Shown here in pieces: positions 1 through 64,000 of a stretch of DNA of 64,000 bases. A program made the position numbers and the translations under genes. The notes under the pieces were generated by a model. That model had not been told where the DNA came from. It made no database searches and worked only from the letters and a program-made list of their open reading frames with translations. This DNA comes from Turneriella sp. GTDB taxonomy: Bacteria; Spirochaetota; Leptospiria; Turneriellales; Turneriellaceae. Each line of letters opens with the position of its first letter. Position 1 is the stretch's first letter. Location of the stretch: contig CBDIID010000003.1 of assembly GCA_965279515.1 (NCBI GenBank), forward strand, positions 64,001 to 128,000. Reading direction: 5' to 3'.

Positions 1-625
1 TCGCTGGAATCTTGTCTGACGTTTGCGTAGTAGAGAGGTGAAATGAAGAACGATGCTGCGTCGCCGTAACGATCGTAATAATAGAGCGGCAACAGGTGCG
101 ACAGTGTGCTCGCGGGCCGCGAGCGGTGGCGTATGAGATAGAAAAAGATGAAATCCCACTCTGAAGGTGATGAATCCCAGAGAATGAGCGGTATGATGGG
201 GATGCCCACCGAGTAGGTCGCCCCGGCCGGTGAGGGAGAGTGCCGCGAATACCAGAAGAGCGGCGTCAGCAGAAAGGGGGAATCCCCCTTGTAGGTGGAA
301 TAATAATACAGCGGCAAGAGGCCGCTGTACTTTTTCGCGGAATCTCCCCGTTCGCCCCAATAGTAGAGCCAGAACAGCGATTGGTCGCGGGCCGCAAGGT
401 CTTGTTCGCGGTAATAGAGCGGCGTCAGCAGCAGGTAGCGGTTATCGACCTTGCTCTCGAGCTGGTAATAGAATGGAAAGATCCTGCTGCTTTTATAGCG
501 GGGGTAGTCCTTGTTTCCCCAAAGAAAAAGCACGTGAAGGGCATGGTGGTTCTCCCATTCCTCTTTTTGGATGAAAAACAGCCTTATCGGCAGCTTCTCT
601 TCGCGCTCGCGGCCATAGATTTCAT
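1..625 (-). CDS. N-terminal part of a large aromatic-repeat (PLYY/LLTPLFW) protein running off the left edge; true start may be GTG at 719 across a frameshift
   Basis: Manual minus-strand translation is open from ATG 625 to the edge: EKLPIRLFFIQKEEWENHH...FPFYYQLESKVDNRYLLLTPLYY...LLPLYYY; resembles Leptospiraceae LA_1737-type proteins (recollection). Confidence 0.7.
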
Positions 626-838
626 GCTCGCCCGCGTCGAGGTCACCCCAGGACCGTGCAGCGAGGGGGCCGCCCCAAAGGGCACACAGGCATAAGGCGC
701 GATAGAGGCGGAGCCGCACTTTTCAGTATCCAGGGTCGAAGTCCGCCGTCAAGCCGAGGCCCGGAGGGCTTTGCAAATAAAATCGCCGCTTTGCTTTACT
801 TTTGAGCGGAAAATCCCGATATTGAACCGAGGAAACTT

Positions 839-1837
839 ATGCGCAAAACTATACTCCTGTTCGGTTTTATCTTCGCGGCGGGGGCTCTCGGAGCCGAAAA
901 TGTCGCTGAAAAGGCCAAATATAAGCGGTCTGAGGCCCTGAACCAGATCGTCTATCTCGAAGTGCCGCTTCGGAATTTTAGCTCCGAAAGGCCTGAGCTG
1001 GCTAAGGAATATGAAGAGGTCAAGCGCAAGTACGCTGTTGCCTTAAGTTTCTTTTTTGAGGATAACTTTGTAGAATCTTACAAGATCTTCCTCGAAGTGC
1101 AGAACAGCATTGAAAAACTATACGAACAACTCTCACTCTTCTATATTGACCGCACCAACGTGGTACTGCAGCAATCGGTGAAAGAGGCCACGGAGATCGA
1201 AATCCGTTTTAACCGCAAGGGAACGTTCGCCACGCAGAAGATCGGCAAAAAGCGCGAGGCGGGTGTGCGCATCGCAGCGGATAAAAAAGAGACCAAGCTC
1301 GAGCAGCGTCTCTATGACCCGACCGACATCCATTATCTCTATGACAAAAAAGCCATGATCGACAACATCGATTACGGTTATGCACAGCTGGGGCAGGCCA
1401 AGGTCGCCCGCCAGAAAGCATTGGATCTCGAGAAATGGCTTGAAAAAGGCAAGGCGATGCCAGCGACCATGAAAAAAAGCCGCATTGAAACATACAAAGG
1501 CGTGATCGATCTCTGCCGTCAGGCGAAAATCAATGGCATCATGGTGATGCAGCTGAACCGTATCTATGATAACTATGAACTGCAGACAAAGTTCAAAGAC
1601 AACTATTTCATGAAAGAAAAACGCCTCGACCCGGTTTTTGACTTCGCTATCCCCGATGATTTCGTGAAAGATGCGAGTGATTCACGCAACGCTATCCACG
1701 ACCACAGCGATCGTATTATGGTGAAGGGTGAAGACCCGGCTAAAATCGCCAAGGAAGACCGCAAGCCGATTCCCAAGGCGCAGCGTTTCGGTACGTCAGC
1801 GGGCGGCCCGGCCGACACCAAACCGAAACCACAGTAA
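839..1837 (+). CDS. Conserved exported hypothetical protein
   Basis: 332 aa ORF, N-terminal signal peptide, GAGG RBS upstream. Confidence 0.8.
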   Translation: MRKTILLFGFIFAAGALGAENVAEKAKYKRSEALNQIVYLEVPLRNFSSERPELAKEYEEVKRKYAVALSFFFEDNFVESYKIFLEVQNSIEKLYEQLSLFYIDRTNVVLQQSVKEATEIEIRFNRKGTFATQKIGKKREAGVRIAADKKETKLEQRLYDPTDIHYLYDKKAMIDNIDYGYAQLGQAKVARQKALDLEKWLEKGKAMPATMKKSRIETYKGVIDLCRQAKINGIMVMQLNRIYDNYELQTKFKDNYFMKEKRLDPVFDFAIPDDFVKDASDSRNAIHDHSDRIMVKGEDPAKIAKEDRKPIPKAQRFGTSAGGPADTKPKPQ

Positions 1838-1889
1838 AACGTGTGAGCGCCGTTACCCCGCGGCGCTTTAAACAACCGGGGATTCGGTC

Positions 1890-2372
1890 ATGATTACTCT
1901 CAAAATGGGTTCGATTAAACCTTCGCGGCTCGTGGAAATTGCGTTTGCGCCGTTCGCCAACCAGTTTTCTGAAAAAGATATTTCCGTCGAGTTCCATATG
2001 CCTTACACGCTGCCGGTTTTGCCCTGTGACGTCGCCAAGATCGCCTGGACGCTGACGATTTTCTTCAGCAATGCCGTACGTTACACGCCGCAATGGGGTC
2101 GCCTCACCGTCAGGGCTGCTGCCAGCGAAACGCAGATGCAGATCTTTGTGGAAAATACCGGTTACGGTGTGCCGCTCGAACGGTTGCAGCGCATGTTCGA
2201 ACGCAGTGAAAATTATGATTCTCCTGAGTTCGGCCAGGGGTTGGCGCTCATTCTTGCGCGTGAAATCGTCGAGGCGCATGGCGGTCATATCGGCGTGAAT
2301 TCTGAACTCGGTGTCATGACGCGCTTTTATATTGAACTGCCGATAGAAAAAATTACCGAGGATAAAACATGA
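1890..2372 (+). CDS. Stand-alone histidine-kinase-like ATPase (HATPase_c) domain protein
   Basis: N box (NAVRYT), degenerate G1 (ENTGYG), F box, G2 (GQGLAL), IVEAHGG; no HisKA domain visible. Confidence 0.8.
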   Translation: MITLKMGSIKPSRLVEIAFAPFANQFSEKDISVEFHMPYTLPVLPCDVAKIAWTLTIFFSNAVRYTPQWGRLTVRAAASETQMQIFVENTGYGVPLERLQRMFERSENYDSPEFGQGLALILAREIVEAHGGHIGVNSELGVMTRFYIELPIEKITEDKT

Positions 2373-3502
2373 AGAGATTACAATTCACAGCCTACGCCGT
2401 CGTTTTCGCGGCGCTGATTGCCGGTTTGTCAAACCTCAATGCCGAAGTGTCGGATGAACTTGTGGCGACGCTCGTCGAAGACTGCCCGGAAAGCGTCGCC
2501 GAAACGTATACGAAGGCTCTCCCCCGTTATGCCAAGGCTTTGCCCGAGAAGAAGGCCGACCCGGCGCAGACGCTGAAGGCAGTCGTGCCGCGCGCCTGCC
2601 ATCTCGAACTGCAGGACTGGCAGCTGCAAACCGCGCTGCAGCTCGGGCATTACGGGCTCAACCAGGGCCTCAAGGCTTCGACGGTCTCTGACCTCACTGA
2701 GATCCAGAGCTGGCGCACCATGGCCAAAGAGGTGTACCTGAAGCTTGGCCGCACCTATGAGAGAATGCTCAGGGCTGGCGCCGGAACCGAAGAGATTGCC
2801 GAAGTTTTTTACGCCGCGCAGAATGGTTCATTCACACCAGACCAAACCGACGCGCTGACGCTGATCTATGCCGAGCACCGCGCGGCCGGCAAGAACCACG
2901 CTGAGGCGCTTGCGGCAGCAAAAGCGGAAGCGAAGGATATAAAAAAACTGCACGGTAAAAGCGTCGCGGCATTCGTCGCGGAAAAATCGCCTGTGCCCCG
3001 CCTGCATGCAGGCGCCGGTGATACAAAGCCCTTGTCGGGCGACGCGCTTTGGGATCAGCTGGAAAATGCCATCAAGGCCGAGAATAGCCAGGCACCGTCT
3101 TCGGCGGGCGGCAAAAAACCTACCTGGAATGTCGAGAAGCTCGTCAGCTTTTTCGGCGAGTGGAAGGGCACACCGTATAAATGGGGCGGGGTGACAAAAA
3201 AAGGCATCGATTGTTCGGGGTTTGTACTGAAGGCGATTGAATCCCAGTTTCCGCAGGGTAAATATCCGCGCAGCGCGAGCCAGCTAGCAGGCCAGGGAGT
3301 CGCCGTCGAACGCGCGAACCTCGTGCCCGGCGATCTGATATTTTTCGCGGCCTCCGAGGTGCCGGGCAGAATTACGCATGTCGCCATCTACGTGAACAAC
3401 AGCGAATTCGCCCATGCCTCGTCGAAGTACGGCGTGACGCTCGCGAAGATCACCGACAAGTATTATACGAAACGGTTTGTCACAGCGCGCCGCCTTTTTT
3501 AA
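2369..3502 (+). CDS. NlpC/P60 (C40) cell-wall peptidase with signal peptide
   Basis: GTPYKWGG...GIDCSGF...PGDLIFF...HVAIY...HAS motifs. Confidence 0.92.
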   Translation: MKRLQFTAYAVVFAALIAGLSNLNAEVSDELVATLVEDCPESVAETYTKALPRYAKALPEKKADPAQTLKAVVPRACHLELQDWQLQTALQLGHYGLNQGLKASTVSDLTEIQSWRTMAKEVYLKLGRTYERMLRAGAGTEEIAEVFYAAQNGSFTPDQTDALTLIYAEHRAAGKNHAEALAAAKAEAKDIKKLHGKSVAAFVAEKSPVPRLHAGAGDTKPLSGDALWDQLENAIKAENSQAPSSAGGKKPTWNVEKLVSFFGEWKGTPYKWGGVTKKGIDCSGFVLKAIESQFPQGKYPRSASQLAGQGVAVERANLVPGDLIFFAASEVPGRITHVAIYVNNSEFAHASSKYGVTLAKITDKYYTKRFVTARRLF

Positions 3503-4137
3503 TGGAAATTTCAGGCCAAAGGATTTCCCTGCCGCGGAATTTCCTCTTCCTGAACCGGCTGCCTGCGCGTTTTGAAATTCTTGTCATCGCCAAAGGCGCA
3601 ACGCTGCCGAAGGGCACGGCCTTTGAGCTCGAGATCCAGGGGCAGCGCCTCGTGCTGCAATCGAAGATCGAGCTGAAGGTCGGCGCGCGCTACGACCTCG
3701 AAAAAATTTCGGCTCTCGAATTCAAGATTCTCGCAGAAAAGGGGGATATCCCCCGGGAAAAAACGGCAGACGAGCTGCGTACAGATCCACCGCGCAAAAA
3801 TCCCGGTACCGATAGCCCCGCTGTTTTTATTCCTGATGCAAAAACAACGGCGCAGGACCTCATGGCTCTCAAGGTTCTCGCCGATTCCGGACGCCATGTG
3901 TCCGCGAACGGAGATAAATACCTTTTCAGTCTCGAATCAGAAATTGACCTGAGTGGCGTCTTTGTGCCGCAAACACCCGGCAGGTACCGCCTGTTTGTGA
4001 GCGGCCACGCCATTCAAAAAGCCGATCTCGAAAACCTCGCGGAGTCCCTGTCGGGCCTTGGCATCGACGGTGTGAGGCATGTGACGCCGGCGGTACTCGC
4101 ACGCATCTCTGCGGGCGCGGTCGATATACGCACTTAA
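3502..4137 (+). CDS. Hypothetical protein
   Basis: 211 aa ORF translationally coupled to the upstream gene. Confidence 0.7.
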   Translation: MEISGQRISLPRNFLFLNRLPARFEILVIAKGATLPKGTAFELEIQGQRLVLQSKIELKVGARYDLEKISALEFKILAEKGDIPREKTADELRTDPPRKNPGTDSPAVFIPDAKTTAQDLMALKVLADSGRHVSANGDKYLFSLESEIDLSGVFVPQTPGRYRLFVSGHAIQKADLENLAESLSGLGIDGVRHVTPAVLARISAGAVDIRT

Positions 4138-5648
4138 ACTAGAACCGCAACGGGCTTACCGTCGATATAACGAAAACAGGCGCGGGTTTTGTCGCGCGGC
4201 AAGTCGGCGACATCGCTGTGCGCGGTTCCGTCTGCATTGACAATGCGTGCGAGGCACAGCGAGCCATTGCCGCGGCGGAAACAGCCCAGCGCAAACGGGG
4301 CATCGCTGCCGGGGTTAAATTTTACCGTGACGGCGGCATAGAGCATCGCCGTTCCACCTTCATCCAGGCGCATACTTTGGGGAATATCGTGCTTTGCTGA
4401 AAATACCTGCGTACCAGCCTGCGGCAGTGGTTGGCGCGACAAAATCGCCACCGAATTCACACAATCGATACCGCCATTGCCGCCGAAGAAAAAATGTTTT
4501 GCATGGGGATTTCCCCGGGCGTGCGCGAAAATATCGATGAGGCCCGTCGCAGCCGAAAGTGAGATTGCGGCCTGCGTGTTTAAAATACCGCCCTGTTCAT
4601 TCACGGCAATCTTTTTGCCCGTAAGTTCAATGTGCCCGGTTTTCAGGCTCTCAGCAGCAGTTTTTGCCGGGATATTAAAATAGTCTGCGGCCTGCCGCAC
4701 GAGCATGAGCGTAAAACAATCGTAGATCCATGCATAGTCGATCTCTTCGGGTTTAATGCCCGCGCGGGAAAATGCCCGCTTCGCGGCGAGGGCAGCGGGG
4801 GAGACAAAGTCGGGCCGGCGACTCAGGTATTTCTGCCCATAGTTGGTGCCGACGCCGTTGATGAAGAGAGAATTTTCCGCTGCATGAAATCCTAATTCTT
4901 TTTCAAGCCGTTTCAGTAAGGTATCATTGGCAACCAGTATGGCGATGCCGTGGTCGGTGGCCACAGCGACCATCGCGGTAGCATAGACGCCGGCGAGATA
5001 ACGCTTGAGTTCACCGGGCTTCAGCGCCTTACCGTACACCGCGGCACGTTCATTGGCGACGGCGCGGTTTCGGTAATATTCGGTGATGGCCTCGACGTCT
5101 TCGATACCGATGCCATCTTCAAACATCATGCGGTCGGCGAGCAGGGCATAGAGCGAAATCAGGTTGGCCTGGGTATGGAGTTCAGTGTCTTTATCGAGCA
5201 GGGCGTCTGAAACCTCGCGGTAATATTTCACTCCCGCGTCGCCGCCACGCGGTACTTCGGCGCCGGCGATCAGCACCAGCCGCTCTTCGGCGACGCAGAG
5301 TTTGCGCGCGATTTCCAGCGCAGCGGGTGTACTGGCGCCGCCCAGGTCGACGCTATGCAGCTCGACGCCGGTCAGGCCGAGAAAAGAAGCCTTCTTCGCG
5401 ACATCCATGGTGTGGTGGTGTTCGTAGATCGAGGGACCAAAGCCGACATAGTCTGTGATGTAAGGTTTAAGCTTTTCAAAGGTGAGGCCGAGCGTGGCGG
5501 CCATGCGCTCGGCGGCAATTTTCGTAAAAGCGGCGAGCTTTTCATCGAGCGATATTTTTTTATAACTCAGCGACCGTGTTTCCAGCTCCGCTTCGACATC
5601 CTTCAGAATGGCGTCGGCGACAGCGAAGATTTGTGCCCCGCCCGCCAT
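4134..5648 (-). CDS. Thiolase-fold protein with a C-terminal OB-fold-like extension
   Basis: IYDCFT and VNEQGGIL motifs of SCP-x/thiolase-like proteins; C-terminal PFALG motif typical of DUF35 OB fold. Confidence 0.75.
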   Translation of the reverse strand: MAGGAQIFAVADAILKDVEAELETRSLSYKKISLDEKLAAFTKIAAERMAATLGLTFEKLKPYITDYVGFGPSIYEHHHTMDVAKKASFLGLTGVELHSVDLGGASTPAALEIARKLCVAEERLVLIAGAEVPRGGDAGVKYYREVSDALLDKDTELHTQANLISLYALLADRMMFEDGIGIEDVEAITEYYRNRAVANERAAVYGKALKPGELKRYLAGVYATAMVAVATDHGIAILVANDTLLKRLEKELGFHAAENSLFINGVGTNYGQKYLSRRPDFVSPAALAAKRAFSRAGIKPEEIDYAWIYDCFTLMLVRQAADYFNIPAKTAAESLKTGHIELTGKKIAVNEQGGILNTQAAISLSAATGLIDIFAHARGNPHAKHFFFGGNGGIDCVNSVAILSRQPLPQAGTQVFSAKHDIPQSMRLDEGGTAMLYAAVTVKFNPGSDAPFALGCFRRGNGSLCLARIVNADGTAHSDVADLPRDKTRACFRYIDGKPVAVLV

Positions 5649-6379
5649 CAGCGCTGGAACTCCGGCAAAGCTGCGGCAAGCTGGCGCGAGAGTTCGCCAT
5701 ACCAGACAGGGCAGTTGCTGCAGTGTTTGAATGCCGGTACCGTTCTGTTGGTGTCGTGCGGGAAAATATAGACCTGTGTGTTGGCCTTGCCCGCCTGGTA
5801 GGCGAGCAAAAAGAATTCTTCAATGTTGCGGTTGCCGATGACGACGCAGCCATAACTGATGGCGCCGCCATGCACGTTGATGCCTGTCGAGACATAGCCG
5901 ATATCGCGGCCCTCGAGTTCGAGCATGGCCTTATCGAAGGCATTGGGATAATCGACGTGCAGGGCAAGATGGTATTCGCGGCTGAGGCCCATCGAGTCGA
6001 TGCCATAGATGCCTTCGGGAATCTGCAGGTCACCGTAATAGATCTTCGGCCCCTGCTTACCGCTCATCGCCGTGAAGGCATAATCTTTGATATAATGCCA
6101 TTTACCCCTTTCATCGGGTAACCAAAGCTCGGCTTTGCGCTCTTCCTTAAAAACCGCAAGGCGAACAGCTTTGGGCGGATAGCTAACGCCGGCCGCTGCC
6201 ATCGGTTTTTTTAACCGTGAGAGAATCGATTTGGAGTTCTTTTTAAGGAAACTTGCGGGTGTGGGACCTTCCGCCGCAGCTGGCTGCGCCGGAAGAGTTT
6301 GTTTCACCGGCGCTGCCGGGTTGGCAAAAAGCGAACACGCTGAAAGCAGTAAAAGGTTAAGGGATGTCCGCGGTGGCAT
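5648..6379 (-). CDS. L,D-transpeptidase family (YkuD, YafK/DpaA-like) protein
   Basis: GPK...GDLQIPEGIY, YHLALHVDYPNAFD, HGGAISYGC catalytic motif; start placed at MPPRTS. Confidence 0.85.
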   Translation of the reverse strand: MPPRTSLNLLLLSACSLFANPAAPVKQTLPAQPAAAEGPTPASFLKKNSKSILSRLKKPMAAAGVSYPPKAVRLAVFKEERKAELWLPDERGKWHYIKDYAFTAMSGKQGPKIYYGDLQIPEGIYGIDSMGLSREYHLALHVDYPNAFDKAMLELEGRDIGYVSTGINVHGGAISYGCVVIGNRNIEEFFLLAYQAGKANTQVYIFPHDTNRTVPAFKHCSNCPVWYGELSRQLAAALPEFQR

Positions 6380-7919
6380 GGGAATTCTCTGGAGTATTCT
6401 CTTGCCGGTTAGCATTATTGCCGCCGCCGCCACCACCACGACCGCCACGGCGCCCGCGGCGCCGGCGAGGTCGGTTGCCACCACCATCGCGGCCACCACC
6501 ACCGCTGTTGCGGCGAGGCTCGCTGGGGCGCGGACGCTCAGGCGGAGCTTCGTTGCCTTCTTCGGGGCCTTCGGCTATGTAATCTTTCTCGTCGATTTCC
6601 ATGCGTTCTACGGCATTTTTGCGAATCGATTCGGGCAATTTTTGCCTCAGGCCAATTTCCCAAAACAGGGCTTTTTGCAGCGCGTCTTCGTCATCGGCGG
6701 CGCGTGCGATGATCTTATAGACAATGAACGATTCCTGGAAAATCTTGCGCTGCTGGAACTCTTTCACCCAGCCTTTGCGCTCAGCGACGTTGCGGCGAAA
6801 GAGGTTCTGCGTTGAAAAAATCTGCATCAGCGTTTCATATTCGCGCTTTGTCAGCTGCACGTCTTTTTGCAGGGCCTGTAGCGCACCGCTGAGTTTGCGC
6901 TCGAGTGTCTTTTCGTGGTCTTTCTGGTTTTTGAGGATGATGTCCTGCAGCGAACCGGCGATGAGCAGGGCGTAGTAGATGTTCAGGTTCACATCTTCGT
7001 GTTCCTGGATCATACGGTCGGCGATCGCGAGGCGGCGGCCGAGACCCGTCTCCATGAACTGGTCGTCGTCGAGCAGCGGGTCTAATTTCTCGCCGCGCAC
7101 AACTGCCGGCATGAGGGTTTCCATGAGGCCTGAGTTGTTGAGCGACGCAAAGATTTTGGCTGCCTGGCCGCTGCGGAAAATTTTATTGTATTCTTCGTGC
7201 AGGCGTGAGGTGGATGCCTTTTTCAGGAGCCCCTTGTATTTCTGGATTGCCTTAAACGTCAGGGGGTCGAGGTCGAGCCCTAAAAGGGCGGCAAATTTTA
7301 CCGCGCGGTACATCCGCACCGGGTCTTCGGGGAATGAGATATCGGGGTTACCGATGACGCGCACAATGCGGTTCTGGATGTCTTCGAAGCCGCCTGTATA
7401 GTCGACGATCATCTCATTCTTAATGTCGAAGATGAGAGCGTTGATAGTGAAGTCGCGGCGCGCCGCATCTTCTTTGAAAGTGCCAAACTGGTTGTCGCGC
7501 TTCAGCAGAAGTTCATCGGAGTTCTTGGCCTCGGCACGGTTAGAAGGCAGCGAGCGCGCCGTCGAAACTTCGATGACCTTGTTGCCGCGGAACACGACAT
7601 GCACGAGGCGGAAACGGCGGCCAATGATGCGGCTGTTCGCGAACATGCGGCGCAACTCTTGCGGGTGCGCGTCGGTCACTACATCATAGTCCTTTGGTTT
7701 GCGGCCGAGCAGGTGGTCGCGTACGCTGCCACCGACGATATAGGCGCGGCAGCCCATCTGCTGAATGCGCTGCACGGTTTTGACGGCGTCCTGGTCTAGG
7801 TCAGCCACGCGGATATTGTGCTCTTCGCGCGGAATTTGCCGGGGTTTGGGGTAGCGGAGAATCTGGTCTGCGCTGAGGGCTTTTTTAAAGCCAAAAATCT
7901 TCAAAATTTTCTGAAACAT
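6357..7919 (-). CDS. pcnB: Poly(A) polymerase I
   Basis: VGGSVRD..LGRKPKDYDV, PAP signature IIGRRFRLVHV, RRDFTIN, EDPVRM, Arg-rich tail. Confidence 0.92.
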   Translation of the reverse strand: MFQKILKIFGFKKALSADQILRYPKPRQIPREEHNIRVADLDQDAVKTVQRIQQMGCRAYIVGGSVRDHLLGRKPKDYDVVTDAHPQELRRMFANSRIIGRRFRLVHVVFRGNKVIEVSTARSLPSNRAEAKNSDELLLKRDNQFGTFKEDAARRDFTINALIFDIKNEMIVDYTGGFEDIQNRIVRVIGNPDISFPEDPVRMYRAVKFAALLGLDLDPLTFKAIQKYKGLLKKASTSRLHEEYNKIFRSGQAAKIFASLNNSGLMETLMPAVVRGEKLDPLLDDDQFMETGLGRRLAIADRMIQEHEDVNLNIYYALLIAGSLQDIILKNQKDHEKTLERKLSGALQALQKDVQLTKREYETLMQIFSTQNLFRRNVAERKGWVKEFQQRKIFQESFIVYKIIARAADDEDALQKALFWEIGLRQKLPESIRKNAVERMEIDEKDYIAEGPEEGNEAPPERPRPSEPRRNSGGGGRDGGGNRPRRRRGRRGGRGGGGGGNNANRQENTPENSHATADIP

Positions 7920-8273
7920 CTGAAATCAAGGTCCTTCTCTATCGAGTATTCCACCATTCAGGGGGAAACAGTATTGGGCGCGGGGGTGAAAAAGTCAAAA
8001 TCAGGGGCTTTTCAGGATTGCGAAAAGCGTATGCCAGATCGCGCATGCTACAGGAATGCGGGACCTTTTCGACCGGCTCTACGGCATAATAATAAAAGGA
8101 GACAGGTTCTCAACCTTTATCTTGTTTTGGCGGGGTATCTGGCCCAGGCTGCCGCCCGATGCTCACCAGGAGGAATTCCCCCTAAAAAAAATGAGCACTT
8201 GAGGCAATCCCGGAATCTCTACCTGCTGCAGCGTGTATTTGAACGTGAAAATCCGCGCCGCAGGAGAATTAAA

Positions 8274-9356
8274 ATGAAAAACCAGATTTTGAACCATGCC
8301 GTTTTCGTAGTGGTTTCGGGTGTTCTGGCGGCGTGTGCCGGCAGTGCGAACGTGGAACCGCAGAGCAATCTGCAAAAAGCCGCCCGCGGCGAAGCGACTG
8401 CAACCGAGGTCGCGGATGCCATAAAGGAGGCAAAAACCGCCACAACTGTTTTGCCGCAACTCACCAGTATGACGCCTGCCAGTGGCAGCATCTTTACCAT
8501 GCCCGATACCCGCAAAATTGCCGCTGCGCTCAGGGGTAACAGCGCCGCCTGGCGCAGCGAACTCTATTTGCAGGCGGGTGACCGCAACCTGCGCCTGATT
8601 GCCGATACGCGCCAGGGACCCTTGAACAAAGAAAGTGAATATGCTTTCGTCGAGGGCACAGCGATCAATTTTTACATTGTGACACATACACCGGCGGGGG
8701 ATTTCACCTTTTACGCCAATGGCAGCCATGGCAGGGTAACCAAAAACGGTGCAACGTACACGATCGCCTTTGAAGATAAACCCGAGGGCATTCCGGGCTT
8801 AGGCGAACCGGATTGGGATTTCAACGACGTCGTCGTCGACGTAACGCTGAGGCAGCCACAGGTAGTCGATTTAACCGGCAACTTTGATATTGCCGTGGAT
8901 TACCTCGATCACCATGGTCTCAATTACCAGGGATATCCGATTTATTACATCGGCGAGACGATGAAATACAAAGTCGCGCTCAAGGTGCGTTCGAACAGCG
9001 AATATTTTGCCGGCAAAAAATTCCGCGTCTATGCGCTGCATGAATATTTTGAGGATATCACCTCGAACCGCTACTGGTACCCTTCACCGCCTCGGCCGGC
9101 CAATGAACCGCAGATCATTTCTGTCAAAAAGGGCGATCCGCTGCCAGGCCAGGACCCGCTCCACAGCTGGAAAGATCTTGCGTTCGCCGCGGGCGCACAG
9201 TTTAACCTGCTCGGTTCATACACGAGCCCCTTGTCAATCGCTGCCGGCAACGACCAGACACACATTCTGATCGTGCGCGAAAACGATCAGGGGCAGATTG
9301 AGTTTGTGGTATTCGATAATCCGCAGGCCGGTGTTTTCGATCCACCGGCAAATTAA
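8274..9356 (+). CDS. Lipoprotein with DUF4114-like domain
   Basis: AGGAG RBS, lipobox LAAC, IAFED...DWDFNDVVV motif. Confidence 0.8.
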   Translation: MKNQILNHAVFVVVSGVLAACAGSANVEPQSNLQKAARGEATATEVADAIKEAKTATTVLPQLTSMTPASGSIFTMPDTRKIAAALRGNSAAWRSELYLQAGDRNLRLIADTRQGPLNKESEYAFVEGTAINFYIVTHTPAGDFTFYANGSHGRVTKNGATYTIAFEDKPEGIPGLGEPDWDFNDVVVDVTLRQPQVVDLTGNFDIAVDYLDHHGLNYQGYPIYYIGETMKYKVALKVRSNSEYFAGKKFRVYALHEYFEDITSNRYWYPSPPRPANEPQIISVKKGDPLPGQDPLHSWKDLAFAAGAQFNLLGSYTSPLSIAAGNDQTHILIVRENDQGQIEFVVFDNPQAGVFDPPAN

Positions 9357-9379
9357 TTGATTCGAATTCAGGGGGTTGT

Positions 9380-9502
9380 CTAAAAAGGCGCAAGAAAACC
9401 GAAAGCTTCGAAAATCGCTTTGCGATTTCCTGCTAAAGCGGCCGAAGCGGCCTGCTTTCGGTTTTCTTTTCGGCCGTTCGCGCCGAATACGCGCCTTTTT
9501 AG
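9380..9502. repeat. Short element bounded by a 12-bp perfect inverted repeat between convergent genes (MITE-like or terminator structure)
   Basis: CTAAAAAGGCGC at 9380-9391 and GCGCCTTTTTAG at 9491-9502. Confidence 0.45.
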
Positions 9503-9508
9503 CCCCCC

Positions 9509-9997
9509 TTAATCTTTATCGACAAGAGTAAAATGGCGGATGACCTTCAGCGAGTTGAGTTTCTCGTCTGAAAAAACCGCCTTCACCCGTGCGCCGATCC
9601 AAAGTCTCGATTCGTCTTCGGGCACTTCAATGAAGTGCTGAAAGTTGTTATCTGCGCCATCGAGTTTGAAGAAACCATAACCGTAAGGCACCGGCTTTTT
9701 TTCACCGGTTTCCGGATCTAAAAACTGAAAACGCAGGATCGTAAAGCTGACAATCTTACCTTCGCTCGCCACAGGCACAAGCTCAGTCATTTCGGTATAG
9801 CAGGGGCCACAGACCTGGCGCGGCGGCACGTAGACCTTTTTGCACTTTGGGCATTTAATACCGAGAATGCGGTGGTGGTCGCGCAGCTCGGCGAGAAACT
9901 TACTTCCGTAAAGGCCCACCGCATAGTTATACGGCTGCGAGCCCTCGCCGGAGGACATCGTAAAGAGACCTTGTTTATTTTCTTCTGTCGCGCTCAT
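9509..9997 (-). CDS. Zn-ribbon/OB-fold (DUF35) acyl-CoA-associated protein
   Basis: CPKC...PPRQVCGPC zinc ribbon plus OB fold; coupled to the upstream thiolase-fold gene. Confidence 0.9.
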   Translation of the reverse strand: MSATEENKQGLFTMSSGEGSQPYNYAVGLYGSKFLAELRDHHRILGIKCPKCKKVYVPPRQVCGPCYTEMTELVPVASEGKIVSFTILRFQFLDPETGEKKPVPYGYGFFKLDGADNNFQHFIEVPEDESRLWIGARVKAVFSDEKLNSLKVIRHFTLVDKD

Positions 9998-11154
9998 GGT
10001 TTTTTTGCTCCAAAGAGAAGTAGATCGGTCCAGAAACAACCGCCGAAACCGGTGGCGAGAGCAAGGTCGACTTTGCCGCCCTTGACCTGGCGCGCATCGG
10101 CGCGGCCCTGTACTTGTAAGGTGGCTTCCGCAACGCGGATGAGCGCCGTCGCGCCAATGGGGTTACCGCAGATCGGGCCACCTGATGGGTTGATCGGCAG
10201 CTCGCCATCCATATCCGTGACGCCATCCCAGAGAAGTTTCGGACCTTCACCCGGCTTGCAGAGTCCCAGTGACTCAATCCAGCTAAGGCCGGCATAAGAG
10301 TAAGGAAGATACATTTCAATCACGTCGAGTTGTTTGAGTGGGTCGGTGATCCCGGTTTTGCCAAAAAGTTCTTTTGAGGCATGCACCATGGATTGCAGGC
10401 CGTCGAGTTCGACGTCGGCCGTCATCGCTGCATTGTGGCGTACCGAGGTGCCCAGGACCCAAGCCGGTTTGTCGCAGATTTTTTCAGCGACCGATTCTTC
10501 GGCAAAGATCACGGCGCAGGCGCCATCGGTGCGCGGGCACATGTCGAGCCAGTGCAGGGGATCGGCAATGAGTGGCGATCCCATGACCTGCTTCACGGTC
10601 GTTTCTTTTTGCACATGGGCAAAGGGATTATTCGCGCCGTTCTTGCGGTCACGCACAACGACGCGCGCGGCGTCTTCTTTCTTGTGGTTATAACGTGCGA
10701 GGTAGGCCTGCGCCTCGACGGCAAGGCCGCCGATGGCTCCCGCAAAAACCAAACGATCCCAGATGGGATCGAACGCTGTGGTGATCGCGGCTGTCGTATC
10801 GGATTCGGTATTCTTTTCCCAGCCGATGACCAGGAGTTTCGAGAACATGCCCGAGGCGACGAGGTGATAGCCGCCGATGGCGAGGGTTGTGCCTGTTGTG
10901 CCACCAGTTGTGAGTTTAATGACGGGTTTCATTGTGCCGCCGGTGCCCGGGGCCGACCACGAATCGACATAGTTAATGCCTTCGAAGTGGTCCATGTTGC
11001 CGATGACGATGCCGTCGATGTCGTCGATGGTGAGCTGCGCCGCCGTGAGCGCACGGTTCACCGCTTCGGCGATGAGCTCTTGCCCGTTGACGTCGGCGCG
11101 GCCGCCGGTGTGGTATGTCTGGCCTGAGCCAATGACTGCTACTTTACGCGCCAT
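9994..11154 (-). CDS. Thiolase-fold protein, Ltp3-like
   Basis: CPRTDGACAVIF, INPSGG..GNPIGA; N-terminal catalytic Cys absent (TTGGTTG). Confidence 0.85.
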   Translation of the reverse strand: MARKVAVIGSGQTYHTGGRADVNGQELIAEAVNRALTAAQLTIDDIDGIVIGNMDHFEGINYVDSWSAPGTGGTMKPVIKLTTGGTTGTTLAIGGYHLVASGMFSKLLVIGWEKNTESDTTAAITTAFDPIWDRLVFAGAIGGLAVEAQAYLARYNHKKEDAARVVVRDRKNGANNPFAHVQKETTVKQVMGSPLIADPLHWLDMCPRTDGACAVIFAEESVAEKICDKPAWVLGTSVRHNAAMTADVELDGLQSMVHASKELFGKTGITDPLKQLDVIEMYLPYSYAGLSWIESLGLCKPGEGPKLLWDGVTDMDGELPINPSGGPICGNPIGATALIRVAEATLQVQGRADARQVKGGKVDLALATGFGGCFWTDLLLFGAKKP

Positions 11155-11173
11155 AGAAGCTCCTGATCAAAAA

Positions 11174-11251
11174 CGCAAAGGTCGCAAAGTTTCGCAAAGT
11201 GGGCAAAGAAATCTGTTTCTTAAACTTTGCGTAACTCCGCGTACTTTGCGG
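11174..11251. repeat. Intergenic CGCAAAG/CTTTGCG palindromic repeat element
   Basis: Three CGCAAAG units followed by two CTTTGCG units. Confidence 0.45.
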
Positions 11252-11271
11252 TGCTGTCCTGAGTATGCCTT

Positions 11272-12429
11272 TCATATTGAGCTCCCTAAAACCCAAACAC
11301 AATGCGCCTGCGCGCACGGTCCATTGATTCCATGCGCAAGTGCGGTATTCACCTTCTTCGGAACCTGGTGTGCGCCCGCGTCACCGCGTATCTGCAGCGA
11401 CGCCTCAATCATGCGGATGAGCCCCGCAGTGATGACAGCATGCGCCGATAAAACTCCGCCCGAGGCGTTCACGGGCAAAGCGCCGCTCATTTGGGTCGCG
11501 CCGCTTTTCATGAATTCGGCGCCTTTGCCTTCGCCGCAAAAGCCGAGGCCTTCATACCACATGAGTTCCATATAGGAGAAGGCGTCATAGATTTCCGCGA
11601 GATCGATATCTTTCGCCGGGTTTTTAATCCCCGCAATCTGGTAGGTCTTTTCAGCCGCAAGTTTGAGTGCGGGTGATCGGGCGAGATCGCGCAGGCCCAG
11701 GTCATAGGCGTCGGAATAAAAGGCTGTGCCCTTGATATAGACAGGTTTTGCCTTGCCGCCTTTAATTTTCCGCGTGAATTCATCCCCCGCAATAATCATC
11801 GCAGCGGCGCCGTCGGTGATGGGTGAGATGTCATAGAGCTTCAGCGGGTCGGCGTATTTTTTCGACTTCATGACGTCGTCGACGCTGATCTTTTTCGCGA
11901 TCTGTGCGAGGGGATTGGCTAGGGCATTGCCGTGGTTCTTCACCGAGACTGCGGCAAAATCTTCTTCGGTTGCGCCAAACGCATTCATGTACGAACGCGC
12001 CTGCATGGCGGCCGATGTAATATTGTCGAGGCCCAACGGCCGTGTGAAGATCGGCTCAAACATGCCGTTCGTGATCAGGTTGGTATCGCTCTCAGAGCCC
12101 TTGCTGTGCGCGACGATCAGCGTGTTTTTATACGAACCCGAGAGAATGCGCGACAAGGCGTAGTAGGCGCCAAAGGTACCATCGCCCTCGACGGTCGACA
12201 CGTTCTTTTCGTAGGCGCCGGCGACGTCTTGCACCGCCATCGACGAGATGGTACGGCCGTCCCAGAAGTCGTTCGAAACCGTGATGACATTGTCGATATC
12301 TTTGATTTCGACATCGGCATCTTTGAGCGCCAGCTGCGTGGCCTCGTAGACCATCTCGGCAAAGTTCTGGTGTTTTTTATTGCGTTCTTGTTTTGTTTGG
12401 CCGACACCGATAATAGCGGTTTTTTCCAT
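11272..12429 (-). CDS. Thiolase-fold protein, Ltp4-like
   Basis: DFWDGRTIS, VEGDGTFG (no catalytic Cys), SPITDGAAA, EIYDAFS, VNASGG. Confidence 0.85.
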   Translation of the reverse strand: MEKTAIIGVGQTKQERNKKHQNFAEMVYEATQLALKDADVEIKDIDNVITVSNDFWDGRTISSMAVQDVAGAYEKNVSTVEGDGTFGAYYALSRILSGSYKNTLIVAHSKGSESDTNLITNGMFEPIFTRPLGLDNITSAAMQARSYMNAFGATEEDFAAVSVKNHGNALANPLAQIAKKISVDDVMKSKKYADPLKLYDISPITDGAAAMIIAGDEFTRKIKGGKAKPVYIKGTAFYSDAYDLGLRDLARSPALKLAAEKTYQIAGIKNPAKDIDLAEIYDAFSYMELMWYEGLGFCGEGKGAEFMKSGATQMSGALPVNASGGVLSAHAVITAGLIRMIEASLQIRGDAGAHQVPKKVNTALAHGINGPCAQAHCVWVLGSSI

Positions 12430-12493
12430 CAGTGATTCCTCTTAGCCAACTTGTGCTGAGCTTGTCGAAGCATGATTGCTGTTTTTTCCATAA

Positions 12494-12952
12494 TTATGCC
12501 GGCTTAAAATACTGGATATCCAGAATGTGACCTTCACGGTTTTCGCGGAACACCGGCTGCACGCGCATGCCAGTCTTGACCTTGTCGAACGAGACCTCGC
12601 CCAAAAGATGCGGCAGGGCCTGTGTGGCGCCGTCTAAAAGAATAAGCGCGTAGATACGCGGGGCATCCGCCGCAGCAGCGAGGCTGTCATAGTGGCGCTG
12701 CGTGAAAGTCTGCACCGTGCCCGTGCCCGGGAGTTCAAGCCATTCGGTGATCGGCTTCAGGGAATAGGGGGAGTTGAGTTTCGGGGGACAGAAGATCTGC
12801 CCGGTTTGCGGGCATTTGTTTGCGAGAATTTTTTTATCGTCGCGCAGCGCCTTTAGGAAGCGTGAACCAGTCTCGCCGACAGACCAGGTATACGGCACCT
12901 TGATCTTACTGTGGTGGACAAGGGGCTCCACCGAATTACGCCAATCACTCAT
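12494..12952 (-). CDS. DUF35 OB-fold protein with partial Zn ribbon
   Basis: YTWSVGETGSRFL, KCP...FCPP, ALILLDGA, GMRVQPVF. Confidence 0.88.
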   Translation of the reverse strand: MSDWRNSVEPLVHHSKIKVPYTWSVGETGSRFLKALRDDKKILANKCPQTGQIFCPPKLNSPYSLKPITEWLELPGTGTVQTFTQRHYDSLAAAADAPRIYALILLDGATQALPHLLGEVSFDKVKTGMRVQPVFRENREGHILDIQYFKPA

Positions 12953-13054
12953 AGCGGGTACATTGAAAAAAACCGGACATTGTGGAAATAAAAACTAATG
13001 CGCAAATTCTGTAATCCTTTACGGCCTGTTTACCATTCTACCGTCGTGTAATCT

Positions 13055-14506
13055 ATGAAACCTGGTTTCGCCCTTAAATGCGCTTCGCTCACGTCATTAG
13101 TAATCACTTTGGTACTACCCGTGAATGCGCAGCTAAAACCCAAAAAGGCCCCACAACCTAAAGCGACCGCTGCAAAACCCGCAACTGTCACAGCTCCGGT
13201 TGTGGCTGCTACACCGGTTGCACCAGTAGCTACCGCCACGCAGCCCGCGGCGAATCAGGAAAAATGGTATGACAGCGTCAAAATCTCCGGCATGATCCGT
13301 GTGCGTCCCGAAGTTAAGGATAACTTCGCCTTCGACGGCGATCAGAAGTATAGCTTCGTCGGTCAAAAGGTCTGGCTGACGGCAGAAAAGGAATTTGCTG
13401 ATAAAAGTAAGGCTGTCATTACCTTACAAGATGTGCGTATCTGGGGCGGCCAGAACCCTTCGATCACCGACACAGGCACCGAGCGGCAAGCCACAGATAT
13501 CCGCGAAGCATACCTCAACCTCAAAAATTTTCTCTGGAGCCCGTTTGACCTCAAGATCGGCCGCCAGAAACTCGAATACGGCGAGCAGATGCTGGTCGGT
13601 TCTCTTGACTGGGCGAACGTGGGGCGCTCATTCGACGGCGCGAAACTCATCTGGGAGACGCAGCATAATAATTTGCAGATTTTTACGACCTTTGTTCAGG
13701 GCTCGCGTTCCAACGATCTCAACAATGCTGCGAGTCCCCTCAATACCAAAAATGTTTATTTTAGCGGCATCTATAATGCCTGGAAAATCCACCGCGCCTT
13801 CATGCTCGATACCTTTATTTTTGCGCGGAATGAAGAAGGCGTTGATCGCAATGCCAACCAGCTCTACACGTATGGCATCCGCATGAGTAACCGCACCGAC
13901 CCGGGCAATAAAACCCCCAAGGATATGCTGATCGATTATTCACTCGACGTGGCCTATCAGGGCGGCCAGCGCCTCGGTGAAGAAATTCAGGCGTATGCCG
14001 CCGTGGGTTTTCTCGGCCTCAACTTCAATACAGGCAGCCTCGTGCGTATGCGCGTCGGCGGGCAGGGCGCCTATGCGAGCGGCGACACCGATGCGAGCGA
14101 CGGCAAGTACCAGACCTTTGACGCGCTCTATCCCACGCCGCACTACCAGTTTGGCACCGCCGACATGACCAGCTGGAGAAACCTCACCGGCTGGGGTGTG
14201 GACTATACGATCTGGTTCGGCCCTGATTTCAGCATCAAACTCGATTACTGGTATGCTATGCGTTCCAGCACCGCCGACTACTGGTATGCAGTTTCCGGCG
14301 CTGCCTACACGACAACGCCCATCGCATCCCTGGGCGGCGAGCGCGAGCTCTATCAGGAAGCCGATGTGACGATCAACTACAAGGCGCGGGATTTCCTCGC
14401 TTTCCAGGCGGGCTATTCCTATGCAATGCGCGGCAAGGCGATGACCGCGGCAGGCAAAAGCGGCGATTACCAGTTTGCGTACCTGATGTCTACGCTGACA
14501 TTCTGA
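13055..14506 (+). CDS. Alginate-export family outer-membrane porin
   Basis: Signal peptide, GRQKLEYGEQMLVGSLDWANVGRSFDG, TFDALYPTPH, C-terminal Phe. Confidence 0.85.
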   Translation: MKPGFALKCASLTSLVITLVLPVNAQLKPKKAPQPKATAAKPATVTAPVVAATPVAPVATATQPAANQEKWYDSVKISGMIRVRPEVKDNFAFDGDQKYSFVGQKVWLTAEKEFADKSKAVITLQDVRIWGGQNPSITDTGTERQATDIREAYLNLKNFLWSPFDLKIGRQKLEYGEQMLVGSLDWANVGRSFDGAKLIWETQHNNLQIFTTFVQGSRSNDLNNAASPLNTKNVYFSGIYNAWKIHRAFMLDTFIFARNEEGVDRNANQLYTYGIRMSNRTDPGNKTPKDMLIDYSLDVAYQGGQRLGEEIQAYAAVGFLGLNFNTGSLVRMRVGGQGAYASGDTDASDGKYQTFDALYPTPHYQFGTADMTSWRNLTGWGVDYTIWFGPDFSIKLDYWYAMRSSTADYWYAVSGAAYTTTPIASLGGERELYQEADVTINYKARDFLAFQAGYSYAMRGKAMTAAGKSGDYQFAYLMSTLTF

Positions 14507-14507
14507 T

Positions 14508-15077
14508 ATGTTACTTGCAGTCTTTGACTTTCTCGTCGCCGCGACAGCCGCTTTTGCCGCGATACGGGCGCATCGCCGCAGCGCGGTGGATGTCTTCACG
14601 CAGGCGGGTTATGCCGCCGTCATGGTCGCGGCGCTCATCGGCACGGTTAAATTTTCAGCAATGCCACAGCTCGCCAGCTTACATGCCATTGCATCGCATG
14701 TCGCCGCCATCATCGGCGTGCCGTTTGCAGCAGTGGGATTTCTTATATTAAAGAGGGAAATCCGACTTTGGGCTATTGCTGCCATTGCGGCCCTATTCGT
14801 CGCCGCAGCGGTATTCTTCTGGAATTCACCCACCTATGCGCTGATTGTGGGCATCTTCGCGCAAGCGCTCTGGCTCTGGGGCGGCATACTGCGGCGTGAT
14901 GAAAGCCGTATCTTATTGCGCGTGGTCATTTCTGTCGTGCTGACATCAGCCGCGGGGCTGCTGTTTGCGGGCCCGGGGCTGTGGCACGGAATAGAAAGAG
15001 AGAACATCTTCCACGGCCTGTTGGCCTTGGCTCTGCTGCAGCAGGCTTATGCCTTTGGGACTCCCAAAACTGAATAG
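14508..15077 (+). CDS. Integral membrane protein
   Basis: 189 aa, multiple hydrophobic helices. Confidence 0.75.
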
Positions 15078-15080
15078 GGC

Positions 15081-15118
15081 TTGACGATACATCGATACAT
15101 CTAAATGTATCGATGTAT
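15081..15118 (+). promoter_or_regulatory. Palindromic operator overlapping the putative ahcY promoter
   Basis: TTGACG (-35-like) followed by ATACATCGATACAT-CTAA-ATGTATCGATGTAT (perfect 14-bp arms). Confidence 0.6.
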
Positions 15119-16570
15119 ATGAAAACTCCAGAAACAACCACAGCCAGTGGTGCTGGCTCAACCAGCGCCCAGGATTATAAAGTTGCCGACATCTCACTCG
15201 CCGAGTGGGGCCGCAAAGAACTCGATATCGCCGAGCATGAAATGCCGGGCCTGATGTCGCTGCGCAAAAAGTATGGCGCCGAAAAGCCCTTGAAAGGCGC
15301 AAAGATCATGGGTTCACTCCACATGACTATCCAGACTGCGGTTCTCATCGAAACGCTGAAAGCATTGGGCGCGGATGTCCGCTGGTGCTCGTGCAATATT
15401 TTCTCCACACAAGACCACGCCGCCGCAGCCATCGCGAAAGCCGGCATTCCCGTCTACGCCTGGAAAGGCGAAACTCTCGAAGAATACTGGTGGTGTACTG
15501 AGCAGGCACTGACCTGGCCAGACGGTTCAGGCCCCGACCTCATTGTCGACGACGGTGGCGATGCCACGATGCTGATCCATGACGGCACCAAAGCGGAGAA
15601 AGACCCCAAATTCGTCACCCAGGCAACAGACAACAAAGAATACAAAATTGTCCTGAACCTCATCGGCGAAAGCCTGAAAAAAAGCCCGGACAAATGGACT
15701 AAAATCGGCAAAGCAGTACGCGGTGTTTCTGAAGAAACCACAACGGGTGTAAAACGCCTCTATTCGATGATGGAGAAGGGCGAACTGCTTTTCCCAGCCA
15801 TCAACGTCAACGACTCTGTCACAAAGTCTAAATTCGACAACCTTTACGGTTGCCGCGAATCACTCGCCGACGGTATCAAGCGTGCGACAGACACCATGAT
15901 CGCGGGCAAGGTTGCCTTCATCGCCGGTTATGGCGACGTGGGTAAGGGCTCGGCACAATCTATGCGCAATTTTGGCGCACGTGTGATCGTCTCTGAAATC
16001 GACCCGATCTGCGCACTGCAGGCAGCGATGGAAGGCTACCAGGTAGCACCGATCGAAGATGCACTCGCCTCAGCAGATATCTATGTGACAACAACCGGTA
16101 ACAAAGACATCATCACGCTCGATCACATTTTGAAAATGAAAGACCAGGCGATTATCTGTAACATTGGTCACTTCGACAATGAGATCCAGATCGAAGCGCT
16201 GGATAACCTCAAGGGTGTTCAGAAGATCAACATCAAGCCCCAGTACGACAAGTACGTGCTGCCGAATGGTAAGACTGTATACATGCTGGCAGAAGGCCGC
16301 CTTGTGAACCTCGGTTGCGCAACGGGTCACCCATCCTTCGTGATGAGTAACTCATTCACGAACCAGACGCTGGCACAGATCGACCTCTGGAAAAACAAGG
16401 ACACAAACAAGATCGACGTCACACGCCTTTCCAAAGTCCTCGACGAAGAAGTCGCGCGTCTGCACCTCGAGCGCATCGGTGTGAAACTGACCAAGCTCAC
16501 GAAAGAGCAGGCAGATTACATCGGCGTCGACCAGGCGGGCCCATATAAGCCGGAGCATTACCGGTATTAA
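15113..16570 (+). CDS. ahcY: Adenosylhomocysteinase
   Basis: [59 protein letters not shown]; start may be ATG at 15119. Confidence 0.98.
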
Positions 16571-16609
16571 CCTCACCCCCCAACCCCCTCTCCTATAAGG
16601 AGAGGGGGA
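16571..16609. repeat. REP-like palindrome downstream of ahcY
   Basis: CCTCACCCCCCAACCCCCTCTCCTATAAGGAGAGGGGGA hairpin. Confidence 0.45.
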
Positions 16610-16611
16610 GT

Positions 16612-16641
16612 AAAAATCCTCCGTAAAGGGGGATTTTTTTT
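16612..16641 (+). terminator. Rho-independent terminator
   Basis: AAAAATCCTCCGTAAAGGGGGATTTTTTT hairpin plus T run. Confidence 0.6.
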
Positions 16642-16660
16642 ATCCTGAGCAAAAGATAAT

Positions 16661-16900
16661 ATGCCAAACCCGAACATAGAATCATTTATCGAAAAGGTGA
16701 AAGCCCAAGCCGACGCAGATGCGGATATCTTCGCCATCGCCGCTGCGGGTTCTGCCACCACTGGCGAGACTGACGAATATTCCGATCTCGATCTGGTGAT
16801 TGTCACTGCTTCGCCCATAGCCCCCGACCGCGCAAAGCGACTGGGACAACTTCACTCAAGACGAATACTACTGCCGAATTCGCAGCATTGGATTATTTAG
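16661..16900 (+). pseudogene. Truncated nucleotidyltransferase fragment
   Basis: GS..TGETDEYSDLDLVIV NTase motif but only 79 aa with a non-protein-like tail. Confidence 0.6.
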
Positions 16901-16919
16901 ATAAAATAAGGAACTTACC

Positions 16920-17939
16920 ATGATGACCGATACGGAATTTTTTACGGAAATGCCCAAGGTGGAACTCCACGTACACATCGAAGGCGCGCTGAAGCCCGAC
17001 GACTATTTTGACCTCGCGGAAAAGAATAATGTCGCATTGCCGGTTTCAACCCGCGAAGCGTGGCGTGACTTCTATAAATTCCGCAATTTCGATCACTTTA
17101 TCCAGGTCTATACCACCTCGGCGGGGCTTCTGCGCAGTGCCACCGATTATAAATTCATTGTCGAGCGCTTCTTTGCGCTGCAGGCATCGCAGAACATCTG
17201 CTATAGTGAAGCCTTCATGAGCGCGGCATTTATGCACACTAAAGACGATGCCGAAGCCCTGTACGATGCGCTGGGCGAAGCACTGGCTGCCGGCCGCGAA
17301 AAATACGGCATCGAAGTGCGCCTGATCCCGGATTTTTCGCGCGAGATACCTGAAGTGCAGAATGCCGTCGCCGATTTTATTTCCGGTGGCGCGAAACGCG
17401 GCGTTTTTATCGGCGCGGGGCTCGGCGGCGTCGAACAGGATTTTCCCGCGGCGCTGTTTAAGAATAATTTTGACCGGCTACGCGCCGAAGGTCTGCATAT
17501 ACCGATCCATGCGGGCGAGGCCGCCGATGCGTGGAGTGTTAAAGACGCGGTGGAAATCCTCAAGGCCGAACGTATCGGCCATGGCCTGAATCTCATGCAA
17601 GATGCTGAGCTCATCCGTTATTTCCGCGAAAAAAAACTTCCCGTCGAAATATCGCCCAGCAGCAACTACTGCCTGAACGTCGTTCCGCGCAACGAGCCGC
17701 ACCCGATCCGCAAGATGGTCGATGCGGGCGTCAATTGCCTGGTGAATTCTGATGATCCCGGTATGTTCAATACCTCGCTGACGGCGGAATACGGACTTTT
17801 AGCGGGGCAGGGGTTTTCGCGCGAAGAACTGTGGAAAATGAATTGCGCAGCGATAGATGCCAGCTTTCAAAGCCCTGAAGAAAAACAAAAGCTCAGTGCG
17901 CAGTTCGCCGCGTGGCGGAAATCCTCAGAGCCTATGTAA
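16920..17939 (+). CDS. add: Adenosine/adenine deaminase
   Basis: PKVELHVHIEG, HAGE, RIGHG, NSDDP motifs. Confidence 0.93.
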   Translation: MMTDTEFFTEMPKVELHVHIEGALKPDDYFDLAEKNNVALPVSTREAWRDFYKFRNFDHFIQVYTTSAGLLRSATDYKFIVERFFALQASQNICYSEAFMSAAFMHTKDDAEALYDALGEALAAGREKYGIEVRLIPDFSREIPEVQNAVADFISGGAKRGVFIGAGLGGVEQDFPAALFKNNFDRLRAEGLHIPIHAGEAADAWSVKDAVEILKAERIGHGLNLMQDAELIRYFREKKLPVEISPSSNYCLNVVPRNEPHPIRKMVDAGVNCLVNSDDPGMFNTSLTAEYGLLAGQGFSREELWKMNCAAIDASFQSPEEKQKLSAQFAAWRKSSEPM

Positions 17940-17957
17940 CAAGCCAGGAGCGCATGC

Positions 17958-18689
17958 TCAGAAGTGTAGGGCGATGGCAAGGCCCGGCCGGATAAAATAC
18001 TGAGCCGCGGAGATGTTTTCTGCTGTCAAAAGATTGGGGCTGCGCACCTTCGCATAGAGCCACGCGCCTTCAGTGAAAAGCTGCACGCTCAGCCCCGAAT
18101 GGACTTTGAAATCGACGCCGATCATGGCACTCGTGAGCCATCCCCATTCGCTGTATTTGTGATAACGGGAATCTGCCGCCGAGAGTGTGCCGCTGCTGAC
18201 GCTCAGTACATATTCCAGTGCGCCGAAGCCGTAGGCGGGTCCGGTGCCCAATTCGGTAAAAAACCAGTCCGAAACCCAGGTCTTCCGCAACCTGAACTGC
18301 AGCGGAATCCAACCCAGGCCCATGCGGTAGTTGCCGCTGCTGAAAGTATAGCTGCCACCGGCCTCGGCATTTTTGCGCACGATGAAATCCTGCGTCACCG
18401 CCGAGCTGCCGGTCAGCAAGGCGCGGCTTGTGAAAGCGGAATAGAGATGTAGCGAAATCCCCAGCCCCCAGCTGCCCTGCGTGCGGTAAAAACGCCCGCC
18501 ATAATCGGTGAAATCGTAGTTGATGGTTTCGCTGTTATAAGTTGACGCAAGGCCCGAAGGTAGGTACCTTTGCCCCAGTGAATAAGCCCCTTCGACGGTT
18601 AACAGATACCCGGGCTCGGCAGCAAATAGGGCGGATGCCCCCAGCAGGTAGATGAAAATTCGATTTATGCCGCGTCTGAGATTTTGCAT
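17958..18689 (-). CDS. Outer-membrane beta-barrel-like hypothetical protein
   Basis: Signal peptide, amphipathic aromatic strands, C-terminal Phe. Confidence 0.7.
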   Translation of the reverse strand: MQNLRRGINRIFIYLLGASALFAAEPGYLLTVEGAYSLGQRYLPSGLASTYNSETINYDFTDYGGRFYRTQGSWGLGISLHLYSAFTSRALLTGSSAVTQDFIVRKNAEAGGSYTFSSGNYRMGLGWIPLQFRLRKTWVSDWFFTELGTGPAYGFGALEYVLSVSSGTLSAADSRYHKYSEWGWLTSAMIGVDFKVHSGLSVQLFTEGAWLYAKVRSPNLLTAENISAAQYFIRPGLAIALHF

Positions 18690-18698
18690 TGAGGCCCT

Positions 18699-19271
18699 AT
18701 GAGATTCGCCCGCGCCATATGTGTAACGGCCACCGCGCTGGCAATTTTATTGCCCGCAGCCGTTTTCGCGCAGAGTGCGCACAGCCGGCTCACTGACCCG
18801 ACGCTGCTCAAGCGTTTTGACACGCTTTCGCATAAGCTCATGTGTACCTGTGGCTGCAATATGCCGCTCAGAAACTGTAACCATACAGGCCACTGCAATG
18901 CCTGGCCGGCGCGCGATGCTCTCGACAAGCTGCTGCTGGCGGGCGTCAGCGATGACAAAATCATCGACGGCTTTAAAAATGGCTTTGGCCCCGACGCTGA
19001 AAAGGCCGAAGCCTTTGCGATGGCGAAACAGAACGACTACGCGTATATGATGGTGCAGTTCAAAAATGGTTTTGGCGCACAGATCATGAGCATTCCCGAA
19101 AGCAATTATCTGGGTACGTTTGCGGTCTTGGGCGGTATTCTCTGCGCCGGCATTATGGCGCTGTTTATCCGCAGCCGCAGCAAGCGTCCCAAGACAGCAG
19201 AAAAGCTGGCGCTGCTCGATGACAAGCGGCGCGAAGAGCTTCTGCGCAAGCTGTCATCCGATCACAATTAA
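18699..19271 (+). CDS. CcmH-like cytochrome c biogenesis protein
   Basis: LMCTCGC motif, signal peptide, C-terminal TM helix. Confidence 0.7.
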   Translation: MRFARAICVTATALAILLPAAVFAQSAHSRLTDPTLLKRFDTLSHKLMCTCGCNMPLRNCNHTGHCNAWPARDALDKLLLAGVSDDKIIDGFKNGFGPDAEKAEAFAMAKQNDYAYMMVQFKNGFGAQIMSIPESNYLGTFAVLGGILCAGIMALFIRSRSKRPKTAEKLALLDDKRREELLRKLSSDHN

Positions 19272-19367
19272 CTTCAGCCTGGGCAACCGGCCAGTATGGA
19301 AATTAAATTGACCCAATAGGCACGTGCGGGCGTCCAATATCGTACATCCTTTATAGGAGAACTCAAC

Positions 19368-19781
19368 ATGAAGAATAGACTCACAAGTATCATCATCATT
19401 GCTGCCCTGGCCTCTTTCACCGGTGCCAGCTATGCCAAATCGTCGATGCGTGCCCCGGAGCCGGCGCCTGATCCGACAAAAAAGAAAACCGGCGAAGAGT
19501 GCAAAACTGCGGATGAATGCCAGGCGCACCATTCCTGCAGCAAAGCCGGTGAAAAGAATGTCTGCACGGCGCACCCGCGCCCCAAAATGAAGCCCGGGGT
19601 CGTGACTATGCAAATGGGCAGCCAGGCTATCGAGCCGTTTGACCCGAAAAAAAAGAAAGCTGGTGAAGAGTGCAAAGTTTCTGACGAATGCCAGAAGCAC
19701 CACGAGTGCAAAAAAGACGGCGACAAAGGTGTCTGCACAGCGCCTCCGGCTCCAAAACTGCCGCCCGGTGTCGTGACCTGA
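19368..19781 (+). CDS. Secreted Cys-rich protein with two tandem ~47-aa repeats
   Basis: AGGAG RBS, signal peptide, two GEEC-x5-C-x5-C-x8-C...PGVVT units. Confidence 0.85.
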   Translation: MKNRLTSIIIIAALASFTGASYAKSSMRAPEPAPDPTKKKTGEECKTADECQAHHSCSKAGEKNVCTAHPRPKMKPGVVTMQMGSQAIEPFDPKKKKAGEECKVSDECQKHHECKKDGDKGVCTAPPAPKLPPGVVT

Positions 19782-19787
19782 TTTGAT

Positions 19788-20825
19788 ATGGTAGCGGCCT
19801 GGCTCAAAGATTCCCGCTTTGACCTGGCTTTCATCGTCGGCATTGCCCTGCTCGCCGGCGTGATGGCCGGCGTCACGGTATTCTGGCCGCTGCTGTTTTT
19901 GCCGATGCTCACGGTGCATAGCTGGCTCTTTGGCTACGAGCATCTTTGGGCCACATATACAAAACTTCTCGGGCATCCCGACGACCGCGCACGCTTTCGC
20001 GGCTTGATTCTCTACGTACCTCCGTTCGTGCTGCTGGGGCTCTTTGTTATTGGAAATACCTTTGGGTTGAAGGGGCTCTACGTGCTGTATTTTATCGGGC
20101 AGTTTTTCCACACCGTCCGGCAAAGCTGGGGCCTTGCACAACAATACCGCCGGCAGGCAGGCGGATTACCCTGGGATTCTACACGTTTATCTGAAATAAC
20201 GCTCTGGTCCGTTCCGCTGTGGGGTTTACTCTACCGCTGTTCACAGCGCCCCGATGAATTTCTTTTTCAGGATTTTTGGCTGCCGCCTGTGCCGCGCATT
20301 GCCGTTCATATTATGGGCGCCGTCGCAGTCATGCTGTGGCTTGTCTGGATCTATTCACGCGTGGCAGCCTATCGCCGCGGGGAATTGGCGCTGGGGCACA
20401 CGCTTTACATGATTTCGCATCTGGCAATCTACCTGGGCGGCTATCTGGTGATAGATGAATTATGCTCTGGCTGGTTGCTCGTCAATGTTTGGCATAATGT
20501 GCAGTACATCGCCTTCGTCTGGATCTACAATCGCCGCCGTTTTGCGACGGGAATTGATCCGCGCACCCGCATGCTCTCCTGGCTTTCGCAGAGTGGCTAC
20601 CGCCGCTTCTTCTTATATGCTCTCGCAACGGTGGCACTTGCCTTACCGGTTTATTATTTGCTGCCGCAGTTAGGCCTAACTCTCGATGAACTTCTGAAAA
20701 ACACGGCTGTACCGACGGCCATTACCTTAGGCCTGACCTTAACTTTTCACCATTATATCGCCGATGGCATCATCTGGAAGAGGCGGAACAATCCGCATTT
20801 GGGTGAAATATTTCACCCCACTTGA
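19788..20825 (+). CDS. Polytopic membrane protein with His motifs
   Basis: HLWATY, FHTVRQSWG, WHNVQY, HHYIADGIIWK; many TM segments. Confidence 0.8.
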   Translation: MVAAWLKDSRFDLAFIVGIALLAGVMAGVTVFWPLLFLPMLTVHSWLFGYEHLWATYTKLLGHPDDRARFRGLILYVPPFVLLGLFVIGNTFGLKGLYVLYFIGQFFHTVRQSWGLAQQYRRQAGGLPWDSTRLSEITLWSVPLWGLLYRCSQRPDEFLFQDFWLPPVPRIAVHIMGAVAVMLWLVWIYSRVAAYRRGELALGHTLYMISHLAIYLGGYLVIDELCSGWLLVNVWHNVQYIAFVWIYNRRRFATGIDPRTRMLSWLSQSGYRRFFLYALATVALALPVYYLLPQLGLTLDELLKNTAVPTAITLGLTLTFHHYIADGIIWKRRNNPHLGEIFHPT

Positions 20826-21656
20826 CTAATTTGGAAAGAAGATCGCCTGCGGGCGATAAATCCAGAACTCTCCCTCGGTAAGATTGCCGAGATTTAACTC
20901 GCTGGTAATGACAAAACGTTGGCCGCCGATATTCTGATGTGCCAGTTTATAATGCAAGGTGCCCAGGACTTCATAGATCACGGCGGTATGGTCAGGCGCC
21001 CCGAGCGTTTCCGTTCTTGTAACCCCATTGGGAAGCTTGCCGACAACTTTCACCGAACGAAATTGAATGATATCACCCGGAAGAACTTTCTCGGTCTTGG
21101 GATTAACCAACTTTCCGAAATCGAGGGGACGCTGCCAATCTGCGCCATTCAAATCCAATGCCTCAGCCGCAAGATCCCAGCATTCCCCAGCCCCCACAGG
21201 CTTGCCCAGCTTACTGTGGGCAAAAGCCAGCACTTTAGAATTCAGGCCCAGACCGGGAAGATTTGCGGGAACATTTTCCGTTACTTGAATAGCGGGGATG
21301 AAACCAATTCCGCCAAAACGCAATGAACCCGGCTTTGTGTCCCCATAGACCACGAGTTTATACGGCGCCGGACCTTCTTTGAACAAAAAAATGACATTAA
21401 ACTTACCGTCTTCAGCAACCGGAATGCGCGTCATTTTTTTGGCGCCACCTTCTTTGGCAAATTCGAAAACAAGGGTTTTCATCGATGTTTCACCGGAAAA
21501 TGTGGCCGAATATTTTACGACGCCAGGTACCGGGTTCAGACTGAAAGCGGATTTTCCTCCCGGATAATACTGGAAATCCGCATCGGGCTCTTTTGCCGAA
21601 AGTGTCAGGGCGAACAGGATCCCCAACGCAAGCAAGATTGTCTTCTTTGGCTTCAT
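20826..21656 (-). CDS. Exported protein with C-terminal papain/CHAP-like cysteine-peptidase fold
   Basis: GECWDLA...PGDIIQF...HTAVI...HQN pattern. Confidence 0.65.
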   Translation of the reverse strand: MKPKKTILLALGILFALTLSAKEPDADFQYYPGGKSAFSLNPVPGVVKYSATFSGETSMKTLVFEFAKEGGAKKMTRIPVAEDGKFNVIFLFKEGPAPYKLVVYGDTKPGSLRFGGIGFIPAIQVTENVPANLPGLGLNSKVLAFAHSKLGKPVGAGECWDLAAEALDLNGADWQRPLDFGKLVNPKTEKVLPGDIIQFRSVKVVGKLPNGVTRTETLGAPDHTAVIYEVLGTLHYKLAHQNIGGQRFVITSELNLGNLTEGEFWIYRPQAIFFPN

Positions 21657-22216
21657 AGCGTTTAGGATAAGCCAATGTTTTCGAGCTTACGTCAATGAAT
21701 AAAAAGACAGAATTGTCATAAAAGCACACTGTGAATTATTTATTAACATGAGTGCGTGATTTTGAAAGCGGCTGAGTGGGCATGTTTGAAAAGGCAAATA
21801 CCGCGCCATCAATGCGTCCGTAGCGTCACCCGGAGGAGTACCAAACAAAGGCCCCGTTTGCGCGACGGGGGAATCTTAGGTGCGCAGCTTGTAAATATTA
21901 TTATCTGGAGTAATGGCGCCTGTGCGCGCGGTTATCTGCTTAATTGTTATTACTTTTCGTTTTGCCTCCCTAAAACCTGCCTTTTCGGCAGAGAGATCTA
22001 TAGTGCTTTAAATGATGGTGAGCAGCAATTTATCATATACTAAATGTCGTCAAAATTAGGTGTATTTCTTTTTTGATGCCCGAACTGCGTACGTCAGACG
22101 CGTACGTATTGACAGGCTATCGTCGATTGCTTCCTTGTGCGCTGCGTCATGTCGCTCGCAGCATATGCAGTTTTTTGCATACAGATGGAAAGAATCCCGG
22201 TATTCTTTATTAATAG

Positions 22217-25200
22217 ATGTCAATTTTTGTGAAGATTATGGCTGTAAAGAAACGTGGTGTTAAAATTATCGGGCGCAATTGTCGCTCGCCCCTTTTCTTT
22301 TGCATTCTGGCTTTCGTCTCCTTGTGGTCGCCAGCCTGCACCGGCAGAGCAACCATCGAAATTCTTCGTACAGAAATTTCCGTGAATTCGGTCATTGTCG
22401 CTAACGGTAGCGAAGTGCGCCTCGGTAGCACGGTTGTCGGTCAGACGCTGGTGAGAAGCATTGTCGTTAAAAACCTGTCAGAGGCAGATTTACCGCTCAG
22501 TGTTACGAATTCGAATGCCGGGCTATGCTCACTTTCCGGGGGGAATACCCGCGTAGCGCGCGGTGACTCGGTTGCGTTGACCCTATCTTGTGCGCCGGCA
22601 AGTGCGGGCACGGCTTCCGGGATTCTCGAGTTTAGTTTTGCTGATAAGCTTGCCGCGGTTTTCGTGAAATACCAGCTCGATGTTACGCCTTCACCGGTAC
22701 CCGAAATCCGCGTGCGCGTCGGCGGCAGCGAACTGCCCACTAACAGCAGCTATAATGTCGGTAATATTCTTGAATCCGCAAATTCGGTCGTTACTTTTAC
22801 CATCGACAATTTAGGAATGTTGCCCCTGCAGCTTACGGCTGTGCCCGCTGTTGCAGTTTCGGGAACGCATGCAGCAAATTTTCCCGCGGGAAACCCTTCG
22901 CTAACTGTTCCCGCAGGCGGCAGCACAACTTTCGACATCACCTTTTCACCGGGATCGCCGGGCGTGAAGGCGGCGGCGATTACGATCGCTAATAATGATC
23001 CGGATGAATCGGGTTATGTCATTAATTTAACAGGAACGGGTGTTGCCATTGTGCCGGAAATCCAAGTAACGATGGGCGCTACCAACTATAATCACGGCTC
23101 AACTTACACGTTCGCCAGCACAACGCAGGGCAGCACCGCAAGCGCAATATTTGAAATACGCAACCAGGGAACCGCAAACTTGGTTTTAAGCGGCACGCCG
23201 CGCGTTGCGATAACCGGCGCCGATGCCGGTTATTTTAGTGTGCTCACGCAACCCGGCGGGATTATTTTGCCAGGGGCCAACAGCACTTTCTCTGTGCAAT
23301 TCAACCCGATTACCACTGGAGGGAAAACAGCAACGCTTGTCATCGCTAACAACGATGCGGATGAAAGTTCCTATACTATCACTCTTTCCGGGAGTGTGAA
23401 TGCACCGAATATCGTGGTTGAGCGTAACAGTGTGGTACTGCAATCTGGGATCAGCGCCTGTGACTTGGGCTTGACGGTTGCAGGCGCTGGCTCAACTTCC
23501 GATACGATTACGATCCGCAACACAGGCAACCAGGCCCTTTCTCTTGGCAGTGCATCCTTTACCGGCCCGGACGCTGCAGAATTTGGCATATTTGCCTACA
23601 CCACATCGTTGGCTGCCGGCACTTCTATTTCTGCCACTTTTTATGTAAATGCCAGTACCATGGGAAATAAAACGGCAACGCTGGTCATCCCATCGGGAGA
23701 CTACGATACACCTTCTTTTTACATTACGGTTACCGCCATGGCTGGCCTCTGGACCCGGAAAAGATCGAATAGCGTTGAATGGTTAAAGAGGCAGACTTTT
23801 TCTGTGGCGAATACGGGAACAGAAATCTACGTTATCGCCGGTTATGATCCCAACTATAATGCGATAAATCACATACACAAATCGACAAACGGTACCGTAT
23901 GGCAGCCTGTGTCGCAGACTTCCGCTTTGCCTGTAGCCAGCGGCGGCGTGGGAGTCTGGTTTGCGGGTAAATTATTTCACTACGGCGGCAATGGCACTTC
24001 GAGTCTCGTCAACCTGGGTGCCTACCGGAGCACCGATATGGGTGTCACTTGGACAAAATATGATACTTCTTCATGGCTGCATCAAACCAGCATGGCGTCT
24101 GTAATCCATAATGGAAATCTCTTCCTCCTTGGTGGGCGCATTGTTGCATCCAATTCGGTGCATGGCCAGATTCGCAGCTCGGCGGACGGAGAAAATTGGA
24201 CGCTATTGTCTTCAACAGGTTGGCCTGGCGCATCAGACAGCGGCGCGGTAAGTTTTGGTGGAAAAATCTGGTTGATAGGGGGCTTTGACGCAGGCGGCGG
24301 TACCACGGCTAACATCCATTCTTCAACGGATGGCATTACCTGGACTCATGTCACCGGCAGTGCACCTTTTGGTCAATATTTTGGTAATCAGCTCGCGGTT
24401 CACGCCGGAAAAATCTGGCTAGTATCTAGTGGCAATACTTCTGAAGTCTGGAGTTCCGCCGACGGCTCGGCTTGGACCAAGCAAGTTGCCGCGCCTCCAT
24501 GGGGAAAACGCTACAGCGGAACGCTCGTCAGTATGGGCGGGAAGCTATATCTTATTGCAGGAGTCGGCCCCCAAGGCACGACAGATGAAGTCTATTCATC
24601 CAGCGACGGAATAAACTGGACGAATGAAAATGCCAGAGGGCAGATCTGGCGCGGCCGTTGGTCGCACCAGGTTGTCAAATTAGGTAGTAAATTGTTGCTC
24701 ATGGGTGGCACGGATGGTCAGGGCCATCGTAAGGACGTTTGGGAGTCTACAAACGGCGTCGATTGGACGAAAAATCCCGATGCGCCTTGGAGTGAACGAA
24801 TTGGATTACGATCGATCGTCGTCGGTTCAGAGGCTTTTGTGATCGGCGGAGGCACCAGCTCCGGCTCGAACCTGCTAAAAAACGATGTCTGGAAAACCAC
24901 AGACGGCAATACGTGGACGCAAGTCACTGCCAATGCAGGCTGGGGCCGGCGATATTACCATGGCTTACAGCACTTTGGCGGAAAATTCCATGTATTCTCG
25001 GGTACAAATGAAAGCAATGGACGTTATTGCGATGCATGGTCTTCTAGCGATGCCCTGACCTGGTCTCAGGCTGCAACTTCTGCCCCCTGCGCTGAAGGTG
25101 CAGCTGTCCTGCAATTCCTGGGCAAGATCTGGAGTTATTCCGGCTGGAACGGCTTTTACATAAATTCGAATCAATCGACGACTGATGGTATGACCTGGAC

Positions 25201-25474
25201 CTCTAACACAGCGGTATCATGGACTGCAAGGGTCGGCGCCTCAGCTTTTTCGTATAAAGGATATGCGCTTGTTATGCTTGGTTCCAATAGCTCTTATTTA
25301 ACGTCTACGATGTATTCAAGCGACGGCGTTAACTGGGCATATCTGGGGGTGCCGGCAGCACTGGCTGGTCGGGATTACCAGCAGATGCTACTCTTCAATG
25401 ACGGCTCGGGCGATAAGATGTGGATGTTTGGCGGTGCTTATTACAATGATATCTGGACCTTTGAACTACCATAG
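22217..25474 (+). CDS. Large surface protein: about four ASH/choice-of-anchor-D Ig-like domains plus Kelch-like beta-propeller repeats
   Basis: Repeated I.N.G...L.L and A.L.IANND.DE units, then repeated GK.WL.GG...VWSS.DG..WT units. Confidence 0.85.
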   Translation: MSIFVKIMAVKKRGVKIIGRNCRSPLFFCILAFVSLWSPACTGRATIEILRTEISVNSVIVANGSEVRLGSTVVGQTLVRSIVVKNLSEADLPLSVTNSNAGLCSLSGGNTRVARGDSVALTLSCAPASAGTASGILEFSFADKLAAVFVKYQLDVTPSPVPEIRVRVGGSELPTNSSYNVGNILESANSVVTFTIDNLGMLPLQLTAVPAVAVSGTHAANFPAGNPSLTVPAGGSTTFDITFSPGSPGVKAAAITIANNDPDESGYVINLTGTGVAIVPEIQVTMGATNYNHGSTYTFASTTQGSTASAIFEIRNQGTANLVLSGTPRVAITGADAGYFSVLTQPGGIILPGANSTFSVQFNPITTGGKTATLVIANNDADESSYTITLSGSVNAPNIVVERNSVVLQSGISACDLGLTVAGAGSTSDTITIRNTGNQALSLGSASFTGPDAAEFGIFAYTTSLAAGTSISATFYVNASTMGNKTATLVIPSGDYDTPSFYITVTAMAGLWTRKRSNSVEWLKRQTFSVANTGTEIYVIAGYDPNYNAINHIHKSTNGTVWQPVSQTSALPVASGGVGVWFAGKLFHYGGNGTSSLVNLGAYRSTDMGVTWTKYDTSSWLHQTSMASVIHNGNLFLLGGRIVASNSVHGQIRSSADGENWTLLSSTGWPGASDSGAVSFGGKIWLIGGFDAGGGTTANIHSSTDGITWTHVTGSAPFGQYFGNQLAVHAGKIWLVSSGNTSEVWSSADGSAWTKQVAAPPWGKRYSGTLVSMGGKLYLIAGVGPQGTTDEVYSSSDGINWTNENARGQIWRGRWSHQVVKLGSKLLLMGGTDGQGHRKDVWESTNGVDWTKNPDAPWSERIGLRSIVVGSEAFVIGGGTSSGSNLLKNDVWKTTDGNTWTQVTANAGWGRRYYHGLQHFGGKFHVFSGTNESNGRYCDAWSSSDALTWSQAATSAPCAEGAAVLQFLGKIWSYSGWNGFYINSNQSTTDGMTWTSNTAVSWTARVGASAFSYKGYALVMLGSNSSYLTSTMYSSDGVNWAYLGVPAALAGRDYQQMLLFNDGSGDKMWMFGGAYYNDIWTFELP

Positions 25475-26675
25475 AATGTTCCCGTAGAAAATACGAAGCC
25501 CTGCTTAAAAAATCCTCCTGATTTGGTGTAAACAAATAATTGTTCCGATCGATGTGCCCCAAAAGCAGACTCCCAAAATAAACCTCGATCTGCATGTCCG
25601 CCATGAACCTCAGTCCGATCGGGTAGCCGTTAAAGGAATTGCCGATAAATATCCGGTGTTGTTTGTAGTTGGTGTAACCGCGGTCATTTACGATGCGCAC
25701 GATGCAATCCTCAGGGTAGGCGGGTACTAGATCGCCAGTGTAGGAAATTTCAGATGGTCGGTAGAACTCTGCCGGCGTCCTCATATGCAAGGCTTCATGG
25801 GGGCGTTCATTGTTGAAATCATGGCGCCACTGATCAAATGAAATCTGGTGCAGTTTCAGATCGCCGCGAATGCGCCCCTGCAGTTCCGTGCGGATGTCTC
25901 TGTGCATACGCTCATGTCCGCCATTCTGCGCTGGCTTTCCCGGATCAATGCGGTCCAGAGAAATTCCCAACGACAGCCACCAGACTGACAATTTTGTCAG
26001 GCCAAAGAGTCCCCACGATGATGCGAAAGGAGTTCCGTTGTCAGAGCGAATAATTTCCGGCAGACCATAGCGTTTGAAGAGTCTGGCAAAGTGTTGTTTT
26101 ACATTGGAAATATTGCCCTTTTCCAGTATCTGTATCGACAGGATGTACTTACTGTACTCATCGCGAACTGTCAGTGGTTCGCATTTCTCTGCATGTGCAG
26201 TGTACCACCAGCCCTTGAAGTCAACCGTCCATAAGTGATTGGGATGCTTCGCCTTTTCGCGAAGCATCAGCCTCTCTCCGGTTCTGCGGCGCTTCTTTCC
26301 TCTTGGCCTTGTCAGACCAGAGCGTGCCAGAAGCCGATCGACTGTAGGAACTGAAATATCGCCTTTGCGCTCCGGGTAAAGCCTGCAGAAAACCGCATAG
26401 ATCTTCTTGGCTCCCCAGCGCGGCCGGTTATTCTTTATGCGAATAATATCGCAGATTGTTTCTTCGTCAGTGCGGTTCGGATTGCCTCCTGGTTTTCGTG
26501 ATAACTCCGCCAATCCGGCTAAGCCTTTTTCCAGGAACCTTGCCTTCCACTTGTACCCTGTCTTGGTGCTGATACCAAACTCGCGGCACAGCTCTGTGAA
26601 ACTCTCTACGCCCTCCAGGGCGCGAAAGACAAAAGATCTTTTCTCTTCCATTTTGGTAACCTCTTTCCACGGCAT
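25395..26675 (-). CDS. IS481-family transposase with read-through C-terminus
   Basis: MPWKEVT HTH, WTVDFKG, IRSDNG, QNGGHERMHR DDE motifs. Confidence 0.85.
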   Translation of the reverse strand: MPWKEVTKMEEKRSFVFRALEGVESFTELCREFGISTKTGYKWKARFLEKGLAGLAELSRKPGGNPNRTDEETICDIIRIKNNRPRWGAKKIYAVFCRLYPERKGDISVPTVDRLLARSGLTRPRGKKRRRTGERLMLREKAKHPNHLWTVDFKGWWYTAHAEKCEPLTVRDEYSKYILSIQILEKGNISNVKQHFARLFKRYGLPEIIRSDNGTPFASSWGLFGLTKLSVWWLSLGISLDRIDPGKPAQNGGHERMHRDIRTELQGRIRGDLKLHQISFDQWRHDFNNERPHEALHMRTPAEFYRPSEISYTGDLVPAYPEDCIVRIVNDRGYTNYKQHRIFIGNSFNGYPIGLRFMADMQIEVYFGSLLLGHIDRNNYLFTPNQEDFLSRASYFLREHSMVVQRSRYHCNKHRQTSTSYRPSRH

Positions 26676-26770
26676 TCGGTCCTCCTGCCGCAGGCAGGCT
26701 AGAACCCTTTGCGGAGCAAAGTGTTACCGATGTCTTGATAGAAATGTGTTACCTATGTCGTGATAGTACC
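25513..26770 (-). mobile_element. IS481-family element, copy 1, 3'-truncated
   Basis: Homologous to 33816-35147 from 25513 rightward; downstream IR missing. Confidence 0.85.
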
Positions 26771-26844
26771 ATCTTTGCCGCGAAGACCCGAGCACGCGAC
26801 CCAGCCGAAGGCGATCGCCGCGCAGCGCGTAAAATTTGTTGTCT
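26771..26844 (-). repeat. attC-like site 0 (truncated by IS481)
   Basis: Right half only: CCCGAGCACGCG...GCGTAAAATTTGTT. Confidence 0.8.
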
Positions 26845-26888
26845 GAAGTAATTGCGCCTGTGAGCCCGGGCAGGGATGGCCGGGCGAC

Positions 26889-27707
26889 TCAGAAGCCGTA
26901 ACCTATAGATACAGTTAGATGGATGTCATGCACAAAAGAATTTCTACCAATATCAGGCCAAACCTCTGCATTCGAAAATAGATACGTTAATTGGTAATAA
27001 AGATTAAATCTAAACTGCCAGCTATACCAGAAGCGACCTGTCATGCCCACGCCAACACGCGCAGTCGGGCCATGAACAAATACGCTAGTTGGGGCAGTTG
27101 TAATTTGTGTTTGTCCATTTGGTGCCCCAAGCGCCGAGATAAGACTATTATAACCTGCGTATGGATAATAAGAACCTAAATCATACCCAACTTGGCCCAG
27201 AAGATCGAAAGAACTAAAGCCACTCCCGGGATACAAATGTATCTCCTTACCAATCAGTAGTGTATGGAGCGAAACAATCAAGCTATCAGAAATATGTTTA
27301 AAGTTCGAAGTATCGGTACAATACTGGCCGCAATAGCTAGTCTTACCCGCGTTAATGCGTTGGAGTTGGGAACGATACAGATAAGAAAGCAATGTTGACC
27401 ATCGTTCTGATTCGTAAGCTTGATAGTTAATGCCAAATACAAGGGTAAAAATAGTCGCATCAGCTGACTGCTGAGAACCATTAGGTACTGCGGTGGAAAC
27501 CCCCAATGCATTTGTATACTGATTCTCTCGAGTATAAATGCCACCGATTGCTGTGCCGATGCCAAACTCAAGAATAATATTATTCTGAGGAAAGTTAGAT
27601 TTAGCTTCTTGTGAAGTTTTCTCGACTCTTTTCTCAATCGCTTCTATTTTCGCAACGATAAAAGCGGAAAATACGACGATACAGACAAGGAAGAAAAATC
27701 TCACCAT
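26889..27707 (-). CDS. Cassette gene: outer-membrane beta-barrel-like protein
   Basis: 272 aa, signal peptide, ends VSIGYGF. Confidence 0.75.
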   Translation of the reverse strand: MVRFFFLVCIVVFSAFIVAKIEAIEKRVEKTSQEAKSNFPQNNIILEFGIGTAIGGIYTRENQYTNALGVSTAVPNGSQQSADATIFTLVFGINYQAYESERWSTLLSYLYRSQLQRINAGKTSYCGQYCTDTSNFKHISDSLIVSLHTLLIGKEIHLYPGSGFSSFDLLGQVGYDLGSYYPYAGYNSLISALGAPNGQTQITTAPTSVFVHGPTARVGVGMTGRFWYSWQFRFNLYYQLTYLFSNAEVWPDIGRNSFVHDIHLTVSIGYGF

Positions 27708-27764
27708 TAGGTAAATACAAACTGTTTTACAGATTGTAAAGACAAGGAAATTTTCTGGGGTTTG

Positions 27765-28906
27765 TCTTTAGTCCGGAGACATATGTTACAGTGGGGTTGC
27801 TGAAATAAGCGCCCGCCCTTAAGCGGTTTTTACCACAAAACTAAACTTAAGGGAGCGGGCAAATGTACGATTACCAAGAAGCATATCGGCGCATAAAGCG
27901 CAATTTTCATTACTACAAGGGAGATGTCACAGTCCGTATGCGGGCTATGCAATTGTTAAGGGTGCTACGGACGATTACGAAAGGACGATCCGTAGAACTT
28001 GCCTCTGAACTACAGGGTGTCAGGCGGCAGTATTTTTATTTCTGGCTGCGACGGCTGATTGCCACCGACTATGATTTGCAGAGCCTGAAAGGGCGTTCAA
28101 AAAGGCCACACTGCTCACGTAATGCCAAACCAAAATCAGTTATTCTGAAAGTGAAGGAAATTCGTAAGCTCGACGAATCTGGCGGCCATACCATCGCTTT
28201 GATTCTACGACGTGATTTTGGTATCCGCATCGCCGGTTCAACGGTCTGCAACATTCTGAAACGGGAGGGTATTAGCAAGGTTTATCGCTACCAGAAACGC
28301 AATGAGCACACGAAGCGGTATAGCGTAGAAAACCCTTTAAATACGGTGCAAACAGACAGTGCCTGGACGGGGTTTGCAGACAATCACGGTAACAGGGTTT
28401 ATTATTTTCCAGTGATCGATGATTGTTCGCGGGTGGCGACGGTTCATGTCTGCGATTCAAAATCCGGAGATGAAGCGATCAAAGGGATGCAAAGATTCAT
28501 TGAGGCATTCGGCAAACCAGATCAGGTTCAGACCGATAATGGTGTGGAGTTCACCAATCGATTTACTTCACGCAGAAATGCGAAACGGGAGAAAGACGGA
28601 ACATACGCTTTGTTTGAGCAATTTCTGTTCACACAGGCCATACCACATCGGCTAATCAAGGTTCGGACACCTGAGCATAATGGCAAGGTCGAACGGTTCA
28701 ACGGAACCTTAAAAAGGTTTCTTCAACGCAGGGCCAAAGATGGAATGAGCATCCTCCAATTTCAGACGTTGATTGATCAGCACATGGACTGGTACAACCG
28801 CCGCCGGCCACATTGGTCATTGAACGGGTTGACCCCGCACGAGCGGTTCTATGGAGTCCGCTTGGCAAAAATCGCATAAGTGTACGATATCTCCCCGGAC
28901 TCTACA
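27765..28906 (+). mobile_element. IS481-family element with 15-bp target duplication
   Basis: Imperfect 28-bp IRs; ATTTTCTGGGGTTTG at 27750-27764 and 28907-28921. Confidence 0.88.
27863..28879 (+). CDS. IS481-family DDE transposase
   Basis: VIDDCSR, VQTDNGVEF, TPEHNGKVERFN, YNRRRPHWSL. Confidence 0.9.
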   Translation: MYDYQEAYRRIKRNFHYYKGDVTVRMRAMQLLRVLRTITKGRSVELASELQGVRRQYFYFWLRRLIATDYDLQSLKGRSKRPHCSRNAKPKSVILKVKEIRKLDESGGHTIALILRRDFGIRIAGSTVCNILKREGISKVYRYQKRNEHTKRYSVENPLNTVQTDSAWTGFADNHGNRVYYFPVIDDCSRVATVHVCDSKSGDEAIKGMQRFIEAFGKPDQVQTDNGVEFTNRFTSRRNAKREKDGTYALFEQFLFTQAIPHRLIKVRTPEHNGKVERFNGTLKRFLQRRAKDGMSILQFQTLIDQHMDWYNRRRPHWSLNGLTPHERFYGVRLAKIA

Positions 28907-28999
28907 ATTTTCTGGGGTTTGAAACTCAACAAGAAATATTGATCCAGCTATGTTCACCGCCGACACGAGGTCGGCGAATAACAAAGGCGCAATTATTTC

Positions 29000-29213
29000 A
29001 GACAACGTGGAATTTACCTGAAGTTGAGTGACGCTTCGTTCAACTTTGTATTCTGTAAGGCCATTCTGCGTCACTCAATCTGCCCGAAGCGCCTCGCGGC
29101 AAAGCACAAAACAAGCGTCCCGCTTGTGCTTTGTCCGCGATCTTCGGCGCGCAGGGCCGAGCACGCGAGGAGCTGCGGCACCGCAGCGGCGCAGCAGGTA
29201 AATTTTGTTGTCG
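29000..29213 (-). repeat. attC-like site 1
   Basis: AAC GTGG AATTTACCTG...CAGGTAAATT TT GTT. Confidence 0.85.
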
Positions 29214-29276
29214 GCAGTACTTGCGGCATTTCGAGGGCAACCTGCAAACCACGGAGGGTTTGCAGGAGTATTTTAG

Positions 29277-30528
29277 CAGTCTCCTGAAAAACTCTTGATT
29301 TTCTGGATTTTCTGTGCGTATATGAAATATGCGCGGGAATAAACCAGATCAAGATGATCTTTATAGTTACATTTCACTCGAGGAGCGGGTGCCGATGTCG
29401 CATCCGCTGCGTCCCATGAGGCAAATTATCGATGATGTGCTCAAAGCAATGAGCAAGAAATTTGATAAGGTTTATTCGAAGACAGGCAGGCCGAGCATTC
29501 CACCAGAGGTACTCGTTAAGACGCTTTTCCTGCAGGTGCTTTATGGAATCCGCAGCGAGCGTCTGGCTTTAGAGCAACTCGATTTCAACCTGCTCTACCG
29601 ATGGTTCGTCGGCATTACCATGAACCAGAAGATTTGGGACGAAACAGTATTCACCAAGAATCGCGATCGGCTCTTTGCTGGTGAAGCACTCGACGCATTC
29701 TTCGCGGCAGTTATCAAGGAAGCAGATAAACGTGGCTTGCTATCACATGACCATTTCAGCGTAGATGGTACGCTAATCGAATCCTGGGCTTCGCTGAAGA
29801 GCTTCAAGAGCAAAGATCACCCGGACAATAATGGCGACGATGGCGATCCGGGCAACCCCAGTGTCGATTTTCATGGCGAAAAAGACGCAATGACACTCAC
29901 CAATCCACGACGGATACACAGGCAAAACTCTATCGTAAAGGCAAGGGTAAAGAAGCACGCCTGTACTACATGGGCCATTTGCTGATGGAAAATCGCAACG
30001 GGCTCGCGGTGGCTGCGAGTGCAACACAGGCCGGATATCACGAAGAACGAACATCTGCTTTACAAATGTTGAAATCATTGAAGCGAAGCGGAAGAATAAC
30101 CATGGGCGGGGACAAGCATTACGACGATCTGGAATTTGTCCGAGACCTTAAATCGATACAGGTCACCGCGCATGTTGCGCAGAATATCCATTCCCGACGC
30201 CATCATAGTGCGATTGATGAGCGGACAACCCGGCATTCAGGCTACGAAGTGAGTCAGCGGAAACGCAAGCGCATAGAAGAGATATTTGGCTGGGCGAAGG
30301 GCTTCAGTACTTTGCGGCGACCGCATTTTCGCGGACTGAAGCGCATTGGCGCATTTTTCAAGTTCGTCATCAGTGCGTATAACCTTATGAGGATACGAAA
30401 TCTATGCCACGGATAGCACCTCTGCGAATGAAAAGACCGGGCGCCCTGAAAACGCACAACCCACCTGCATTTCCTGAGGCGCTAAGTTCCGAAAATTCCT
30501 GCTCTATCCCCCATTTTTCCGGAGACTG
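29277..30528 (+). mobile_element. IS5-family element
   Basis: IRs CAGTCTCC(T/G)GAAAAA; TTAG target duplication at 29273-29276 and 30529-30532. Confidence 0.9.
29329..30416 (+). pseudogene. IS5-family transposase split by a frameshift near 29880
   Basis: ORFs 29329-29985 and 29970-30416 together align with the intact transposase at 56735-57826. Confidence 0.8.
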
Positions 30529-30951
30529 TTAGATGGTTAAAACCCGTTCATTAAGCACTGATTGCAGCTTCGCGATATTGCGCAATGTCGGATTAGCCTT
30601 CTTAGGGTTCTCAAAATTCTGATAATTCTGGTAAGGAATATTCATTTTGGCTGCCAATTGCTTTTGAGTCAAATTGCGCTTTTTTCTGGCTAATTTAAGC
30701 CAAATAGCAAAGGCTACGTTCTCACTCGGCGCTACCAAATGAATTCCTTTCCCGGCTTTGTGCGATGGCTGAGGAATCTCTTGCTCTCTCAGGTCTATGG
30801 ATTCTAAGTACCCATCCAATGCTTCTTTAGCATGGGTCAAAGCTTCATCCAAGGAATACCCAAAAGTAAGGCAGCCAGGTAAGTCTGGGAATTCAACGCT
30901 AAAAGCGCCTTCTGATTTCGAATGAGTGATTTTCGCCGGATACTTAATCAT
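30529..30951 (-). CDS. hicB: HicB antitoxin with C-terminal HTH
   Basis: VEFPDLPGCLTFG...EAL..AKEAL plus XRE HTH. Confidence 0.9.
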   Translation of the reverse strand: MIKYPAKITHSKSEGAFSVEFPDLPGCLTFGYSLDEALTHAKEALDGYLESIDLREQEIPQPSHKAGKGIHLVAPSENVAFAIWLKLARKKRNLTQKQLAAKMNIPYQNYQNFENPKKANPTLRNIAKLQSVLNERVLTI

Positions 30952-31127
30952 TTTAGCCCACTTTGTTTAAGAATTGCATTCAGAGTTCCTTTCGGGATAT
31001 CTGAATTGCCATGCACCGGCACAACAACGGTTGAGGCGCCTTTCACCATGATGTGATGGGAGCCCTTTATACGATCCAGAACCCAACCGTTTTTTTTGAG
31101 CTTTTTCAATAGCTCCTTGCCTGACAT
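30948..31127 (-). CDS. hicA: HicA toxin (59 aa, absent from the ORF track)
   Basis: Manual translation MSGKELLKKLKKNGWVLDRIKGSHHIMVKG...VPVHGNSDIPKGTLNAILKQSGLK; ATGA overlap with hicB. Confidence 0.9.
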   Translation of the reverse strand: MSGKELLKKLKKNGWVLDRIKGSHHIMVKGASTVVVPVHGNSDIPKGTLNAILKQSGLK

Positions 31128-31226
31128 CCGGAATAATACACATTATTATATGTATCGTCAATCTTTTCCGGGTTTTCCTCTGCGTTCCGAAGCCGCCGAA
31201 ACATGGATGTTTCGGGCAATAATGGC

Positions 31227-31442
31227 ACCTAACTTGGATTTTACGCTGACGTTTTTTGACGCTTGTGTCATTTATTCAGTCTGTAAAGCCGATTTGCGTC
31301 AAAAAATGTGGTCGTAGCGGCTCGCAGTGGCGCGCAAAAGCAAGCGTCCCGCTTGCGCGACATCTGCGATCTTTGCCGCGAAGACCCGAGCACGCGAGGA
31401 GCTACGGCACCGCAGCGGCGCAGCGCGTAAAATTTGTTGGGC
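31227..31442 (-). repeat. attC-like site 2
   Basis: AAC...ATTTTACGC...GCGTAAAAT TT GTT. Confidence 0.85.
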
Positions 31443-31507
31443 GACGTCACGGGCCTAACGGCAAAAATATTTGACACAATGTCTTGTGTGAAGTGTTGTG
31501 TAGCTAT

Positions 31508-31708
31508 ATGGCAACGAACTTAGCTATAGACAACAAGCTATTAAATGAGGCTCTTAAAATAGGTCATTTCAGATCTAAAAAGGACACCGTTAATACGGCT
31601 TTGCGTGAATTTATTCAAAAACGACGCCAAAAGGATATCCTGAGTTTGTTTGGAACTATAGACTTTGATTCTAAGTATGACTATAAAAAAGCTCGTAGTC
31701 GGATATGA
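31508..31708 (+). CDS. vapB: VapB-type antitoxin
   Basis: MATNLAIDNKLLNEAL...KKDTVNTALREFI. Confidence 0.88.
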   Translation: MATNLAIDNKLLNEALKIGHFRSKKDTVNTALREFIQKRRQKDILSLFGTIDFDSKYDYKKARSRI

Positions 31709-32109
31709 ATATTATTCCAGATACCCCCGTCTGGTCGTTAGTTCTGCGAAGAGATATGCCCAACCGTGAAGTGCAAAACCTGTTTGTCCGATTCATTGAA
31801 GAGGGACGTGTCATCTTGCCCGGTGTTGTTAAGCAAGAACTTCTGTCAGGGGTTAGAAACCAAGCCCAATTTGATGCCTTGGCAGAGCAACTGACTCATT
31901 TTCCGGTAATATTAGCTACAGACGCAGATCACATACTTGCGGCTAAATTTTTCAATAAATGTCAAAAGTCAGGTATCCAGGGCAGCCATATCGATTTCTT
32001 AATTCTGGCACTTGCAATAAATAATTCAGCTTCTATTCTTACCTCGGATAAAGACTTCCAACATTATCAAAAGCATGTGCAGTTTGAGCTGCAAATGATT
32101 GGCCCGTGA
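31705..32109 (+). CDS. vapC: VapC PIN-domain toxin
   Basis: DTPVW, QELLSG, IDFLI, TSDKDF. Confidence 0.9.
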   Translation: MNIIPDTPVWSLVLRRDMPNREVQNLFVRFIEEGRVILPGVVKQELLSGVRNQAQFDALAEQLTHFPVILATDADHILAAKFFNKCQKSGIQGSHIDFLILALAINNSASILTSDKDFQHYQKHVQFELQMIGP

Positions 32110-32113
32110 TGTC

Positions 32114-32330
32114 GCCCAACGTGGATTTTACGCTGACGTTTTTTGACGCTTGTGTCATTTATTCAATCTGTAAAGCCGATTTGCGTCAAAAAATGTGGTC
32201 GTAGCGGCTCGCGGCGGCGCGCGAAAACACACCTCCCGGTGTGCGCGTCGTCCGCGATCTTTGCCGCGGAGACCCGAGCACGCGAGGAGCTACGGCACCG
32301 CAGCGGCGCAGCGCGTAAAATTTGTTGTCT
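32114..32330 (-). repeat. attC-like site 3
   Basis: Same repeat family. Confidence 0.85.
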
Positions 32331-32339
32331 GTCGTAAGC

Positions 32340-32639
32340 CTAGGCAATTTTTTTCAGGCGTGGCTCGACTGTATAGCCAAGCGCGGCCAATACCTTCAGC
32401 ATAAAATCAGTGCTAATATCTGATCTGCTTCGATTTAACAATGCAGTAATTCTTGTTCTTGAAGTTCCAACTCGTTTAGCCAAGGTTTCATGCGTCAGCT
32501 TGGACTTACTAAATAGGCCAGCGATATCGGAGTTCAACTTTGAACGAAATACCGCGTCGGCGGCTTCATATTCAGTCAAACCAATAGCCTCAAAAAGCTC
32601 TTTTGGATTCTTCGCTGTGATTACATTTAATTTAGCCAT
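32340..32639 (-). CDS. XRE-HTH antitoxin (HigA-like)
   Basis: HTH LTHETLAKRVGTSRTRITALLN; downstream of a RelE-like toxin. Confidence 0.85.
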   Translation of the reverse strand: MAKLNVITAKNPKELFEAIGLTEYEAADAVFRSKLNSDIAGLFSKSKLTHETLAKRVGTSRTRITALLNRSRSDISTDFMLKVLAALGYTVEPRLKKIA

Positions 32640-32967
32640 TTGTAGCCTCCAAAATTTCTCTCAATCTCTTCTTGCCGATATCTATTTCGCGTTTCAATGT
32701 CTTCTCTGATTTCTTGATAAAAGTGTGAAACACTAAGACTTTGCCAGCTACTTTGAGGTAGTAAAAAGCCCTGTATTGATTCTGCGAATCCTTAACCCTC
32801 AATTCGGAGACACCTGGAGCGACAGAAGGCATTGGTCGCGAATCTGGCATACTGACGCTCTCTCCCAGTTGTAAGTCGAGTATCAAATCCCCCAGTTTTG
32901 CCTTGATCTCCTTGGAGTAGGACTTAATCTCGGACAATGCTGCCGGATGGAAGTCAGCATCTTTCAC
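32632..32967 (-). CDS. RelE/HigB-like (Gp49-type) toxin
   Basis: SRPMPSVAPGVSELRV...YRAFY...HTFIKKSEKT. Confidence 0.88.
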   Translation of the reverse strand: MKDADFHPAALSEIKSYSKEIKAKLGDLILDLQLGESVSMPDSRPMPSVAPGVSELRVKDSQNQYRAFYYLKVAGKVLVFHTFIKKSEKTLKREIDIGKKRLREILEATNG

Positions 32968-33024
32968 TGCTTAATGTATTGAAAACAATACATGGCGTCA
33001 AGAAAAACTCGCGTGGCTTATGAC

Positions 33025-33247
33025 AGACAACGTGGAATTTACCCGAAGTCGATAGTGCGTCGCACAATAAATGCAGTCTTCACTCGAAAGCCACGACTTG
33101 ATGCACTATCGATTTGCCGAAGGTCGCCTCGTTGCGCCCGACCAAACAAACGTCCCGTTTGTCGGGCGTCAACGACTCCTGGCGACCGAGGCCGAGCACG
33201 CCCGCCAACGGAGTGCGGGCGCGCGCAGCGGGTAAATTTTGTTGTGC
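33025..33247 (-). repeat. attC-like site 4
   Basis: Same repeat family, TCGATAGTGC arm variant. Confidence 0.85.
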
Positions 33248-33294
33248 GAAGGTTTTGCGCCATACGGTAGATGCTTAGCAAAAAATTCCATGGC

Positions 33295-33747
33295 CTAAAT
33301 TAGAATCTTAGTTTCAATGAAATCTAGTCTTTTGCTTAACAAATCTGCCATTTGACGGGTCGGGCGGGCATCCACCGGTATCAAGTCTTCGATTGATCTC
33401 CCTTCTCGCACGGCGTCTACCCAGCGACCCATTTCATACACATAACCAGAAAGAGCCGCCGCTGGCGTTTCGTTATCAATCGCTGATATATAAGCAGATG
33501 GCAAATCACCCACGACTACCCAAAGCCAATTATCGGCCTTGCCATTTGGCAATATCTCAAAGAGGAAAACGGCCACTATACCACCAACTCCCAGGCCAAA
33601 ATGCGCATCTTTGATTTTCTTACACCAAGAGTGGCTTCTCAGATAGTCACTAGCCTCGAGATACATCTTCTTAAGCATTTTAGTGTCTGCGGCGTCTTCC
33701 CCGCGCATCTTTTTGATCGGCACAATATTCTTAAATTCAGCTTTCAT
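33295..33747 (-). CDS. Cassette gene: hypothetical (DUF4826-like WVVVGDLP motif)
   Basis: ORF filling the cassette; start placed at MKAEFK. Confidence 0.7.
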   Translation of the reverse strand: MKAEFKNIVPIKKMRGEDAADTKMLKKMYLEASDYLRSHSWCKKIKDAHFGLGVGGIVAVFLFEILPNGKADNWLWVVVGDLPSAYISAIDNETPAAALSGYVYEMGRWVDAVREGRSIEDLIPVDARPTRQMADLLSKRLDFIETKILI

Positions 33748-33815
33748 ATTTATTGCAAAAGTTCCATCAAACTCCAGCAAAATACCCTTCCACGATGAAA
33801 AATAAATGCGCAGGT

Positions 33816-35147
33816 TCAATATCAGAACATCGGTAACGAAAAGTCATCACGACATCGGTAACAGTTCTGCCTCAGGCTTTGCCGTGGTTTCCTCCTGATT
33901 TGGTGTAAACAAATAATTGTTCCGATCGATGTAGCCCAATAGCAGGCCACCGAAGTAGACGTCGATGCGCATGTCGGCGATAAACCGGAGCCCGATCGGG
34001 TAGCCGTTAAAAGAATTGCCGATAAATATCCGGTGCTGCTTGTAGTTGGTGTAACCGCGGTCATTTACCATGCGTACGATGCAATCCTCAGGGTAGGCGG
34101 GTACTACGTCGCCAATATACGGAATTTCAGATGGTAGGTAGAACTCTGATGGCGTCCTCATGCCCAGGGCTTCATGCGGTCGCACATTGTTGAAGTCTTC
34201 GCGCCACTGATCAAACGAAATCTGGTGAAGCTTTAGATCACCGCGAATGCGCCCCTGCAGTTCCGTGCGGATGTCTCTGTGCATACGCTCATGGCCACCA
34301 TTCTGGGCTGGCTTTCCCGGATCAATGCGGTCCAGAGAAATTCCCAAGGACAGCCACCAGACTGACAATTTTGTCAGGCCAAAGAGTCCCCACGATGATG
34401 CGAAAGGAGTTCCGTTGTCAGAGCGAATAATTTCCGGCAGACCATAGCGTTTGAAGAGTCTGGCAAAGTGTTGTTTTACATTGGAAATATTGCCCTTTTC
34501 CAGTATCTGTATCGACAGGATGTACTTACTGTACTCATCGCGAACTGTCAGAGGTTCGCATTTCTCTGCATGTGCAGTATACCACCACCCCTTGAAATCA
34601 ACCGTCCATATGTGATTGGGATGCGTCGCCTTTTCGCGAAGCATCAGCCTCTCTCCGGTTCTGCGGCGCTTCTTTCCTCTTGGCCTTGTCAGACCAGAGC
34701 GCGCCAGAAGGCGATCGACTGTAGGAACTGAAATATCGTCTTTGCGCTCCGGGTAAAGCCTGCAGAAAACCGCATAGATCTTCTTGGCTCCCCAGCGCGG
34801 CCTGTTATTCTTTATGCGAATAATATCGCAGATTGTTTCTTCGTCAGTGCGGTTCGGATTGCCTCCTGGTTTTCGTGACAACTCCGCCAATCCAGCTAAG
34901 CCTTTTTCCAGAAACCTTGCCTTCCACTTGTACCCTGTCTTGGTGCTGATGCCAAACTCGCGGCACAGCTCTGTGAAACTCTCTACGCCCTCCAGGGCGC
35001 GAAAGACAAAAGATCTTTTCTCTTCCATTTTGGTAACCTCTTTCCACGGCATTTGAGCCCCCTGCCGAAGGCAGGCAAAAGCTCTTTGCGAAGCAAAGTG
35101 TTACCGATGTCTTGATAGAAATGTGTTACCTATGTCGTGATAGTACC
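33816..35147 (-). mobile_element. IS481-family element, copy 2
   Basis: Both ends carry tandem ACAT(C/A)GGTAAC repeats; no target duplication visible. Confidence 0.85.
33847..35052 (-). CDS. IS481-family transposase
   Basis: Close paralogue of 25395-26675. Confidence 0.9.
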   Translation of the reverse strand: MPWKEVTKMEEKRSFVFRALEGVESFTELCREFGISTKTGYKWKARFLEKGLAGLAELSRKPGGNPNRTDEETICDIIRIKNNRPRWGAKKIYAVFCRLYPERKDDISVPTVDRLLARSGLTRPRGKKRRRTGERLMLREKATHPNHIWTVDFKGWWYTAHAEKCEPLTVRDEYSKYILSIQILEKGNISNVKQHFARLFKRYGLPEIIRSDNGTPFASSWGLFGLTKLSVWWLSLGISLDRIDPGKPAQNGGHERMHRDIRTELQGRIRGDLKLHQISFDQWREDFNNVRPHEALGMRTPSEFYLPSEIPYIGDVVPAYPEDCIVRMVNDRGYTNYKQHRIFIGNSFNGYPIGLRFIADMRIDVYFGGLLLGYIDRNNYLFTPNQEETTAKPEAELLPMS

Positions 35148-35158
35148 CCGCCAATGTC

Positions 35159-35375
35159 ACACAATGTGGATTTTACGCTGACGTTTTTTGACGCTTGTGT
35201 CATTAATTCAATCAGGCAAGCCGATTTGTGTCACCAAATCTGCCCGGAGCGCCTCGCGGCAAAGCACAAAACAAGCGTCCCGCTTGTGCTTTGTCCGCGA
35301 TCTTCTGGCGCGCAGGGCCGAGCACGCGAGGAGCTACGGCACCGCAGCGAGCGCAGCAGGTAAATTTTGTTGTCT
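35159..35375 (-). repeat. attC-like site 5 (core AAC mutated to AAT, chimeric arms)
   Basis: CACAAT GTGG ATTTTACGC...CAGGTAAATT TT GTT. Confidence 0.8.
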
Positions 35376-35425
35376 GACGTTTCTAACCCGCAATATGCCG
35401 CCGTAGCCATGGAGGGCGAAGGCGG

Positions 35426-35722
35426 TTAGTGGAAAGGCTCCTGTAGAATCCTTGCCCCATGCCAAATGATACCTATTTCAACGCGATCTTCACGCACTCT
35501 GTAAATTATGCGATAATCTTGAAAGATGACCTCTCGATAGTCTTTATCAGGAAATTCCGGGACTTTTCGGCCCATTAAGGGATGCTGTTCCAGTTGCTTA
35601 ACGCGGATGTTTATTTCCCGGGCAAGTAACTTGGCATAGGGTAATGAAAACTGTTCAATATACTGGCAAATTGCTTCGAAGCTTTGTATTGCCGGTTCTG
35701 ACCACCTTATTCGGAAAGCCAT
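35426..35722 (-). CDS. RelE/ParE family toxin
   Basis: IRWSEPAI...HPLMGRKVPE...YREVIFQDYRIIYRV...HGAR. Confidence 0.88.
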   Translation of the reverse strand: MAFRIRWSEPAIQSFEAICQYIEQFSLPYAKLLAREINIRVKQLEQHPLMGRKVPEFPDKDYREVIFQDYRIIYRVREDRVEIGIIWHGARILQEPFH

Positions 35723-35901
35723 TTAGCCATGCGCTTTTCCACTTCTTCGTGATCAACGCCACCATTCTTATCTAAATCACTAAAGGCAGCGTCTACCCGT
35801 GCCCTGAAGTAGAGCTTTTCCATAATATCTGATACCGTAGCAGTATCTGGCAATGAGTCTATCATTTTGACGACCTCATCTTTTACTGTAGCCTGTGCCA
35901 T
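35707..35901 (-). CDS. Antitoxin partner of the RelE/ParE toxin
   Basis: KDEVVKMIDSLPD...DIMEKLYF...HEEVEKRMAKWL; overlaps toxin start. Confidence 0.8.
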   Translation of the reverse strand: MAQATVKDEVVKMIDSLPDTATVSDIMEKLYFRARVDAAFSDLDKNGGVDHEEVEKRMAKWLSE

Positions 35902-36035
35902 AAGACAGGATAGCCAAGCCATTTAGTGCAGCAAGGATTTTCCAGAAATCTCGCTCTAAGCTAAAGTAAGCTCAATCACCAGGGCTCGACCGCGGCATGG
36001 ATGCCGCGTGCATGGTATTGCGGGTTAGAAATGTC

Positions 36036-36258
36036 AGACAACATGGAATTTACACGAGGTCGATGGTGCGCCGCACAATAATAGTGGGCTTATTTGGAAA
36101 GCCGCATATTAAGCACCATCGATCTGCCGTAGACCGCTCGTTGCGCCTGACCAAACAAACGTCCCGTTTGTCAGGCGTCAACGATCTTTGCGGTCGGAGG
36201 CCGAGCACGCGAGGAGCTACGGCACCGCAGCGAGCGCAGCAGGTAAATTTTGTTTTCT
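36036..36258 (-). repeat. attC-like site 6
   Basis: Same repeat family. Confidence 0.85.
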
Positions 36259-36332
36259 GACGTAGCTGCCCTTGTGAACCCGGCCATGGACGGCCGGGTG
36301 AAAATTTGGAATACTGGCCCGCGGCAAAATGA

Positions 36333-37280
36333 GTGAGGTCTCATAATTGGCTTGCTGCCCAGCTGGGAAAGCAAAATAAGTTCTTTGTGAAATGCCTCGG
36401 TAAGCTGAGTTTCTTCTCCGTGCTGCTCTTAGTGGCGATACTGCCAATTGGTGCACAACTGACGGAGAAGGATTTCGATGAGCTTCTTGTGGCCGTAGAG
36501 GCGAGTAATTTTAAGAAACTCAAAACAATATTAAATAAAGAAAAGGCGAACGCGAAAGACAAGCACGGTAAACCTCTTTTACACCGAGTGAAAGATATTC
36601 GAATTGCTAGACTTTTTCTCGAAAACGGTAGCAATGTCAATGCAACGGATGGTTATTTCGAGACAACAGCATTGCATAAAGGACCAAGTATTCAGTTTGC
36701 CAAACTCTTTATTGAATTCGGGGCAGACGTAAATGCGAGAACTAGGTATAAGCAAACGCCTTTATATGGGGTTGATACAATTGAACTGGCGAAGTTACTC
36801 GTCGAAAACGGCGCAGACATAAATGCAAGAAATGATTCAGGATATACCCCCCTGCATGTGACGAATAGTATTGCAGTCGCTGCTTTTCTTATCGATAAAG
36901 GCGCAGATGTTAATGCCAGAACTGATGACGGATCGACGCCGATACATCGAGTTCAGGACGTTCGAAAGATTAATCTGCTGATTGAAAAGGGAGCCGATAT
37001 TAACGCTCAGAATAATGCAGGTGAGACCGTTTTGCACCTAGCCGCAAAAGAGGGTCAAACTATTCATGTTGATAAGATGGAAGCAGGTCATCATGCTCCA
37101 TCGCGAACGGACTGGACAGAAAACAAGAAAATTATTAGATTGCTTACTACCCACGGAATAAATGCCTTTTTGAAAAATGCAAAGGGAGAAACAGCTTTTG
37201 AAATTGCTTGGGATAAACAAGTTAAAGCCCTTCTAAAGGCTGCGGAAGAAAAATATCGGGCTCAAATAAAGAGCAAGTAA
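36333..37280 (+). CDS. Cassette gene: exported ankyrin-repeat protein
   Basis: Repeated GADVNAR...G.TPLH units; start may be GTG at 36387. Confidence 0.9.
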   Translation: MRSHNWLAAQLGKQNKFFVKCLGKLSFFSVLLLVAILPIGAQLTEKDFDELLVAVEASNFKKLKTILNKEKANAKDKHGKPLLHRVKDIRIARLFLENGSNVNATDGYFETTALHKGPSIQFAKLFIEFGADVNARTRYKQTPLYGVDTIELAKLLVENGADINARNDSGYTPLHVTNSIAVAAFLIDKGADVNARTDDGSTPIHRVQDVRKINLLIEKGADINAQNNAGETVLHLAAKEGQTIHVDKMEAGHHAPSRTDWTENKKIIRLLTTHGINAFLKNAKGETAFEIAWDKQVKALLKAAEEKYRAQIKSK

Positions 37281-37381
37281 ATATGCTTTTGAGGAACATA
37301 AACTGTTTGAATTCTTGATTGCCGTGTTTTGACAACCAGTGCCCGCATGGAGGCGGGCAAATAACATTGGGCAGCTATGTC

Positions 37382-37601
37382 AGAGAACGTGGAATTTACC
37401 TGAGGTCGATAGTGCGTCGCACAACAAATGCAGTCTTCATTCGAAAGCCGCGGCTTGATGCACTATCGATCTGCCGTAGGTCGCCTCGTTGCGCCCGACC
37501 AAACAAACGTCCCGTTTGTCGGGCGTCAACGAGTCTTCGCGACCGGAGGCCGAGGACGCGAGCCAACGAAGTGCGCACGCTCGCAGCGGGTAATTCTTGT
37601 T
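37382..37601 (-). repeat. attC-like site 7 (interrupted at its GTT by IS1182)
   Basis: Repeat continues as GTTAGGC at 39339. Confidence 0.85.
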
Positions 37602-39338
37602 GAATCTGTAGAATAAGATTGCTTTGGCCTGAAAATTGCCGTAGTTACGTAGGTTATAATGCAACATATCGGGAGAAACCCATGCCGCGATTTAGATCAG
37701 AAAACAGAAGCCAGAATATGCTTGTGCCGGTCGATCTTTCGGATCAGATAATGAAGGGGACACTGGAAGCGACGATCAACGAAGCAATCAATCGGATGGA
37801 CATGACGCCGTTTACCCGCAGAATCAAGAACGACCTCACCGGTGCGCCGGCATATGATCCACGCTCGTTGCTCAAGGTGATTCTCTTTGCCTATTCGCGG
37901 GGGATTTTGTCTTCGCGCCGTATTGCCGATGCCTGCGAGAAGCACATTGTGTTCATGGCCTTGAGCGGTTATAGCAAGCCTAATTTTACCACAATTGCTG
38001 ATTTTATCTCTTCGATGGGGGCAGAGGTTAAGCAGGTTTTCATCCACATTCTGCGAGTCTGTGCGAAAATGGATTTAATCGGCGCGGAGCGCTTTGCGAT
38101 TGATGGGCACAAGCTTTCCTCGAGCGCCGCTAAGGAACATAGCGGTCGCTTTGCCGATTTCAAAAAGCGTATCGAAAAATACTCCGACCTGATCGGGGCT
38201 CTGGTCAGGCAGCATGCAGAAACAGATTTGAAAGAGAGAAAGGCAGCGTTGGCACAAAAGCGTAATCGGCTGACAGCGAAGAAAGAACGACTGGAGGGGT
38301 TTTTAGAATCCAACCAGGCTAAACGGGCAACGCGGAAATGCGGCAAAGAGCCGACGAGCAACGTGACGGATAACGAATCGGCCAAGATAATTTCATCGCA
38401 CGGGGTGATTCAGGGCTATAACGGTGTTGCGGCGACCGATGAGAAATGCCAGATTGTGATCGCGGCCGAAGCGCACGGTACTTCTTACGAGGGCAACCTG
38501 CTGATGCCAATGCTTGGTATAGCCGAAGAGAACATGGCGGATGTCGAAATAGATAAAACAATATCAGAGATACAGGTACTTGCGGACGCAAATTACTTCA
38601 ACGAAGCAAACCTGAAGGCTATGTCAGAGAAAGGGATCGATGCGTATATACCCGATCCGATGTTTCGCAAGCGCGATCCGCGGTTTGCGAATGCAGACGA
38701 CCACAAGGGTAAGACGCGCAGGAATGTCTATGACACGAAGAAGTCACAGGGCTTGCGCGGGTTCGGACAGGAGGATTTTATCCATGACAAGAACGGTGAT
38801 TTTTACATCTGTAAATCGAGTCACCGTCTGAACCGGTGGGCCAATCACGCGAGCAGTGGTGGCCGGGTTTACGGTATTGGAAAAATTGCGCACTGTCGGT
38901 CCTGTCCTTTGCGTAACGAGTGCATGCCCGGTGGTAATGCTCGGTCCAAGAAAATGATTACAGTCGCGAGCACAGATGCAGATAGCAGGCGCATGCCGTA
39001 TTCGACCGCGATGAAGGCTAAAATTGATTCACCAGAGGGCAAGGCGATCTATGCGAGGCGGTTGCAGATTGTGGAACCGGTGTTTGCGAACACCAGGGCG
39101 CATAAAGGGATGAATAAATTTACACTCCGCGGGAAGCGAAAAGTGAATATTCAGTGGCTGCTCTACATGTCGGTTCATAATCTTTCTAAGATTGCCAGGG
39201 CAATTCGTGCGAATCCGCAGTTACAGATAGCGTGATACGGCGTGGGAAATCAGTACTGAAGGAAAAGGCGATTTAGCGGGCAGAACAAAAGACGAACAGG
39301 CCTATTGCGCTACGAGCGGGGACTTTTTCTACAGATTC
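37602..39338 (+). mobile_element. IS1182-family element inserted at the attC core
   Basis: IRs GAATCTGTAGAA(T/A)AAG; GTT duplicated at 37599-37601 and 39339-39341. Confidence 0.88.
37682..39235 (+). CDS. IS1182-family transposase
   Basis: GAPAYDP..LLKVILFAYSRG..SSRRI, AIDG, LADANY, VEPVFAN. Confidence 0.9.
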   Translation: MPRFRSENRSQNMLVPVDLSDQIMKGTLEATINEAINRMDMTPFTRRIKNDLTGAPAYDPRSLLKVILFAYSRGILSSRRIADACEKHIVFMALSGYSKPNFTTIADFISSMGAEVKQVFIHILRVCAKMDLIGAERFAIDGHKLSSSAAKEHSGRFADFKKRIEKYSDLIGALVRQHAETDLKERKAALAQKRNRLTAKKERLEGFLESNQAKRATRKCGKEPTSNVTDNESAKIISSHGVIQGYNGVAATDEKCQIVIAAEAHGTSYEGNLLMPMLGIAEENMADVEIDKTISEIQVLADANYFNEANLKAMSEKGIDAYIPDPMFRKRDPRFANADDHKGKTRRNVYDTKKSQGLRGFGQEDFIHDKNGDFYICKSSHRLNRWANHASSGGRVYGIGKIAHCRSCPLRNECMPGGNARSKKMITVASTDADSRRMPYSTAMKAKIDSPEGKAIYARRLQIVEPVFANTRAHKGMNKFTLRGKRKVNIQWLLYMSVHNLSKIARAIRANPQLQIA

Positions 39339-39369
39339 GTTAGGCGCAGTGATTTGAGCTACGTATCAA

Positions 39370-39564
39370 TCATTGTTTCGCCAAGGAGGGCGAAACAATG
39401 CGAACACCACGATCTATGATTAGTTCTTTGAATAGAGCAGAATTGTGCACTTCTTTTGATACCTTTTCAGAATATTCAGCAAGTGAAAGATGCTTATTAT
39501 TCTCGTATTCTCTGTTCCGAATACTTCTGACCCATTCGACACAATCAAATTTCTTCTTCGTCAT
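39370..39564 (-). CDS. Small putative antitoxin downstream of a PIN toxin
   Basis: MTKKKFDCVEWVRSIR, overlaps the PIN gene end. Confidence 0.7.
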   Translation of the reverse strand: MTKKKFDCVEWVRSIRNREYENNKHLSLAEYSEKVSKEVHNSALFKELIIDRGVRIVSPSLAKQ

Positions 39565-40015
39565 AAACCACCTCTTTCGGACTGCGAATTTCTAAACTCC
39601 TATACCCTTCACGGATATTTATTCCATTAAAGCCCATAATTCGGCTCACGTTCACAATATGCTTAAAATTCCAACTTAGCAATAAATCAGCTCCAAAATG
39701 AGCCGCCGTTGCTATGTGCAAGGCATCAACCTGGCACCATTGTGGTACAACCTTCTCCGTAATATACATCTGTGCCAACGTTCGCACTTCTGGCGTGGTG
39801 GTAATTTCAACCTGATATTCCTCGGGTATCCCTTTCAATACATTCTTAATCTCGGTCGGTGCACCTTCAAGCTCTTTCAGAGTCGTATCTGAAATCAAAG
39901 CAATATATCTACCACTCTTAATTCGATCGATAAGCATCAGTGATTCGACCGAGAATTCCTCGTCAAAACAACCGCCAATAACCGACGTATCGAGATAAAC
40001 CTTCAGAACGCGCAT
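39545..40015 (-). CDS. PIN-domain toxin
   Basis: VYLDTSVIGG, DALHIATA, LLSWNFKHIVN. Confidence 0.9.
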   Translation of the reverse strand: MRVLKVYLDTSVIGGCFDEEFSVESLMLIDRIKSGRYIALISDTTLKELEGAPTEIKNVLKGIPEEYQVEITTTPEVRTLAQMYITEKVVPQWCQVDALHIATAAHFGADLLLSWNFKHIVNVSRIMGFNGINIREGYRSLEIRSPKEVVYDEEEI

Positions 40016-40134
40016 TTTCAGCTAAAATATGCTCTAAAGATATATAAGGTCAACGCATAAATGTCGTGGCCAAAATCGACTGATGCCCGCCACGGATGGC
40101 GGGGGCGCCTTGGAAAACCCTCTCAAATCATTGC

Positions 40135-40349
40135 GCCTAACGTGGAATTTACCTGAGGTTGAGTGACGCTTTGTTCAAGTTTGTGTTCTGTAAAGCCATT
40201 TTGCGTCACTCAATCTGCCCGGAGCGCCTTGCGGCAAAGCACAAAACAAGCGTCCCGCTTGTGCTTTGTCCGCGATCTTCTGGCGCGTAGGGCCGAGCAC
40301 GCGAGGAGCCACGGCACCGCAGCGGCGCAGCAGGTAAATTTTGTTGTAC
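40135..40349 (-). repeat. attC-like site 8
   Basis: Same repeat family. Confidence 0.85.
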
Positions 40350-40437
40350 GCCGTTGCCGTTCGGATAGCCTCGATCAAGGAGGATCGAGGCGTATTTTTG
40401 TTTACGACCGACGATTAATATTTACGGCTCCTTACAG

Positions 40438-41121
40438 ATGTTCCAGAAATTTGGCCAGCTTTTGTTTCTGAGCGTCTCGATGTGTTTCTTCATAAACCCA
40501 AGCCTGATTGGAGCAAGTGATTACCCTGTCCCGGAAGGCTATTACCAAGGCCCCTGTGGAGAGTTATATACGGACAAATACATTGAGAATCTCATTAATT
40601 ATGATAGTTCAAAATCTACCCTTGTAAAGCATTTGGTACCATTACGCCATCTTAACCTACGATTAGAATTCTGGCCACAAAGTTATGGCTTTTATCTTGT
40701 TAAGACTTCACCTTCAAAGTATGAACGCTTCATGTTTTGGAAATGCAATTGTCACGGTCAGGATATGGGATTTAGCTTCAGCAAACTGAACCCCGCGGAT
40801 GACGCAAGTGTCGGCCTGTTCCTCTTAAGTGAACACTCGAGCGAATGGTCATGGAGCAAGAATTTGACGCCTGAAAGACGGTTCATTCGAAAAGAACGCC
40901 TTGAACGGAATCAGGTCTATGCCAAGGAGTTTTCTTTTGGTTTGAAGGACGGACGGGATGTTGTGCGAGCCGAACAGGCTGCTCAAGAAATAATTATTGA
41001 AAAGGAAAAAGCCTGGTCCTTTAATTTTAAGCTAATACCAATAGATTTGCGAGAAGGATTTTTTTGCCTTAAGCCCACTATTGAAGGCATTAAATCTGAT
41101 TTGTTTGAGCTTAAGAAGTGA
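40438..41121 (+). CDS. Cassette gene: exported hypothetical protein
   Basis: 227 aa, signal peptide. Confidence 0.75.
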   Translation: MFQKFGQLLFLSVSMCFFINPSLIGASDYPVPEGYYQGPCGELYTDKYIENLINYDSSKSTLVKHLVPLRHLNLRLEFWPQSYGFYLVKTSPSKYERFMFWKCNCHGQDMGFSFSKLNPADDASVGLFLLSEHSSEWSWSKNLTPERRFIRKERLERNQVYAKEFSFGLKDGRDVVRAEQAAQEIIIEKEKAWSFNFKLIPIDLREGFFCLKPTIEGIKSDLFELKK

Positions 41122-41178
41122 ACAGCGCCCGCACGATGCGGGCGAATGACCGTGAGTCATTAACCGTACAATTATTTC

Positions 41179-41399
41179 AGACAACGTGGAAAATACCCGA
41201 CGTTGATGGTGCGTCATGCAATAAATACAGGCTTATTTGGAAAGCCGCATACGGAGCACCATCAATGTGCCCGAAGCGCCTCTCTGAGGAGCGCGAAACA
41301 AACCTCTGGGTTTGCGCGACGAAGAGATCTGTGGCGCGGAGGGCCGAGCACACGACCCAGCGCAGCGGTCGTGCGCGCAGCGGATATTTTTTGTTAGCT
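41179..41399 (-). repeat. attC-like site 9
   Basis: AAC GTGG AAAATACCCG...CGGATATTTT TT GTT. Confidence 0.85.
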
Positions 41400-41444
41400 G
41401 CAGTTGCCGGTTCGGTAGCCGAGACCAAGGATGGTCGAGGCGAA

Positions 41445-41777
41445 TTACTTGCACCCAAGTTTATTGCAATATGTAGTTCGGATTTCTTGAGACTTAGATT
41501 CGCTTAACGCACCGACTCTGTATCGAATCAGCGACGTATGCAATGTATATATTTTGTCGCATCGGGCGAAGCTAGTCTTTGGCAATGTGCCACTTTTCAA
41601 GTCTGCCTGTTCAATTCGAATTGAATCGGGATGTCCCTGGTTTGAGGTAACAGAGAGGCAAATAAAATCGCCATTTCGGTCAGCAGGCGTCAGTACTACG
41701 ACCGGTCTCTGTTTGGAGCGAGCCAGGTCTGAGAAAGGAAAATTGACGGTTATCAGCTCAAACGGGCTTAAAGTCAT
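41445..41777 (-). CDS. mazF: PemK/MazF family toxin
   Basis: FPFSDLARSKQRPVVVL...G.LPKTSFARCDKIYTL. Confidence 0.88.
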   Translation of the reverse strand: MTLSPFELITVNFPFSDLARSKQRPVVVLTPADRNGDFICLSVTSNQGHPDSIRIEQADLKSGTLPKTSFARCDKIYTLHTSLIRYRVGALSESKSQEIRTTYCNKLGCK

Positions 41778-41958
41778 TCCAGGCATCGTCCTCGGCATTA
41801 TCCCACGTTTTCGAAAGAGATTCTGACTGTGCTAACATTAGATTGGCGTCATCGATGCCGTGCTTTTGCTCTAAATACCCAATAAAATCCATGACTTCTT
41901 GCACAATTGGCTGCGGGAGCCTCTGTAGTTCTTGATATGCTAATTCCGCTAGACTCAT
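41758..41958 (-). CDS. DUF2281-like antitoxin
   Basis: LQRLPQPIVQEVMDFIGYL...SLSKTWDNAEDDAW. Confidence 0.8.
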   Translation of the reverse strand: MSLAELAYQELQRLPQPIVQEVMDFIGYLEQKHGIDDANLMLAQSESLSKTWDNAEDDAWNDFKPV

Positions 41959-42116
41959 TAGATACCTTGCGCCCTTACTTGCTAAAATATATTGAGGTGT
42001 AAACTATTATTGGCGTTGGGGACTTATGTCAGCCATTTCTTGCTCTTTTCTGAGCAAATAGCGCTAAACCCCGGCATGGATGCCGGGAGCGGACATTTTG
42101 TCTCACCGGCAATTGC

Positions 42117-42333
42117 AGCTAACGTGGATTTTACGCTGACGTTTTTTGACGCTCGTGTCATTTATTCAATTTGTAAAGCCGATTTGCGTCAAAAAATGTG
42201 GTCGTAGCGGCTCGCGGCGACGCGCGCAAACACACCTCCCGGTGTGCGCGTCGTCCGCGATCTTTGCCGCCCAGACCCGAGCACGCGAGGAGCTACGGCA
42301 CCGCAGCGGCGCAGCGCGTAAAATTTGTTCTCT
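42117..42333 (-). repeat. attC-like site 10
   Basis: Same repeat family. Confidence 0.85.
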
Positions 42334-42460
42334 GACGTAGTTGCGGCTGCAAGCCCGGGCAGGGATGGCCGGGCGGCCACTTTATACAAAAATTCTTGGA
42401 CATAGAATAAACAAGCTTTACACACGAAGCCTGCTGAGCATATCGAATCTTATCTGTTCA

Positions 42461-42913
42461 ATGAGGCCAACAAGGATCCATTACTTCTACGCACAAAATT
42501 GGCCGTTAAAGCTTTGGTTCTGTTTTGCAATCTTACTGACGACGATAATTGTTTTGACTCTATCGGACTTAACAATTACAGCTCTTCAGAACTGGCGAGC
42601 TGTCGCTAGATTATTTGCAATATTAGTTTTAGGACCGCTCATTGGCTTTTTTGTAGGCCTATTATTTAGCTCGTTGATTGTCAGCCCTTTATACTTCAGC
42701 CAATTAGAAAAGAATGGAGGCCCTTTTCAAATTGGAGATCAAGTAGAGATACTCGTAAAACCCCACCGCGGACGAATTGTTCGTGTATATGCGCTCGGGC
42801 AAGGTTACAGTGTTCGGGTTGAGCTTGGCGCCGCAGAAAGGGAAAAATTCAAAGATTTCTTTAGCGGTACTGCGCTGCTTTTAAAGACCAGGAATAGCGT
42901 TCTGGGATCTTGA
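42461..42913 (+). CDS. Cassette gene: membrane protein with small C-terminal soluble domain
   Basis: Two TM helices; start placed at MRPTR. Confidence 0.7.
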   Translation: MRPTRIHYFYAQNWPLKLWFCFAILLTTIIVLTLSDLTITALQNWRAVARLFAILVLGPLIGFFVGLLFSSLIVSPLYFSQLEKNGGPFQIGDQVEILVKPHRGRIVRVYALGQGYSVRVELGAAEREKFKDFFSGTALLLKTRNSVLGS

Positions 42914-42977
42914 GTCTGTCCCAATTTTGTTAATGCGCCGACATGGATGTCGGCGGAGTACATGCCGCAACTATGTC

Positions 42978-43193
42978 AGAGAACGCGGAATTTACCTGAC
43001 ATTTGGTGACACTTATGTCATTAATTCAATCAGGAAAGCCGAATTGTGTCACCAAATGTGCCCGGAGCGCCTCGCGGCAAAGCACAAAACAAGCGTCCCG
43101 CTTGTGCTTTGTCCGCGATCTTCTGGCGCGTAGGGCCGAGCACGCGAGGAGCCACGGCACCGCAGCGAGCGCAGCAGGTAAATTTTGTTGTCT
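42978..43193 (-). repeat. attC-like site 11
   Basis: Same family, TTTGGTGACAC arm variant. Confidence 0.85.
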
Positions 43194-43201
43194 GAAGTGC
43201 G

Positions 43202-43864
43202 CTATTCGGTAATGACATTTGAAGCTATTTTGCAATACCTTGTAAGCTCGGGCTGGATTCTAAGAATTTGGGTCTTTGGGGAAATATAGAATGGAGTAGG
43301 TAAGTCAAGTGATTCCCTATTGATTTTGCGATCACTCTCTTTCGTTGCCATGATTTCAGATTCGTTCTTGAAATAGATATCAAGGAATAATCTATGAGCC
43401 CGCACTGATCGTACGATACGAAATTGACAGAATTTCCAAGAGTCAACCAGGAATGAAGTTTCTTTCAGGCCTGAGATGACAGTTAAATTTCCATTTTTTT
43501 GGAAGGATATTCTCTGAAAATTATTGAGGGCTGGTAGACCGAGCAAGACGGCAAAGACCGTAAAGAACAGGCAAACCCATAGGGGTGCCCATTGATTTCC
43601 AACCTCTGCGGCCATCTCATCGAAGGATTCCGGTCGAAAAAGCCTAGTTCGGGCAAATAAGAACAAGCCCATCAAGGAGAGAAGAAAAAAGAACGCCACG
43701 GCTAACAGATGCAGAAATGTCGGTTGCGTAGTAATGATAAAGTTTTGGCCATTATCTTGAAGCATAATATCGTGCCAGAAAATGAAACAGTAGCCTATTA
43801 CAGATAAAATGAACAGGATCGAAAAAAAAGTAAAGAATCGAGTTGCAATTCGTTTCTTAGACAT
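43202..43864 (-). CDS. Cassette gene: membrane protein
   Basis: 220 aa, three TM helices, fills the cassette. Confidence 0.75.
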   Translation of the reverse strand: MSKKRIATRFFTFFSILFILSVIGYCFIFWHDIMLQDNGQNFIITTQPTFLHLLAVAFFFLLSLMGLFLFARTRLFRPESFDEMAAEVGNQWAPLWVCLFFTVFAVLLGLPALNNFQRISFQKNGNLTVISGLKETSFLVDSWKFCQFRIVRSVRAHRLFLDIYFKNESEIMATKESDRKINRESLDLPTPFYISPKTQILRIQPELTRYCKIASNVITE

Positions 43865-43880
43865 AACTATAGCGCATTTC

Positions 43881-44098
43881 AGACAACGTTGGATTTTACG
43901 CTGACGTTTTTTGACGCTTGTGTCATTTATTCAATCTGTAAAGCCGATTTGCGTCAAAAAATGTGGTCGTAGCGGCTCGCGGCGACGCGCGAAAACACAC
44001 CTCCCGGTGTGCGCGTCGTCCGCGATCTTTGCCGCGGAGACCCGAGCACGCGAGGAGCTACGGCACCGCAGCGGCGCAGCGCGTAAAATTTGTTGGGC
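43881..44098 (-). repeat. attC-like site 12
   Basis: Same repeat family. Confidence 0.85.
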
Positions 44099-44189
44099 GC
44101 CGTTGTCGCTACGTAAAGCTCGGCCAAGGAGGGCCGAGCGTGAGCCTTTTCCCCTGATTATTCGAGAAAATGCTTTTTAGCCTGTTCAC

Positions 44190-44729
44190 ATGAAACAATT
44201 CGGAATTATGTCGCATTGGGGATGGACCATATTTCTTGTCATACTACTTGGGTGTAAAACCGCCCCGCCGGATTCGGTTGAAACGCTTAATGATGTTCAA
44301 TTAGAAGAGGACGAAGACCCCGCTGATTCAACGCGACTTATAATCAAGAAAATTGGACATACAGAGGCCAATGGCTTCAGACAATTAAGTGTACGAATCG
44401 AAATTTCTAGCTACGGCGAAGTTATGCAGTCTTTTCAAGAGCTCTTCATTACTTTTGGCTCGATTGAAAAGCTAGTCTTCGGTGAAAAGATTGCCTATTT
44501 CATTTCATGCGACAGGCAAGGGTCAACTTGGGCTGCCAAGAAAGCCATTATTGTATGGGATAAAGAAGGCATTTGGAGTATTTTGCCGCTGCATTTTGAT
44601 CGCGCCACGCTTCATAAAAATGAGAAGCGTTTCCTGATAGATGAGAAAATTGGCGTGATCGGCGAAAATCCTACTGGGAACCAGCTCTATGAGTTCAATG
44701 ATGGCTTGCTAACATTGTATAAACCCTGA
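44190..44729 (+). CDS. Cassette gene: putative lipoprotein
   Basis: Lipobox LLGC. Confidence 0.75.
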   Translation: MKQFGIMSHWGWTIFLVILLGCKTAPPDSVETLNDVQLEEDEDPADSTRLIIKKIGHTEANGFRQLSVRIEISSYGEVMQSFQELFITFGSIEKLVFGEKIAYFISCDRQGSTWAAKKAIIVWDKEGIWSILPLHFDRATLHKNEKRFLIDEKIGVIGENPTGNQLYEFNDGLLTLYKP

Positions 44730-44807
44730 CTGACGTCATCCTGTTCAGCTTGCAAACAGGCGCGCAAGGATGCGCGCGAAATCGAAATTGATTTATGCGA
44801 CAATGGC

Positions 44808-45023
44808 GCCCAACGTGGAAAATACCCGAATTGCGCCCTCGCGGGTGTAAAGTGTAAATAATCACGGTTTATGCGACTTTCGTGGGAGCGCATTTGCCCG
44901 GAGCGCCTCGCGAGCCCGCCAATGCAGGCCCACTGGCCTGCGGGCGCAGCGATCTTTGGCGCGCAGGGCCGAGCACGCGACCCAACGTAGTGGTCGCGGC
45001 GCAGCGGGTATTTTTTGTTCTCT
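44808..45023 (-). repeat. attC-like site 13
   Basis: AAAATACCCG subtype with GCAGGCCCACTGGCCTGC arm. Confidence 0.85.
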
Positions 45024-45349
45024 GCCGTTGTTGACCGCGGTTACCTGCGCGGCCATGGCGTTTTACATGCCGACCCAACCGGGCAAGAGCGCCGTCGGTT
45101 AAACTTTATTTAATTTCAAAAGCCAAGCTTTGACTTGCTAAGTGTAGCATTCGATATAACCAAAGATTGCCTTGCAATCTTTGTCGGCAGCTTACGGCAG
45201 AAAGCAAGGCGTGTAATACGCCGTGGTCTTTGCCGCGCTTGTGCTAAACCTCTTCGCGCCAAAGTTCTTAGGGGGAGGGCAACCATTGCCCAGGTTAACG
45301 CCTTTGTCTTTTGCGCGCTCGTGGGAGCGAGGCAACAATGGCAGAGAAC
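45017..45349. other. ORF-less, hairpin-rich cassette
   Basis: Matching ends GTTCTCTGCCGTTGTTG / CAACAATGGCAGAGAAC; several hairpins; no convincing ORF. Confidence 0.6.
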
Positions 45350-45557
45350 GTGGAATTTACCTGAGGTTGAGTGACGCTTTGTTCAGCTTTGTATTTTGTA
45401 AAGCCATATTGCGTCACTCAATCTGCCCGGAGCGCCTCGCGGCAAAGCACAAAACAAGCGGCCCGCTTGTGCTTTGTCCGCGATCTTTGGCGCGTAGGGC
45501 CGAGCACGCGAGGAGCCACGGCACCGCAGCGAGCGCAGCAGGTAAATTTTGTTGTCT
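45343..45557 (-). repeat. attC-like site 14
   Basis: Same repeat family. Confidence 0.85.
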
Positions 45558-45634
45558 GAAGTTGCCATGCAATTAGGTTTTTTCGACTTTGGACCACAAT
45601 CCCCTTAGGTCGGCCAATTCTTTTCGGGCAATCT

Positions 45635-46075
45635 CTACATATGGCTCAGAGTCGAGCCCATGTCCGGACTGAGTATTTCATTATTGATCTTCACCATAAT
45701 TTTACTGGGATCGACAGTAATTCGTTGAGAAATATTTGGTCGAATTCTAAGGCTTAGTATCGTATCGTCTTTGTTGTTTTCTTCTGGGAAGTAGTAGTAA
45801 GAAACTATTCCTGGCACCCAGGGAATAATAGGGAATACGGGCCCAACCCAGAATGTTTCAATTCGATCAGGTCGTATTCTCAAGCCCAAATCTACTGCTT
45901 TTGTTTCGTAATAGAAATTCAAGATCTTGAATTCTTTCAGATTTGAATACCCGCCAAAAAGAGTGGTTCTTTCCAATTCTTTTGCCGGTTTTTCTGCAGC
46001 TCGATAAATAAATTTATTATATGAGATGCAAGAAAAAAGAAGTAATGGAAAAAGGAATGGGAATAATTTACTCAT
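45635..46075 (-). CDS. Cassette gene: putative lipoprotein, possibly 3'-truncated
   Basis: LLFSC lipobox; cassette ends do not match each other. Confidence 0.65.
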   Translation of the reverse strand: MSKLFPFLFPLLLFSCISYNKFIYRAAEKPAKELERTTLFGGYSNLKEFKILNFYYETKAVDLGLRIRPDRIETFWVGPVFPIIPWVPGIVSYYYFPEENNKDDTILSLRIRPNISQRITVDPSKIMVKINNEILSPDMGSTLSHM

Positions 46076-46086
46076 ATGACAATTGC

Positions 46087-46302
46087 AGCTAACGTGGATT
46101 TTACGCTGACGTTTTTTGACGCCTGCGTCATTTATTCAATTTGTAAAGCCGATTTGCGTCAAAAAATGTGGTCGTAGCGGCTCGCAGTGGCGCGCAAAAG
46201 CAAGCGTCCCGCTTGCGCGACATCTGCGATCTTTGCCGCGGAGACCCGAGCACGCGAGGAGCTACTGCACCGCAGCGGCGCAGCGCGTAAAATTTGTTAG
46301 GC
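46087..46302 (-). repeat. attC-like site 15
   Basis: Near-identical to site 2. Confidence 0.85.
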
Positions 46303-46420
46303 GACGTTGCCGCGAGCTCGGGTCGGGCAAGGAGGCCCGAACCGAATCCCGAGTAACGGCGGGGTTGCAAACTTCGTTTACATGATAAATGTTTTAAATT
46401 TTTGCGAATTTAAGATTAAT

Positions 46421-46840
46421 ATGAAAACCGGCGCTAAGATTCTTTTATGTTATGAAGCAATTATTTTGGTAGCTCTAAGTTACATTGTTACTGATTTTTT
46501 CAGGCATGATACTAGGATATCAGGTAAGGTAGTAGGGAAAACTGATACGCTGAATAAAGGGCGCTTAGCTACATACCTAGATGTGCAATACTCATTTGAA
46601 GGTTCTAAGTATACCGGGCAAGCAAACTATCCGTTTAGAAGCGACGAAAAGCGGCCATTGATTGAAGATCAGGTGGAAATTAAGCTAAATAGCAAAAAGC
46701 CAGATAGTTTCTTTTTACCTCGGTACAATCTGTATTTAAGTGGCATAATTGCCCTAACACTTCTCGGTGCATTCGGATTTGTCATAGCTTATGTCATTAA
46801 GAATATGCCGATTTCTGAAAATCGGTCTGAAGGAGAATAA
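46421..46840 (+). CDS. Cassette gene: DUF3592-like membrane protein
   Basis: TM - GKVV...VQYSFEG.KY...VEI..N.KKP - TM architecture. Confidence 0.7.
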   Translation: MKTGAKILLCYEAIILVALSYIVTDFFRHDTRISGKVVGKTDTLNKGRLATYLDVQYSFEGSKYTGQANYPFRSDEKRPLIEDQVEIKLNSKKPDSFFLPRYNLYLSGIIALTLLGAFGFVIAYVIKNMPISENRSEGE

Positions 46841-46904
46841 GTATCAAAACGAAATGCCGCGCCCGCACGGATGCGGGCGAAAAAAATGCGACGCGGCAAT
46901 GTTC

Positions 46905-47121
46905 GCCTAACGTGGAAAATACCCGAATTGCGCCCGCGCGGGTGTAAAGTGTAAATAATCACGGTTTTATGCGACTTTCGTGGGAGCGCATTTGCCCGTA
47001 GCGCCTCGCGAGCCCGCCAATGCAGGCCCACTGGCCTGCGGGCGTAGCGATCTTCGGCGCGTAGGGCCGAGCACGCGACCCAGCGTAGCGGTCGCGGCGC
47101 AGCGGGTATTTTTTGTTAGCC
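46905..47121 (-). repeat. attC-like site 16
   Basis: Matches site 19 from the AAC onward. Confidence 0.85.
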
Positions 47122-47308
47122 GCCGTTACCGGATTCGCGCGGCTGGCGAACAACCCGAAGGTCAGCTATATACTGTATTTCGATCTTATTAGTCACCGAG
47201 GAGTTGTCGCCAGGATCAAAGGCGTAAGCAGCGAAATCTGGCTGTATTTTCTGATAAAAAATCCTCTTTTTCTCCCCTTCGGGCGCGAAGGAGGTAATGG
47301 TGGCTAAC
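47115..47308. other. ORF-less ~190-bp cassette, copy 1
   Basis: Repeated at 49250 and 51374. Confidence 0.8.
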
Positions 47309-47521
47309 GTGGAAAATACCCGAATTGCGCCCCCGCGGCTGTAAAGTGTAAATAATCACGGCTTTATGCGACTTTCGCGGGAGCGCATTTGCCCGTAGCG
47401 CCTCGCGAGCCTGCCAAAAGCACACCTCCCGGTGTGGCAGGCGCAGCGATCTTTGGCGCGTAGGGCCGAGCACGCCCGCCAACGAAGTGCGGGCGAGCGG
47501 AGCGGGTATTTTTTGTTAGGC
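47302..47521 (-). repeat. attC-like site 17
   Basis: Same repeat family. Confidence 0.85.
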
Positions 47522-47623
47522 GCCGTTTGGCGGATATCAGGGGAAAAGCTTGCCAGCCATGGAGGGCTGGCAAGAAGCCTAAAAAAAGATGACATGCAGA
47601 GGGCACTTTTATATGTTTTGCCT

Positions 47624-47836
47624 ATGTCTGTCTCTACTGATCCGAAAGTTATGGGTGGAAAGCCATGTATCACCGGCACTCGAGTAACAGTAGGTGTCAT
47701 TTTAGGTTTAATAGCAAGCGGCAGGACTAATTCGGAAATTCTCGCCGCATACCCATATTTAACAGAGAAAGGCATACGCGAAGCGATAGAGTATGCGGCT
47801 TGGCGTATGCAAGAGCAAGAAGTCGCTCTAAACTAA
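47624..47836 (+). CDS. DUF433 antitoxin
   Basis: DPKVMGGKPCITGTRVTV...EILAAYPYL. Confidence 0.88.
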   Translation: MSVSTDPKVMGGKPCITGTRVTVGVILGLIASGRTNSEILAAYPYLTEKGIREAIEYAAWRMQEQEVALN

Positions 47837-47839
47837 CCC

Positions 47840-48208
47840 TTGAAGTTACTGATTGATATGAATTTGTCACCCGCATGGGTGAAATTCTTAGCGGATAATG
47901 GCTTTGAAGCAATTCATTGGTCGAGAATCGGCGCTGGCAATGCACCTGACGAAGACCTTATGTCCTGGGCTGTTGCCAATAAGCATATTGTTTTCACCGA
48001 AGATTTAGACTTTTCTGAGCTCATCGCTTTGACCAACGCAAAAGAACCAAGCATACTTCAAATTCGCAGTCAGGATAACCTGCCCGATGCGGCTGGTCAT
48101 TTCGTGCTCACGGCATTGAATCGATTTGGACCGGAACTCGAATCAGGTGCAATTGTTGTCCTGGATCAGAAAAAATCTCGCGCCCGCATTTTACCATTTC
48201 AAAAATAG
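47840..48208 (+). CDS. DUF5615 PIN-like toxin
   Basis: MKLLIDMNLSP...D.DL..WA...VFTEDLDF. Confidence 0.88.
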   Translation: MKLLIDMNLSPAWVKFLADNGFEAIHWSRIGAGNAPDEDLMSWAVANKHIVFTEDLDFSELIALTNAKEPSILQIRSQDNLPDAAGHFVLTALNRFGPELESGAIVVLDQKKSRARILPFQK

Positions 48209-48257
48209 CCCGACCATGGATGGTCGGGAGATCAAATAGGAGCCACCGACAAATGGT

Positions 48258-48473
48258 GCCTAACGTGGAATTTACCTGAGGTTGAGTGACGCTTCGTTCA
48301 ACTTTGTGTTCTGTAAAGCCATTTTGCGTCACTCAATCTGCCCGAAGCGCCTCGCGGCAAAGCACAAAACAAGCGTCCCGCTTGTGCTTTGTCCGCGATC
48401 TTCTGGCGCGTAGGGCCGAGCACGCGAGGAGCCACGGCACCGCAGCGAGCGCAGCAGGTAAATTTTGTTGTCT
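48258..48473 (-). repeat. attC-like site 18
   Basis: Same repeat family. Confidence 0.85.
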
Positions 48474-48509
48474 GAAGTGCCGCAATTCGGATTCTTAAAG
48501 TCGCGGCCA

Positions 48510-49022
48510 TCAGGGCCCACCACCCACGGGACCAACATCCATACCATCGTAGGATGCTAACCCCATTTTTACAGCAAAATCATGTAACTCAGAGTTCCGT
48601 TTATTTAACGATTCAACGGTATGTACCTCTACTTTCTCTACATGAAGCCACCAGATTTTTGAATCATCGTCGGATTTGTGAATATTGTTAAAATGGTAAC
48701 CTTTGCTCAAAAGCGCTTTTTTAGCGCTTTCGAGTAACTTGCGATCTGCATCCGTAAAGAAATATCCCCAAAGAAGGGGTTTCTTTAGGTCTATAGAGGG
48801 TTCGCTCTTAAGCTTTGCGAACAAATCTTCCAGGATTTCGATGGAAATGTTGTTCTTCCCCGCACTCATCGTGGCTCTGCTTTTCTTAGAAGGACTTGGG
48901 GTACCATCCTGACATTGTACGTATGCAACTGCGAGGAAGATTGTCAATAATTGCCGGGTTCGGAAGACCAAGTTCATCGTTTGATTGTCATTCCCGATTT
49001 TTGGCCGCGTCGGATAAAGCAT
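48510..49022 (-). CDS. Cassette gene: RraB-like domain protein with N-terminal signal
   Basis: PLLWGYFFTD...WWLHVEKVE.H...YDGMDVG. Confidence 0.7.
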   Translation of the reverse strand: MLYPTRPKIGNDNQTMNLVFRTRQLLTIFLAVAYVQCQDGTPSPSKKSRATMSAGKNNISIEILEDLFAKLKSEPSIDLKKPLLWGYFFTDADRKLLESAKKALLSKGYHFNNIHKSDDDSKIWWLHVEKVEVHTVESLNKRNSELHDFAVKMGLASYDGMDVGPVGGGP

Positions 49023-49039
49023 ATTTATTGCGGCATTTC

Positions 49040-49256
49040 AGACAACGTGGAAAATACCCGAATTGCGCCCGCGCGGGTGTAAAGTGTAAATAATCACGGT
49101 TTTATGCGACTTTCGTGGGAGCGCATTTGCCCGTAGCGCCTCGCGAGCCCGCCAATGCAGGCCCACTGGCCTGCGGGCGTAGCGATCTTCGGCGCGTAGG
49201 GCCGAGCACGCGACCCAGCGTAGCGGTCGCGGCGCAGCGGGTATTTTTTGTTAGCC
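49040..49256 (-). repeat. attC-like site 19
   Basis: Same repeat family. Confidence 0.85.
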
Positions 49257-49437
49257 GCCGTTACCGGATTCGCGCGGCTGGCGAACAACCCGAAGGTCAG
49301 CTATATACTGTATTTCGATCTTATTAGTCACCGAGGAGTTGTCGCCAGGATCAAAGGCGTAAGCAGCGAAATCTGGCTGTATTTTCTGATAAAAAATCCT
49401 CTTTTTCTCCCCTTCGGGCGCAAGTATTGCCGACAAC
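49250..49437. other. ORF-less cassette, copy 2, with a foreign right end
   Basis: Matches copy 1 up to CTTCGGGCGC, then AAGTATTGCCGACAAC. Confidence 0.8.
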
Positions 49438-49646
49438 GTGGAATTTACCTGACGTTTGGTGACACTTATGTCATTAATTCAATCAGGAAAGCCGCCTTGT
49501 GTCACCAAATGTGCCCGAAGCGCCTCGCGGCAAAGCACAAAACAAGCGTCCCGCTTGTGCTTTGTCCGCGATCTTCTGGCGCGTAGGGCCGAGCACCCGA
49601 GGAGCTACGGCACCGCAGGGAGCGCAGCAGGTAAATTTTGTTGGCC
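49431..49646 (-). repeat. attC-like site 20
   Basis: Same repeat family. Confidence 0.85.
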
Positions 49647-49656
49647 GCCGTTAGCG

Positions 49657-50322
49657 TCACCAAAGCCCCTTTTCTCGCTGTTTTCTTATCGTAGCAATCA
49701 TTTTTGCCCTGTACTCCCCTGGATCACCTGATAGTAGGGACTCTGCCAGATTCTTATCCTTCAAGTTTCCTGATTTAGTTTTTAGGAATTGTCGAATCTG
49801 TTTATGATTCTTGGCGTTGCTGCAAATTGACCACTGGGCAGATGCGCCGATTAAGTATTCATTTAGTGATTTCAAGTCCATGCCGCGCTCGGCTGCCATG
49901 AAAAGCTCCTGTAGGTACTTGTCATTCCCTGTTGAAAAAAATGACCCCCAAAGTGCATCATTTCGTCCCGGCGAAGGCGGGAATTCTGCAAGGAGTCTTT
50001 CGTGATCGGCTCTTAATATCACGATCAAGGCTGCTTTTGCGTTTTCTGGCGCTGAATTTATGACTTTTGAAAACCCATTCTTCAGATTTGGATTGTCTTG
50101 CAGGATTCTAGTGAAAAAGACATTTAGTGGTGCTTGACCGTTTGGGCTATCAGCGGCAAACGCAGAATATATTTTTAGAAATTTTACTGCATCTTGTGGT
50201 TTAGGCTGCATGTAATAGCTATTTATGAACTCATCGAGGTTGGATTTCTCCTCAAGCTCAGCCGAGTAAATGTGAATGCTCGTAAGTAGCAAAAAAGCCC
50301 AAACTTTGTAAGCGAATTTCAT
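49657..50322 (-). CDS. Cassette gene: exported hypothetical protein
   Basis: AGGAG RBS, signal peptide, NDALWGSFFSTG. Confidence 0.8.
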   Translation of the reverse strand: MKFAYKVWAFLLLTSIHIYSAELEEKSNLDEFINSYYMQPKPQDAVKFLKIYSAFAADSPNGQAPLNVFFTRILQDNPNLKNGFSKVINSAPENAKAALIVILRADHERLLAEFPPSPGRNDALWGSFFSTGNDKYLQELFMAAERGMDLKSLNEYLIGASAQWSICSNAKNHKQIRQFLKTKSGNLKDKNLAESLLSGDPGEYRAKMIATIRKQREKGLW

Positions 50323-50347
50323 TGAGAACTCCTTGATAGCTAATGGC

Positions 50348-50563
50348 GGCCAACGTGGAATTTACCTGACGATTGGTGACACTTGTGTCATTAATTCAAT
50401 CAGGAAAGCCGAATTGTGTCACCAATTGTGCCCGGAGCGCCTCGCGGCAAAGCACAAAACAAGCGTCCCGCTTGTGCTTTGTCCGCGATCTTCTGGCGCG
50501 TAGGGCCGAGCACGCGAGGAGCTACGGCACCGCAGCGAGCGCAGCAGGTAAATTTTGTTGGGT
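50348..50563 (-). repeat. attC-like site 21
   Basis: Same repeat family. Confidence 0.85.
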
Positions 50564-50582
50564 GCCGTACCGCATCGGTAAA

Positions 50583-51110
50583 TTATCTCTTCTTGAATCC
50601 TGGTTCGCTCAGGCTGATAATGCGCAGCATATCACCGCGATGCGGATTCAAAATCGTCGCTTCTAGGGTTTCCTCAAGGATTTTGGCGGCTCTATCATCG
50701 ATCTTTTTTACAATGATTATGGCTGATATATATTCCAGCGGATCGGTGTCAGATGATTTTGGGTCATAGTTGAATTTGATTGTACGTTTCTTGTAGTATG
50801 CCCGCAGGTAATCTCTGTCTTTATAACCGGGAGGAATATTTGGCTCACTGCCCGCCGGACCGTCAGGCGGGAAGCCCGTACCGTGAAAAAGTTCAGTATC
50901 ATCGTTTTTTGACGTAATCGTGCGCGTCTTGGCTCGATGTGCATAGGTATGAATCTCGAAATCTTTATAATCAAGTTTCTGCAATAAATTCGTGATATCC
51001 GTTCGGGCCTTTTGGGCCTGCTGTTCTAAGTTAGATGTCTCGGGCCTACAGGCCCAAGAAAGCATCAGGGGCAGCAGTATCGTAGTCAGCTTTAGTTTAC
51101 TTTGTGGCAT
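50583..51110 (-). CDS. Cassette gene: putative lipoprotein
   Basis: LSWAC lipobox-like signal. Confidence 0.75.
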   Translation of the reverse strand: MPQSKLKLTTILLPLMLSWACRPETSNLEQQAQKARTDITNLLQKLDYKDFEIHTYAHRAKTRTITSKNDDTELFHGTGFPPDGPAGSEPNIPPGYKDRDYLRAYYKKRTIKFNYDPKSSDTDPLEYISAIIIVKKIDDRAAKILEETLEATILNPHRGDMLRIISLSEPGFKKR

Positions 51111-51165
51111 CTTTTCATTCCTTTAAGGATAAATCTCTTAGTACAGCATGTTTTTGCGGTATGGC

Positions 51166-51380
51166 ACCCAACGTGGAAAATACCCGAATTGCGCCCCCGC
51201 GGGTGTAAAGTGCAAATAATCACGGTTTATGCGACTTTCGTGGAGCGCATTTGCCCGTAGCGCCTCGCGAGCCCGCCAATGCAGGCCCACTGGCCTGCGG
51301 GCGCAGCGATCTTTGGCGCGCAGGGCCGAGCACGCGACCCAACGTAGTGGTCGCGGCGCAGCGGGTATTTTTTGTTAGCC
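51166..51380 (-). repeat. attC-like site 22
   Basis: Same subtype as sites 13, 16 and 19. Confidence 0.85.
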
Positions 51381-51567
51381 GCCGTTACCGGATTCGCGCG
51401 GCTGGCGAACAACCCGAAGGTCGGCTATATACTGTAGTTCGATCTTCTTAGTCACCGAGGAGTTGTCGCCAGGATCAAAGGCGTAAGCAGCAAGAGCCGG
51501 CTGTACTCTCTGACAACAAATCCTCTTCTTCTCCCCTTCGGGCGCGAAGGAGGTAATGGTGGCTAAC
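51374..51567. other. ORF-less cassette, copy 3 (diverged)
   Basis: Homologous to 47115-47308 with scattered substitutions. Confidence 0.8.
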
Positions 51568-51783
51568 GGTGGATTTACCTGACGTTGATGGTGCGCCGCA
51601 CAATAATTACAGACTTATTCGTTAAGCGCATATCAAGCACCATCGATGTGTCGAGGCGGCTGCGTTGCGCCCGACCAAACAAACGTCCCGTTTGTCGGGC
51701 GTCAACGCATTTCATGCCGCCGAGACCGAGCACGCGAGGAGCCACGGCACCGCAGCGAGCGCAGCAGGTAAATCTTGTTCTCT
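51561..51783 (-). repeat. attC-like site 23
   Basis: Same repeat family. Confidence 0.85.
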
Positions 51784-51859
51784 GCCGTGATTTGACCGGC
51801 TAAGTTCGGCCAGCAGCTCTTGCCGTTTCGCCAAGGATGGCGAAACGGCGCAATATTCT

Positions 51860-52066
51860 TCAGGTGCCGTCTGTCTTTTTGGCGTATTCAGTGGCCAATT
51901 GGCTAATCTGATCGCCAGACATTCCCGCAAAGAGGTCTTGCCGCCACTTAGTGTAGTCGAATCGATCTCGCTGAATTAGGGAGACAAAACGCTCAGCCTC
52001 GACTAAGCCAAGATCGTTGCTCAAGGCTTTCATGCCCTTCACTTTTATTTCTGTATCTGTCATCAT
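51860..52066 (-). CDS. Small putative antitoxin downstream of a PIN toxin
   Basis: TDTEIKVKGMKAL...LGLVEAERFVSLI...FDYTKWR. Confidence 0.75.
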   Translation of the reverse strand: MMTDTEIKVKGMKALSNDLGLVEAERFVSLIQRDRFDYTKWRQDLFAGMSGDQISQLATEYAKKTDGT

Positions 52067-52503
52067 CTTACGACCTCCGGCAGTTCCAAGAAATCAATTG
52101 GATTGATTACCCTTATGCCTTGAATACGATCTTGCTTATTTATGATCCCTTTATCAACAGTGATAAAATATGCACATTTACTAGCTATCGCACAGGAAAT
52201 ATGAAGGGCATCAAGCGATTTTATCCCTTTGGATTCAAGATCGCGCATTTCTTCAAGGATTTCAGGCGTTTGGGCCACATCGACTTTGGCAATGCCACGC
52301 CAATGCCGTATTTCTTCGCGGCGCTCTTCATGTGGATTTTGACCATTTTCAAAGGTAAGGATATACGACCAAACAAGGTCAAATTCGCCTTCTCTGATTC
52401 TATTTTGGATTTCAAGCTTCACCTCAGTTTCAAGCCGAACCCGTAATGAATCCTGGTCGTCATACGGCCGATTAAAGCAGCAGTTATCGAGATAGATTTT
52501 CAT
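52063..52503 (-). CDS. PIN-domain toxin
   Basis: IYLDNCCFNRPYDD, LDALHISCA, FITVD. Confidence 0.9.
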   Translation of the reverse strand: MKIYLDNCCFNRPYDDQDSLRVRLETEVKLEIQNRIREGEFDLVWSYILTFENGQNPHEERREEIRHWRGIAKVDVAQTPEILEEMRDLESKGIKSLDALHISCAIASKCAYFITVDKGIINKQDRIQGIRVINPIDFLELPEVVR

Positions 52504-52634
52504 GCTTTTTGTCCAAGTACCCTAGAAAATGTCGGAAAGCTGTCCGGTCAACCGCCTTTCCATTCGGAATGTCTTGAGCAACACGGCCGACATGGAGGTC
52601 GGCCGCCAAAACTCTTGGCCGGGCAAGTCATGGC

Positions 52635-52828
52635 AGAGAACGCGGATTTTACAAGACGTTTTGACTTGGAGCGTCTTCGCTTCAAGTCAAAATGTGCCCG
52701 GAGCCACTCGCGGCAAAGCGCAAAACAAGCGTCCCGCTTGCGCTTTGTCCGCGATCTTCGTGGCGGAGCGGCCGAGCACCCGAGGAGCTACGGCACCGCA
52801 GGGGCGCAGCTTGTAAAATTTGTTGTCT
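52635..52828 (-). repeat. attC-like site 24 (shortest, short first arm)
   Basis: ATTTTACAAG...CTTGTAAAAT closing stem. Confidence 0.8.
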
Positions 52829-52883
52829 GAAGTTTCGCGACCATGGGGGAAATATCGCCGCTGCCAAGGATGGCAAGGCGATG

Positions 52884-53282
52884 TTAATGTTTTCGGGTAA
52901 TCTCTAGTAGGAAGGTTGCGGGAGACACGATTCTTATAGGGAAATCTGAAATAGATAATATATCCTTATCACCACTTATGAGATAATCGGCTCCTGACGC
53001 CAAGCCTAAAGCCAAGATGAAATTGTCATCAGGGTCCCGGCAAATATCGACTGTTTGTGTAACGGATACGAATGTCGCCTTTTTAATCAAAGTATCCTGC
53101 CAGTGCAAACCTAATTGCGGATTTTTTGAAAGTCGCTCGATTACCTCAACATACTCAGCAAGCAGCCCTGCTGACAGTATGAGCTCAAATTCACCACTAA
53201 GCCATTTGGATACTATCTGAGCAGGTTTCCCAGACCAAATAATACCCGAAACAAAGACGTTCGTATCTATAATGACTTTCAT
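52884..53282 (-). CDS. PIN-family putative toxin
   Basis: IIDTNVFVS, CRDPDDN.IL, ADYLISGDKD. Confidence 0.9.
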   Translation of the reverse strand: MKVIIDTNVFVSGIIWSGKPAQIVSKWLSGEFELILSAGLLAEYVEVIERLSKNPQLGLHWQDTLIKKATFVSVTQTVDICRDPDDNFILALGLASGADYLISGDKDILSISDFPIRIVSPATFLLEITRKH

Positions 53283-53548
53283 CGAGCGCGTTTAGCGCGT
53301 GAGGCTTTGATTGCCTTCTGTAAGTCCTTTGGTGTCACTTTACGGCTTTTCATAACTTCTCGGGTGCGGCGTATCAGTGCATCAAACTCAGCCTTATCTG
53401 GCTCATTAATTTTTTTAAGGAGTAGATTGCTGCCATCTGCTATCACAATGAATTTTGTACCCTCACCGATTGACAATTGAGACCTTATGCTCTTGGGAAT
53501 TACAACCTGGCCTTTAGAGGACACGCTCGTGATTTCTATAGTTTCCAT
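53279..53548 (-). CDS. AbrB/MazE/SpoVT antitoxin
   Basis: SSKGQVVIPKSIR. Confidence 0.9.
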   Translation of the reverse strand: METIEITSVSSKGQVVIPKSIRSQLSIGEGTKFIVIADGSNLLLKKINEPDKAEFDALIRRTREVMKSRKVTPKDLQKAIKASRAKRAR

Positions 53549-53674
53549 ACCCCCCCTCGTAAGAATTTCTTACTAAGGACAAAATACAATATTAGCCATA
53601 ACCCGGCAAGATATTATGAGAAGTTTTGAATCGGCCAAGGATGGCCGAAAGCACAACAAACCAAGCGAAATTTC

Positions 53675-53897
53675 AGACAACGTTGGATTTACGAGAAGTT
53701 GATGACGCGCCGCACAATGAATACAGACTTATTAGGAAAGCCGCATACCAAGCGTCATCAATTTGCCGAACCCACAGCGTTGCGCCGCACCGAATGCACG
53801 TCACGTGCGTGCGGCGTCAACGCTTCTTTGTGGGTGAGGCCGAGCACCCGAGGAGCTACGGCACCGCAGGGAGCGCAGCTCGTAAATCTTGTTCTCT
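53675..53897 (-). repeat. attC-like site 25
   Basis: GATTTACGAG...CTCGTAAATC closing stem. Confidence 0.8.
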
Positions 53898-53948
53898 GCC
53901 GTTGCCGATTCGGCCTAAATCACTGGGCATGGAGGCCCAGTGATGCTG

Positions 53949-54530
53949 CTAAAATCCCTTCGGAAAGAATGGCCACTTGGCATCAGCCATGTGCCCGATT
54001 TTCTCGACCAAGTTGAGTATATTCAAAGCACTTTCCTTTGCACTAGAGTCTTCTAATTGTGTGTTCTTGAGGGAGTCGTAGGACGCACCGTAAATGCCAA
54101 ATTTCGAGCATCTGAATGTCCAACAGATTTTCCCGAAAAAGACCGATCCGTCGTTCATGTCGACTTCATTGAATATGTCGACCGTAGGCGAAATCGAGTC
54201 CATAGTGCCTGCTAAGATCTCCTTCTGTTCTGATAAAATCGGAAAATAACGAATATCGGGTTGCTCCATTTTGCGCCGAATCACCATTCGCTGACTGGAT
54301 AAATTTATAGTGATGACAGCATATGGGGTAGAATCGGCGGTAGAACTCATTGCCAAGATTACGCAGTTTCTTTGACACTTGAGTTCATTTTGAATGCTTT
54401 CCAGTTCCGCAGTAAACCGTGAAAAACCAATTCTATCAGGGCCTATGTGCACACTTTTTTTGCACGACAGCAAGGCCGCAATAGTCAGCGCGATGAAGGC
54501 TTTGTGTCGGATCTTACCCAAATGGCTCAT
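53949..54530 (-). CDS. Cassette gene: putative lipoprotein
   Basis: LLSC lipobox; start placed at MSHLGK. Confidence 0.72.
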   Translation of the reverse strand: MSHLGKIRHKAFIALTIAALLSCKKSVHIGPDRIGFSRFTAELESIQNELKCQRNCVILAMSSTADSTPYAVITINLSSQRMVIRRKMEQPDIRYFPILSEQKEILAGTMDSISPTVDIFNEVDMNDGSVFFGKICWTFRCSKFGIYGASYDSLKNTQLEDSSAKESALNILNLVEKIGHMADAKWPFFPKGF

Positions 54531-54591
54531 ATAGCAAACAGTGCACGCACGGAGGCGTGCAAAGAAGAAAACAATTTCTTTCGGCAATGGC

Positions 54592-54805
54592 AGAGAACGT
54601 GGAATTTACCTGAGGTTGAGTGACGCCTCGTTCAACTTTGCATTTTGTAAAACCATTTTGCGTCACTCAATCTGCCCGGAGCGCCTCGCGGCAAAGCACA
54701 AAACAAGCGTCCCGCTTGTGCTTTGCCCGCGATCTTTGGCGCATAGGGCCGAGCACGCGAGGAGCTACGGCACCGCAGCGGCGCAGCAGGTAAATTTTGT
54801 TAGCT
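54592..54805 (-). repeat. attC-like site 26
   Basis: Same repeat family. Confidence 0.85.
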
Positions 54806-54820
54806 GAAGTAGTCACGCAA

Positions 54821-55252
54821 TTAGGTTGCGCCCTTTTTTTCAATCGTTTTGAGAAATTCATTGGGGGTCATGATAATAGCAGAATTTTTCGGATAATCTT
54901 TGGTATTCCGCGAAATGAATATATCTACTTTACCCTTTTTGAAAGCAAAATACTGCACGGAATCTTCAAAATCACGCATGTTTGAGGCCAATGCCGAGTC
55001 TATTGTTTCCTCTGTTACGGGGAGTATATGCACCAATTTTCTAAATTTCTGCAGAATCGACCTTGCTTGAGTCGCCCCAACATTTTTGCTCAGCAAATAA
55101 TACAAGTTCCAGACGATCAACGATGAAACAAAGCCTTGGATTTGCCTATTTTCAAGCAGATTGATAATTTTTACAGCAGCCGCATCGTGAGGCTGACGTT
55201 GCGCCAAATAATCTAAAATAACGTCTGAGTCTAAATATACCTTCTGCGTCAC
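54821..55252 (-). CDS. PIN-domain toxin
   Basis: VYLDSDVILD, DFEDSVQY, ISRNTKDY. Confidence 0.9.
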   Translation of the reverse strand: MTQKVYLDSDVILDYLAQRQPHDAAAVKIINLLENRQIQGFVSSLIVWNLYYLLSKNVGATQARSILQKFRKLVHILPVTEETIDSALASNMRDFEDSVQYFAFKKGKVDIFISRNTKDYPKNSAIIMTPNEFLKTIEKKGAT

Positions 55253-55513
55253 TTATTTATACTTCTTCTCGATATAGTCTGCAATATCTAATTTGTAATC
55301 GAGAGAGAGTTTCCCTTTGAGGACGCCATGAAGTTCCTGGGTTATAGGCCCAAGTGCATTCGTACTAGTCTTAGAGTCATTTTTTGAAATAGTGGAAAGA
55401 TAGTCTTGGACTATCTTTGAAATGCTCTTACCCCTTTTTTGGGCATATTTCTCGGCACTTTCAATGGTTTTCTTATCTAAGGACAATGTTAGTTTTGCAC
55501 TGGACGAATGCAT
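55253..55513 (-). CDS. DUF6364-type RHH antitoxin
   Basis: KLTLSLDKKTIESAEKYA...SISKIVQDYL...YIEKKYK. Confidence 0.85.
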   Translation of the reverse strand: MHSSSAKLTLSLDKKTIESAEKYAQKRGKSISKIVQDYLSTISKNDSKTSTNALGPITQELHGVLKGKLSLDYKLDIADYIEKKYK

Positions 55514-55570
55514 ACGTACATTTTAATAAAAATACTTACGTACGACAAGTTTTTCTTGCGTGACTATTTC

Positions 55571-55786
55571 AGCTAACGTGGAATTTACCTGAGGTTGAGT
55601 GACGCTTCGTTCAACTTTGTATTTTGTAAAGCCATTTTGCGTCACTCAATCTGCCCGGAGCGCCTCGCGGCAAAGCACAAAACAAGCGTCCCGCTTGTGC
55701 TTTGTCCGCGATCTTCTGGCGCGTAGGGCCGAGCACGCGAGGAGCCACGGCACCGCAGCGAGCGCAGCAGGTAAATTTTGTTGTGC
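55571..55786 (-). repeat. attC-like site 27
   Basis: Same repeat family. Confidence 0.85.
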
Positions 55787-56627
55787 GCCGATTGCGCTTC
55801 TTTCATAGACCGCTTCTAAGCTGCTCCATGATGCTAGGAGTTGACAGTTCTGCATACGTTAATTCTCGAGTTTCCTTAATCTCAATAGCCCGGCAAGGCC
55901 CGGTACTTTCGTTATCATGGCCTGATCTTAGATTTTTTTCCACAGCTGTATAAATGATAATTTTACCACGTGGTTTGTTAGAATAAGCTATAAAGCTAAA
56001 AGGTTGATTACGATAAAATCGGACTGAAAACTTGCCTTGAACTTCAATGCCTGAGAAATAGGTTTTTTTCTCTCTATGTATTAAAAACGGGTAGAAATCT
56101 ACCGCTTTTTCAGGTACTTTGCCTTCGACGCAACTCATCGGTTCCGGATAAGGCCAACTTGGGCCATGTTCATAGCCAGCCATGAGGGCCGTCTCTGTTT
56201 GTTTATCAGGAATTGATTCAGAAATCATGACGACATAAATATCATCCATGACATGGAGATCTGCTTCCATTTTGAGAGTGCGTTCGTTAATGAACTTAAA
56301 TGCTCTGCCACGACTGCGTTGTCCGTAACTGCCGATAGATATGGCACAGCCCCCGGGGTAGTCGAAGTCAAACTGCCCAAGTTTGTCCGTAGGCCAAACT
56401 TTTAGGGTAGTTCGATCGATAATTGGGAAAAATCTAGCAGGTGAACCGTTATTAAAAATAATTCTCCCTTTCAAGCGACGCTTAATTGAAGGGTCGCAGT
56501 TTATATAAACTGGGGGGCCTGGAATTTCCTGGCGCCAGCCAGCGCCGGTGAGATCGTATTTCAGGATAGTCCGCGTAGGCGCGTCTATCGTTATTTGGTG
56601 TAACTGGTTATGTTCCGCCGCTCCTAG

Positions 56628-57868
56628 CAGGGTGTTGAAAAACGCATAGAATCGGGTATCCGTTCAAACCATAAATACGATTGGACGGGCACGTATTTTG
56701 CGCCTTGCCACCTTCGCTTCTGGGCGCAACGGGCTCATAGCTTGCCAGCCAAAATAACCAGATTGGCTGCCGCCATCGTGAATATGAAATGAAAGCCAAC
56801 CTTAGCTTTGCCGCAGTAGCGTGTTTTACGGATACCACCGATGGTTTTGCCCCAGCCAAATAATTCTTCAATCCGTTTGCGAACGCGTTGGCTGATTGCA
56901 TAGCCGGTACTTCGCGCCGTTCGGCGATCAAGGCCTGGTGTTTTTCGTGTTTCAATCATGGCGATGTGCGGTTTTATCTTCAATGACCTGAGCGATGCTA
57001 CCATGTCTTTCGTATGGTAGCCTTTGTCTGCACCCAATGTTCGCGGCTTGATTTTGCGCTTGCGGAGATTCTTTAATAGAGCAAGCAAGCCACGGCGTTC
57101 TGCTTTGCCATCAGCAGCCTCCAGGTTTGCCGCAACACAAAGACCGGTACGATTTTCCATGACGACATTACCGCAGTAAGACAGCTTTGCTTCTTTGCCG
57201 GGGCCCTTGCGTGCAAGCATGGATTCGGGATCAGTAGTACTGGCATGTGTTTCATTGCTGCGTTTTTCATCGTGAAAATTCACGATCGGATTGCGACTGG
57301 TGTCTATTGGCTTTTCGCGTTTTACGTCTGCATCTTTTTGTTTCGGCTTAAAGCTTTTAAGCGATGCCCATGCTTCGATCAATGTGCCGTCAGCGGTGAA
57401 GTGTTCATCAGAGACCAGATTCTTGCTTTGCGCAAAACGAACGACCTGCGCCAGAAAGCTATTTGCGATTTCCTGATTGAGGAGGCGTTCGCGGTTTTTG
57501 GCAAAAGTACTGTGATTCGGAACAGGATCATTCGGCATCAGATCAAGAAACCAGCGGAAGAGAAAATTGTAGCTGAGTTGTTCACAAAGCTGGCGCTCCG
57601 AACGAATCGAATAAAAAGCGATCAGAAGCGATGCCTTCAGCAAAAACTCCGGCGGTATCGAGGGTCTGCCAGCATCGGCGTACATCTTATCAAGTGCTCC
57701 ATCCAGTTTGCCGAGCACGTCATCGGCCATAGTCTTGATTTTACGCAATGGATGCGACGGCGGAATCAGATCTTCCGCAGAGAAATTGTAGAGAAAATTC
57801 ATCTGAGCTTTTTGGTCACCGCGCATTGGCTCAATATAATCAAAATTAAGGACTTCTTCAACACCCTG
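56628..57868 (-). mobile_element. IS5-family element
   Basis: IRs CAGGGTGTTGAA; CTAG duplication at 56624-56627 and 57869-57872. Confidence 0.9.
56735..57826 (-). CDS. IS5-family transposase
   Basis: HPLRKIK, GRPSIPPE, DGTLIEAWAS, GADKGY, RKRIEELFGWGK. Confidence 0.92.
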   Translation of the reverse strand: MRGDQKAQMNFLYNFSAEDLIPPSHPLRKIKTMADDVLGKLDGALDKMYADAGRPSIPPEFLLKASLLIAFYSIRSERQLCEQLSYNFLFRWFLDLMPNDPVPNHSTFAKNRERLLNQEIANSFLAQVVRFAQSKNLVSDEHFTADGTLIEAWASLKSFKPKQKDADVKREKPIDTSRNPIVNFHDEKRSNETHASTTDPESMLARKGPGKEAKLSYCGNVVMENRTGLCVAANLEAADGKAERRGLLALLKNLRKRKIKPRTLGADKGYHTKDMVASLRSLKIKPHIAMIETRKTPGLDRRTARSTGYAISQRVRKRIEELFGWGKTIGGIRKTRYCGKAKVGFHFIFTMAAANLVILAGKL

Positions 57869-57970
57869 CTAGATGCCATAATGTTAGGCTTAAAAATAAT
57901 AAATTTCTGAAAATTGAAATTTTATTCTTCTGGTTAAATTTCATTGAAGTGCTCTGAGTTATGACATTTC

Positions 57971-58186
57971 AGACAACGCGGAATTTACCTGACGTTTGGT
58001 GACGCTTGTGTCATTATTTCAACCTGTAAAGCCTATTTGCGTCACCAAATGTGCCCGAAGCGCCTGCCCGAGCCCGGCAAAACCAAGCTCCCGCTTGGCC
58101 GGGCGCAGGGCATCTTTGGCGCGTAGGGCCGAGCACCCGAGGAGCCACGGCACCGCAGGGAGCGCAGCAGGTAAATTTTGTTGTGC
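57971..58186 (-). repeat. attC-like site 28
   Basis: Same repeat family. Confidence 0.85.
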
Positions 58187-58205
58187 GCAGTAAAGTCACT
58201 ATCGG

Positions 58206-58850
58206 TTAGCTTTGCTTGATTGTTACTCGAAGCTGACCCAGAAGTTTTCGAATCAGTTCAATGTAGTAGCCAATCAGATCCTTTTGCACCAATAGCTGAC
58301 CGTGCTTAACCAATAGATATTTTGAATTATTAAGCGTCTTAGGTAATTTGTCTATTTTTTCAACAGTTGTTTCGCCATTGTCGTGTACAATGATTTGTCG
58401 GATTCTTTGCATTGCGTCAATCTCAAACCACAGGGCTCCGGTGTCTGGGAATGGCAATTTCAAGACTTTCTTAAAATAAACTTTTGCTCGATCTAGCGGT
58501 TTTCCGTTCAGGTCGCCCATGCTCAATGCTAGGTTATGTTTTTGTTGGGCGGTTTTACAGTAATCACTCAAACTTTTCTCTAAAAAACTGCTCAGTGAAA
58601 CGATCATCGAATTGCGAACCATTTCAGGAAAAGTCTCTGATAAATCCGTAAAACGCTCGGAATGAAAATCGTAGTGACTATCGAGAGCTTCTTCATCTTT
58701 TATCTTCGCCGCTTGTTTATCAACCCACAGCCGGAAGCTGGAAAGCGAATCTACTAGCATTGATTCAGTTAAATCATGCAACTCAGAATACTTCTGCAAT
58801 TCGTAATCGGAAAAATCTAATGGAACCAAAAATAAGTCATCTAGTGTCAT
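58206..58850 (-). CDS. Cassette gene: HEPN-like protein
   Basis: Helical protein with S...LE motif and C-terminal RxxxxH (RQIIVH). Confidence 0.65.
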   Translation of the reverse strand: MTLDDLFLVPLDFSDYELQKYSELHDLTESMLVDSLSSFRLWVDKQAAKIKDEEALDSHYDFHSERFTDLSETFPEMVRNSMIVSLSSFLEKSLSDYCKTAQQKHNLALSMGDLNGKPLDRAKVYFKKVLKLPFPDTGALWFEIDAMQRIRQIIVHDNGETTVEKIDKLPKTLNNSKYLLVKHGQLLVQKDLIGYYIELIRKLLGQLRVTIKQS

Positions 58851-58875
58851 ATTATTATTCCTGTGACTTTATTGC

Positions 58876-59100
58876 GCACAACGTGGAATTTACCTGAGGT
58901 CGATAGTGCATCGCACAATAAATGCAGTCTTTATTCGAAAGCCGCGTATTGATGCACTATCGATCTGCCGTAGGTCGCCTCGTTGCGCCGCACCGAATGC
59001 ACGTCCCGTGCGTGCGGCGTCAACGACTCTTAGGCGACCGGAGGCCGAGGACGCGAGCCAACGAAGTGCTCGCGCCCGCAGCAGGTAAATTTTGTTGTGC
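58876..59100 (-). repeat. attC-like site 29
   Basis: Same repeat family. Confidence 0.85.
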
Positions 59101-59143
59101 GTAGTTACGGTGGACAAAGTAGCAAGGGATTTAGCTTTGTATT

Positions 59144-59740
59144 ATGCGAGTTTCTAGTCTGCTTTCTCTGGCATTAATGGTTTCTGGATGTATTTCTGAA
59201 AGGAGTTTCATATCACCAGAAGGGAAGCTTGAATTTGAAATAGTTGGCAGGTTCTTTAACGATGAAAGGGCGAAATCTTGGCAGGGCCCTGTGCAGAGAG
59301 TCCAAGTAGAAATCAGCAAAAAAGACGGCAAGTACACAGGTACCATAGATCGGAAAATTGTCCACCTAAGGGATGATAAGATTTTTATGGTCCATTATAA
59401 GGCTGAATTGTACGGGGCTCGGCATTCAGCGCATGAAATAAATTTCAGAGATCGCATAATTTTATCGTGTGGCTATTATCTAAAGGATGGGATCAAGAAG
59501 CCTATTCTGGATTTGGTGCTTGAGGATTTCAAAGGTCCAGACTGCAGATCTAAAGAGAATCTCGAGCAATATCAGGCTAGAGAGGAAAAAGAGGAATTTG
59601 GCTCAATATACTTCAACATAAAAAACAATTCAGAGATCTGGTGGAGTCCGAAGGAGGACATGAGGTCAATAAAGTTAGTTCGGCAAATGGACCCATTCAA
59701 AACAGAATCTGAATTAGCGGGAAAAATTTTCCCACCGTAA
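59144..59740 (+). CDS. Cassette gene: putative lipoprotein
   Basis: VSGC lipobox. Confidence 0.78.
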   Translation: MRVSSLLSLALMVSGCISERSFISPEGKLEFEIVGRFFNDERAKSWQGPVQRVQVEISKKDGKYTGTIDRKIVHLRDDKIFMVHYKAELYGARHSAHEINFRDRIILSCGYYLKDGIKKPILDLVLEDFKGPDCRSKENLEQYQAREEKEEFGSIYFNIKNNSEIWWSPKEDMRSIKLVRQMDPFKTESELAGKIFPP

Positions 59741-59744
59741 TTAC

Positions 59745-59959
59745 GCACAACGTGGATTTTACGCTGACGTTTTTTGACGCTCGTGTCATTTATTCAATCT
59801 GTAAAGCCGATTCGCGTCAAAAAATGTGGTCGTAGCGGCTCGCGGCGAGGCGCGAAAACACACCTCCCGGTGTGCGCGTCGTCCGCGATCTTTGCCGCGG
59901 AGACCCGAGCACGCGACCCAACGGAGTGGTCGCGGCGCAGCGCGTAAAATTTGTTGGCC
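59745..59959 (-). repeat. attC-like site 30
   Basis: Same repeat family. Confidence 0.85.
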
Positions 59960-59993
59960 GCCGTAACGGGTTGGGTTAAAGCATGCTAGGACA

Positions 59994-60359
59994 TTATCGG
60001 AGATAATACAAATACACGGCGTACCCAATCATTCCCGCCAATTCGCTTTTCTTAAGTTTTGAGAATTTTTCTTTGAAATGTCTAATTAAAGCATTATGAT
60101 CAAAATCAGCCATTTCGGCATATTTTGAATCTGACGCTTTTCGATAGAATTTAGATTTGTGATATTTTCTGATTTCAGCGTATAAAGCCTTCTGAAAACT
60201 ACGGATATAGGTTAACCGTTCAAGGTCAATTTTACCGAACTTGTAATATGCTAGGCTCCGTTTGATTTTACTCTCTGTATTTGATTCCGTCCCATCAAAT
60301 TCCCAGATCAATTTGCTAAAGTAGATAAAATCGGCAGAAGGTGGGGTCGATTTCGGCAT
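59994..60359 (-). CDS. Cassette gene: hypothetical protein
   Basis: 121 aa ORF occupying the cassette. Confidence 0.7.
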   Translation of the reverse strand: MPKSTPPSADFIYFSKLIWEFDGTESNTESKIKRSLAYYKFGKIDLERLTYIRSFQKALYAEIRKYHKSKFYRKASDSKYAEMADFDHNALIRHFKEKFSKLKKSELAGMIGYAVYLYYLR

Positions 60360-60455
60360 GTTAAACCACTCTAGTAAATCAGTCTGTCGCTCAGCTTAAA
60401 TGCTCTTTCTTGTAAAATAAAATTATTTGAAGTGAGTTTTTCATCCCGTTATGGC

Positions 60456-60670
60456 GGCCAACGTGGAATTTACCTGAGGTTGAGTGACGCTTCGTTCAAC
60501 TTTGTGTTCTGTAAAGTCATTTTGCGTCACTCAATCTGCCCGGAGCGCCTCGCGGCAAAGCACAAAACAAGCGTCCCGCTTGTGCTTTGTCCGCGATCTT
60601 CGGCGCGCAGGGCCGAGCACGCGAGGAGCTACGGCACCGCAGCGAGCGCAGCAGGTAAATTTTGTTGTCT
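60456..60670 (-). repeat. attC-like site 31
   Basis: Same repeat family. Confidence 0.85.
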
Positions 60671-60684
60671 GAAGTGGTCGCCAT

Positions 60685-61074
60685 TCAGTGGCCTTCTCGA
60701 TCTGATAACTCGATAATGGGAGCCTGGGCGGAAACTAAGTCGAATACTAAACCACCTTCTAAATGAATATGGTGTAGTGGCATTGGGGGAGCTTCTCCGC
60801 CAATAAAACCGTACTCTAGTCCCCTAGATCGCATAAAAGCCATGCTCTCGTGAATAGTGTATGTAATATCTGCCAAAAACCAAGCATCAGGGTCTTCAAT
60901 CGTAAGTGAAGTCTTGAATAATAGCACCGCTTTACAAATAAGCCGGTACTTTTGGTCATCTTCAGGTGCATGAATTTCTATTGAAGCCGTCTGATTGCTT
61001 GCTGCAAAGGCGACGTCTAAAATATCCAGCATTGGGTCTTTTTCCCATTTCTGTAGTAAATCAAGTGTATTCAT
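60685..61074 (-). CDS. Cassette gene: hypothetical protein
   Basis: 129 aa acidic ORF occupying the cassette. Confidence 0.72.
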   Translation of the reverse strand: MNTLDLLQKWEKDPMLDILDVAFAASNQTASIEIHAPEDDQKYRLICKAVLLFKTSLTIEDPDAWFLADITYTIHESMAFMRSRGLEYGFIGGEAPPMPLHHIHLEGGLVFDLVSAQAPIIELSDREGH

Positions 61075-61136
61075 AAGTGTTTAAATGCTTAGCAGAGGTT
61101 CATTGTATTTGTGTGAAATAATCTGGCGACCATTTC

Positions 61137-61355
61137 AGACAACGTGGAAAATACCCGAATTGCGCCCCCGCGGGTGTAAAGTGCAAATAATCACGGCCTT
61201 ATGCGACTTTCGTGGGAGCGCATTTGCCCGGAGCGCCTCGCGAGCCTGCCAAAACACACCTCCCGGTGTGGCAGGCGCAGCGATCTTTGGCGCGTAGGGC
61301 CGAGGACGCGACCCAACGTAGTGGTCGCGCCCGCAGCGGGTATTTTTTGTTGTGC
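61137..61355 (-). repeat. attC-like site 32
   Basis: Same repeat family. Confidence 0.85.
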
Positions 61356-61461
61356 GATGAATCTGCAAGGCATTACAAATGCCCCCGGCCAAGCATGGAG
61401 GCTTGGCCGGAGATTACTACAAATATTTGACCTTGTGTTTCAATTGATATACATTGTCTGC

Positions 61462-61722
61462 ATGGCCAAAGACGCAATTATAAATGCCCGGGTTGAAAGC
61501 CGACTTAAGACTAAGGTCGATCAGATTTTCAATGTTCTGGGATTGTCTCAAACCGAAGCCATAACGCTTTTTTATAAACAAGTTGAGCTTAACCAAGGGT
61601 TACCCTTTGACGTCAAAGTACCAAATAAGCTCACTAAAAAAACTCTTAAGGATTCGAGAATCGGGAAGAATATCAAGAAGTTTAAGTCAAAAACTGACCT
61701 CTACGCTGACTTGGGTATTTAG
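61462..61722 (+). CDS. dinJ: RelB/DinJ antitoxin
   Basis: INARVE..LK...LGLSQTEAI.LF...GLPFDVKVPN..T. Confidence 0.9.
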   Translation: MAKDAIINARVESRLKTKVDQIFNVLGLSQTEAITLFYKQVELNQGLPFDVKVPNKLTKKTLKDSRIGKNIKKFKSKTDLYADLGI

Positions 61723-61991
61723 TGCTCGATATCGAGCGTAGCAATCAATTCAAGAAAGATCTAAAGCGATCTCTCAAGAGAGGCAAGGATCCAGAAAAAT
61801 TGAAGGTTCTTATTGAACTGTTAGTTCAACAGAAAGCTTTACCCGCTAAGAATAGAGATCACAAACTGGCGGGTGACTACATCGATTGCAGAGAATGCCA
61901 TATCGAGCCAGATTGGCTTCTGATCTATACAGCAAATGAGACGGTGCTGCGCCTAGAGCGGACAGGCTCACATGCAGATTTATTTGAATAG
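61722..61991 (+). CDS. yafQ: YafQ toxin
   Basis: DHKLAGDY..CRECHIEPDWLLIY...RTGSHADLF. Confidence 0.93.
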   Translation: MLDIERSNQFKKDLKRSLKRGKDPEKLKVLIELLVQQKALPAKNRDHKLAGDYIDCRECHIEPDWLLIYTANETVLRLERTGSHADLFE

Positions 61992-62046
61992 CGATTTATA
62001 GCGCTGACAGGATGTCAGCGAGGCTCAGGCGACTTGCAGATTTTTC

Positions 62047-62262
62047 GCACAACGTGGAATTTACCTGACGATTGGTGACACTTGTGTCATTAATTTAATC
62101 AGGAAAGCCAAATCGTGTCACCAATTGTGCCCGGAGCGCCTCGCGGCAAAGCACAAAACAAGCGTCCCGCTTGTGCTTTGTCCGCGATCTTCTGGCGCGT
62201 AGGGCCGAGCACGCGAGGAGCCACGGCACCGCAGCGAGCGCAGCAGGTAAATTTTGTTGTGC
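62047..62262 (-). repeat. attC-like site 33
   Basis: Same repeat family. Confidence 0.85.
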
Positions 62263-62267
62263 GATGG

Positions 62268-63188
62268 TCAATATGGCTTCGGTTTAACTGGCATGCGCGC
62301 CTTCATCATTTTGATGATAGAGGCTTTTGTTTCTTGCTTCGGAATATAGCCAAGAATAGCTGATATCGCGGTATCATTGTACTTGGTACCTTCATAGACA
62401 CTGATTATCTGGATTTTGATATTTTGGGTTTTTTCTGGAAATATTATGGAGGAAAACTTTATCTCATCTTTAAAATCATGTAGTATCTCAAATTTGTCCG
62501 CAACTATTTTGATCTGTTTTAAACGGTTGTTTTGAGCAAAAAGGTACGGTCTATATATGTCTACATATCCGTTCAAAATTGTCATTCCGTCAGTTTTTCG
62601 GGTAAAAGTAACATTAATTTCCTCGGTTGAGCCAAAATCGGCTTCACCTTCTACCCAAGGCGGTACTAATTCGTCATAGTTAAAATCATGACAGGAGCAC
62701 CCTCGATAGAATTTTCGTTTCAACCAATCGGATTTGTAATCAATCTTCCGGCCGAAGATTGATTCAGAATAGAAAGATTTTGTGGAGATACTCTTAAGAT
62801 TAATATCAGATGGCTTAAACACGACGGAATTATTAGACCGAACACCGTAGTTACCCACATAATGTTCAGACATGCTCTCTTTACTCGGTAAATAGAATGC
62901 CTGATTAAAGGAATCACCTGGGATAAGGATGTATTTTCGATCACGAAGCTTAAACTGAATGAAGCTATTTTCTGTCTCAAAAACTATTTTCTTTGTAACA
63001 TCATCAAAAGCAGACTTCAATGAATCTTGCTCGTATTGAAATACTTTACGGCCATCAATTATCAAGCCGCCATTATCCATTAAGGGTAAAGGTATTACAT
63101 CCTCTGATTTTGGATAATCTATGCCACCGAGCTGGCCAAGGGTTATCAGTGATAGAAGTAAGGCGCGCATATAAGTTTTATTTGCCAT
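62268..63188 (-). CDS. Cassette gene: exported protein with NADase-type glycan-binding/discoidin-like domain
   Basis: PWVEG...ILNGY...NNRLKQIKI...SVYEGTKYNDTAIS. Confidence 0.75.
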   Translation of the reverse strand: MANKTYMRALLLSLITLGQLGGIDYPKSEDVIPLPLMDNGGLIIDGRKVFQYEQDSLKSAFDDVTKKIVFETENSFIQFKLRDRKYILIPGDSFNQAFYLPSKESMSEHYVGNYGVRSNNSVVFKPSDINLKSISTKSFYSESIFGRKIDYKSDWLKRKFYRGCSCHDFNYDELVPPWVEGEADFGSTEEINVTFTRKTDGMTILNGYVDIYRPYLFAQNNRLKQIKIVADKFEILHDFKDEIKFSSIIFPEKTQNIKIQIISVYEGTKYNDTAISAILGYIPKQETKASIIKMMKARMPVKPKPY

Positions 63189-63198
63189 ATTGACTTTC

Positions 63199-63421
63199 GC
63201 ACAACGTGGAATTTACACGAGGTCGATGGTGCGTTGCACAAAAACAGCAGGCTTATTTAGAAAACCGCGTATTAAGCACCATCGATCTGCCGTAGACCGC
63301 TCGTTGCGCCTGACCAAACAAACGTCCCGTTTGTCAGGCGTCAACGATCTTTGCGGTCGGAGGCCGAGCACGCGAGGAGCCACGGCACCGCAGCGAGCGC
63401 AGCGTGTAAATTTTGTTGTGT
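63199..63421 (-). repeat. attC-like site 34
   Basis: Same repeat family, close to site 6. Confidence 0.85.
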
Positions 63422-63445
63422 GCCGTTTTGCATCGTTGCCATAAT

Positions 63446-63961
63446 CTATGGAACGATTCTGATTTTTAGTGTCAGAAACGTCTTATCTCTGTATATATGT
63501 AGTTCCGCTTCGGAGCCAGGTAGCTCATTTCGGTTATTCGCCAATTCTTGCAATTTTGATGAAATCTTGCGAAATTCTTTTTCCCAACAAGGATTCGGCG
63601 TTTGATCAAAGTCAGTCGGACAGGATCTGACTAAGTTGAAATCTTGCACCTGGCAGATTATATCACCATCCTTGAATAGGCGGCCACGGAATAGTTGAGT
63701 CCTTGCAATCTTATACCCATCGATTCGGCCATCCAGCGCCCGTGGGCCAAATTGACTAGAAGGCGGTTCTTTGTGATGAACATACACCAAATCAAAATAC
63801 TCATTCACTTCAGTTAAATTTAGGTCGGCATATATCGTTTTTCCTTGCTGCCAATTCCAACATGATTCTGGTGAAGTATTTGCTGGCTTCTCTGTGCGAG
63901 CTTTACTGCACAACAGTAGCAATGTAATCAGTAAGAGTGCATTGCTTGGGTAAAATTTCAT
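63446..63961 (-). CDS. Cassette gene: putative lipoprotein
   Basis: Hydrophobic leader ending LLLC. Confidence 0.7.
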   Translation of the reverse strand: MKFYPSNALLLITLLLLCSKARTEKPANTSPESCWNWQQGKTIYADLNLTEVNEYFDLVYVHHKEPPSSQFGPRALDGRIDGYKIARTQLFRGRLFKDGDIICQVQDFNLVRSCPTDFDQTPNPCWEKEFRKISSKLQELANNRNELPGSEAELHIYRDKTFLTLKIRIVP

Positions 63962-63974
63962 CTTGCAAAATGGC

Positions 63975-64000
63975 ACACAACGTTGGAATTTCGCGAGGTG
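63975..64000 (-). repeat. attC-like site 35 (cut by window edge)
   Basis: ACACAAC GTTGG AATTT; cassette end matches GTTGTGTGCC at 63415. Confidence 0.7.

What the first reader, a model, noticed from the sequence alone, without database searches (positions are those of the whole stretch)
26771..64000. Large superintegron-like array with oversized, branched, geometrically atypical attC-like sites
Seen: 36 related palindromes of about 194-223 bp, each starting xxxxAAC-GTGG and ending TT-GTTxxxx, separating 35 cassettes over 37 kb and continuing off the edge. The closing stem covaries (AATTTACCTG/CAGGTAAATT, ATTTTACGC/GCGTAAAAT, AAAATACCCG/CGGGTATTTT, ATTTTACAAG/CTTGTAAAAT). The spacer next to the core is asymmetric (4-5 nt versus 2 nt). 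The interior is multi-armed around a conserved CCGAG(C/G)AC motif. Established: typical attC sites are single hairpins of roughly 60-140 bp, and IntegronFinder's default attC size cap is 200 bp, so this array could be missed. Inference: a divergent spirochaete integron class or a related tyrosine-recombinase cassette system.
Basis: partly seen in the sequence, partly recalled or inferred. Interest (0 to 1): 0.85.

Follow-up and report, generated by a model that had tools for sequence, protein, structure and literature searches.

The report
Integron-like cassette array, giant sites
This stretch is the outer 37 kb of a very large store of swappable gene cassettes built like a bacterial integron, but its recombination sites are about 215 bases long and branched, and the recombinase that likely serves it lacks the segment thought to define integron integrases.

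Summary
Window 26771-64000 carries 34 complete sites and one truncated site of one family, 194-225 nt long, all on the + strand.

The sites behave as integron-type attC sites:
- They have AAC/GTT ends and a covarying closing stem.
- The 7 nt after each GTT are the reverse complement of the 7 nt before the next AAC in 20 of 34 neighbouring pairs. This holds in 0 of 34 same-site pairs.
- Duplicated cassettes begin exactly at an AAC.

The array runs on to C3:170.7 kb with 76 sites. A second array has 53 sites.

No canonical IntI is found in the genome. In 5 of 5 relatives examined, a roughly 366-aa tyrosine recombinase sits at the GTT end of the array. In 4 of 4 read, an attI-like junction lies beside it. 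This recombinase lacks about 41 residues where IntI4 has its extra domain. In this genome its gene lies 2.8 Mb away from the array.

I read this as a new variant of the integron. Recombination itself is untested. This scan reached the same reading earlier on other windows of this genome.

The parts
25395..26770 (-). IS481-family insertion sequence (transposase ORF 25395-26675; right end about 26770). It cuts the first site and forms the array's left edge.
   Evidence: Pfam rve, rve_3, HTH_32 and LZ_Tnp_IS481. A 98% identical copy lies at 33847-35052 (D15). Eight copies are in the genome, seven of them in or at the arrays.
26771..28999 (+). Unit 0: truncated site 26771-26844 (3' 74 nt only) plus its body. 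The body holds a 272-aa ORF (-) with no family and a rve transposase at 27863-28879 (+).
29000..31226 (+). Unit 1: site 29000-29213. Body: an IS5-like transposase in two frames (29329-30416, +), a HicB-like antitoxin at 30529-30951 (-), and a 64-aa ORF (-).
   Evidence: R1 228.9 bits; Pfam.
31227..32113 (+). Unit 2: site 31227-31442. Body: VapB 31484-31708 and PIN/VapC 31705-32109 (+).
   Evidence: R1 213.1 bits; Pfam.
32114..33024 (+). Unit 3: site 32114-32330. Body: an HTH antitoxin at 32340-32639 and a Gp49/HigB-like toxin at 32632-32967 (-).
   Evidence: R1 216.1 bits; Pfam.
33025..35159 (+). Unit 4: site 33025-33247. Body: a 174-aa ORF (-) with no family, and a second IS481 copy at 33847-35052 (-).
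   Evidence: R1 181 bits.
35160..36035 (+). Unit 5: site 35160-35375, whose start reads AAT rather than AAC. Body: ParE at 35426-35722 and a 71-aa partner at 35707-35922 (-).
   Evidence: R1 223.2 bits.
36036..37381 (+). Unit 6: site 36036-36258. Body: an ankyrin-repeat protein at 36333-37280 (+).
   Evidence: R1 199.7 bits; Pfam.
37382..40134 (+). Unit 7: site 37382-37605. Body: an IS5-like transposase at 37619-39235 (+) and a 156-aa ORF at 39545-40015 (-).
   Evidence: R1 161.7 bits; Pfam.
40135..41178 (+). Unit 8: site 40135-40349. Body: a 227-aa ORF at 40438-41121 (+) with no family.
   Evidence: R1 221.8 bits.
41179..42116 (+). Unit 9: site 41179-41399. Body: a PemK/MazF toxin at 41445-41798 (-).
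   Evidence: R1 164.4 bits.
42117..42977 (+). Unit 10: site 42117-42333. Body: a 190-aa ORF (+) with no family.
   Evidence: R1 214 bits.
42978..43880 (+). Unit 11: site 42978-43193. Body: a 220-aa ORF (-) with no family.
   Evidence: R1 230.2 bits.
43881..44807 (+). Unit 12: site 43881-44098. Body: a 179-aa ORF at 44190-44729 (+). The whole unit recurs identically at C3:155,7xx-156,639 among other neighbours, and the identity starts exactly at the AAC.
   Evidence: R1 213 bits.
44808..45342 (+). Unit 13: site 44808-45023. The 319-nt body holds no ORF of 60 aa that lies wholly inside it. A 96% copy lies at C3:136,407.
   Evidence: R1 162.1 bits.
45343..46086 (+). Unit 14: site 45343-45557. Body: a 146-aa ORF (-) with no family.
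   Evidence: R1 231.9 bits.
46087..46904 (+). Unit 15: site 46087-46302. Body: a 177-aa ORF (+) with no family.
   Evidence: R1 211.4 bits.
46905..47301 (+). Unit 16: site 46905-47121 plus a 180-nt mini-cassette with no convincing ORF.
   Evidence: R1 166.2 bits.
47302..48257 (+). Unit 17: site 47302-47521. Body: a DUF5615/PIN-like protein at 47840-48208 (+).
   Evidence: R1 169.1 bits.
48258..49039 (+). Unit 18: site 48258-48473. Body: an RraB-family protein at 48510-49022 (-).
   Evidence: R1 230.7 bits.
49040..49430 (+). Unit 19: site 49040-49256 plus a 174-nt mini-cassette.
   Evidence: R1 169.4 bits.
49431..50347 (+). Unit 20: site 49431-49646. Body: a 221-aa ORF (-) with no family.
   Evidence: R1 228.2 bits.
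50348..51165 (+). Unit 21: site 50348-50563. Body: a 175-aa ORF (-) with no family.
   Evidence: R1 228.6 bits.
51166..51560 (+). Unit 22: site 51166-51380 plus a 180-nt mini-cassette.
   Evidence: R1 156.1 bits.
51561..52634 (+). Unit 23: site 51561-51783. Body: a 68-aa ORF and a PIN protein at 52063-52503 (-).
   Evidence: R1 184.4 bits.
52635..53674 (+). Unit 24: site 52635-52828, the shortest at 194 nt. Body: PIN_3 at 52884-53282 and a MazE/AbrB antitoxin at 53279-53548 (-).
   Evidence: R1 174.3 bits.
53675..54591 (+). Unit 25: site 53675-53897. Body: a 212-aa ORF (-) with no family.
   Evidence: R1 183.8 bits.
54592..55570 (+). Unit 26: site 54592-54805. Body: PIN_3 at 54821-55252 and DUF6364 at 55253-55513 (-).
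   Evidence: R1 227.6 bits.
55571..57970 (+). Unit 27: site 55571-55786. Body: a 223-aa ORF (-) and an IS5-like transposase at 56735-57826 (-).
   Evidence: R1 232.6 bits.
57971..58875 (+). Unit 28: site 57971-58186. Body: a 214-aa ORF (-) with no family.
   Evidence: R1 204.3 bits.
58876..59744 (+). Unit 29: site 58876-59100, the longest at 225 nt. Body: a 198-aa ORF (+) with no family.
   Evidence: R1 177.3 bits.
59745..60455 (+). Unit 30: site 59745-59959. Body: a 121-aa ORF (-) with no family.
   Evidence: R1 200.2 bits.
60456..61136 (+). Unit 31: site 60456-60670, the best match and the one folded. Body: a 129-aa ORF (-) with no family.
   Evidence: R1 234.3 bits.
61137..62046 (+). Unit 32: site 61137-61355. 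Body: a RelB antitoxin (within ORF 61201-61722) and a YafQ toxin at 61722-61991 (+). A 97% copy of the unit lies in array B at C3:3,754,1xx-3,755,09x, followed there by a site of another subfamily.
   Evidence: R1 181.3 bits.
62047..63198 (+). Unit 33: site 62047-62262. Body: a 306-aa protein with an NADase_transloc (F5/8 type C-like) domain at 62268-63188 (-).
   Evidence: R1 228.8 bits.
63199..64000 (+). Unit 34: site 63199-63421. Body: an ORF of at least 176 aa (-) that runs to the window's edge. The array continues beyond.
   Evidence: R1 205 bits.

Best explanation
This is the recombinase-distal 37 kb of a 79-kb array of mobile gene cassettes laid out like a sedentary chromosomal integron, whose roughly 215-nt branched sites are likely recombined as folded single strands by a tyrosine recombinase that lacks the integron-specific I2 region.

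Shown:
- Each mobile unit is one site plus the DNA to its right in window coordinates, and it ends in X'AA just before the next site's C.
- The 7 nt outside AAC and GTT pair only in the excised, circular form of a cassette.
- The array ends on the right at an attI-like junction, AAC|GTCTATT.
- In related genomes the recombinase gene starts about 170 bp to 1.5 kb beyond that junction and points away from the array.

It follows that the window's - strand is the 'top' strand in integron convention. Cassette genes on that strand read away from attI, as they do in 22 of 31 cassettes that hold an ORF.

Inferred:
- The recombinase binds the AAC/GTT box and the 10-bp closing stem of the folded strand.
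- It cuts at AA|C on the window's + strand and exchanges one strand with attI or with another site.
- Replication resolves the product, as in integrons.
- The long branched interior, the invariant CCGAG(C/G)AC motif or the recombinase's extra N-terminal 95 residues would take over the role that I2 and the extrahelical bases have in integrons.

In this genome the only gene of this recombinase type lies 2.8 Mb away, so it would act in trans on two arrays that kept attI-like ends.
For: Site family and fold:
- There are 34 full sites and 1 cut site in the window.
- 26 of 41 consensus pairs have compensatory changes.
- The fold z-scores are -7.8 and -6.0.

Cassette signature:
- The 7 nt after GTT of site i equal the reverse complement of the 7 nt before AAC of site i+1 in 20 of 34 neighbouring pairs, and at least 6 of 8 positions match in 26 of 34.
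- The same test is met in 0 of 34 same-site pairs and in 4.3% of 1156 non-neighbour pairs.
- Thirteen different heptamers take part.

Unit boundaries:
- The identical copy of unit 12 starts exactly at AAC.
- The 97% copy of unit 32 in the other array ends at the next AAC.

Arrayed, not dispersed:
- Array A has 76 sites, array B has 53, and 19 mostly degraded copies lie elsewhere. All arrayed sites are on one strand.

Recombinase position:
- In G021, G030, G027, G025 and G028 (5 of 5 searched), a tyrosine recombinase lies 1.3-3.2 kb past the last site, on the sites' strand.
- The junction X'AAC followed by non-site DNA is seen in 4 of 4 read, and three of them share GTYTATTCCCTG.
- Both G000 arrays end in AAC|GTCTATTA.

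The recombinase itself:
- The G000 homologue (C3:2926093-2927193, 366 aa) is 39-54% identical to those of G021, G030, G025 and G027.
- The catalytic residues R, K, H, R, H and Y are invariant in 15 sequences.
- Against IntI4 (2a3v), 23 residues stand where the chain has 64.
- TIGR02249 scores 161 bits against a cut-off of 265.
- The nearest solved folds are IntI4 and then XerA.

No canonical IntI:
- The best TIGR02249 match in G000 is 93 bits.
- The same model finds IntI above its cut-off in 29 of 301 genomes of the phylum.

Beyond the genus:
- In another family of the order (G013), a 43%-identical homologue is followed by three repeats of about 250 nt with AAC/GTT ends and the same flank complementarity.
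Against: - No recombination, cassette circle or strand preference was observed. The public runs are held only as contigs that break at the sites.
- In G000 no recombinase lies next to either array.
- The one degraded site near the recombinase gene has the opposite orientation to that in relatives.
- Nine of 31 cassettes are coded on the other strand.
- 8 of 34 neighbouring pairs fail the flank test. Four of these 8 bodies hold an IS transposase.
- Published work holds that I2 is the basis of attC processing (PMC7790495, passages). A recombinase without it might therefore act on double-stranded DNA, or not on these sites at all.
- No conserved bulged base is predicted in the closing stem.
- The recombinase family is also present in 10 of 20 genomes of the order that have no site of this family.
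Confidence: 0.8

Rival explanations
1. These are ordinary integron leftovers, or CALINs. A canonical IntI with I2 built the arrays and was later lost, or acts from outside the genome. The neighbouring Xer-like recombinase in relatives is a bystander.
For: - G000's arrays have no adjacent recombinase.
- Large CALINs of up to 114 sites, and IS-mediated splitting of integrons, are in print (PMC4889954, passages).
- Canonical IntI occurs in the phylum.
Against: - No IntI or IntI pseudogene appears in a six-frame search of G000.
- None was found in the 46 genomes sampled from families f1 and f8.
- The same non-IntI recombinase lies at the attI-like junction in 5 of 5 relatives searched.
- A homologue lies next to a different long-site array in another family.
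Confidence: 0.07
2. The cassettes are moved by the host's chromosome-dimer resolvases XerC/XerD, or by another host enzyme, in the manner of Xer-exploiting elements. The array-end recombinase has another role.
For: - G000 has only four tyrosine recombinases, two of them XerC/XerD-like.
- Hairpin substrates for Xer are known from CTX phage (PMC7790495, passage).
Against: - The array-end gene sits at one fixed place beside the junction in relatives.
- It forms its own clade apart from the genome's XerC/XerD (SH-aLRT 95, quick tree).
- I did not look for a dif-like core in the sites.
Confidence: 0.07
3. The repeats are structured intergenic repeats, such as terminators or REP-like or MITE-like elements, spread by duplication and not by site-specific recombination.
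For: - The units are strong hairpins placed after genes.
- Many of them are near-identical.
Against: - Flank complementarity links the two ends of each cassette and not the two ends of each repeat.
- Duplicated blocks start and stop at AAC.
- All 129 arrayed copies lie on one strand in two arrays.
- A defined end junction lies beside a recombinase.
Confidence: 0.02

Closest known systems
Sedentary chromosomal integrons, such as the Vibrio cholerae superintegron with VCR sites and IntIA/IntI4 (PDB 2a3v)
   Same: - A tyrosine recombinase gene points away from an attI-like junction.
- A long one-strand array of cassettes follows, each with a folded site at its far end.
- The sites carry the conserved triplets AAC and GTT.
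- The outer part of each end box belongs to the next cassette.
- The cargo is rich in toxin-antitoxin pairs and orphan genes.
- The nearest solved fold of the recombinase is IntI4.
   Different: - The sites are 194-225 nt long and branched, leaving about 170 nt between the closing stems. The published variable-region range is 20-100 nt (PMC4889954, passage).
- The spacers are 2 and 4 nt.
- The recombinase lacks about 41 residues at the I2 region and fails TIGR02249.
- The recombinase carries an extra N-terminal stretch of about 95 residues.
CALIN (clusters of attC sites lacking an integron integrase; Cury et al. 2016, PMC4889954)
   Same: In G000, both arrays stand without a recombinase gene nearby and are flanked or interrupted by IS elements. 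This is the published route to CALINs (passages).
   Different: - The sites do not fit the published attC size range.
- The published survey lists no element at all for the one named genome of the probable genus (supplement).
- The arrays keep attI-like ends.
XerA-type recombinases (NCBIfam NF040815, named 'site-specific tyrosine recombinase/integron integrase'; PDB 5hxy, 4a8e)
   Same: - This is the best-scoring family for the recombinase: 196-222 bits against a cut-off of 220.
- There is no I2 region.
- The folds are close.
- Proteins of about 270 aa from candidate-phyla bacteria that carry this name in their sources are 40-45% identical over the core.
   Different: - XerA acts on a short double-stranded dif site (recalled).
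- The proteins here carry an N-terminal extension, sit beside cassette arrays, and form a clade of their own (SH-aLRT 95).
Treponema denticola chromosomal integron
   Same: It is a cassette array in a spirochaete. Canonical IntI genes are found in 29 of 301 genomes sampled from the phylum.
   Different: Those genomes encode IntI above the family cut-off, with the full model matched (positions 1-315). This genome and the 46 sampled genomes of families f1 and f8 do not.

Membership tests
Integron (functional platform: intI + attI + attC cassettes) | An integrase of the IntI subfamily, with the additional domain (I2) between the beta-hairpin and patch III | tested here: not met
   - TIGR02249 scores 161-192 bits against a cut-off of 265 for four array-end recombinases.
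- The best six-frame match in G000 is 93 bits.
- Against IntI4, 23 residues stand where the chain has 64.
- The model shows only short strands at residues 272-292 and no helix.
Integron (functional platform: intI + attI + attC cassettes) | An attI insertion site beside the integrase gene, with the newest cassette next to it | tested here: met
   - The junction X'AAC followed by non-site DNA lies upstream of the recombinase gene in 4 of 4 relatives read. The gap is about 170 bp in G021, G030 and G025; in G027 a toxin-antitoxin pair is inserted, making it about 0.9 kb.
- In G000 the junction is present at both arrays, but the gene is absent there.
Integron (functional platform: intI + attI + attC cassettes) | attC sites with paired R''/R' and L''/L' boxes, AAC/GTT triplets and a folded single strand | tested here: met
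   - AAC and GTT are invariant or nearly so.
- The closing stem covaries.
- The fold z-scores are -7.8 and -6.0.
Integron (functional platform: intI + attI + attC cassettes) | attC size and form within the described range (variable terminal structure of 20-100 nt) | tested here: not met
   The sites are 194-225 nt long, with about 170 nt inside the closing stem, and are predicted to have three arms. The published range is from PMC4889954 (passage).
Integron (functional platform: intI + attI + attC cassettes) | A cassette boundary inside the conserved triplet, so that the outer half of each end box belongs to the neighbouring cassette | tested here: met
   20 of 34 neighbouring pairs are complementary, against 0 of 34 same-site pairs. 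Duplicated units start and end at AAC.
Integron (functional platform: intI + attI + attC cassettes) | Extrahelical bases that mark the recombined strand | tested here: inconclusive
   - The asymmetric internal loop (4-5 against 2 nt) is conserved.
- No conserved bulged base is predicted in the 10-bp closing stem.
- The + strand folds better in 33 of 34 sites, with 1 tie.
Integron (functional platform: intI + attI + attC cassettes) | Excision and integration of cassettes by the integrase | not testable with these tools
   The runs that hold this DNA are kept only as contigs, which break at the sites.
CALIN | Two or more attC sites with no integrase gene nearby | tested here: met
   The nearest tyrosine recombinase gene lies about 1.2 Mb from array A and 0.8 Mb from array B. 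The label applies only if these sites are accepted as attC.
NF040815 XerA-type recombinase | A score above the curated cut-off of 220 bits | tested here: inconclusive
   The G000 protein scores 196, G027's 197.4 and G025's 209.8, all below the cut-off. G030's scores 222.3, above it.

The most novel reading that the evidence does not exclude
This is a second lineage of integrons. A tyrosine recombinase that never had, or has lost, the I2 helix captures and shuffles genes through giant branched single-stranded sites. The three-armed interior, the invariant CCGAG(C/G)AC motif or the enzyme's own N-terminal domain supply the strand and structure recognition that I2 and extrahelical bases supply in classical integrons. 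The system spans at least two families of one spirochaete order. It fills up to about 205 kb of a genome and is invisible to current integron finders.
Probability: 0.4. Interest if true: 0.9.

Novelty: new variant of a known kind. Interest (0 to 1): 0.8.

Why it matters
- The field holds that acquiring I2 is what turned a Xer-like enzyme into an integrase able to use folded single-stranded sites (PMC7790495, passages). Here a natural system has every architectural mark of an integron, but its enzyme lacks I2 and its sites are twice the usual length. That makes the question 'is I2 necessary?' directly testable.
- Surveys that require the IntI-specific domain and cap site length probably undercount gene-capture platforms. 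The one named genome of the probable genus is listed with no element in the published survey.
- The arrays are large reservoirs of unknown genes. 129 arrayed sites cover about 150 kb, or 3% of this genome.
- I found no paper that names both Turneriella and integrons. A search for integron papers that mention Xer and the additional domain listed nothing of this kind among its 20 titles and abstracts.

Tried and rejected
- **Rfam.** At gathering thresholds there were 0 matches in the window. I saw no attC family there to compare with.
- **Scan of genome contigs with the recombinase alignment.** The two peptide patterns were too general. The scan stopped after 1 of 64 parts and returned only hits of 41% identity or less from many phyla. 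It gave no information on arrays or on the organism's name.
- **Public runs.**
  - No RNA holder is listed.
  - The four runs that hold the stretch (X1-X4, one study) and the metagenome runs are all kept as contigs.
  - In X1 and X3 the contigs stop at the sites.
  - In the groundwater runs X5 and X6, many 'joints' link one site to another with only 20-35 letters on the short side. These may simply be related sites in other organisms, so I draw no conclusion from them on circles or order variation.
  - Two cassette bodies are covered at 98.6-100% identity in those runs: 47543-48126 in X5 and 51731-52659 in X6.
- **The other non-Xer recombinase of G000 (301 aa, C3:2781225-2782130).** It lies between an AIR-synthase-like gene and xdhC. 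No site lies beside it and it has no array-end homologues, so I dropped it as a candidate.
- **The 122-nt repeat family D8.** In this window it is simply the left arm of one site subfamily (AAAATACCCG...), not a separate element.
- **IS481 insertion points.** I first thought the IS481 copies might target a fixed position of the sites. The two insertion points in the window differ: one is inside a site, the other 12 nt before one.
- **IntegronFinder.** It could not be run here, and its 200-nt default cap is recalled. Neither term look-up, one in each IntegronFinder paper, returned a passage stating it.
- **Tree.** It is a quick search with SH-aLRT support only. One row (IntI_L117, a 648-aa ORF) is probably mis-extracted and sits on a very long branch, but I left it in. 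The position of the array-end clade relative to IntI and to the XerA-like proteins is unresolved.

Full report
**Where the window lies.** The window is G000:C3:64001-128000 of a 4.90-Mb genome in three contigs. The nearest relatives of its array-end recombinase carry the source names 'Turneriella sp.', 'Spirochaetes bacterium' and 'Leptospiraceae bacterium'. Earlier notes of this scan also call the genome Turneriella. I use that name as probable, not as shown.

**The observation.** A repeat search finds many families of direct repeats from 26.8 kb to the window's end. I delimited each copy by its AAC start and GTT end and aligned 34 full copies.
- Including both 7-nt end boxes, the copies are 194-225 nt long.
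- Covariance model R1, built from them, finds those 34 copies at 156-234 bits and a 3' fragment at 26771-26844. All are on the + strand, and the rest of the 64 kb holds nothing better than E 0.6.
- Every other detail holds: the AAC-GTGG start, the TT-GTT end, the four covarying variants of the closing stem, the 4-5 nt against 2 nt spacers, and the motif CCGAG(C/G)AC.
- RNAalifold predicts 41 consensus pairs, of which 26 keep pairing through changes on both sides.
- The best site, folded as single-stranded DNA, gives a closing stem and three arms. The + strand reaches -61.4 kcal/mol (z -7.8) and the - strand -57.6 kcal/mol (z -6.0). None of 200 shuffles folds as well.
- The + strand is the more stable in 33 of 34 sites, with one tie.

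**These are cassette boundaries, not just repeats.**
- The 7 nt that follow GTT of one site are the exact reverse complement of the 7 nt that precede AAC of the next site in 20 of 34 neighbouring pairs. At least 6 of 8 positions match in 26 of 34.
- The two flanks of one and the same site never match (0 of 34). Non-neighbouring pairs match in 4.3% of 1156 comparisons.
- Thirteen different heptamers take part, so the pairing is kept through compensatory change.
- This is the signature of integron cassettes. The crossover lies in the conserved triplet, so the outer half of each end box travels with the neighbouring cassette, and the two halves pair only in the excised circle.
- Of the eight pairs that fail, four have an IS transposase in the body between them.

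**The mobile unit and its polarity.** Most cassette bodies are unique in the genome (27 of 34), but a few recur.
- The unit at 43881-44807 has an identical copy at C3:155.7-156.6 kb among other neighbours. Identity begins exactly at the AAC of the site to the left and runs through the site and the gene until an IS481 copy interrupts it.
- The RelB/YafQ unit at 61137-62046 has a 97% copy in the second array. Identity there ends just after the AAC of the next site, which belongs to a different subfamily.
- The unit is therefore the site plus the DNA to its right in window coordinates.

**Extent in the genome.** A profile search of the whole genome gives 148 matches.
- 76 lie in array A (C3:90,771-169,919). 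The window holds the first 35 of these.
- 53 lie in array B (C3:3,734,379-3,804,591).
- All 129 arrayed copies are on the + strand.
- 19 mostly degraded copies lie in small outposts.
- Array A's left edge is an IS481-family element that cuts a site. Array B's left edge abuts a remnant of the same element's end.
- Both arrays end on the right with a last cassette that closes in X'AAC followed by GTCTATTA..., which is not a site.

**The recombinase.**
- The genome has four tyrosine recombinase genes and no match to the integron-integrase model above 93 bits, against a cut-off of 265.
- The same model finds integrases above its cut-off in 29 of 301 genomes sampled from the phylum. It finds none in the 46 sampled from families f1 and f8.
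- R1 finds the site family in 14 of 34 genomes of the order (G000 included), in 11 of 13 other genomes of the genus, and in no family outside f1.
- I picked five relatives that carry the sites: G021, G030, G027, G025 and G028. In all five, a tyrosine recombinase gene lies 1.3-3.2 kb beyond the GTT end of the array, on the sites' strand, pointing away. G028's gene is only a fragment.
- In G021 the sites span about 205 kb.
- In the four relatives whose sequence I read, the last cassette ends in X'AAC followed by non-site DNA. Three of them share GTYTATTCCCTG there. This is an attI-like junction, and the layout is that of an integron seen from the other strand.
- On that reading the window's - strand is the conventional top strand. 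Accordingly, 22 of 31 ORF-bearing cassettes are coded on it.

**Features of the G000 recombinase.**
- G000's homologue (C3:2926093-2927193, 366 aa) is 39-54% identical to the array-end proteins of G021, G030, G025 and G027.
- It has no array beside it, only one degraded and oppositely oriented site 1.9 kb away.
- Fifteen members of the family keep the catalytic Arg, Lys, His, Arg, His and Tyr.
- The best NCBIfam model is the XerA type, NF040815. Scores are 196-222 bits against a cut-off of 220, and one of the four proteins passes. The integron-integrase model gives 161-192 bits against 265.
- Against the solved integron integrase IntI4, residues 101-271 align to chain residues 12-181 and residues 295-366 to chain residues 246-317. 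So 23 residues stand where IntI4 has 64, at the place of the integron-specific domain.
- An AlphaFold model (mean pLDDT 79.5) shows only short strands there. It also shows a separate three-helix N-terminal part, residues 1-59.
- The nearest solved folds are IntI4 and then XerA.
- In a quick tree the family is one clade (SH-aLRT 95). It stands apart from six canonical integrases of the phylum (SH-aLRT 100) and from the genome's XerC/XerD. The order of branching among the family, the integrases and the XerA-like proteins is unresolved.

**Beyond the genus.**
- Homologues at E <= 1e-30 occur in 22 of 34 genomes of the order.
- They are present in 12 of the 14 genomes that have the sites. The two without one are each 83% complete and carry a single site.
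- They are also present in 10 of the 20 genomes that lack this site family. Several of these lie within 0.5-4 kb of a contig end.
- In G013, from another family, the gene is followed by a first cassette coded away from it. Three repeats of about 250 nt come next, with AAC and GTT ends and the same flank complementarity. The pairing of this recombinase type with long sites is therefore not confined to one genus.

**Cargo.**
- The window's cassettes hold many type II toxin-antitoxin genes: VapBC, HicB, a HigBA-like pair, ParE, MazF, PIN/MazE pairs and RelB/YafQ.
- They also hold an ankyrin-repeat protein, an RraB-family protein and a protein with an NADase_transloc domain.
- About 20 ORFs match no Pfam family.
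- There are five insertion-sequence copies.

**Comparison with what is known.**
- The architecture matches sedentary chromosomal integrons feature by feature.
- Two defining features fail. The integrase lacks the additional domain, and the sites lie well outside the described size range. The variable terminal structure is given as 20-100 nt in PMC4889954 (passage).
- The literature treats I2 as the basis of attC processing (PMC7790495, abstract and passages).
- I found no paper holding both 'Turneriella' and 'integron'. A search on integrons with Xer and the additional domain listed nothing of this kind among its 20 titles and abstracts.
- The supplement of the IntegronFinder survey lists Turneriella parva DSM 21527 with no CALIN, In0 or complete integron. 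I did not test whether that genome holds the arrays.
- Earlier follow-ups in this scan reached the same reading on other windows of this genome. I re-derived each point here from my own calls.

**What remains open.** Nothing here shows recombination, which strand is used, or that this enzyme is the catalyst. Those steps are inferred from position, co-occurrence and the sequence signatures.

Noticed in passing
window 47122-47301, 49257-49430, 51381-51560: A 160-180-nt 'mini-cassette' with no convincing ORF recurs at least 13 times in the two arrays at 91-100% identity. Wherever I checked, it follows a site of the AAAATACCCG subfamily. Its - strand carries a GC-rich hairpin followed by a T run.
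   Followed up: partly
window 25395-26770 and 33847-35150; C3:136.7, 143.1, 156.6, 3740.5, 3748.9 and 3765.0 kb: An IS481-family element has eight copies in the genome, seven of them inside or at the edge of the two arrays. Array A's left edge abuts a full copy, and array B's left edge abuts a remnant of the element's end. This suggests that IS-mediated rearrangement split or moved the arrays away from the recombinase gene.
   Followed up: partly
G000 C3:170,690 and C3:3,805,400 (outside the window): Both arrays keep an attI-like end (AAC|GTCTATTA...) but are followed directly by housekeeping genes: an MlaD/ABC operon after A and a 452-aa ORF that I did not scan after B. The recombinase gene expected there is absent. 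The flank beyond the recombinase in G021 and G030 matches G000 C3:3.8-7.8 kb, and the flank in G027 matches C3:2.85 Mb. The platform therefore sits at different chromosomal places in different species.
   Followed up: partly
window 22217-25474 (+): Just left of the array lies a 1085-aa protein with HYDIN/ASH-type Ig-like and Kelch repeats. Its last codons overlap the IS481 transposase ORF as listed.
   Followed up: no
window 29329-30416, 37619-39235, 56735-57826: Three IS5-like (DUF772/DDE_Tnp_1) transposase genes lie inside cassettes. The first is split into two frames. The third has four near-identical copies (99.9-100% over about 1,250 nt) elsewhere in the chromosome.
   Followed up: partly
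L017 (G027:C1) about 5740-6300, between the attI-like junction and the recombinase gene: By reading the sequence, a small pair of genes that look like an AbrB/MazE-like antitoxin and a PemK/MazF-like toxin lies between the junction and the recombinase gene in one relative. I did not scan them against a family library.
   Followed up: no

Follow-up and report, generated by a model that had tools for sequence, protein, structure and literature searches.

Cassette ends in a Turneriella array likely form an extended binding arm for a recombinase that lacks a segment thought essential in integrons

The closest described systems are the sedentary chromosomal integrons (VchIntIA, PDB 2a3v, and those of Treponema) and the attP site of the CTX phage. 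Among the spirochaetes, integrons have so far been reported only for Treponema. The insertion found in integron integrases (IntI) is used in defining and detecting integrons; in one survey, recombinases that lie near attC sites but have no such insertion were judged not to be integron integrases (PMC4889954). Another study describes the insertion as not fully conserved in an integron-like subgroup (PMC8138268). A match of 9-11 nt between the two ends of an integron cassette is already in print (PMC2727003), and the question has been raised of how attC sites were selected before the recognition domain existed (PMC4792948).

The window analysed here is a stretch of 64,000 nt from Turneriella sp. 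(GCA_965279515.1, contig CBDIID010000003.1, positions 64,001-128,000 of the forward strand). From 26771 to 64000 it holds, on the minus strand, the distal half of cassette array A, which in full has 75 units (genome C3:90.8-170.7 kb) and is one of two arrays in the genome, both ending in an attI-like site. An end finder that used bases from within the 200-nt sites and none from the cassette side gave 35 units in the window; one left end was re-set from 37599, the start of an IS1182 element, to 39339 before end matches were counted. The 34 attC-like sites in the window, mostly 206-217 nt long, are imperfect palindromes bounded by AAC and GTT, and duplicated cassettes and attI junctions point to a bottom-strand crossover at AA|C. 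The mobile unit is thus cut at AA|C on the plus strand and carries a 200-nt site on its left: in 29 listed pairs of duplicated bodies the left site is kept (identity 0.83-1.00) and the right is not (0.37-0.98), a comparison in which most pairs come from one ORF-less cassette, with three other pairs besides. The ORF-less cassette (47115..47308, minus strand, 194 nt) recurs at 51374-51567 and many times genome-wide, and its left site travels along. The sequence-only reading had read the array on the plus strand, which we reject, as the cassettes read on the minus strand and the plus strand is the recombining (bottom) strand. Contigs of sequencing runs X1 and X2, which may be the source sample, reproduce eight cassettes exactly; contigs of four runs gave no usable cassette-circle junction, the listed joints falling in repeats.

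The two ends of a cassette are complementary to each other over an unusual length. The last cassette of the array has an R''-type end at 26838..26859 (plus strand), with GTT, G8, G11, T12 and a clamp reaching position 22, and an R'-type end at 28985..29006 (plus strand) that pairs with it throughout except for a T opposite G11; the crossover AA|C lies at 29005/29006. Next to it is an attC-like site of 206 nt (29004..29209, plus strand), with an 8-nt spacer on the cut strand and a 6-nt spacer on its partner, a covarying inner arm and a branched interior. Further examples, all on the minus strand, are a PIN-domain-gene cassette with 20-nt paired ends (31436..32120), a ParE-type pair cassette whose paired ends, at 27 nt, are the longest (35369..36042), of which a 79% identical cassette in one relative (G002) carries the same ends, a cassette with 20-nt paired ends (39339..40141), a PIN_3 + DUF6364 cassette with 22-nt paired ends (54799..55577), and the last whole cassette body of the window, with 18-nt paired ends (63415..63981). 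All five end pairs that the sequence-only reading had quoted lie at the coordinates it gave, and its count of 29 matching cassettes in 35 is reproduced. With a match defined as at least 11/14 at positions 4-10 and 12-18, 28 of the 35 match in register, and the 29th (46296-46911) needs a 1-nt slip. In the 28 the match extends over 14-27 nt (median 19); the range of 16-27 proposed earlier is correct at its upper end and too high at its lower. Of the units that fail, three hold a transposase gene (29207-31233, 33241-35165 and 55780-57977); the others are 40343-41185, 49250-49437 and 45551-46093, the last scoring 10/14.

This complementarity belongs to the cassette and not to its neighbours. Within the window an arm of at least 16 nt is found in 25/35 own pairs and 0/34 neighbour pairs; genome-wide the figures are 111/127 and 5/123, in a set containing three mis-set ends that count against the result. 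Matches between neighbouring ends are at the level of shuffled pairings, that is, chance. The own-end match drops to near background past position 18, and this sharp edge is seen in three data sets in all. The repeats are cassette-specific, with 72 distinct hexamers at positions 13-18 in 87 end pairs. A transposon or MITE with terminal inverted repeats was considered and rejected on this specificity, and because the moving unit includes a 200-nt site outside the repeat.

Insertion elements are present as well. An IS481-like element of 1335 bp (33813..35147, minus strand) has its right end at the stem's outer edge, 18 nt from the AAC end of the cassette, and for one IS 8/9 ends lie 18-19 nt from an AAC end. 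ISPa21 and the IS1111-attC group target attC sites; the likeness is that of IS concentrated at cassette recombination sites, but the IS481-like element of this array goes in at the stem edge, 18-19 nt beyond the crossover. An IS1182-family element (37599..39338, plus strand) is inserted between a site and its cassette end, at the GTT, and so splits the cassette at 39339..40141 from its own site. The terminal site is truncated by an IS481-like element (25395..26770, minus strand), whose gene is a transposase and not an integron integrase; the 426-aa ORF beside the array start, considered as an integrase, is an IS481-like transposase.

Position 11 is the fixed exception to the pairing. The claim of a G on the left and an A on the right is upheld in 34/35 window cassettes. 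Genome-wide, G is found in 126/127 left ends and A in 122/127 right ends; the same G/A is found in 137/146 end pairs of five relatives and, in a search made without using position 11, in 115/116 matches from Leptospira-class regions. The G and the A are kept even in chimeric units, and must therefore be seen as two conserved bases rather than a pair-specific accident. Since the plus strand recombines, with its crossover at AA|C, the resulting G-T wobble sits on the recombining strand; the wobble was rightly placed on the plus strand by the earlier reading, which had the polarity reversed, its 'left' end being the 3' (R'') end of the cassette. Other mismatches lean modestly towards G-T on the plus strand (25 vs 12, p 0.047, in lineages that are not independent); with position 10 included the bias is 42 vs 13, beside 102 mismatches of other kinds.

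Both arms of a site carry T3, G8, G11 and T12, pointing outward on the plus strand around a spacer of 6 nt on one side and 8-9 nt on the other. On the inner arm, G8, G11 and T12 are found in 100, 100 and 98% of 78 Leptospira-class sites, and in register in 69, 55 and 61% of 113 sites of this genome, where about 30% are shifted by a 1-nt insertion. Stop codons were rejected as the source of T12, none ending less than 11 nt inside the end and only 2/63 ending at 11. The inner arm repeats G8, G11 and T12 at equal distance, which makes a single lengthened arm with a clamp a better reading of the ends than a second recognition site: of the second recognition stem outside the core that had been suggested, the extension far beyond the canonical length stands, and the separate stem is the less likely part. 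From this recurrence, G11 is likely a base read by the enzyme, not part of a second stem.

Could the matching ends instead be a footprint of how cassettes are made or repaired? One end would then be copied from the other, by template switching or by repair in the folded circle; the match at 13-18 would be a by-product, and only positions 1-12 would matter to the enzyme. Very diverse ends do pair with hardly an error (23 mismatches in 13 positions of 87 distinct pairs), 30/125 cassettes have at both ends a frame of about 50 nt in common although their bodies are unrelated, and when one side has changed the other nearly always has too: inside positions 4-18 there are 16 types of compensated change against 2 single changes (in one family of 30 cassettes), and across genomes 15 double changes against 0 single-sided, all from one cassette family. 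However, copying should also erase the difference at position 11, and this is preserved in 87/87, 97/97 and 112/114 in-register pairs. Purifying selection is moreover indicated by ends that remain identical in cassettes whose bodies have drifted to 74-84% identity, and the sharp edge at 18 recurs. The sequence-only reading had itself raised such a footprint, and it fares well on the diversity of the ends and badly on position 11; we consider it rather unlikely. Near-perfect pairing of very diverse ends fits copying as well as selection, and the compensated changes also speak for a binding arm.

A stem acting in RNA would also use only one strand for its G-T (G-U) pair. The ends would pair in a transcript or a reverse-transcribed intermediate and serve expression control or cassette genesis instead of DNA recombination, and small hairpins with GGA-containing loops do adjoin the stem in about a quarter of the cassettes. 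But the strand that would form G-U is antisense to most genes (63/101 longest ORFs are on the minus strand), the stem borders directly on the crossover and is mirrored by the inner arm, and an Rfam search of 26000-64000 gave no match, which makes this explanation very improbable.

The same paired ends are found in 10/20 Leptospira-class regions, downstream of the recombinase gene; the other 10 downstream regions have no arrays, and on the upstream side a detector based on the inner arm found 0 cassettes in the 20 regions, with a few single matches. Among metagenome loci of more distant relatives only 3/80 have such ends. The 18-nt/G-T signature gives 115 of its 116 matches with G/A at position 11 in Leptospira-class regions, against 1 match in 1.01 Mb of canonical loci. 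Beside canonical IntI genes, an own-end match extending through positions 12-18 was found in 0/96 cassettes (0/52, 0/17 and 0/27), 14/20 Gammaproteobacteria-class regions and 6/12 spirochaete IntI genomes in this control being without usable cassettes. Extended complementarity is thus not routine in integrons. The earlier reading, which set the extension apart from canonical cassettes, is upheld here, with the proviso that the published match already reaches 9-11 nt. In the literature, no description of such a paired-end design was found.

The control bears on the possibility that array A is an ordinary integron remnant, an attC cluster without an integrase in which the usual R'/R'' match is merely longer. 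The layout, the AAC/GTT triplets, the toxin-antitoxin cassettes and the bottom-strand skew are all integron-like, print allows a match of 9-11 nt, and the integron-like subgroup noted above has an insertion that is not fully conserved. Yet none of the 96 canonical cassettes extends through 12-18, IntI proteins above the TIGR02249 cut-off are absent from this genome and from 45 family-f8 genomes, and in relatives a short recombinase caps the arrays; a remnant is therefore a highly improbable account.

In 5/5 relatives the arrays end at an attI-like site with a 6-bp spacer beside a gene for a short tyrosine recombinase; in 18 loci in all, AA|C is followed by non-site sequence adjoining this gene. 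These attI-like sites, a set that includes near-copies, have T3 in 18/18, G8 in 18/18 and G11 in 0/18. The recombinases consist of a SAM-like domain plus a catalytic domain, the latter about 40 aa shorter than in IntI, with the IntI insertion absent. The distance from Arg to HxxR is 89-95 aa, vs 130-132 in IntI and 95-98 in XerD/C (in family-f8 proteins, 90 in 8/9 and 106 in 1/9), and the match to 2a3v is split around the insertion, skipping 2a3v residues 173-243. Scores against TIGR02249 are 173-192 bits for a cut-off of 265, and the best NCBIfam match of the four recombinases scanned is NF040815 (197-222 bits, cut-off 220). In a tree from which a motif filter left out 9 family-f8 proteins, all 21 short proteins fall outside a single clade (98/100) that unites the 19 IntI; long branches leave the deeper order unsure. 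A role as XerC/D chromosome-dimer resolvase was rejected, since XerC/XerD profile scores (171-191 bits) are far below the cut-offs of 330-335; two other genes in this genome look like XerD and XerC. An AlphaFold model is middling (pLDDT 63, N-terminal 90 aa unresolved) and confirms the tyrosine-recombinase fold. The gene has a probable SOS box (GTTC-N7-GTTC); it is divergent from the array in its own genus and runs in the same direction in Leptospira-class loci. A tblastn search of plasmids found only relatives of 33-40%, without useful context. In this genome the gene, at C3:2926093-2927214, adjoins neither array.

Structure predictions show where the long ends can pair. In 121 sites the end duplex has a median of -21.5 kcal/mol in the circle form vs -6.6 in the array-resident form, and the pair probability to position 16 is about 0.9 vs 0.1; circle-form sites pair from 1 to 18 and resident sites do not. 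For the canonical control the duplex values are -7.5 vs -5.4. The plus-strand fold is the more stable in 119/120 circle forms and 108/120 resident forms. On the inner arm, the first 7 positions are predicted to pair without a bulge in 75/113 sites and 6/7 of them in 35 more, unpaired bases lying in the spacer and at positions 9-10. In resident sites AAC and GTT remain paired for about 60% of the time, with an end duplex no weaker than in the Treponema-family control, so canonical-style excision would be possible and the clamp may not be needed. The suggestion that the stem is completed in the excised circle or by folding a whole cassette is borne out, as only these forms pair fully.

The second of these forms offers its own route to excision. 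Where array DNA is exposed as a single strand, the two ends of a cassette would pair with each other and create a three-link junction, with two outer and two inner stems; a tetramer would resolve it at two AA|C points and free an already folded circle, so that neighbours would need no compatibility. In 7/7 units run, site-cassette-site strands are predicted to pair their own ends (probability 0.99-1.00) and not their resident partners; neighbouring ends match only at chance, and only 18/125 cores fit GTTRRRY / RYYYAAC, the R-box rule that lets canonical neighbours pair. The calculation is however an equilibrium model without protein or kinetics, on the first 7 short units; the fold forms on the minus strand too, needs 1.5-2 kb of exposed strand, competes with local folding of resident sites about 60% of the time, and has no precedent that we found in the literature. 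We regard it as quite unlikely.

The account to which we incline, by a small degree and from sequence comparison, is that the ends form an arm of Xer length plus a clamp, complete only in the excised circle, which marks the strand and favours insertion, and that the reader is an Xer-like recombinase without the IntI insertion. The Xer arm is 11 bp long. The roughly 18 complementary bases of the ends, with their G-T pair at 11, would make up the outer arm of a folded single-strand site; each recombinase monomer would cover about positions 2-12 and read G8 and G11, and positions 13-18 would clamp a weak 10-11 step. The pair at position 11 may mark the strand to be used, because the other strand shows A-C there; in integrons the I2 insertion and flipped-out bases do this job. 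With stems full in the circle but weak in the array, insertion would be favoured over loss, and the cassettes with matched ends would be those that were re-inserted. In this genome the unlinked, probably SOS-controlled gene would act in trans.

More broadly, and only tentatively, there may be a second, insertion-free chemistry of cassette capture, widespread in the Leptospira class, in which an Xer-like enzyme picks the strand by a G-T wobble in an 18-bp arm, not by flipped-out bases, and excision starts from a fold pairing a cassette's own ends; we think this possible, though doubtful. If true, it would supply the step that is missing between the action of Xer on folded phage DNA and the integron integrases. 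What stands in for the flipped-out bases now has a concrete candidate that can be mutated, the cassette ends. If the reading is right, large cassette stores in Leptospira-class bacteria were missed, and the 18-nt/G-T signature finds them simply.

The array is not a canonical integron, and the sequence-only reading erred in taking it for an ordinary one, its recombinase being without the IntI insertion. It shares with sedentary chromosomal integrons cassettes of one or two genes, toxin-antitoxin pairs, the AA|C crossover on the more stable bottom strand, complementary own R'/R'' ends, a covarying inner arm and, in relatives, an attI-like site beside the recombinase gene with a probable SOS box; Treponema integrons also have a recombinase gene in the same direction, as in the Leptospira-class loci. 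The differences lie in the ends, the sites and the enzyme. Integron ends match over 7-12 nt without G-T at 11, here over about 18 nt with a fixed G-T; integron cores are GTTRRRY, here mostly not; and integron sites in print are 57-142 nt long, here 206-217 nt. In integrons a G of L'' is extrahelical, and so is a T six pairs beyond it; here the spacers are 6 and 8-9 nt, and the predicted pairing leaves no single extrahelical G in the first 7 inner-arm pairs. IntI has its insertion near patch III, and the array recombinase, outside the IntI clade, has none, so that arrays of 50-75 cassettes go with an insertion-less enzyme. NF040815 (XerA-like site-specific recombinase / integron integrase) and the 'integron-like' subgroup are, in the accessible part of PMC8138268, sequence families without attached cassette arrays or long paired ends. 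A parallel to the enzyme is CTX attP with XerC/D (PMC4792948), where a recombinase without an I2-like domain also acts on a folded single strand that mimics double-stranded DNA, with a 6-bp spacer at the receiving site. CTX, however, borrows XerC/D from its host at dif, whereas the arrays described here, of up to 75 or more cassettes with diverse end sequences, go with a single, dedicated recombinase that differs from the genome's XerC and XerD.

The two ends of a cassette match each other to about position 18, counted from the G of GTT at the cassette end (R'' being the GTT end and R' the AAC end), with a G/A mismatch at position 11. The sequence-only reading had proposed such inverted repeats, 16-27 bp long and with a fixed G/A at position 11, in 29 of the 35 cassettes of the window. 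With ends placed using bases inside the 200-nt sites only, its five quoted example ends are exact, and the match is in register in 28 of 35 units and slipped by 1 nt in one more. The range is slightly wider than proposed, at 14-27 nt (median 19, 28 in-register units), and the G/A holds in 34 of the 35.

The host genome (4.9 Mb, 53% GC) carries array A (C3:90.8-170.7 kb of contig CBDIID010000003.1, 75 units, its distal half inside the window) and array B (C3:3734-3805 kb, 52 units), with a few single sites elsewhere. Over the whole genome, 105-121 of 127 own-end pairs match at each of positions 4-10 and 12-17, falling to 99/127 at position 18 and about 60 at 19-22, while neighbour and shuffled pairings give 31-71 matches per position, conserved positions 8 and 12 excepted. 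Arms of at least 16 nt occur in 111/127 own pairs vs 5/123 neighbour pairs (three mis-set ends included). G11 is present in 126/127 left (R'') ends and A11 in 122/127 right (R') ends, and since both persist in chimeric units, each is conserved independently. In five relatives G/A occupies position 11 in 137/146 end pairs, and the 200-nt site itself has matches in 13 of 41 genomes searched.

Cassettes contain many toxin-antitoxin genes and unknown genes, with IS elements in several; an IS1182-family element (window 37599-39338) separates one site from its cassette, having inserted precisely at the GTT. Cassettes of 188-336 nt with no ORF are present in many copies (window 47115-47308, 49250-49437 and 51374-51567; loci L014 and L020), and in the relative G011 they lie in tandem adjoining attI. 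Flanking the array is a protein of 1085 aa in which Ig-like and Kelch domains are found (window 22217-25474). In a recurrent variant of the ends, the R' side carries an additional base at about position 10 (window 46296-46911; C3:132343 and 3738204; loci L017, L020 and L023); this variant is kept between genomes, which indicates that the wobble region tolerates a bulge. Thirty of 125 host cassettes, with unrelated bodies, share a terminal frame of about 50 nt on both sides, and each carries a small hairpin having GGA in its loop (window 26838-26897, 36252-36311 and 42327-42386), and their ORF runs opposite to the array in 20/24 scored, vs 18/77 of the others. These loops may resemble CsrA sites.

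The match could be a footprint of copying, which we consider rather unlikely. Among the 30 members of one cassette family, whose bodies are unrelated, there are 16 kinds of two-sided change vs 2 single changes inside positions 4-18, and ten cross-genome comparisons give 15 double vs 0 single changes, all of these changes coming from one family; the other ends compared across genomes remain the same where the bodies are 74-90% identical. Mismatches elsewhere in the stem lean towards G-T on the + strand (25 vs 12). The edge at position 18 is also marked by an IS481-like element of 1335 bp, confined to arrays A and B (window 33813-35147 and 25395-26770; C3:138045, 144423, 157974, 3734365, 3741837, 3750273 and 3766293). 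Its right end lies 18-19 nt from an AAC end in 8 of 9 cases (one of them read from the flank), with 4-bp duplications that differ in sequence, so that the element marks the same edge as the stem; it may gauge distance from a conserved motif and not from a structure.

Three observations fix the polarity. Duplicated cassette bodies keep the left site (identity 0.83-1.00) and not the right (0.37-0.98), the preceding end diverging up to AAC, in 29 pairs, dominated by a single ORF-less cassette, with three further pairs besides; the + strand folds better in 119 of 120 circle forms (sites as joined in the excised circle); and arrays end on the right with AAC followed by non-site sequence. The "left" end of the sequence-only reading is thus actually R'', the + strand corresponds to the integron "bottom" strand, and the crossover falls at AA|C, as PMC5027507 gives for integrons. 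It follows that G-T stands on the recombining strand and A-C on the other.

In predicted folds, circle-form sites are on average 13.7 kcal/mol more stable than resident sites, and the predicted end duplex is -21.5 (circle) vs -6.6 kcal/mol (resident) in the host, and -7.5 vs -5.4 kcal/mol in the Treponema-family control. Resident sites retain an AAC/GTT pairing probability of about 0.6 and are therefore weak, not dead; in canonical integrons weak folding of resident sites lowers excision, according to PMC5371416. Whole site-cassette-site folds pair the own ends on both strands in 7 of 7 units run, with position 11 paired on the + strand only. Excision from such a whole-cassette fold is in our estimate improbable, and a stem acting as RNA highly improbable.

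The R'' arm shows T3, G8 (98%), G11 (98-100%) and T12 (79-89%). Read outward on the same strand, the inner arm has G8, G11 and T12 in 100, 100 and 98% of 78 sites from family-f8 genomes, inferred to be Leptospira-class, and in 69, 55 and 61% of 113 host sites, in about 30% of which an inserted nucleotide displaces the motif. The first seven inner-arm pairs are bulge-free and covarying, 26 of the 34 window sites having been aligned. The spacer differs between sides, with 6 nt on the uncut side against 8-9 nt on the cut one. Arrays A and B each terminate in an attI-like site (host sites at C3:170675, 3805401 and 4813292). The attI-like sites have a 6-bp spacer, with T3 and G8 in 18/18 and G11 never (near-copies among the 18). 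From this distribution it seems that G11 is a base that the enzyme reads in either arm of a cassette site, and that the opposing T keeps it from appearing on the other strand. Xer sites have an 11-bp arm and a 6-bp spacer. On balance we favour a single arm of Xer length, in which the recombinase would read G8 and G11, pairing out to position 18 would act as a clamp, and the arm would be complete in the excised circle only, so that the strand is chosen and insertion favoured.

The host has four tyrosine recombinases, none above the IntI cut-off and none adjoining an array; the homolog of the array-linked enzyme lies at C3:2926093-2927214. As each array has its own attI-like site while this gene stands alone, one enzyme may serve several cassette platforms. 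The gene is at the predicted array end, directed away from the array, in 5 of 5 relatives. Arrays lie upstream of it in the host's own genus and downstream, the Treponema-type orientation, in family f8 (loci L259-L266, L275 and L276). These short recombinases, whose homologs occur in 87 of the 121 genomes from the class, are extended at the N-terminus by about 90-140 aa, a stretch without Pfam match and of low model confidence (L013:17412-17700, L019 and L020). A GTTC-N7-GTTC direct repeat, the same 15-mer, precedes the recombinase gene, recA, a gene resembling lexA that scores under the TIGR00498 cut-off, and a gene of the PA0069 family (C3:2927215, 2600652, 4316038 and 4249241), these being four of 39 pattern matches, 15 of which were listed; it also lies upstream of the recombinase in the relatives G002, G003, G005 and G011. 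It is likely to be an SOS box, which would put the recombinase under SOS control, and it is unlike the L. interrogans LexA1 box published in PMC3789691.

Had an extended match been routine in known integrons, this would have counted against the sequence-only reading; it is not routine in the canonical sets compared. Scoring the inner arm alone, six or more matches over the seven positions 12-18 were found in 0/52 distinct Treponema-family cassettes, 0/17 of mixed canonical IntI loci and 0/27 of a set taken at the level of the class Gammaproteobacteria, to which 6 of 20 regions contributed and in which no run exceeded 12; the same detector gives 11/16 in the window and 42/67 in Leptospira-class arrays. 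A scan for long paired ends blind to position 11 returned a single match, with T/T there, across 1.01 Mb of canonical loci, 117/117 G/A in the host arrays and 115/116 G/A in 20 Leptospira-class regions (10 with arrays), where some matches are nested repeats and 97 pairs are distinct; three-fold shuffles gave 3 matches. According to Bouvier 2009 (PMC2727003), own-end pairing in most integron cassettes reaches 9-11 consecutive nt. No published description of such ends or arrays was found in a literature covering few subscription papers and no supplements, where lists of IntI-less arrays could include them; 10.1101/2022.02.06.479319, PMC8618304, PMC7439510 and PMC8352920 have, in their accessible sections, no bearing on the end stem.

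That the array is an ordinary integron seems to us highly improbable. The first catalytic Arg lies 89-95 aa from HxxR in the short recombinases, vs 130-132 in IntI and 95-98 in XerD/C, alignment to 2a3v skips the insertion, and the top NCBIfam family is NF040815. Canonical IntI was found in 0 of 45 family-f8 genomes. In a 47-row tree, built after a motif filter had removed ten proteins (nine from family f8 and one from a metagenome), IntI forms a single clade with the short proteins outside, the root being unplaced because of long branches. Against full novelty, the insertion is not fully conserved within an "integron-like" subgroup, as stated in PMC8138268. The array acts like an integron, yet it lacks the IntI insertion, falls outside the IntI clade, and departs from the R-box consensus and from the extrahelical-base pattern, and for these four reasons we do not class it as one.

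Follow-up and report, generated by a model that had tools for sequence, protein, structure and literature searches.

About 40% of the cassettes in the very large cassette arrays of the spirochete Turneriella sp. carry a small hairpin with the same loop at either end, which raises the question of whether these hairpins serve the RNA of the cassette, its cargo, or the site by which the cassette recombines. In the window (the whole 64,000-nt stretch of DNA analyzed here), each of the 30 hairpins listed in an initial annotation was found where it had been placed (Table 1). The consensus of cassette hairpins is a C-A-N-G-G-A-K-G loop on a short G+C-rich stem; among those of the window, 27 show the 8-nt form, C-ANGGAN-G, with the GGA core expected of a CsrA/RsmA site, and the three at 28958, 41126, and 62002 have loops shorter by 1 nt, as had been noted.

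Table 1. Cassette hairpins and associated features in the window
Feature	Coordinates	Strand	Remarks
Left hairpin, cassette preceding A1-0	26864..26885	+	Loop CAGGGATG
Right hairpin, cassette preceding A1-0	28958..28976	+	Loop CACGAGG, no GGA
Left hairpin, A1-0	29241..29266	+	Loop CACGGAGG
Right hairpin, A1-0	31196..31215	+	Loop CATGGATG
Left hairpin, A1-4 (ParE toxin pair on -)	35398..35425	+	Imperfect stem, loop CATGGAGG
Right hairpin, A1-4	35991..36008	+	
Left hairpin, A1-5 (ankyrin-repeat gene on +)	36279..36298	+	
Right hairpin, A1-5	37340..37359	+	
Left hairpin, A1-6	39371..39400	+	Cut off from attC by IS (transposase 37619-39232)
Right hairpin, A1-6	40086..40103	+	
Left hairpin, A1-7	40368..40391	+	
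Right hairpin, A1-7	41126..41144	+	Loop CACGATG, no GGA
Left hairpin, A1-8 (MazF-like pair on -)	41418..41441	+	Internal stem mismatches
Right hairpin, A1-8	42070..42087	+	
Left hairpin, A1-9	42353..42374	+	
Right hairpin, A1-9	42936..42955	+	
Left hairpin, A1-11	44118..44139	+	
Right hairpin, A1-11	44760..44777	+	
Left hairpin, A1-14	46323..46340	+	
Right hairpin, A1-14	46860..46879	+	
Left hairpin, A1-16 (DUF433/DUF5615 pair on +)	47549..47574	+	
Right hairpin, A1-16	48209..48228	+	
Left hairpin, A1-22 (PIN pair on -)	51822..51849	+	
Right hairpin, A1-22	52584..52605	+	
Left hairpin, A1-23 (PIN/MazE pair on -)	52862..52875	+	Core of longer bulged stem
Right hairpin, A1-23	53631..53648	+	
Left hairpin, A1-24	53919..53944	+	
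Right hairpin, A1-24	54542..54561	+	
Left hairpin, A1-31 (RelB/YafQ pair on +)	61385..61410	+	
Right hairpin, A1-31	62002..62020	+	Loop CAGGATG
Example 216-nt attC-like site	28998..29213	+	R box CAGACAAC, GAATTTAC, three internal hairpins, GTAAATT, GTTGTC
Example right half of split extended stem, A1-8 end	42091..42111	+	...CACCGGCAATT before R box
IS481-family transposase, array border	25395..26675	-	Occupies place expected for integrase

The loop 8-mer is by itself mildly enriched (38 window matches compared to 27.0 ± 5.0 in shuffled sequence, with 2 of 100 shuffles reaching 38), and the exceptional part is its hairpin context. In a genome-wide scan with Watson-Crick stems of at least 5 pairs, hairpins accounted for 68 of the 108 motif occurrences in the two arrays compared to 10 of 1,800 outside; that is, 68 of the 78 strict GGA-loop hairpins lie in 3% of the genome. 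Five control loops with equally strict stems each yielded 1 to 6 hairpins outside the arrays; four yielded none inside, and the 13 array hairpins of the fifth (CANCCANG) are CATGGATG hairpins seen from the opposite strand. The strand bias described in the initial annotation was borne out, with 75 array hairpins on + and 1 on - when stems of at least 4 pairs were accepted and G-T was allowed, compared to 47 and 41 outside. A set of 150 distinct hairpins taken from six genomes had 89.0% of its cells paired compared to 54.9% after shuffling (reached in 0 of 500 shuffles; covariation score, 0.786 versus 0.172); the rows had been preselected for at least 4 of 6 pairs, so this percentage is partly circular, while the double-sided changes are not. 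The 1,236 stem pairs contain 15 G-T and 14 A-C pairs, hence no G-T excess, and the perfect Watson-Crick stems can fold on either strand. By automatic call, GGA is present genome-wide in 49 of 54 left hairpins and 42 of 54 right hairpins. Of the 52 right-hand hairpins that remain in place, 10 are true GGA-less variants on covarying stems, with loops that read ACGAG, ACGAT, or ACGAA on several distinct stems; the window hairpin at 28958 is additional to these 10, and 1 left-hand hairpin is likewise a true GGA-less variant.

Hairpins come in pairs or not at all. Both are present in 15 of the 35 window cassettes, one in none, and neither in 20, as first described, and when the 125 cassettes of both arrays were classified by eye, 54 had both, 1 was a doubtful single (A1-47), and 70 had none. 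Among the 54, the left stem is imperfect in 6 and a hairpin is displaced by an insertion sequence (IS) in 3. An automatic classifier applied to 280 cassettes of five relatives returned 58 with both, 29 with one, and 193 with none, where several of the single calls inspected were bulged hairpins that it had overlooked. These proportions indicate that a cassette can do without hairpins. When a cassette is duplicated, both of its hairpins are copied together with the left attC, in agreement with the proposal that they mark the cassette as a unit. Compared to other cassettes, those with hairpins show only a weak excess of sharing or duplication (4/54 versus 0/60, p = 0.047; 12/54 versus 6/60, p = 0.12). 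The hairpin at 39371 had been described as overlapping a coding C terminus; the hairpin stands but no overlap is supported, since it occupies the usual site after the extended stem GTTAGGCGCAGTGATTTGAG (39339-39358), with an IS inserted between it and the attC of its cassette.

The units that carry these hairpins resemble those of integrons. Between 26770 and 64000 we identified 35 full or partial attC-like copies in a single orientation, and the two arrays of the genome comprise 75 and 52 sites, all in the same orientation and bounded by RYYYAAC...GTTRRRY. The site has this inverted core and folds as an imperfect hairpin, as integron sites do; integron attC sites are ∼57 to 141 nt long, and the model here falls outside that range, being 216 nt, branched, and provided with three internal hairpins. 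In duplicated cassettes the whole left attC is identical and the right attC is identical for 11 to 15 nt only. The recombination point is thereby located at the left R box, which identifies + as the attC bottom (folding) strand and matches the integron arrangement, in which a cargo has its own site and crossover takes place within a single R box. The 216-nt attC-like site to the left of each cassette belongs to that cassette, and attC similarity follows the cassette to the right (nearest-neighbor concordance of 0.709 compared to a permutation maximum of 0.685; 0.488 for the left cassette). Relative to the canonical direction of cassettes, + is the antisense strand, and GC skew makes it the lagging-strand template of both arrays here. 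In five relatives, hairpins on the attC-model strand and on the other strand number 26/0, 62/1, 7/0, 8/0, and 17/2.

The first and last ∼20 nt of each cassette are complementary and form a split extended stem, with one half at every cassette end (median, 22 nt with hairpins and 19 nt without) and a G-T at position 11 in 106 of 106 cases. In the excised circle this stem lengthens the attC stem outward, ∼12 to 15 nt past the R box, with cassette-specific sequence. The hairpins lie directly outside it, with loops starting 23 to 47 nt (mostly 25) past one attC and 30 to 45 nt ahead of the next, and in the circle both therefore flank the base of the branched site; DNA folding of the circular junction yields a hairpin, a long stem, and a hairpin. 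The initial annotation had overlooked both the identity of + as the attC bottom strand and the abutment of the hairpins on the split extended stem.

A search for IntI recovered nothing above the TIGR02249 cut-off in the Turneriella sp. genome or five relatives, and no IntI with the family-specific additional domain adjoins an array. The array-linked recombinase of relatives has 23 residues where IntI4 has 64 in a comparison with VchIntIA (2a3v), so that ∼41 residues of the IntI-specific insertion are missing; its nearest named relatives are Xer-like, and its clade has a conserved additional N-terminal region of ∼95 amino acids. Judged by sequence, this enzyme is not a canonical IntI, another point absent from the earlier description. 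Its gene is divergently placed ∼0.7 kb from the array end in relative G002; in Turneriella sp. no recombinase gene adjoins either array, and the gene lies 2.9 Mb along the contig, far from both.

The explanation we favor, with a probability of roughly 40%, is that the hairpin pair provides accessory single-stranded DNA elements of an enlarged, cassette-owned recombination site. The single-stranded bottom strand would fold into a hairpin, the long attC stem, and a second hairpin, with both conserved loops as putative protein contact points. We speculate that the partner could be the N-terminal extension specific to the clade of the Xer-like array recombinase, in the manner of an arm-binding domain, or alternatively a dimeric host factor. 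Within an array, the pair would point toward each other from the two attC sites whose synapsis releases the cassette between them, and bridging the two hairpins may favor or control the excision and re-integration of precisely that cassette, which would explain the all-or-none pairing. This reading draws on the fixation of hairpin strand to attC polarity with + as the bottom strand, on hairpin positions tied to attC, on stem covariation around fixed loops, and on a hairpin strand that cargo strand does not alter; it is also consistent with the lack of a G-T over A-C excess, as a DNA structure would give, the lagging-strand position of + in both arrays, the folded circular junction, and the extra N-terminal region of the recombinase clade. 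Against it stand the enrichment of hairpins with + strand or toxin-antitoxin cargo, which the model does not predict, the distance of the recombinase gene from both arrays, the absence of hairpins from most cassettes, and the weakness of the excess in sharing and duplication. The same loop also occurs in flagellin leaders and in the dispersed mosaics of another genome (see below), indicating that it is not integron-specific. A bolder form of the proposal, which we regard as improbable, would cast the hairpins and split extended stem as arm sites in a non-IntI integron-like system of Xer origin, in which a dimeric protein (the recombinase N-terminal domain, or CsrA moonlighting on DNA) reads both GGA loops on bottom-strand single-stranded DNA and joins the ends of one cassette. 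Were this so, each cassette would bear its own license to be excised and re-inserted, with mobility possibly tied to the state of CsrA regulation in the cell.

The main rival to a recombination-site role, and in our view a rather unlikely one, is that these are CsrA-binding RNA hairpins on + transcripts, where a dimer bound at one end of the cassette transcript or at both would control the stability, processing, or translation of self-expressed cassettes, or where the arrays would titrate CsrA. SELEX and structural work define the CsrA/RsmE consensus as A/U-CANGGANG-U/A, with GGA as the core and a short hairpin presenting it in the loop; GGA is essential, and A(N)GGA in a C-G-closed loop is a high-affinity ligand. 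Such sites lie on RNA, as a rule in 5' leaders and accompanied by another site at the Shine-Dalgarno sequence. The cassette loop consensus is the same, and the genome encodes csrA (PF02599 match, 81.9 bits, C3:3198123-3198278). Three flagellin genes (Pfam Flagellin_N/C) have a leader hairpin of the cassette type together with a GGA at their Shine-Dalgarno sequence, and these hairpins rank first in their loci under the cassette-hairpin model (13.8 to 17.3 bits); a multi-GGA-hairpin locus and double-hairpin leaders occur elsewhere in the genome. Gene direction bears on this rival in two ways. Hairpin strand had been called independent of gene direction, and indeed it never flips with + or - cargo, but hairpin presence does track direction: the longest ORF is on +, the hairpin strand, in 40 of 54 hairpin cassettes compared to 6 of 71 others, and in 27 of 58 compared to 50 of 193 in relatives. 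Yet 14 of the 54 hairpin cassettes of this genome and 31 of the 58 of relatives carry - cargo, and the toxin-antitoxin operons confirmed on - (ParE, MazF-like, and PIN) retain + strand loops. Also against a CsrA role are a + strand antisense to the canonical direction of cassettes, positions set by attC and not by start codons, the GGA-less right-hand loops, and stems that show no G-U excess.

Less probable still is that the hairpins act as bidirectional insulators, as transcription barriers or RNA-end stabilizers at both borders that shield cassettes carrying a promoter of their own (reversed genes or toxin-antitoxin pairs) from array read-through and from their neighbors. Hairpin cassettes are enriched in reversed genes, those in the window include eight toxin-antitoxin-type cargos (HicB, ParE, MazF-like, two PIN, DUF433/DUF5615, RelB/YafQ, and PIN_3/MazE), and perfect Watson-Crick stems fold on either strand. 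Toxin-antitoxin cassettes of chromosomal integrons have their own promoter (PMC13108822). This reading nevertheless leaves the strand-fixed conserved loop unexplained, some toxin-antitoxin cassettes are without hairpins (A1-1 PIN and A1-25 PIN_3), and + ORFs occur in 44 of 130 hairpin-less cassettes of relative G011. Nor is there a T tract: between 39300 and 48400 a terminator pattern fits only two window hairpins, at 40368 (+) and 48228 (-). We rejected intrinsic terminators as such, which combine a G+C-rich stem with a T tract, as the trailers read GAATAACAAAGG.

It is more doubtful again that the pair is a footprint of cassette making, with leader, hairpin, trailer, and attC forming a prefabricated scaffold for unrelated genes and having no present role. 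Unrelated cargos do share near-identical leaders (AAGTAATTGCGCCTGTGAG plus hairpin) and trailers (hairpin plus ...ACAAAGGCGCAATTATT) here, in G011, and in G002, and the G+C of cassette bodies is alike in both classes (0.429 and 0.418), but the hairpins accompany many different extended-stem sequences, and stems that covary around a constant loop in six genomes call for continuing selection. The suggestion that the GGA loops kiss the TCC(C) apical loop of attC gained no support beyond these three bases: no covariation was seen between loop position 7 and the base 5' of TCC in the attC of the same cassette.

Placed among known systems, the arrays are most readily compared to sedentary chromosomal integrons (e.g., Vibrio VCR arrays), with which they share same-oriented RYYYAAC...GTTRRRY sites, one small cargo per unit (many of them toxin-antitoxin), a cassette that bears its own site, and a site that is an imperfect palindrome foldable as a single strand. 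They differ in the length and three internal hairpins of that site, in a stem that continues past the R box with an invariant G-T, in the two conserved-loop hairpins added to ∼40% of cassettes, and in a linked recombinase that lacks the IntI-specific residues, scores below the TIGR02249 cut-off, and adjoins neither array here. Like the CsrA/RsmA hairpins of flagellin leaders and CsrB/RsmZ-type sponge RNAs, those of the cassettes have a short stem and A(N)GGA in the loop; unlike them, they are placed by attC polarity and distance and not by a ribosome-binding site, stand one per cassette end at 0.5 to 9 kb from each other, and lack GGA in about one-fifth of right-hand copies. REP/BIME palindromes and the spirochete TD-1 and TD-2 motifs (PMC1950547) are likewise small covarying hairpins at gene boundaries. 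The GGA-hairpin motif is present in 11 of 13 searched genomes of the genus, and in the genome G030, where the attC family is absent, dispersed intergenic mosaics with the same loop recall REP/BIME elements, whereas the strict hairpins here are largely confined to arrays. A REP/RAYT system, in which palindromes are scattered through the whole genome and flank a Y1-transposase gene, was rejected because so few strict hairpins lie outside the arrays and because the single Y1_Tnp gene is flanked by other palindromes, with a AATTAATT loop; the TD-2 RNA motif was rejected with 0 window matches at gathering score and no TD match at E values up to 5 in 35000-55000. No Rfam family matched the hairpins, and our search of the published literature recovered no description of paired cassette hairpins. 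Lambda-like tyrosine recombinases use arm-type accessory sites that flank the core site, and the cassette hairpins would parallel these as accessory sites around a core with a proposed readout by an extra N-terminal recombinase domain, although here the sites would be hairpin loops of single-stranded DNA and their binding is predicted. The cassette hairpins look like an undescribed add-on to the cassette recombination site.

All 30 hairpins that the initial annotation had placed in the window, one near each end of a cassette, were recovered at their coordinates, and 27 of them carry the 8-nt C-A-N-G-G-A-N-G loop it described, those at 28958, 41126, and 62002 being shorter by one base. Taken by itself, the 8-mer shows no more than mild enrichment across the window (38 occurrences versus 27.0 ± 5.0 in shuffles); the exceptional feature is the hairpin context. 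With Watson-Crick stems of at least 5 required, hairpins account for 68 of 108 motif occurrences within the two cassette arrays of this genome versus 10 of 1800 elsewhere, and control loops in the same scan gave 0 hairpins in the arrays and 1 to 6 outside, except for CANCCANG, whose 13 array hairpins are CATGGATG hairpins seen from the opposite strand. The proposed restriction to the + strand was borne out by 75 array hairpins on + versus 1 on -, compared with 47 versus 41 in the remaining genome (stems of at least 4, G-T allowed). When 150 distinct hairpins, drawn from six genomes, are aligned, 7 of 8 stem pairs show strong double-sided covariation, with a score of 0.786 versus 0.172 in shuffles (reached by 0 of 500); the rows of this alignment were preselected for at least 4 of 6 pairs, which makes the percentage paired partly circular.

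Pairing is all-or-none in the window, as had been claimed (both hairpins in 15 cassettes, a single one in 0, and none in 20). Singles stayed few when the 125 cassettes of both arrays were classed by eye: 54 have both hairpins, 70 have none, and 1 is a doubtful single, the 54 including six left hairpins with bulged stems (left and right denote the end on the + strand) and three hairpins displaced by inserted IS. In five relatives, an automatic classifier applied to 280 cassettes assigned both hairpins to 58, a single one to 29, and none to 193, several of the singles inspected being bulged hairpins that it had overlooked. We regard the observation of paired hairpins as confirmed.

Cassettes are separated by a repeat of ~216 nt, one end of which reads CAGACAAC-GTG-GAATTTAC and the other GTAAATT-TT-GTTGTCT, with three internal hairpins between them; it is attC-like, an imperfect palindrome whose centre is branched. 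Profile matching recovered 75 full copies in one array and 52 in the other, in a single orientation, and a few scattered copies besides. The loops of the paired hairpins start 23 to 47 nt (mostly 25) past one repeat and 30 to 45 nt ahead of the next. The arrays also hold an ORF-less mini-cassette of 171 to 178 bp in 13 copies, always preceded by a low-scoring variant of the site (~60 to 70 bits versus ~190). A ~1.3-kb IS encoding a 401-aa rve-type transposase lies immediately before the attC left R box, the conserved end where crossover falls, in at least 9 cassettes and with a constant terminal sequence, suggestive of an insertion sequence that targets attC. In many sites the first inner hairpin, when read on the - strand, holds a promoter-like TTGACG - 17 nt - TTAAAT pair that would drive the next canonical cassette, on consensus only and with two differing hairpin-1 subtypes; a promoter scan of 39300 to 48400 was uninformative (10 promoter-like sites versus 11.3 expected).

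Coordinates of the arrays and associated features (C3, contig of this genome; A1-n and A2-n, cassettes of arrays 1 and 2)
Feature	Location	Remark
Array 1	C3 90-172 kb	contains the window
Array 2	C3 3733-3806 kb	
Truncated site at array start	window 26770-26845	model positions 141-216 only
IS481-family transposase	window 25395-26675	adjoins truncated site
Complementary cassette ends	window 29214-29235 with 31216-31234	example
Site with promoter-like pair	window 29040-29075	example, - strand
ORF-less mini-cassette	window 47123-47299, 49258-49428, 51382-51558	10 more copies
~1.3-kb rve-type IS	window 33295-35060; A1-43, 49, 62, 63; A2-6, 13, 29	
GGA-hairpin loci outside arrays	C3:370636-370730, 3984916-3984960, 3508294-3508340, 3852050-3852120, ~4280460-4280560	
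Y1-transposase (RAYT-like) gene	C3:2616063-2617230	sole copy
Recombinase orthologue	C3, about 2.926 Mb	
Partial attC match	C3:2929089-2929176	beside orthologue

Identity between duplicate cassettes (A1-31/A2-18, A2-26/A2-41, and A1-37/A2-25) spans the entire left repeat and merely 11 to 15 nt of the right repeat, which places the crossover at the left R box and assigns to each cassette the site on its left. Similarity among attC sites likewise follows the right-hand cassette, with a nearest-neighbour concordance of 0.709 where permutations reach at most 0.685, and not the left-hand one (0.488). In four relatives (G002, G011, G005, and G013) the array end is closely followed by a tyrosine recombinase gene directed away from the array, and the longest ORF is on - in 58 of the 64 ORF-bearing hairpin-less cassettes of this genome. 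Together, these observations indicate that - is the canonical coding (top) strand, which makes the + strand, where the GGA loops lie, the bottom strand of attC; in integrons this is the strand that folds and recombines, as described in PMC13108822.

The first ~19 to 22 nt of each cassette are complementary to its last ~19 to 22 nt, forming a split extended stem whose sequence is cassette-specific past about position 12, and the hairpins are located immediately outside it. Position 11 of this stem is G-T on the + strand in all 106 stems, where the other strand would have a C-A mismatch. Folded with DNA parameters, the circular junction is predicted to form a hairpin, a long attC stem bearing three inner branches, and a second hairpin, an arrangement in which both hairpins would flank the cassette's own site in the circle. 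In the array, the two hairpins of a cassette face inward from the two sites whose recombination excises that cassette, offering a simple reason for all-or-none pairing. Our best reading, to which we assign a probability of about 0.4, is that the hairpins are single-stranded DNA elements accessory to a recombination site that is enlarged and carried by the cassette.

They could instead be CsrA-type RNA hairpins, an alternative that we consider rather unlikely. This genome encodes csrA, and three flagellin genes combine a leader GGA-loop hairpin with a GGA at the Shine-Dalgarno sequence, the leader hairpins ranking first in their loci under the cassette-hairpin model; should the loop ever exist as RNA, it is therefore a plausible ligand of CsrA. 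That CsrA binding is not the selected role is nonetheless argued by four points: hairpin strand and position track attC; of the 52 right-hand hairpins that are still in place, 10 have GGA-less loops, on several distinct stems; the hairpin stems hold 15 G-T versus 14 A-C among 1236 pairs, no signal as an indicator of strand; and, relative to the canonical direction of the cassettes, the + strand is antisense. Outside the arrays, GGA-hairpin loci include the leader of a small ORF besides those of the three flagellin genes, all four with GGA at the ribosome-binding site. At least 3 consecutive GGA hairpins at one locus resemble a CsrA-sponge RNA, and five dispersed double-GGA-hairpin units are also present. 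Rfam returned no match at gathering score in the window, and only 5 weak, unrelated ones at E up to 5 in 35000 to 55000.

Insulation of self-expressed cassettes seems to us an improbable function. On cargo direction the initial annotation needs amending: hairpin strand never tracks the cargo, as stated, but hairpin presence is tied to cargo direction in this genome. The longest ORF is on + in 40 and on - in 14 of the 54 hairpin cassettes, compared with 6 on +, 58 on -, and 7 without an ORF among the 71 others (four longest ORFs are IS transposases; correction leaves the totals unaffected). The link is weaker in the relatives (longest ORF on + in 27 of 58 hairpin cassettes versus 50 of 193 others). 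Cargos of the window hairpin cassettes are HicB, ParE, MazF-like, three PIN-type pairs, DUF433/DUF5615, and RelB/YafQ, these on either strand, together with an ankyrin protein and unknowns. A footprint of cassette making is less probable still. More sharing of hairpin cassettes between genomes gave a weak signal only. The suggested kissing of GGA loops with TCC gained no support from covariation: loop position 7 does not covary with the base on the 5' side of TCC in the attC that the cassette owns (base C: left loops G 15 and T 9, right loops G 8 and T 15; base G: left loops G 13, T 2, and C 1, right loops G 6 and T 11). We rejected a REP/RAYT link, the Y1_Tnp gene being flanked by other palindromes, three long ones with loop AATTAATT that form a separate small repeat family.

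No match reached the integron-integrase cut-off in this genome or five relatives. Of the four tyrosine recombinases encoded by this genome, none lies near the arrays, and the window array borders on an IS481-family transposase. The orthologue of the relatives' array-linked recombinase (366 to 383 aa) lies ~2.8 Mb from the window array start, and the arrays seem to have been parted from their recombinase through rearrangement. Aligned with VchIntIA (2a3v), the array-linked recombinase has 23 residues where IntI4 has 64 and so is without most of the IntI-specific insertion; it carries an additional N-terminal ~95 aa conserved within its clade. Its nearest named relatives are labelled Turneriella sp., with ~270-aa Xer-like enzymes further out, and no array was found in the 21 kb around its closest homologue outside the genus (L048).

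The attC family occurs in 11 of 13 genus genomes and in 1 of the 6 genomes from elsewhere in the family, and the hairpins recur, the hairpin model matching 11 of 13 and 0 of 6, respectively. It also has 18 matches in G030, a genome of another family in the same order, in dispersed intergenic mosaics (L125-L129), each comprising two to four hairpins whose loops read CA(N)GGATG, in both orientations. Some of these mosaics flank, as direct repeats, a multi-copy 354-aa gene without a Pfam family; G030 is without the attC family. Near IntI-like genes of other phyla (77 loci, 896 kb) the same loop is essentially absent (4 hairpins, 2 per strand); a looser any-GGA-loop count there (184 versus 91) counted nested matches multiply and is not relied on.

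Open questions about integrons include the differing mobility of individual cassettes and the stability of giant silent arrays, and a pair of conserved-loop hairpins that the cassette carries on one specific strand, flanking an enlarged recombination site, would constitute a new cis element relevant to both. Titles and abstracts yielded no description of hairpins flanking attC sites, although supplementary tables could hold more, and our literature search found no paper on integrons in Turneriella. If the hairpins act as RNA, the two arrays would hold over 100 high-affinity CsrA-type sites and thereby connect a global post-transcriptional regulator with the cassette reservoir, a link of which we found no prior description in the part of the literature searched; the titles and abstracts listed held nothing relevant on attC and CsrA. 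Either way, integron-like arrays can operate with a recombinase without the IntI signature domain and with sites of >200 nt, 200 nt being the default site-size limit of a common integron finder.

Judged by GC skew, the origin of C3 is near 2.78 Mb and its terminus near 0.30 Mb, so that in both arrays (0.09-0.17 and 3.73-3.80 Mb) the attC bottom strand is the lagging-strand template. In V. cholerae this is the excision-prone orientation, as likewise described in PMC13108822, and the conserved orientation reported for Vibrio chromosomal integrons is opposite to that of both arrays here.
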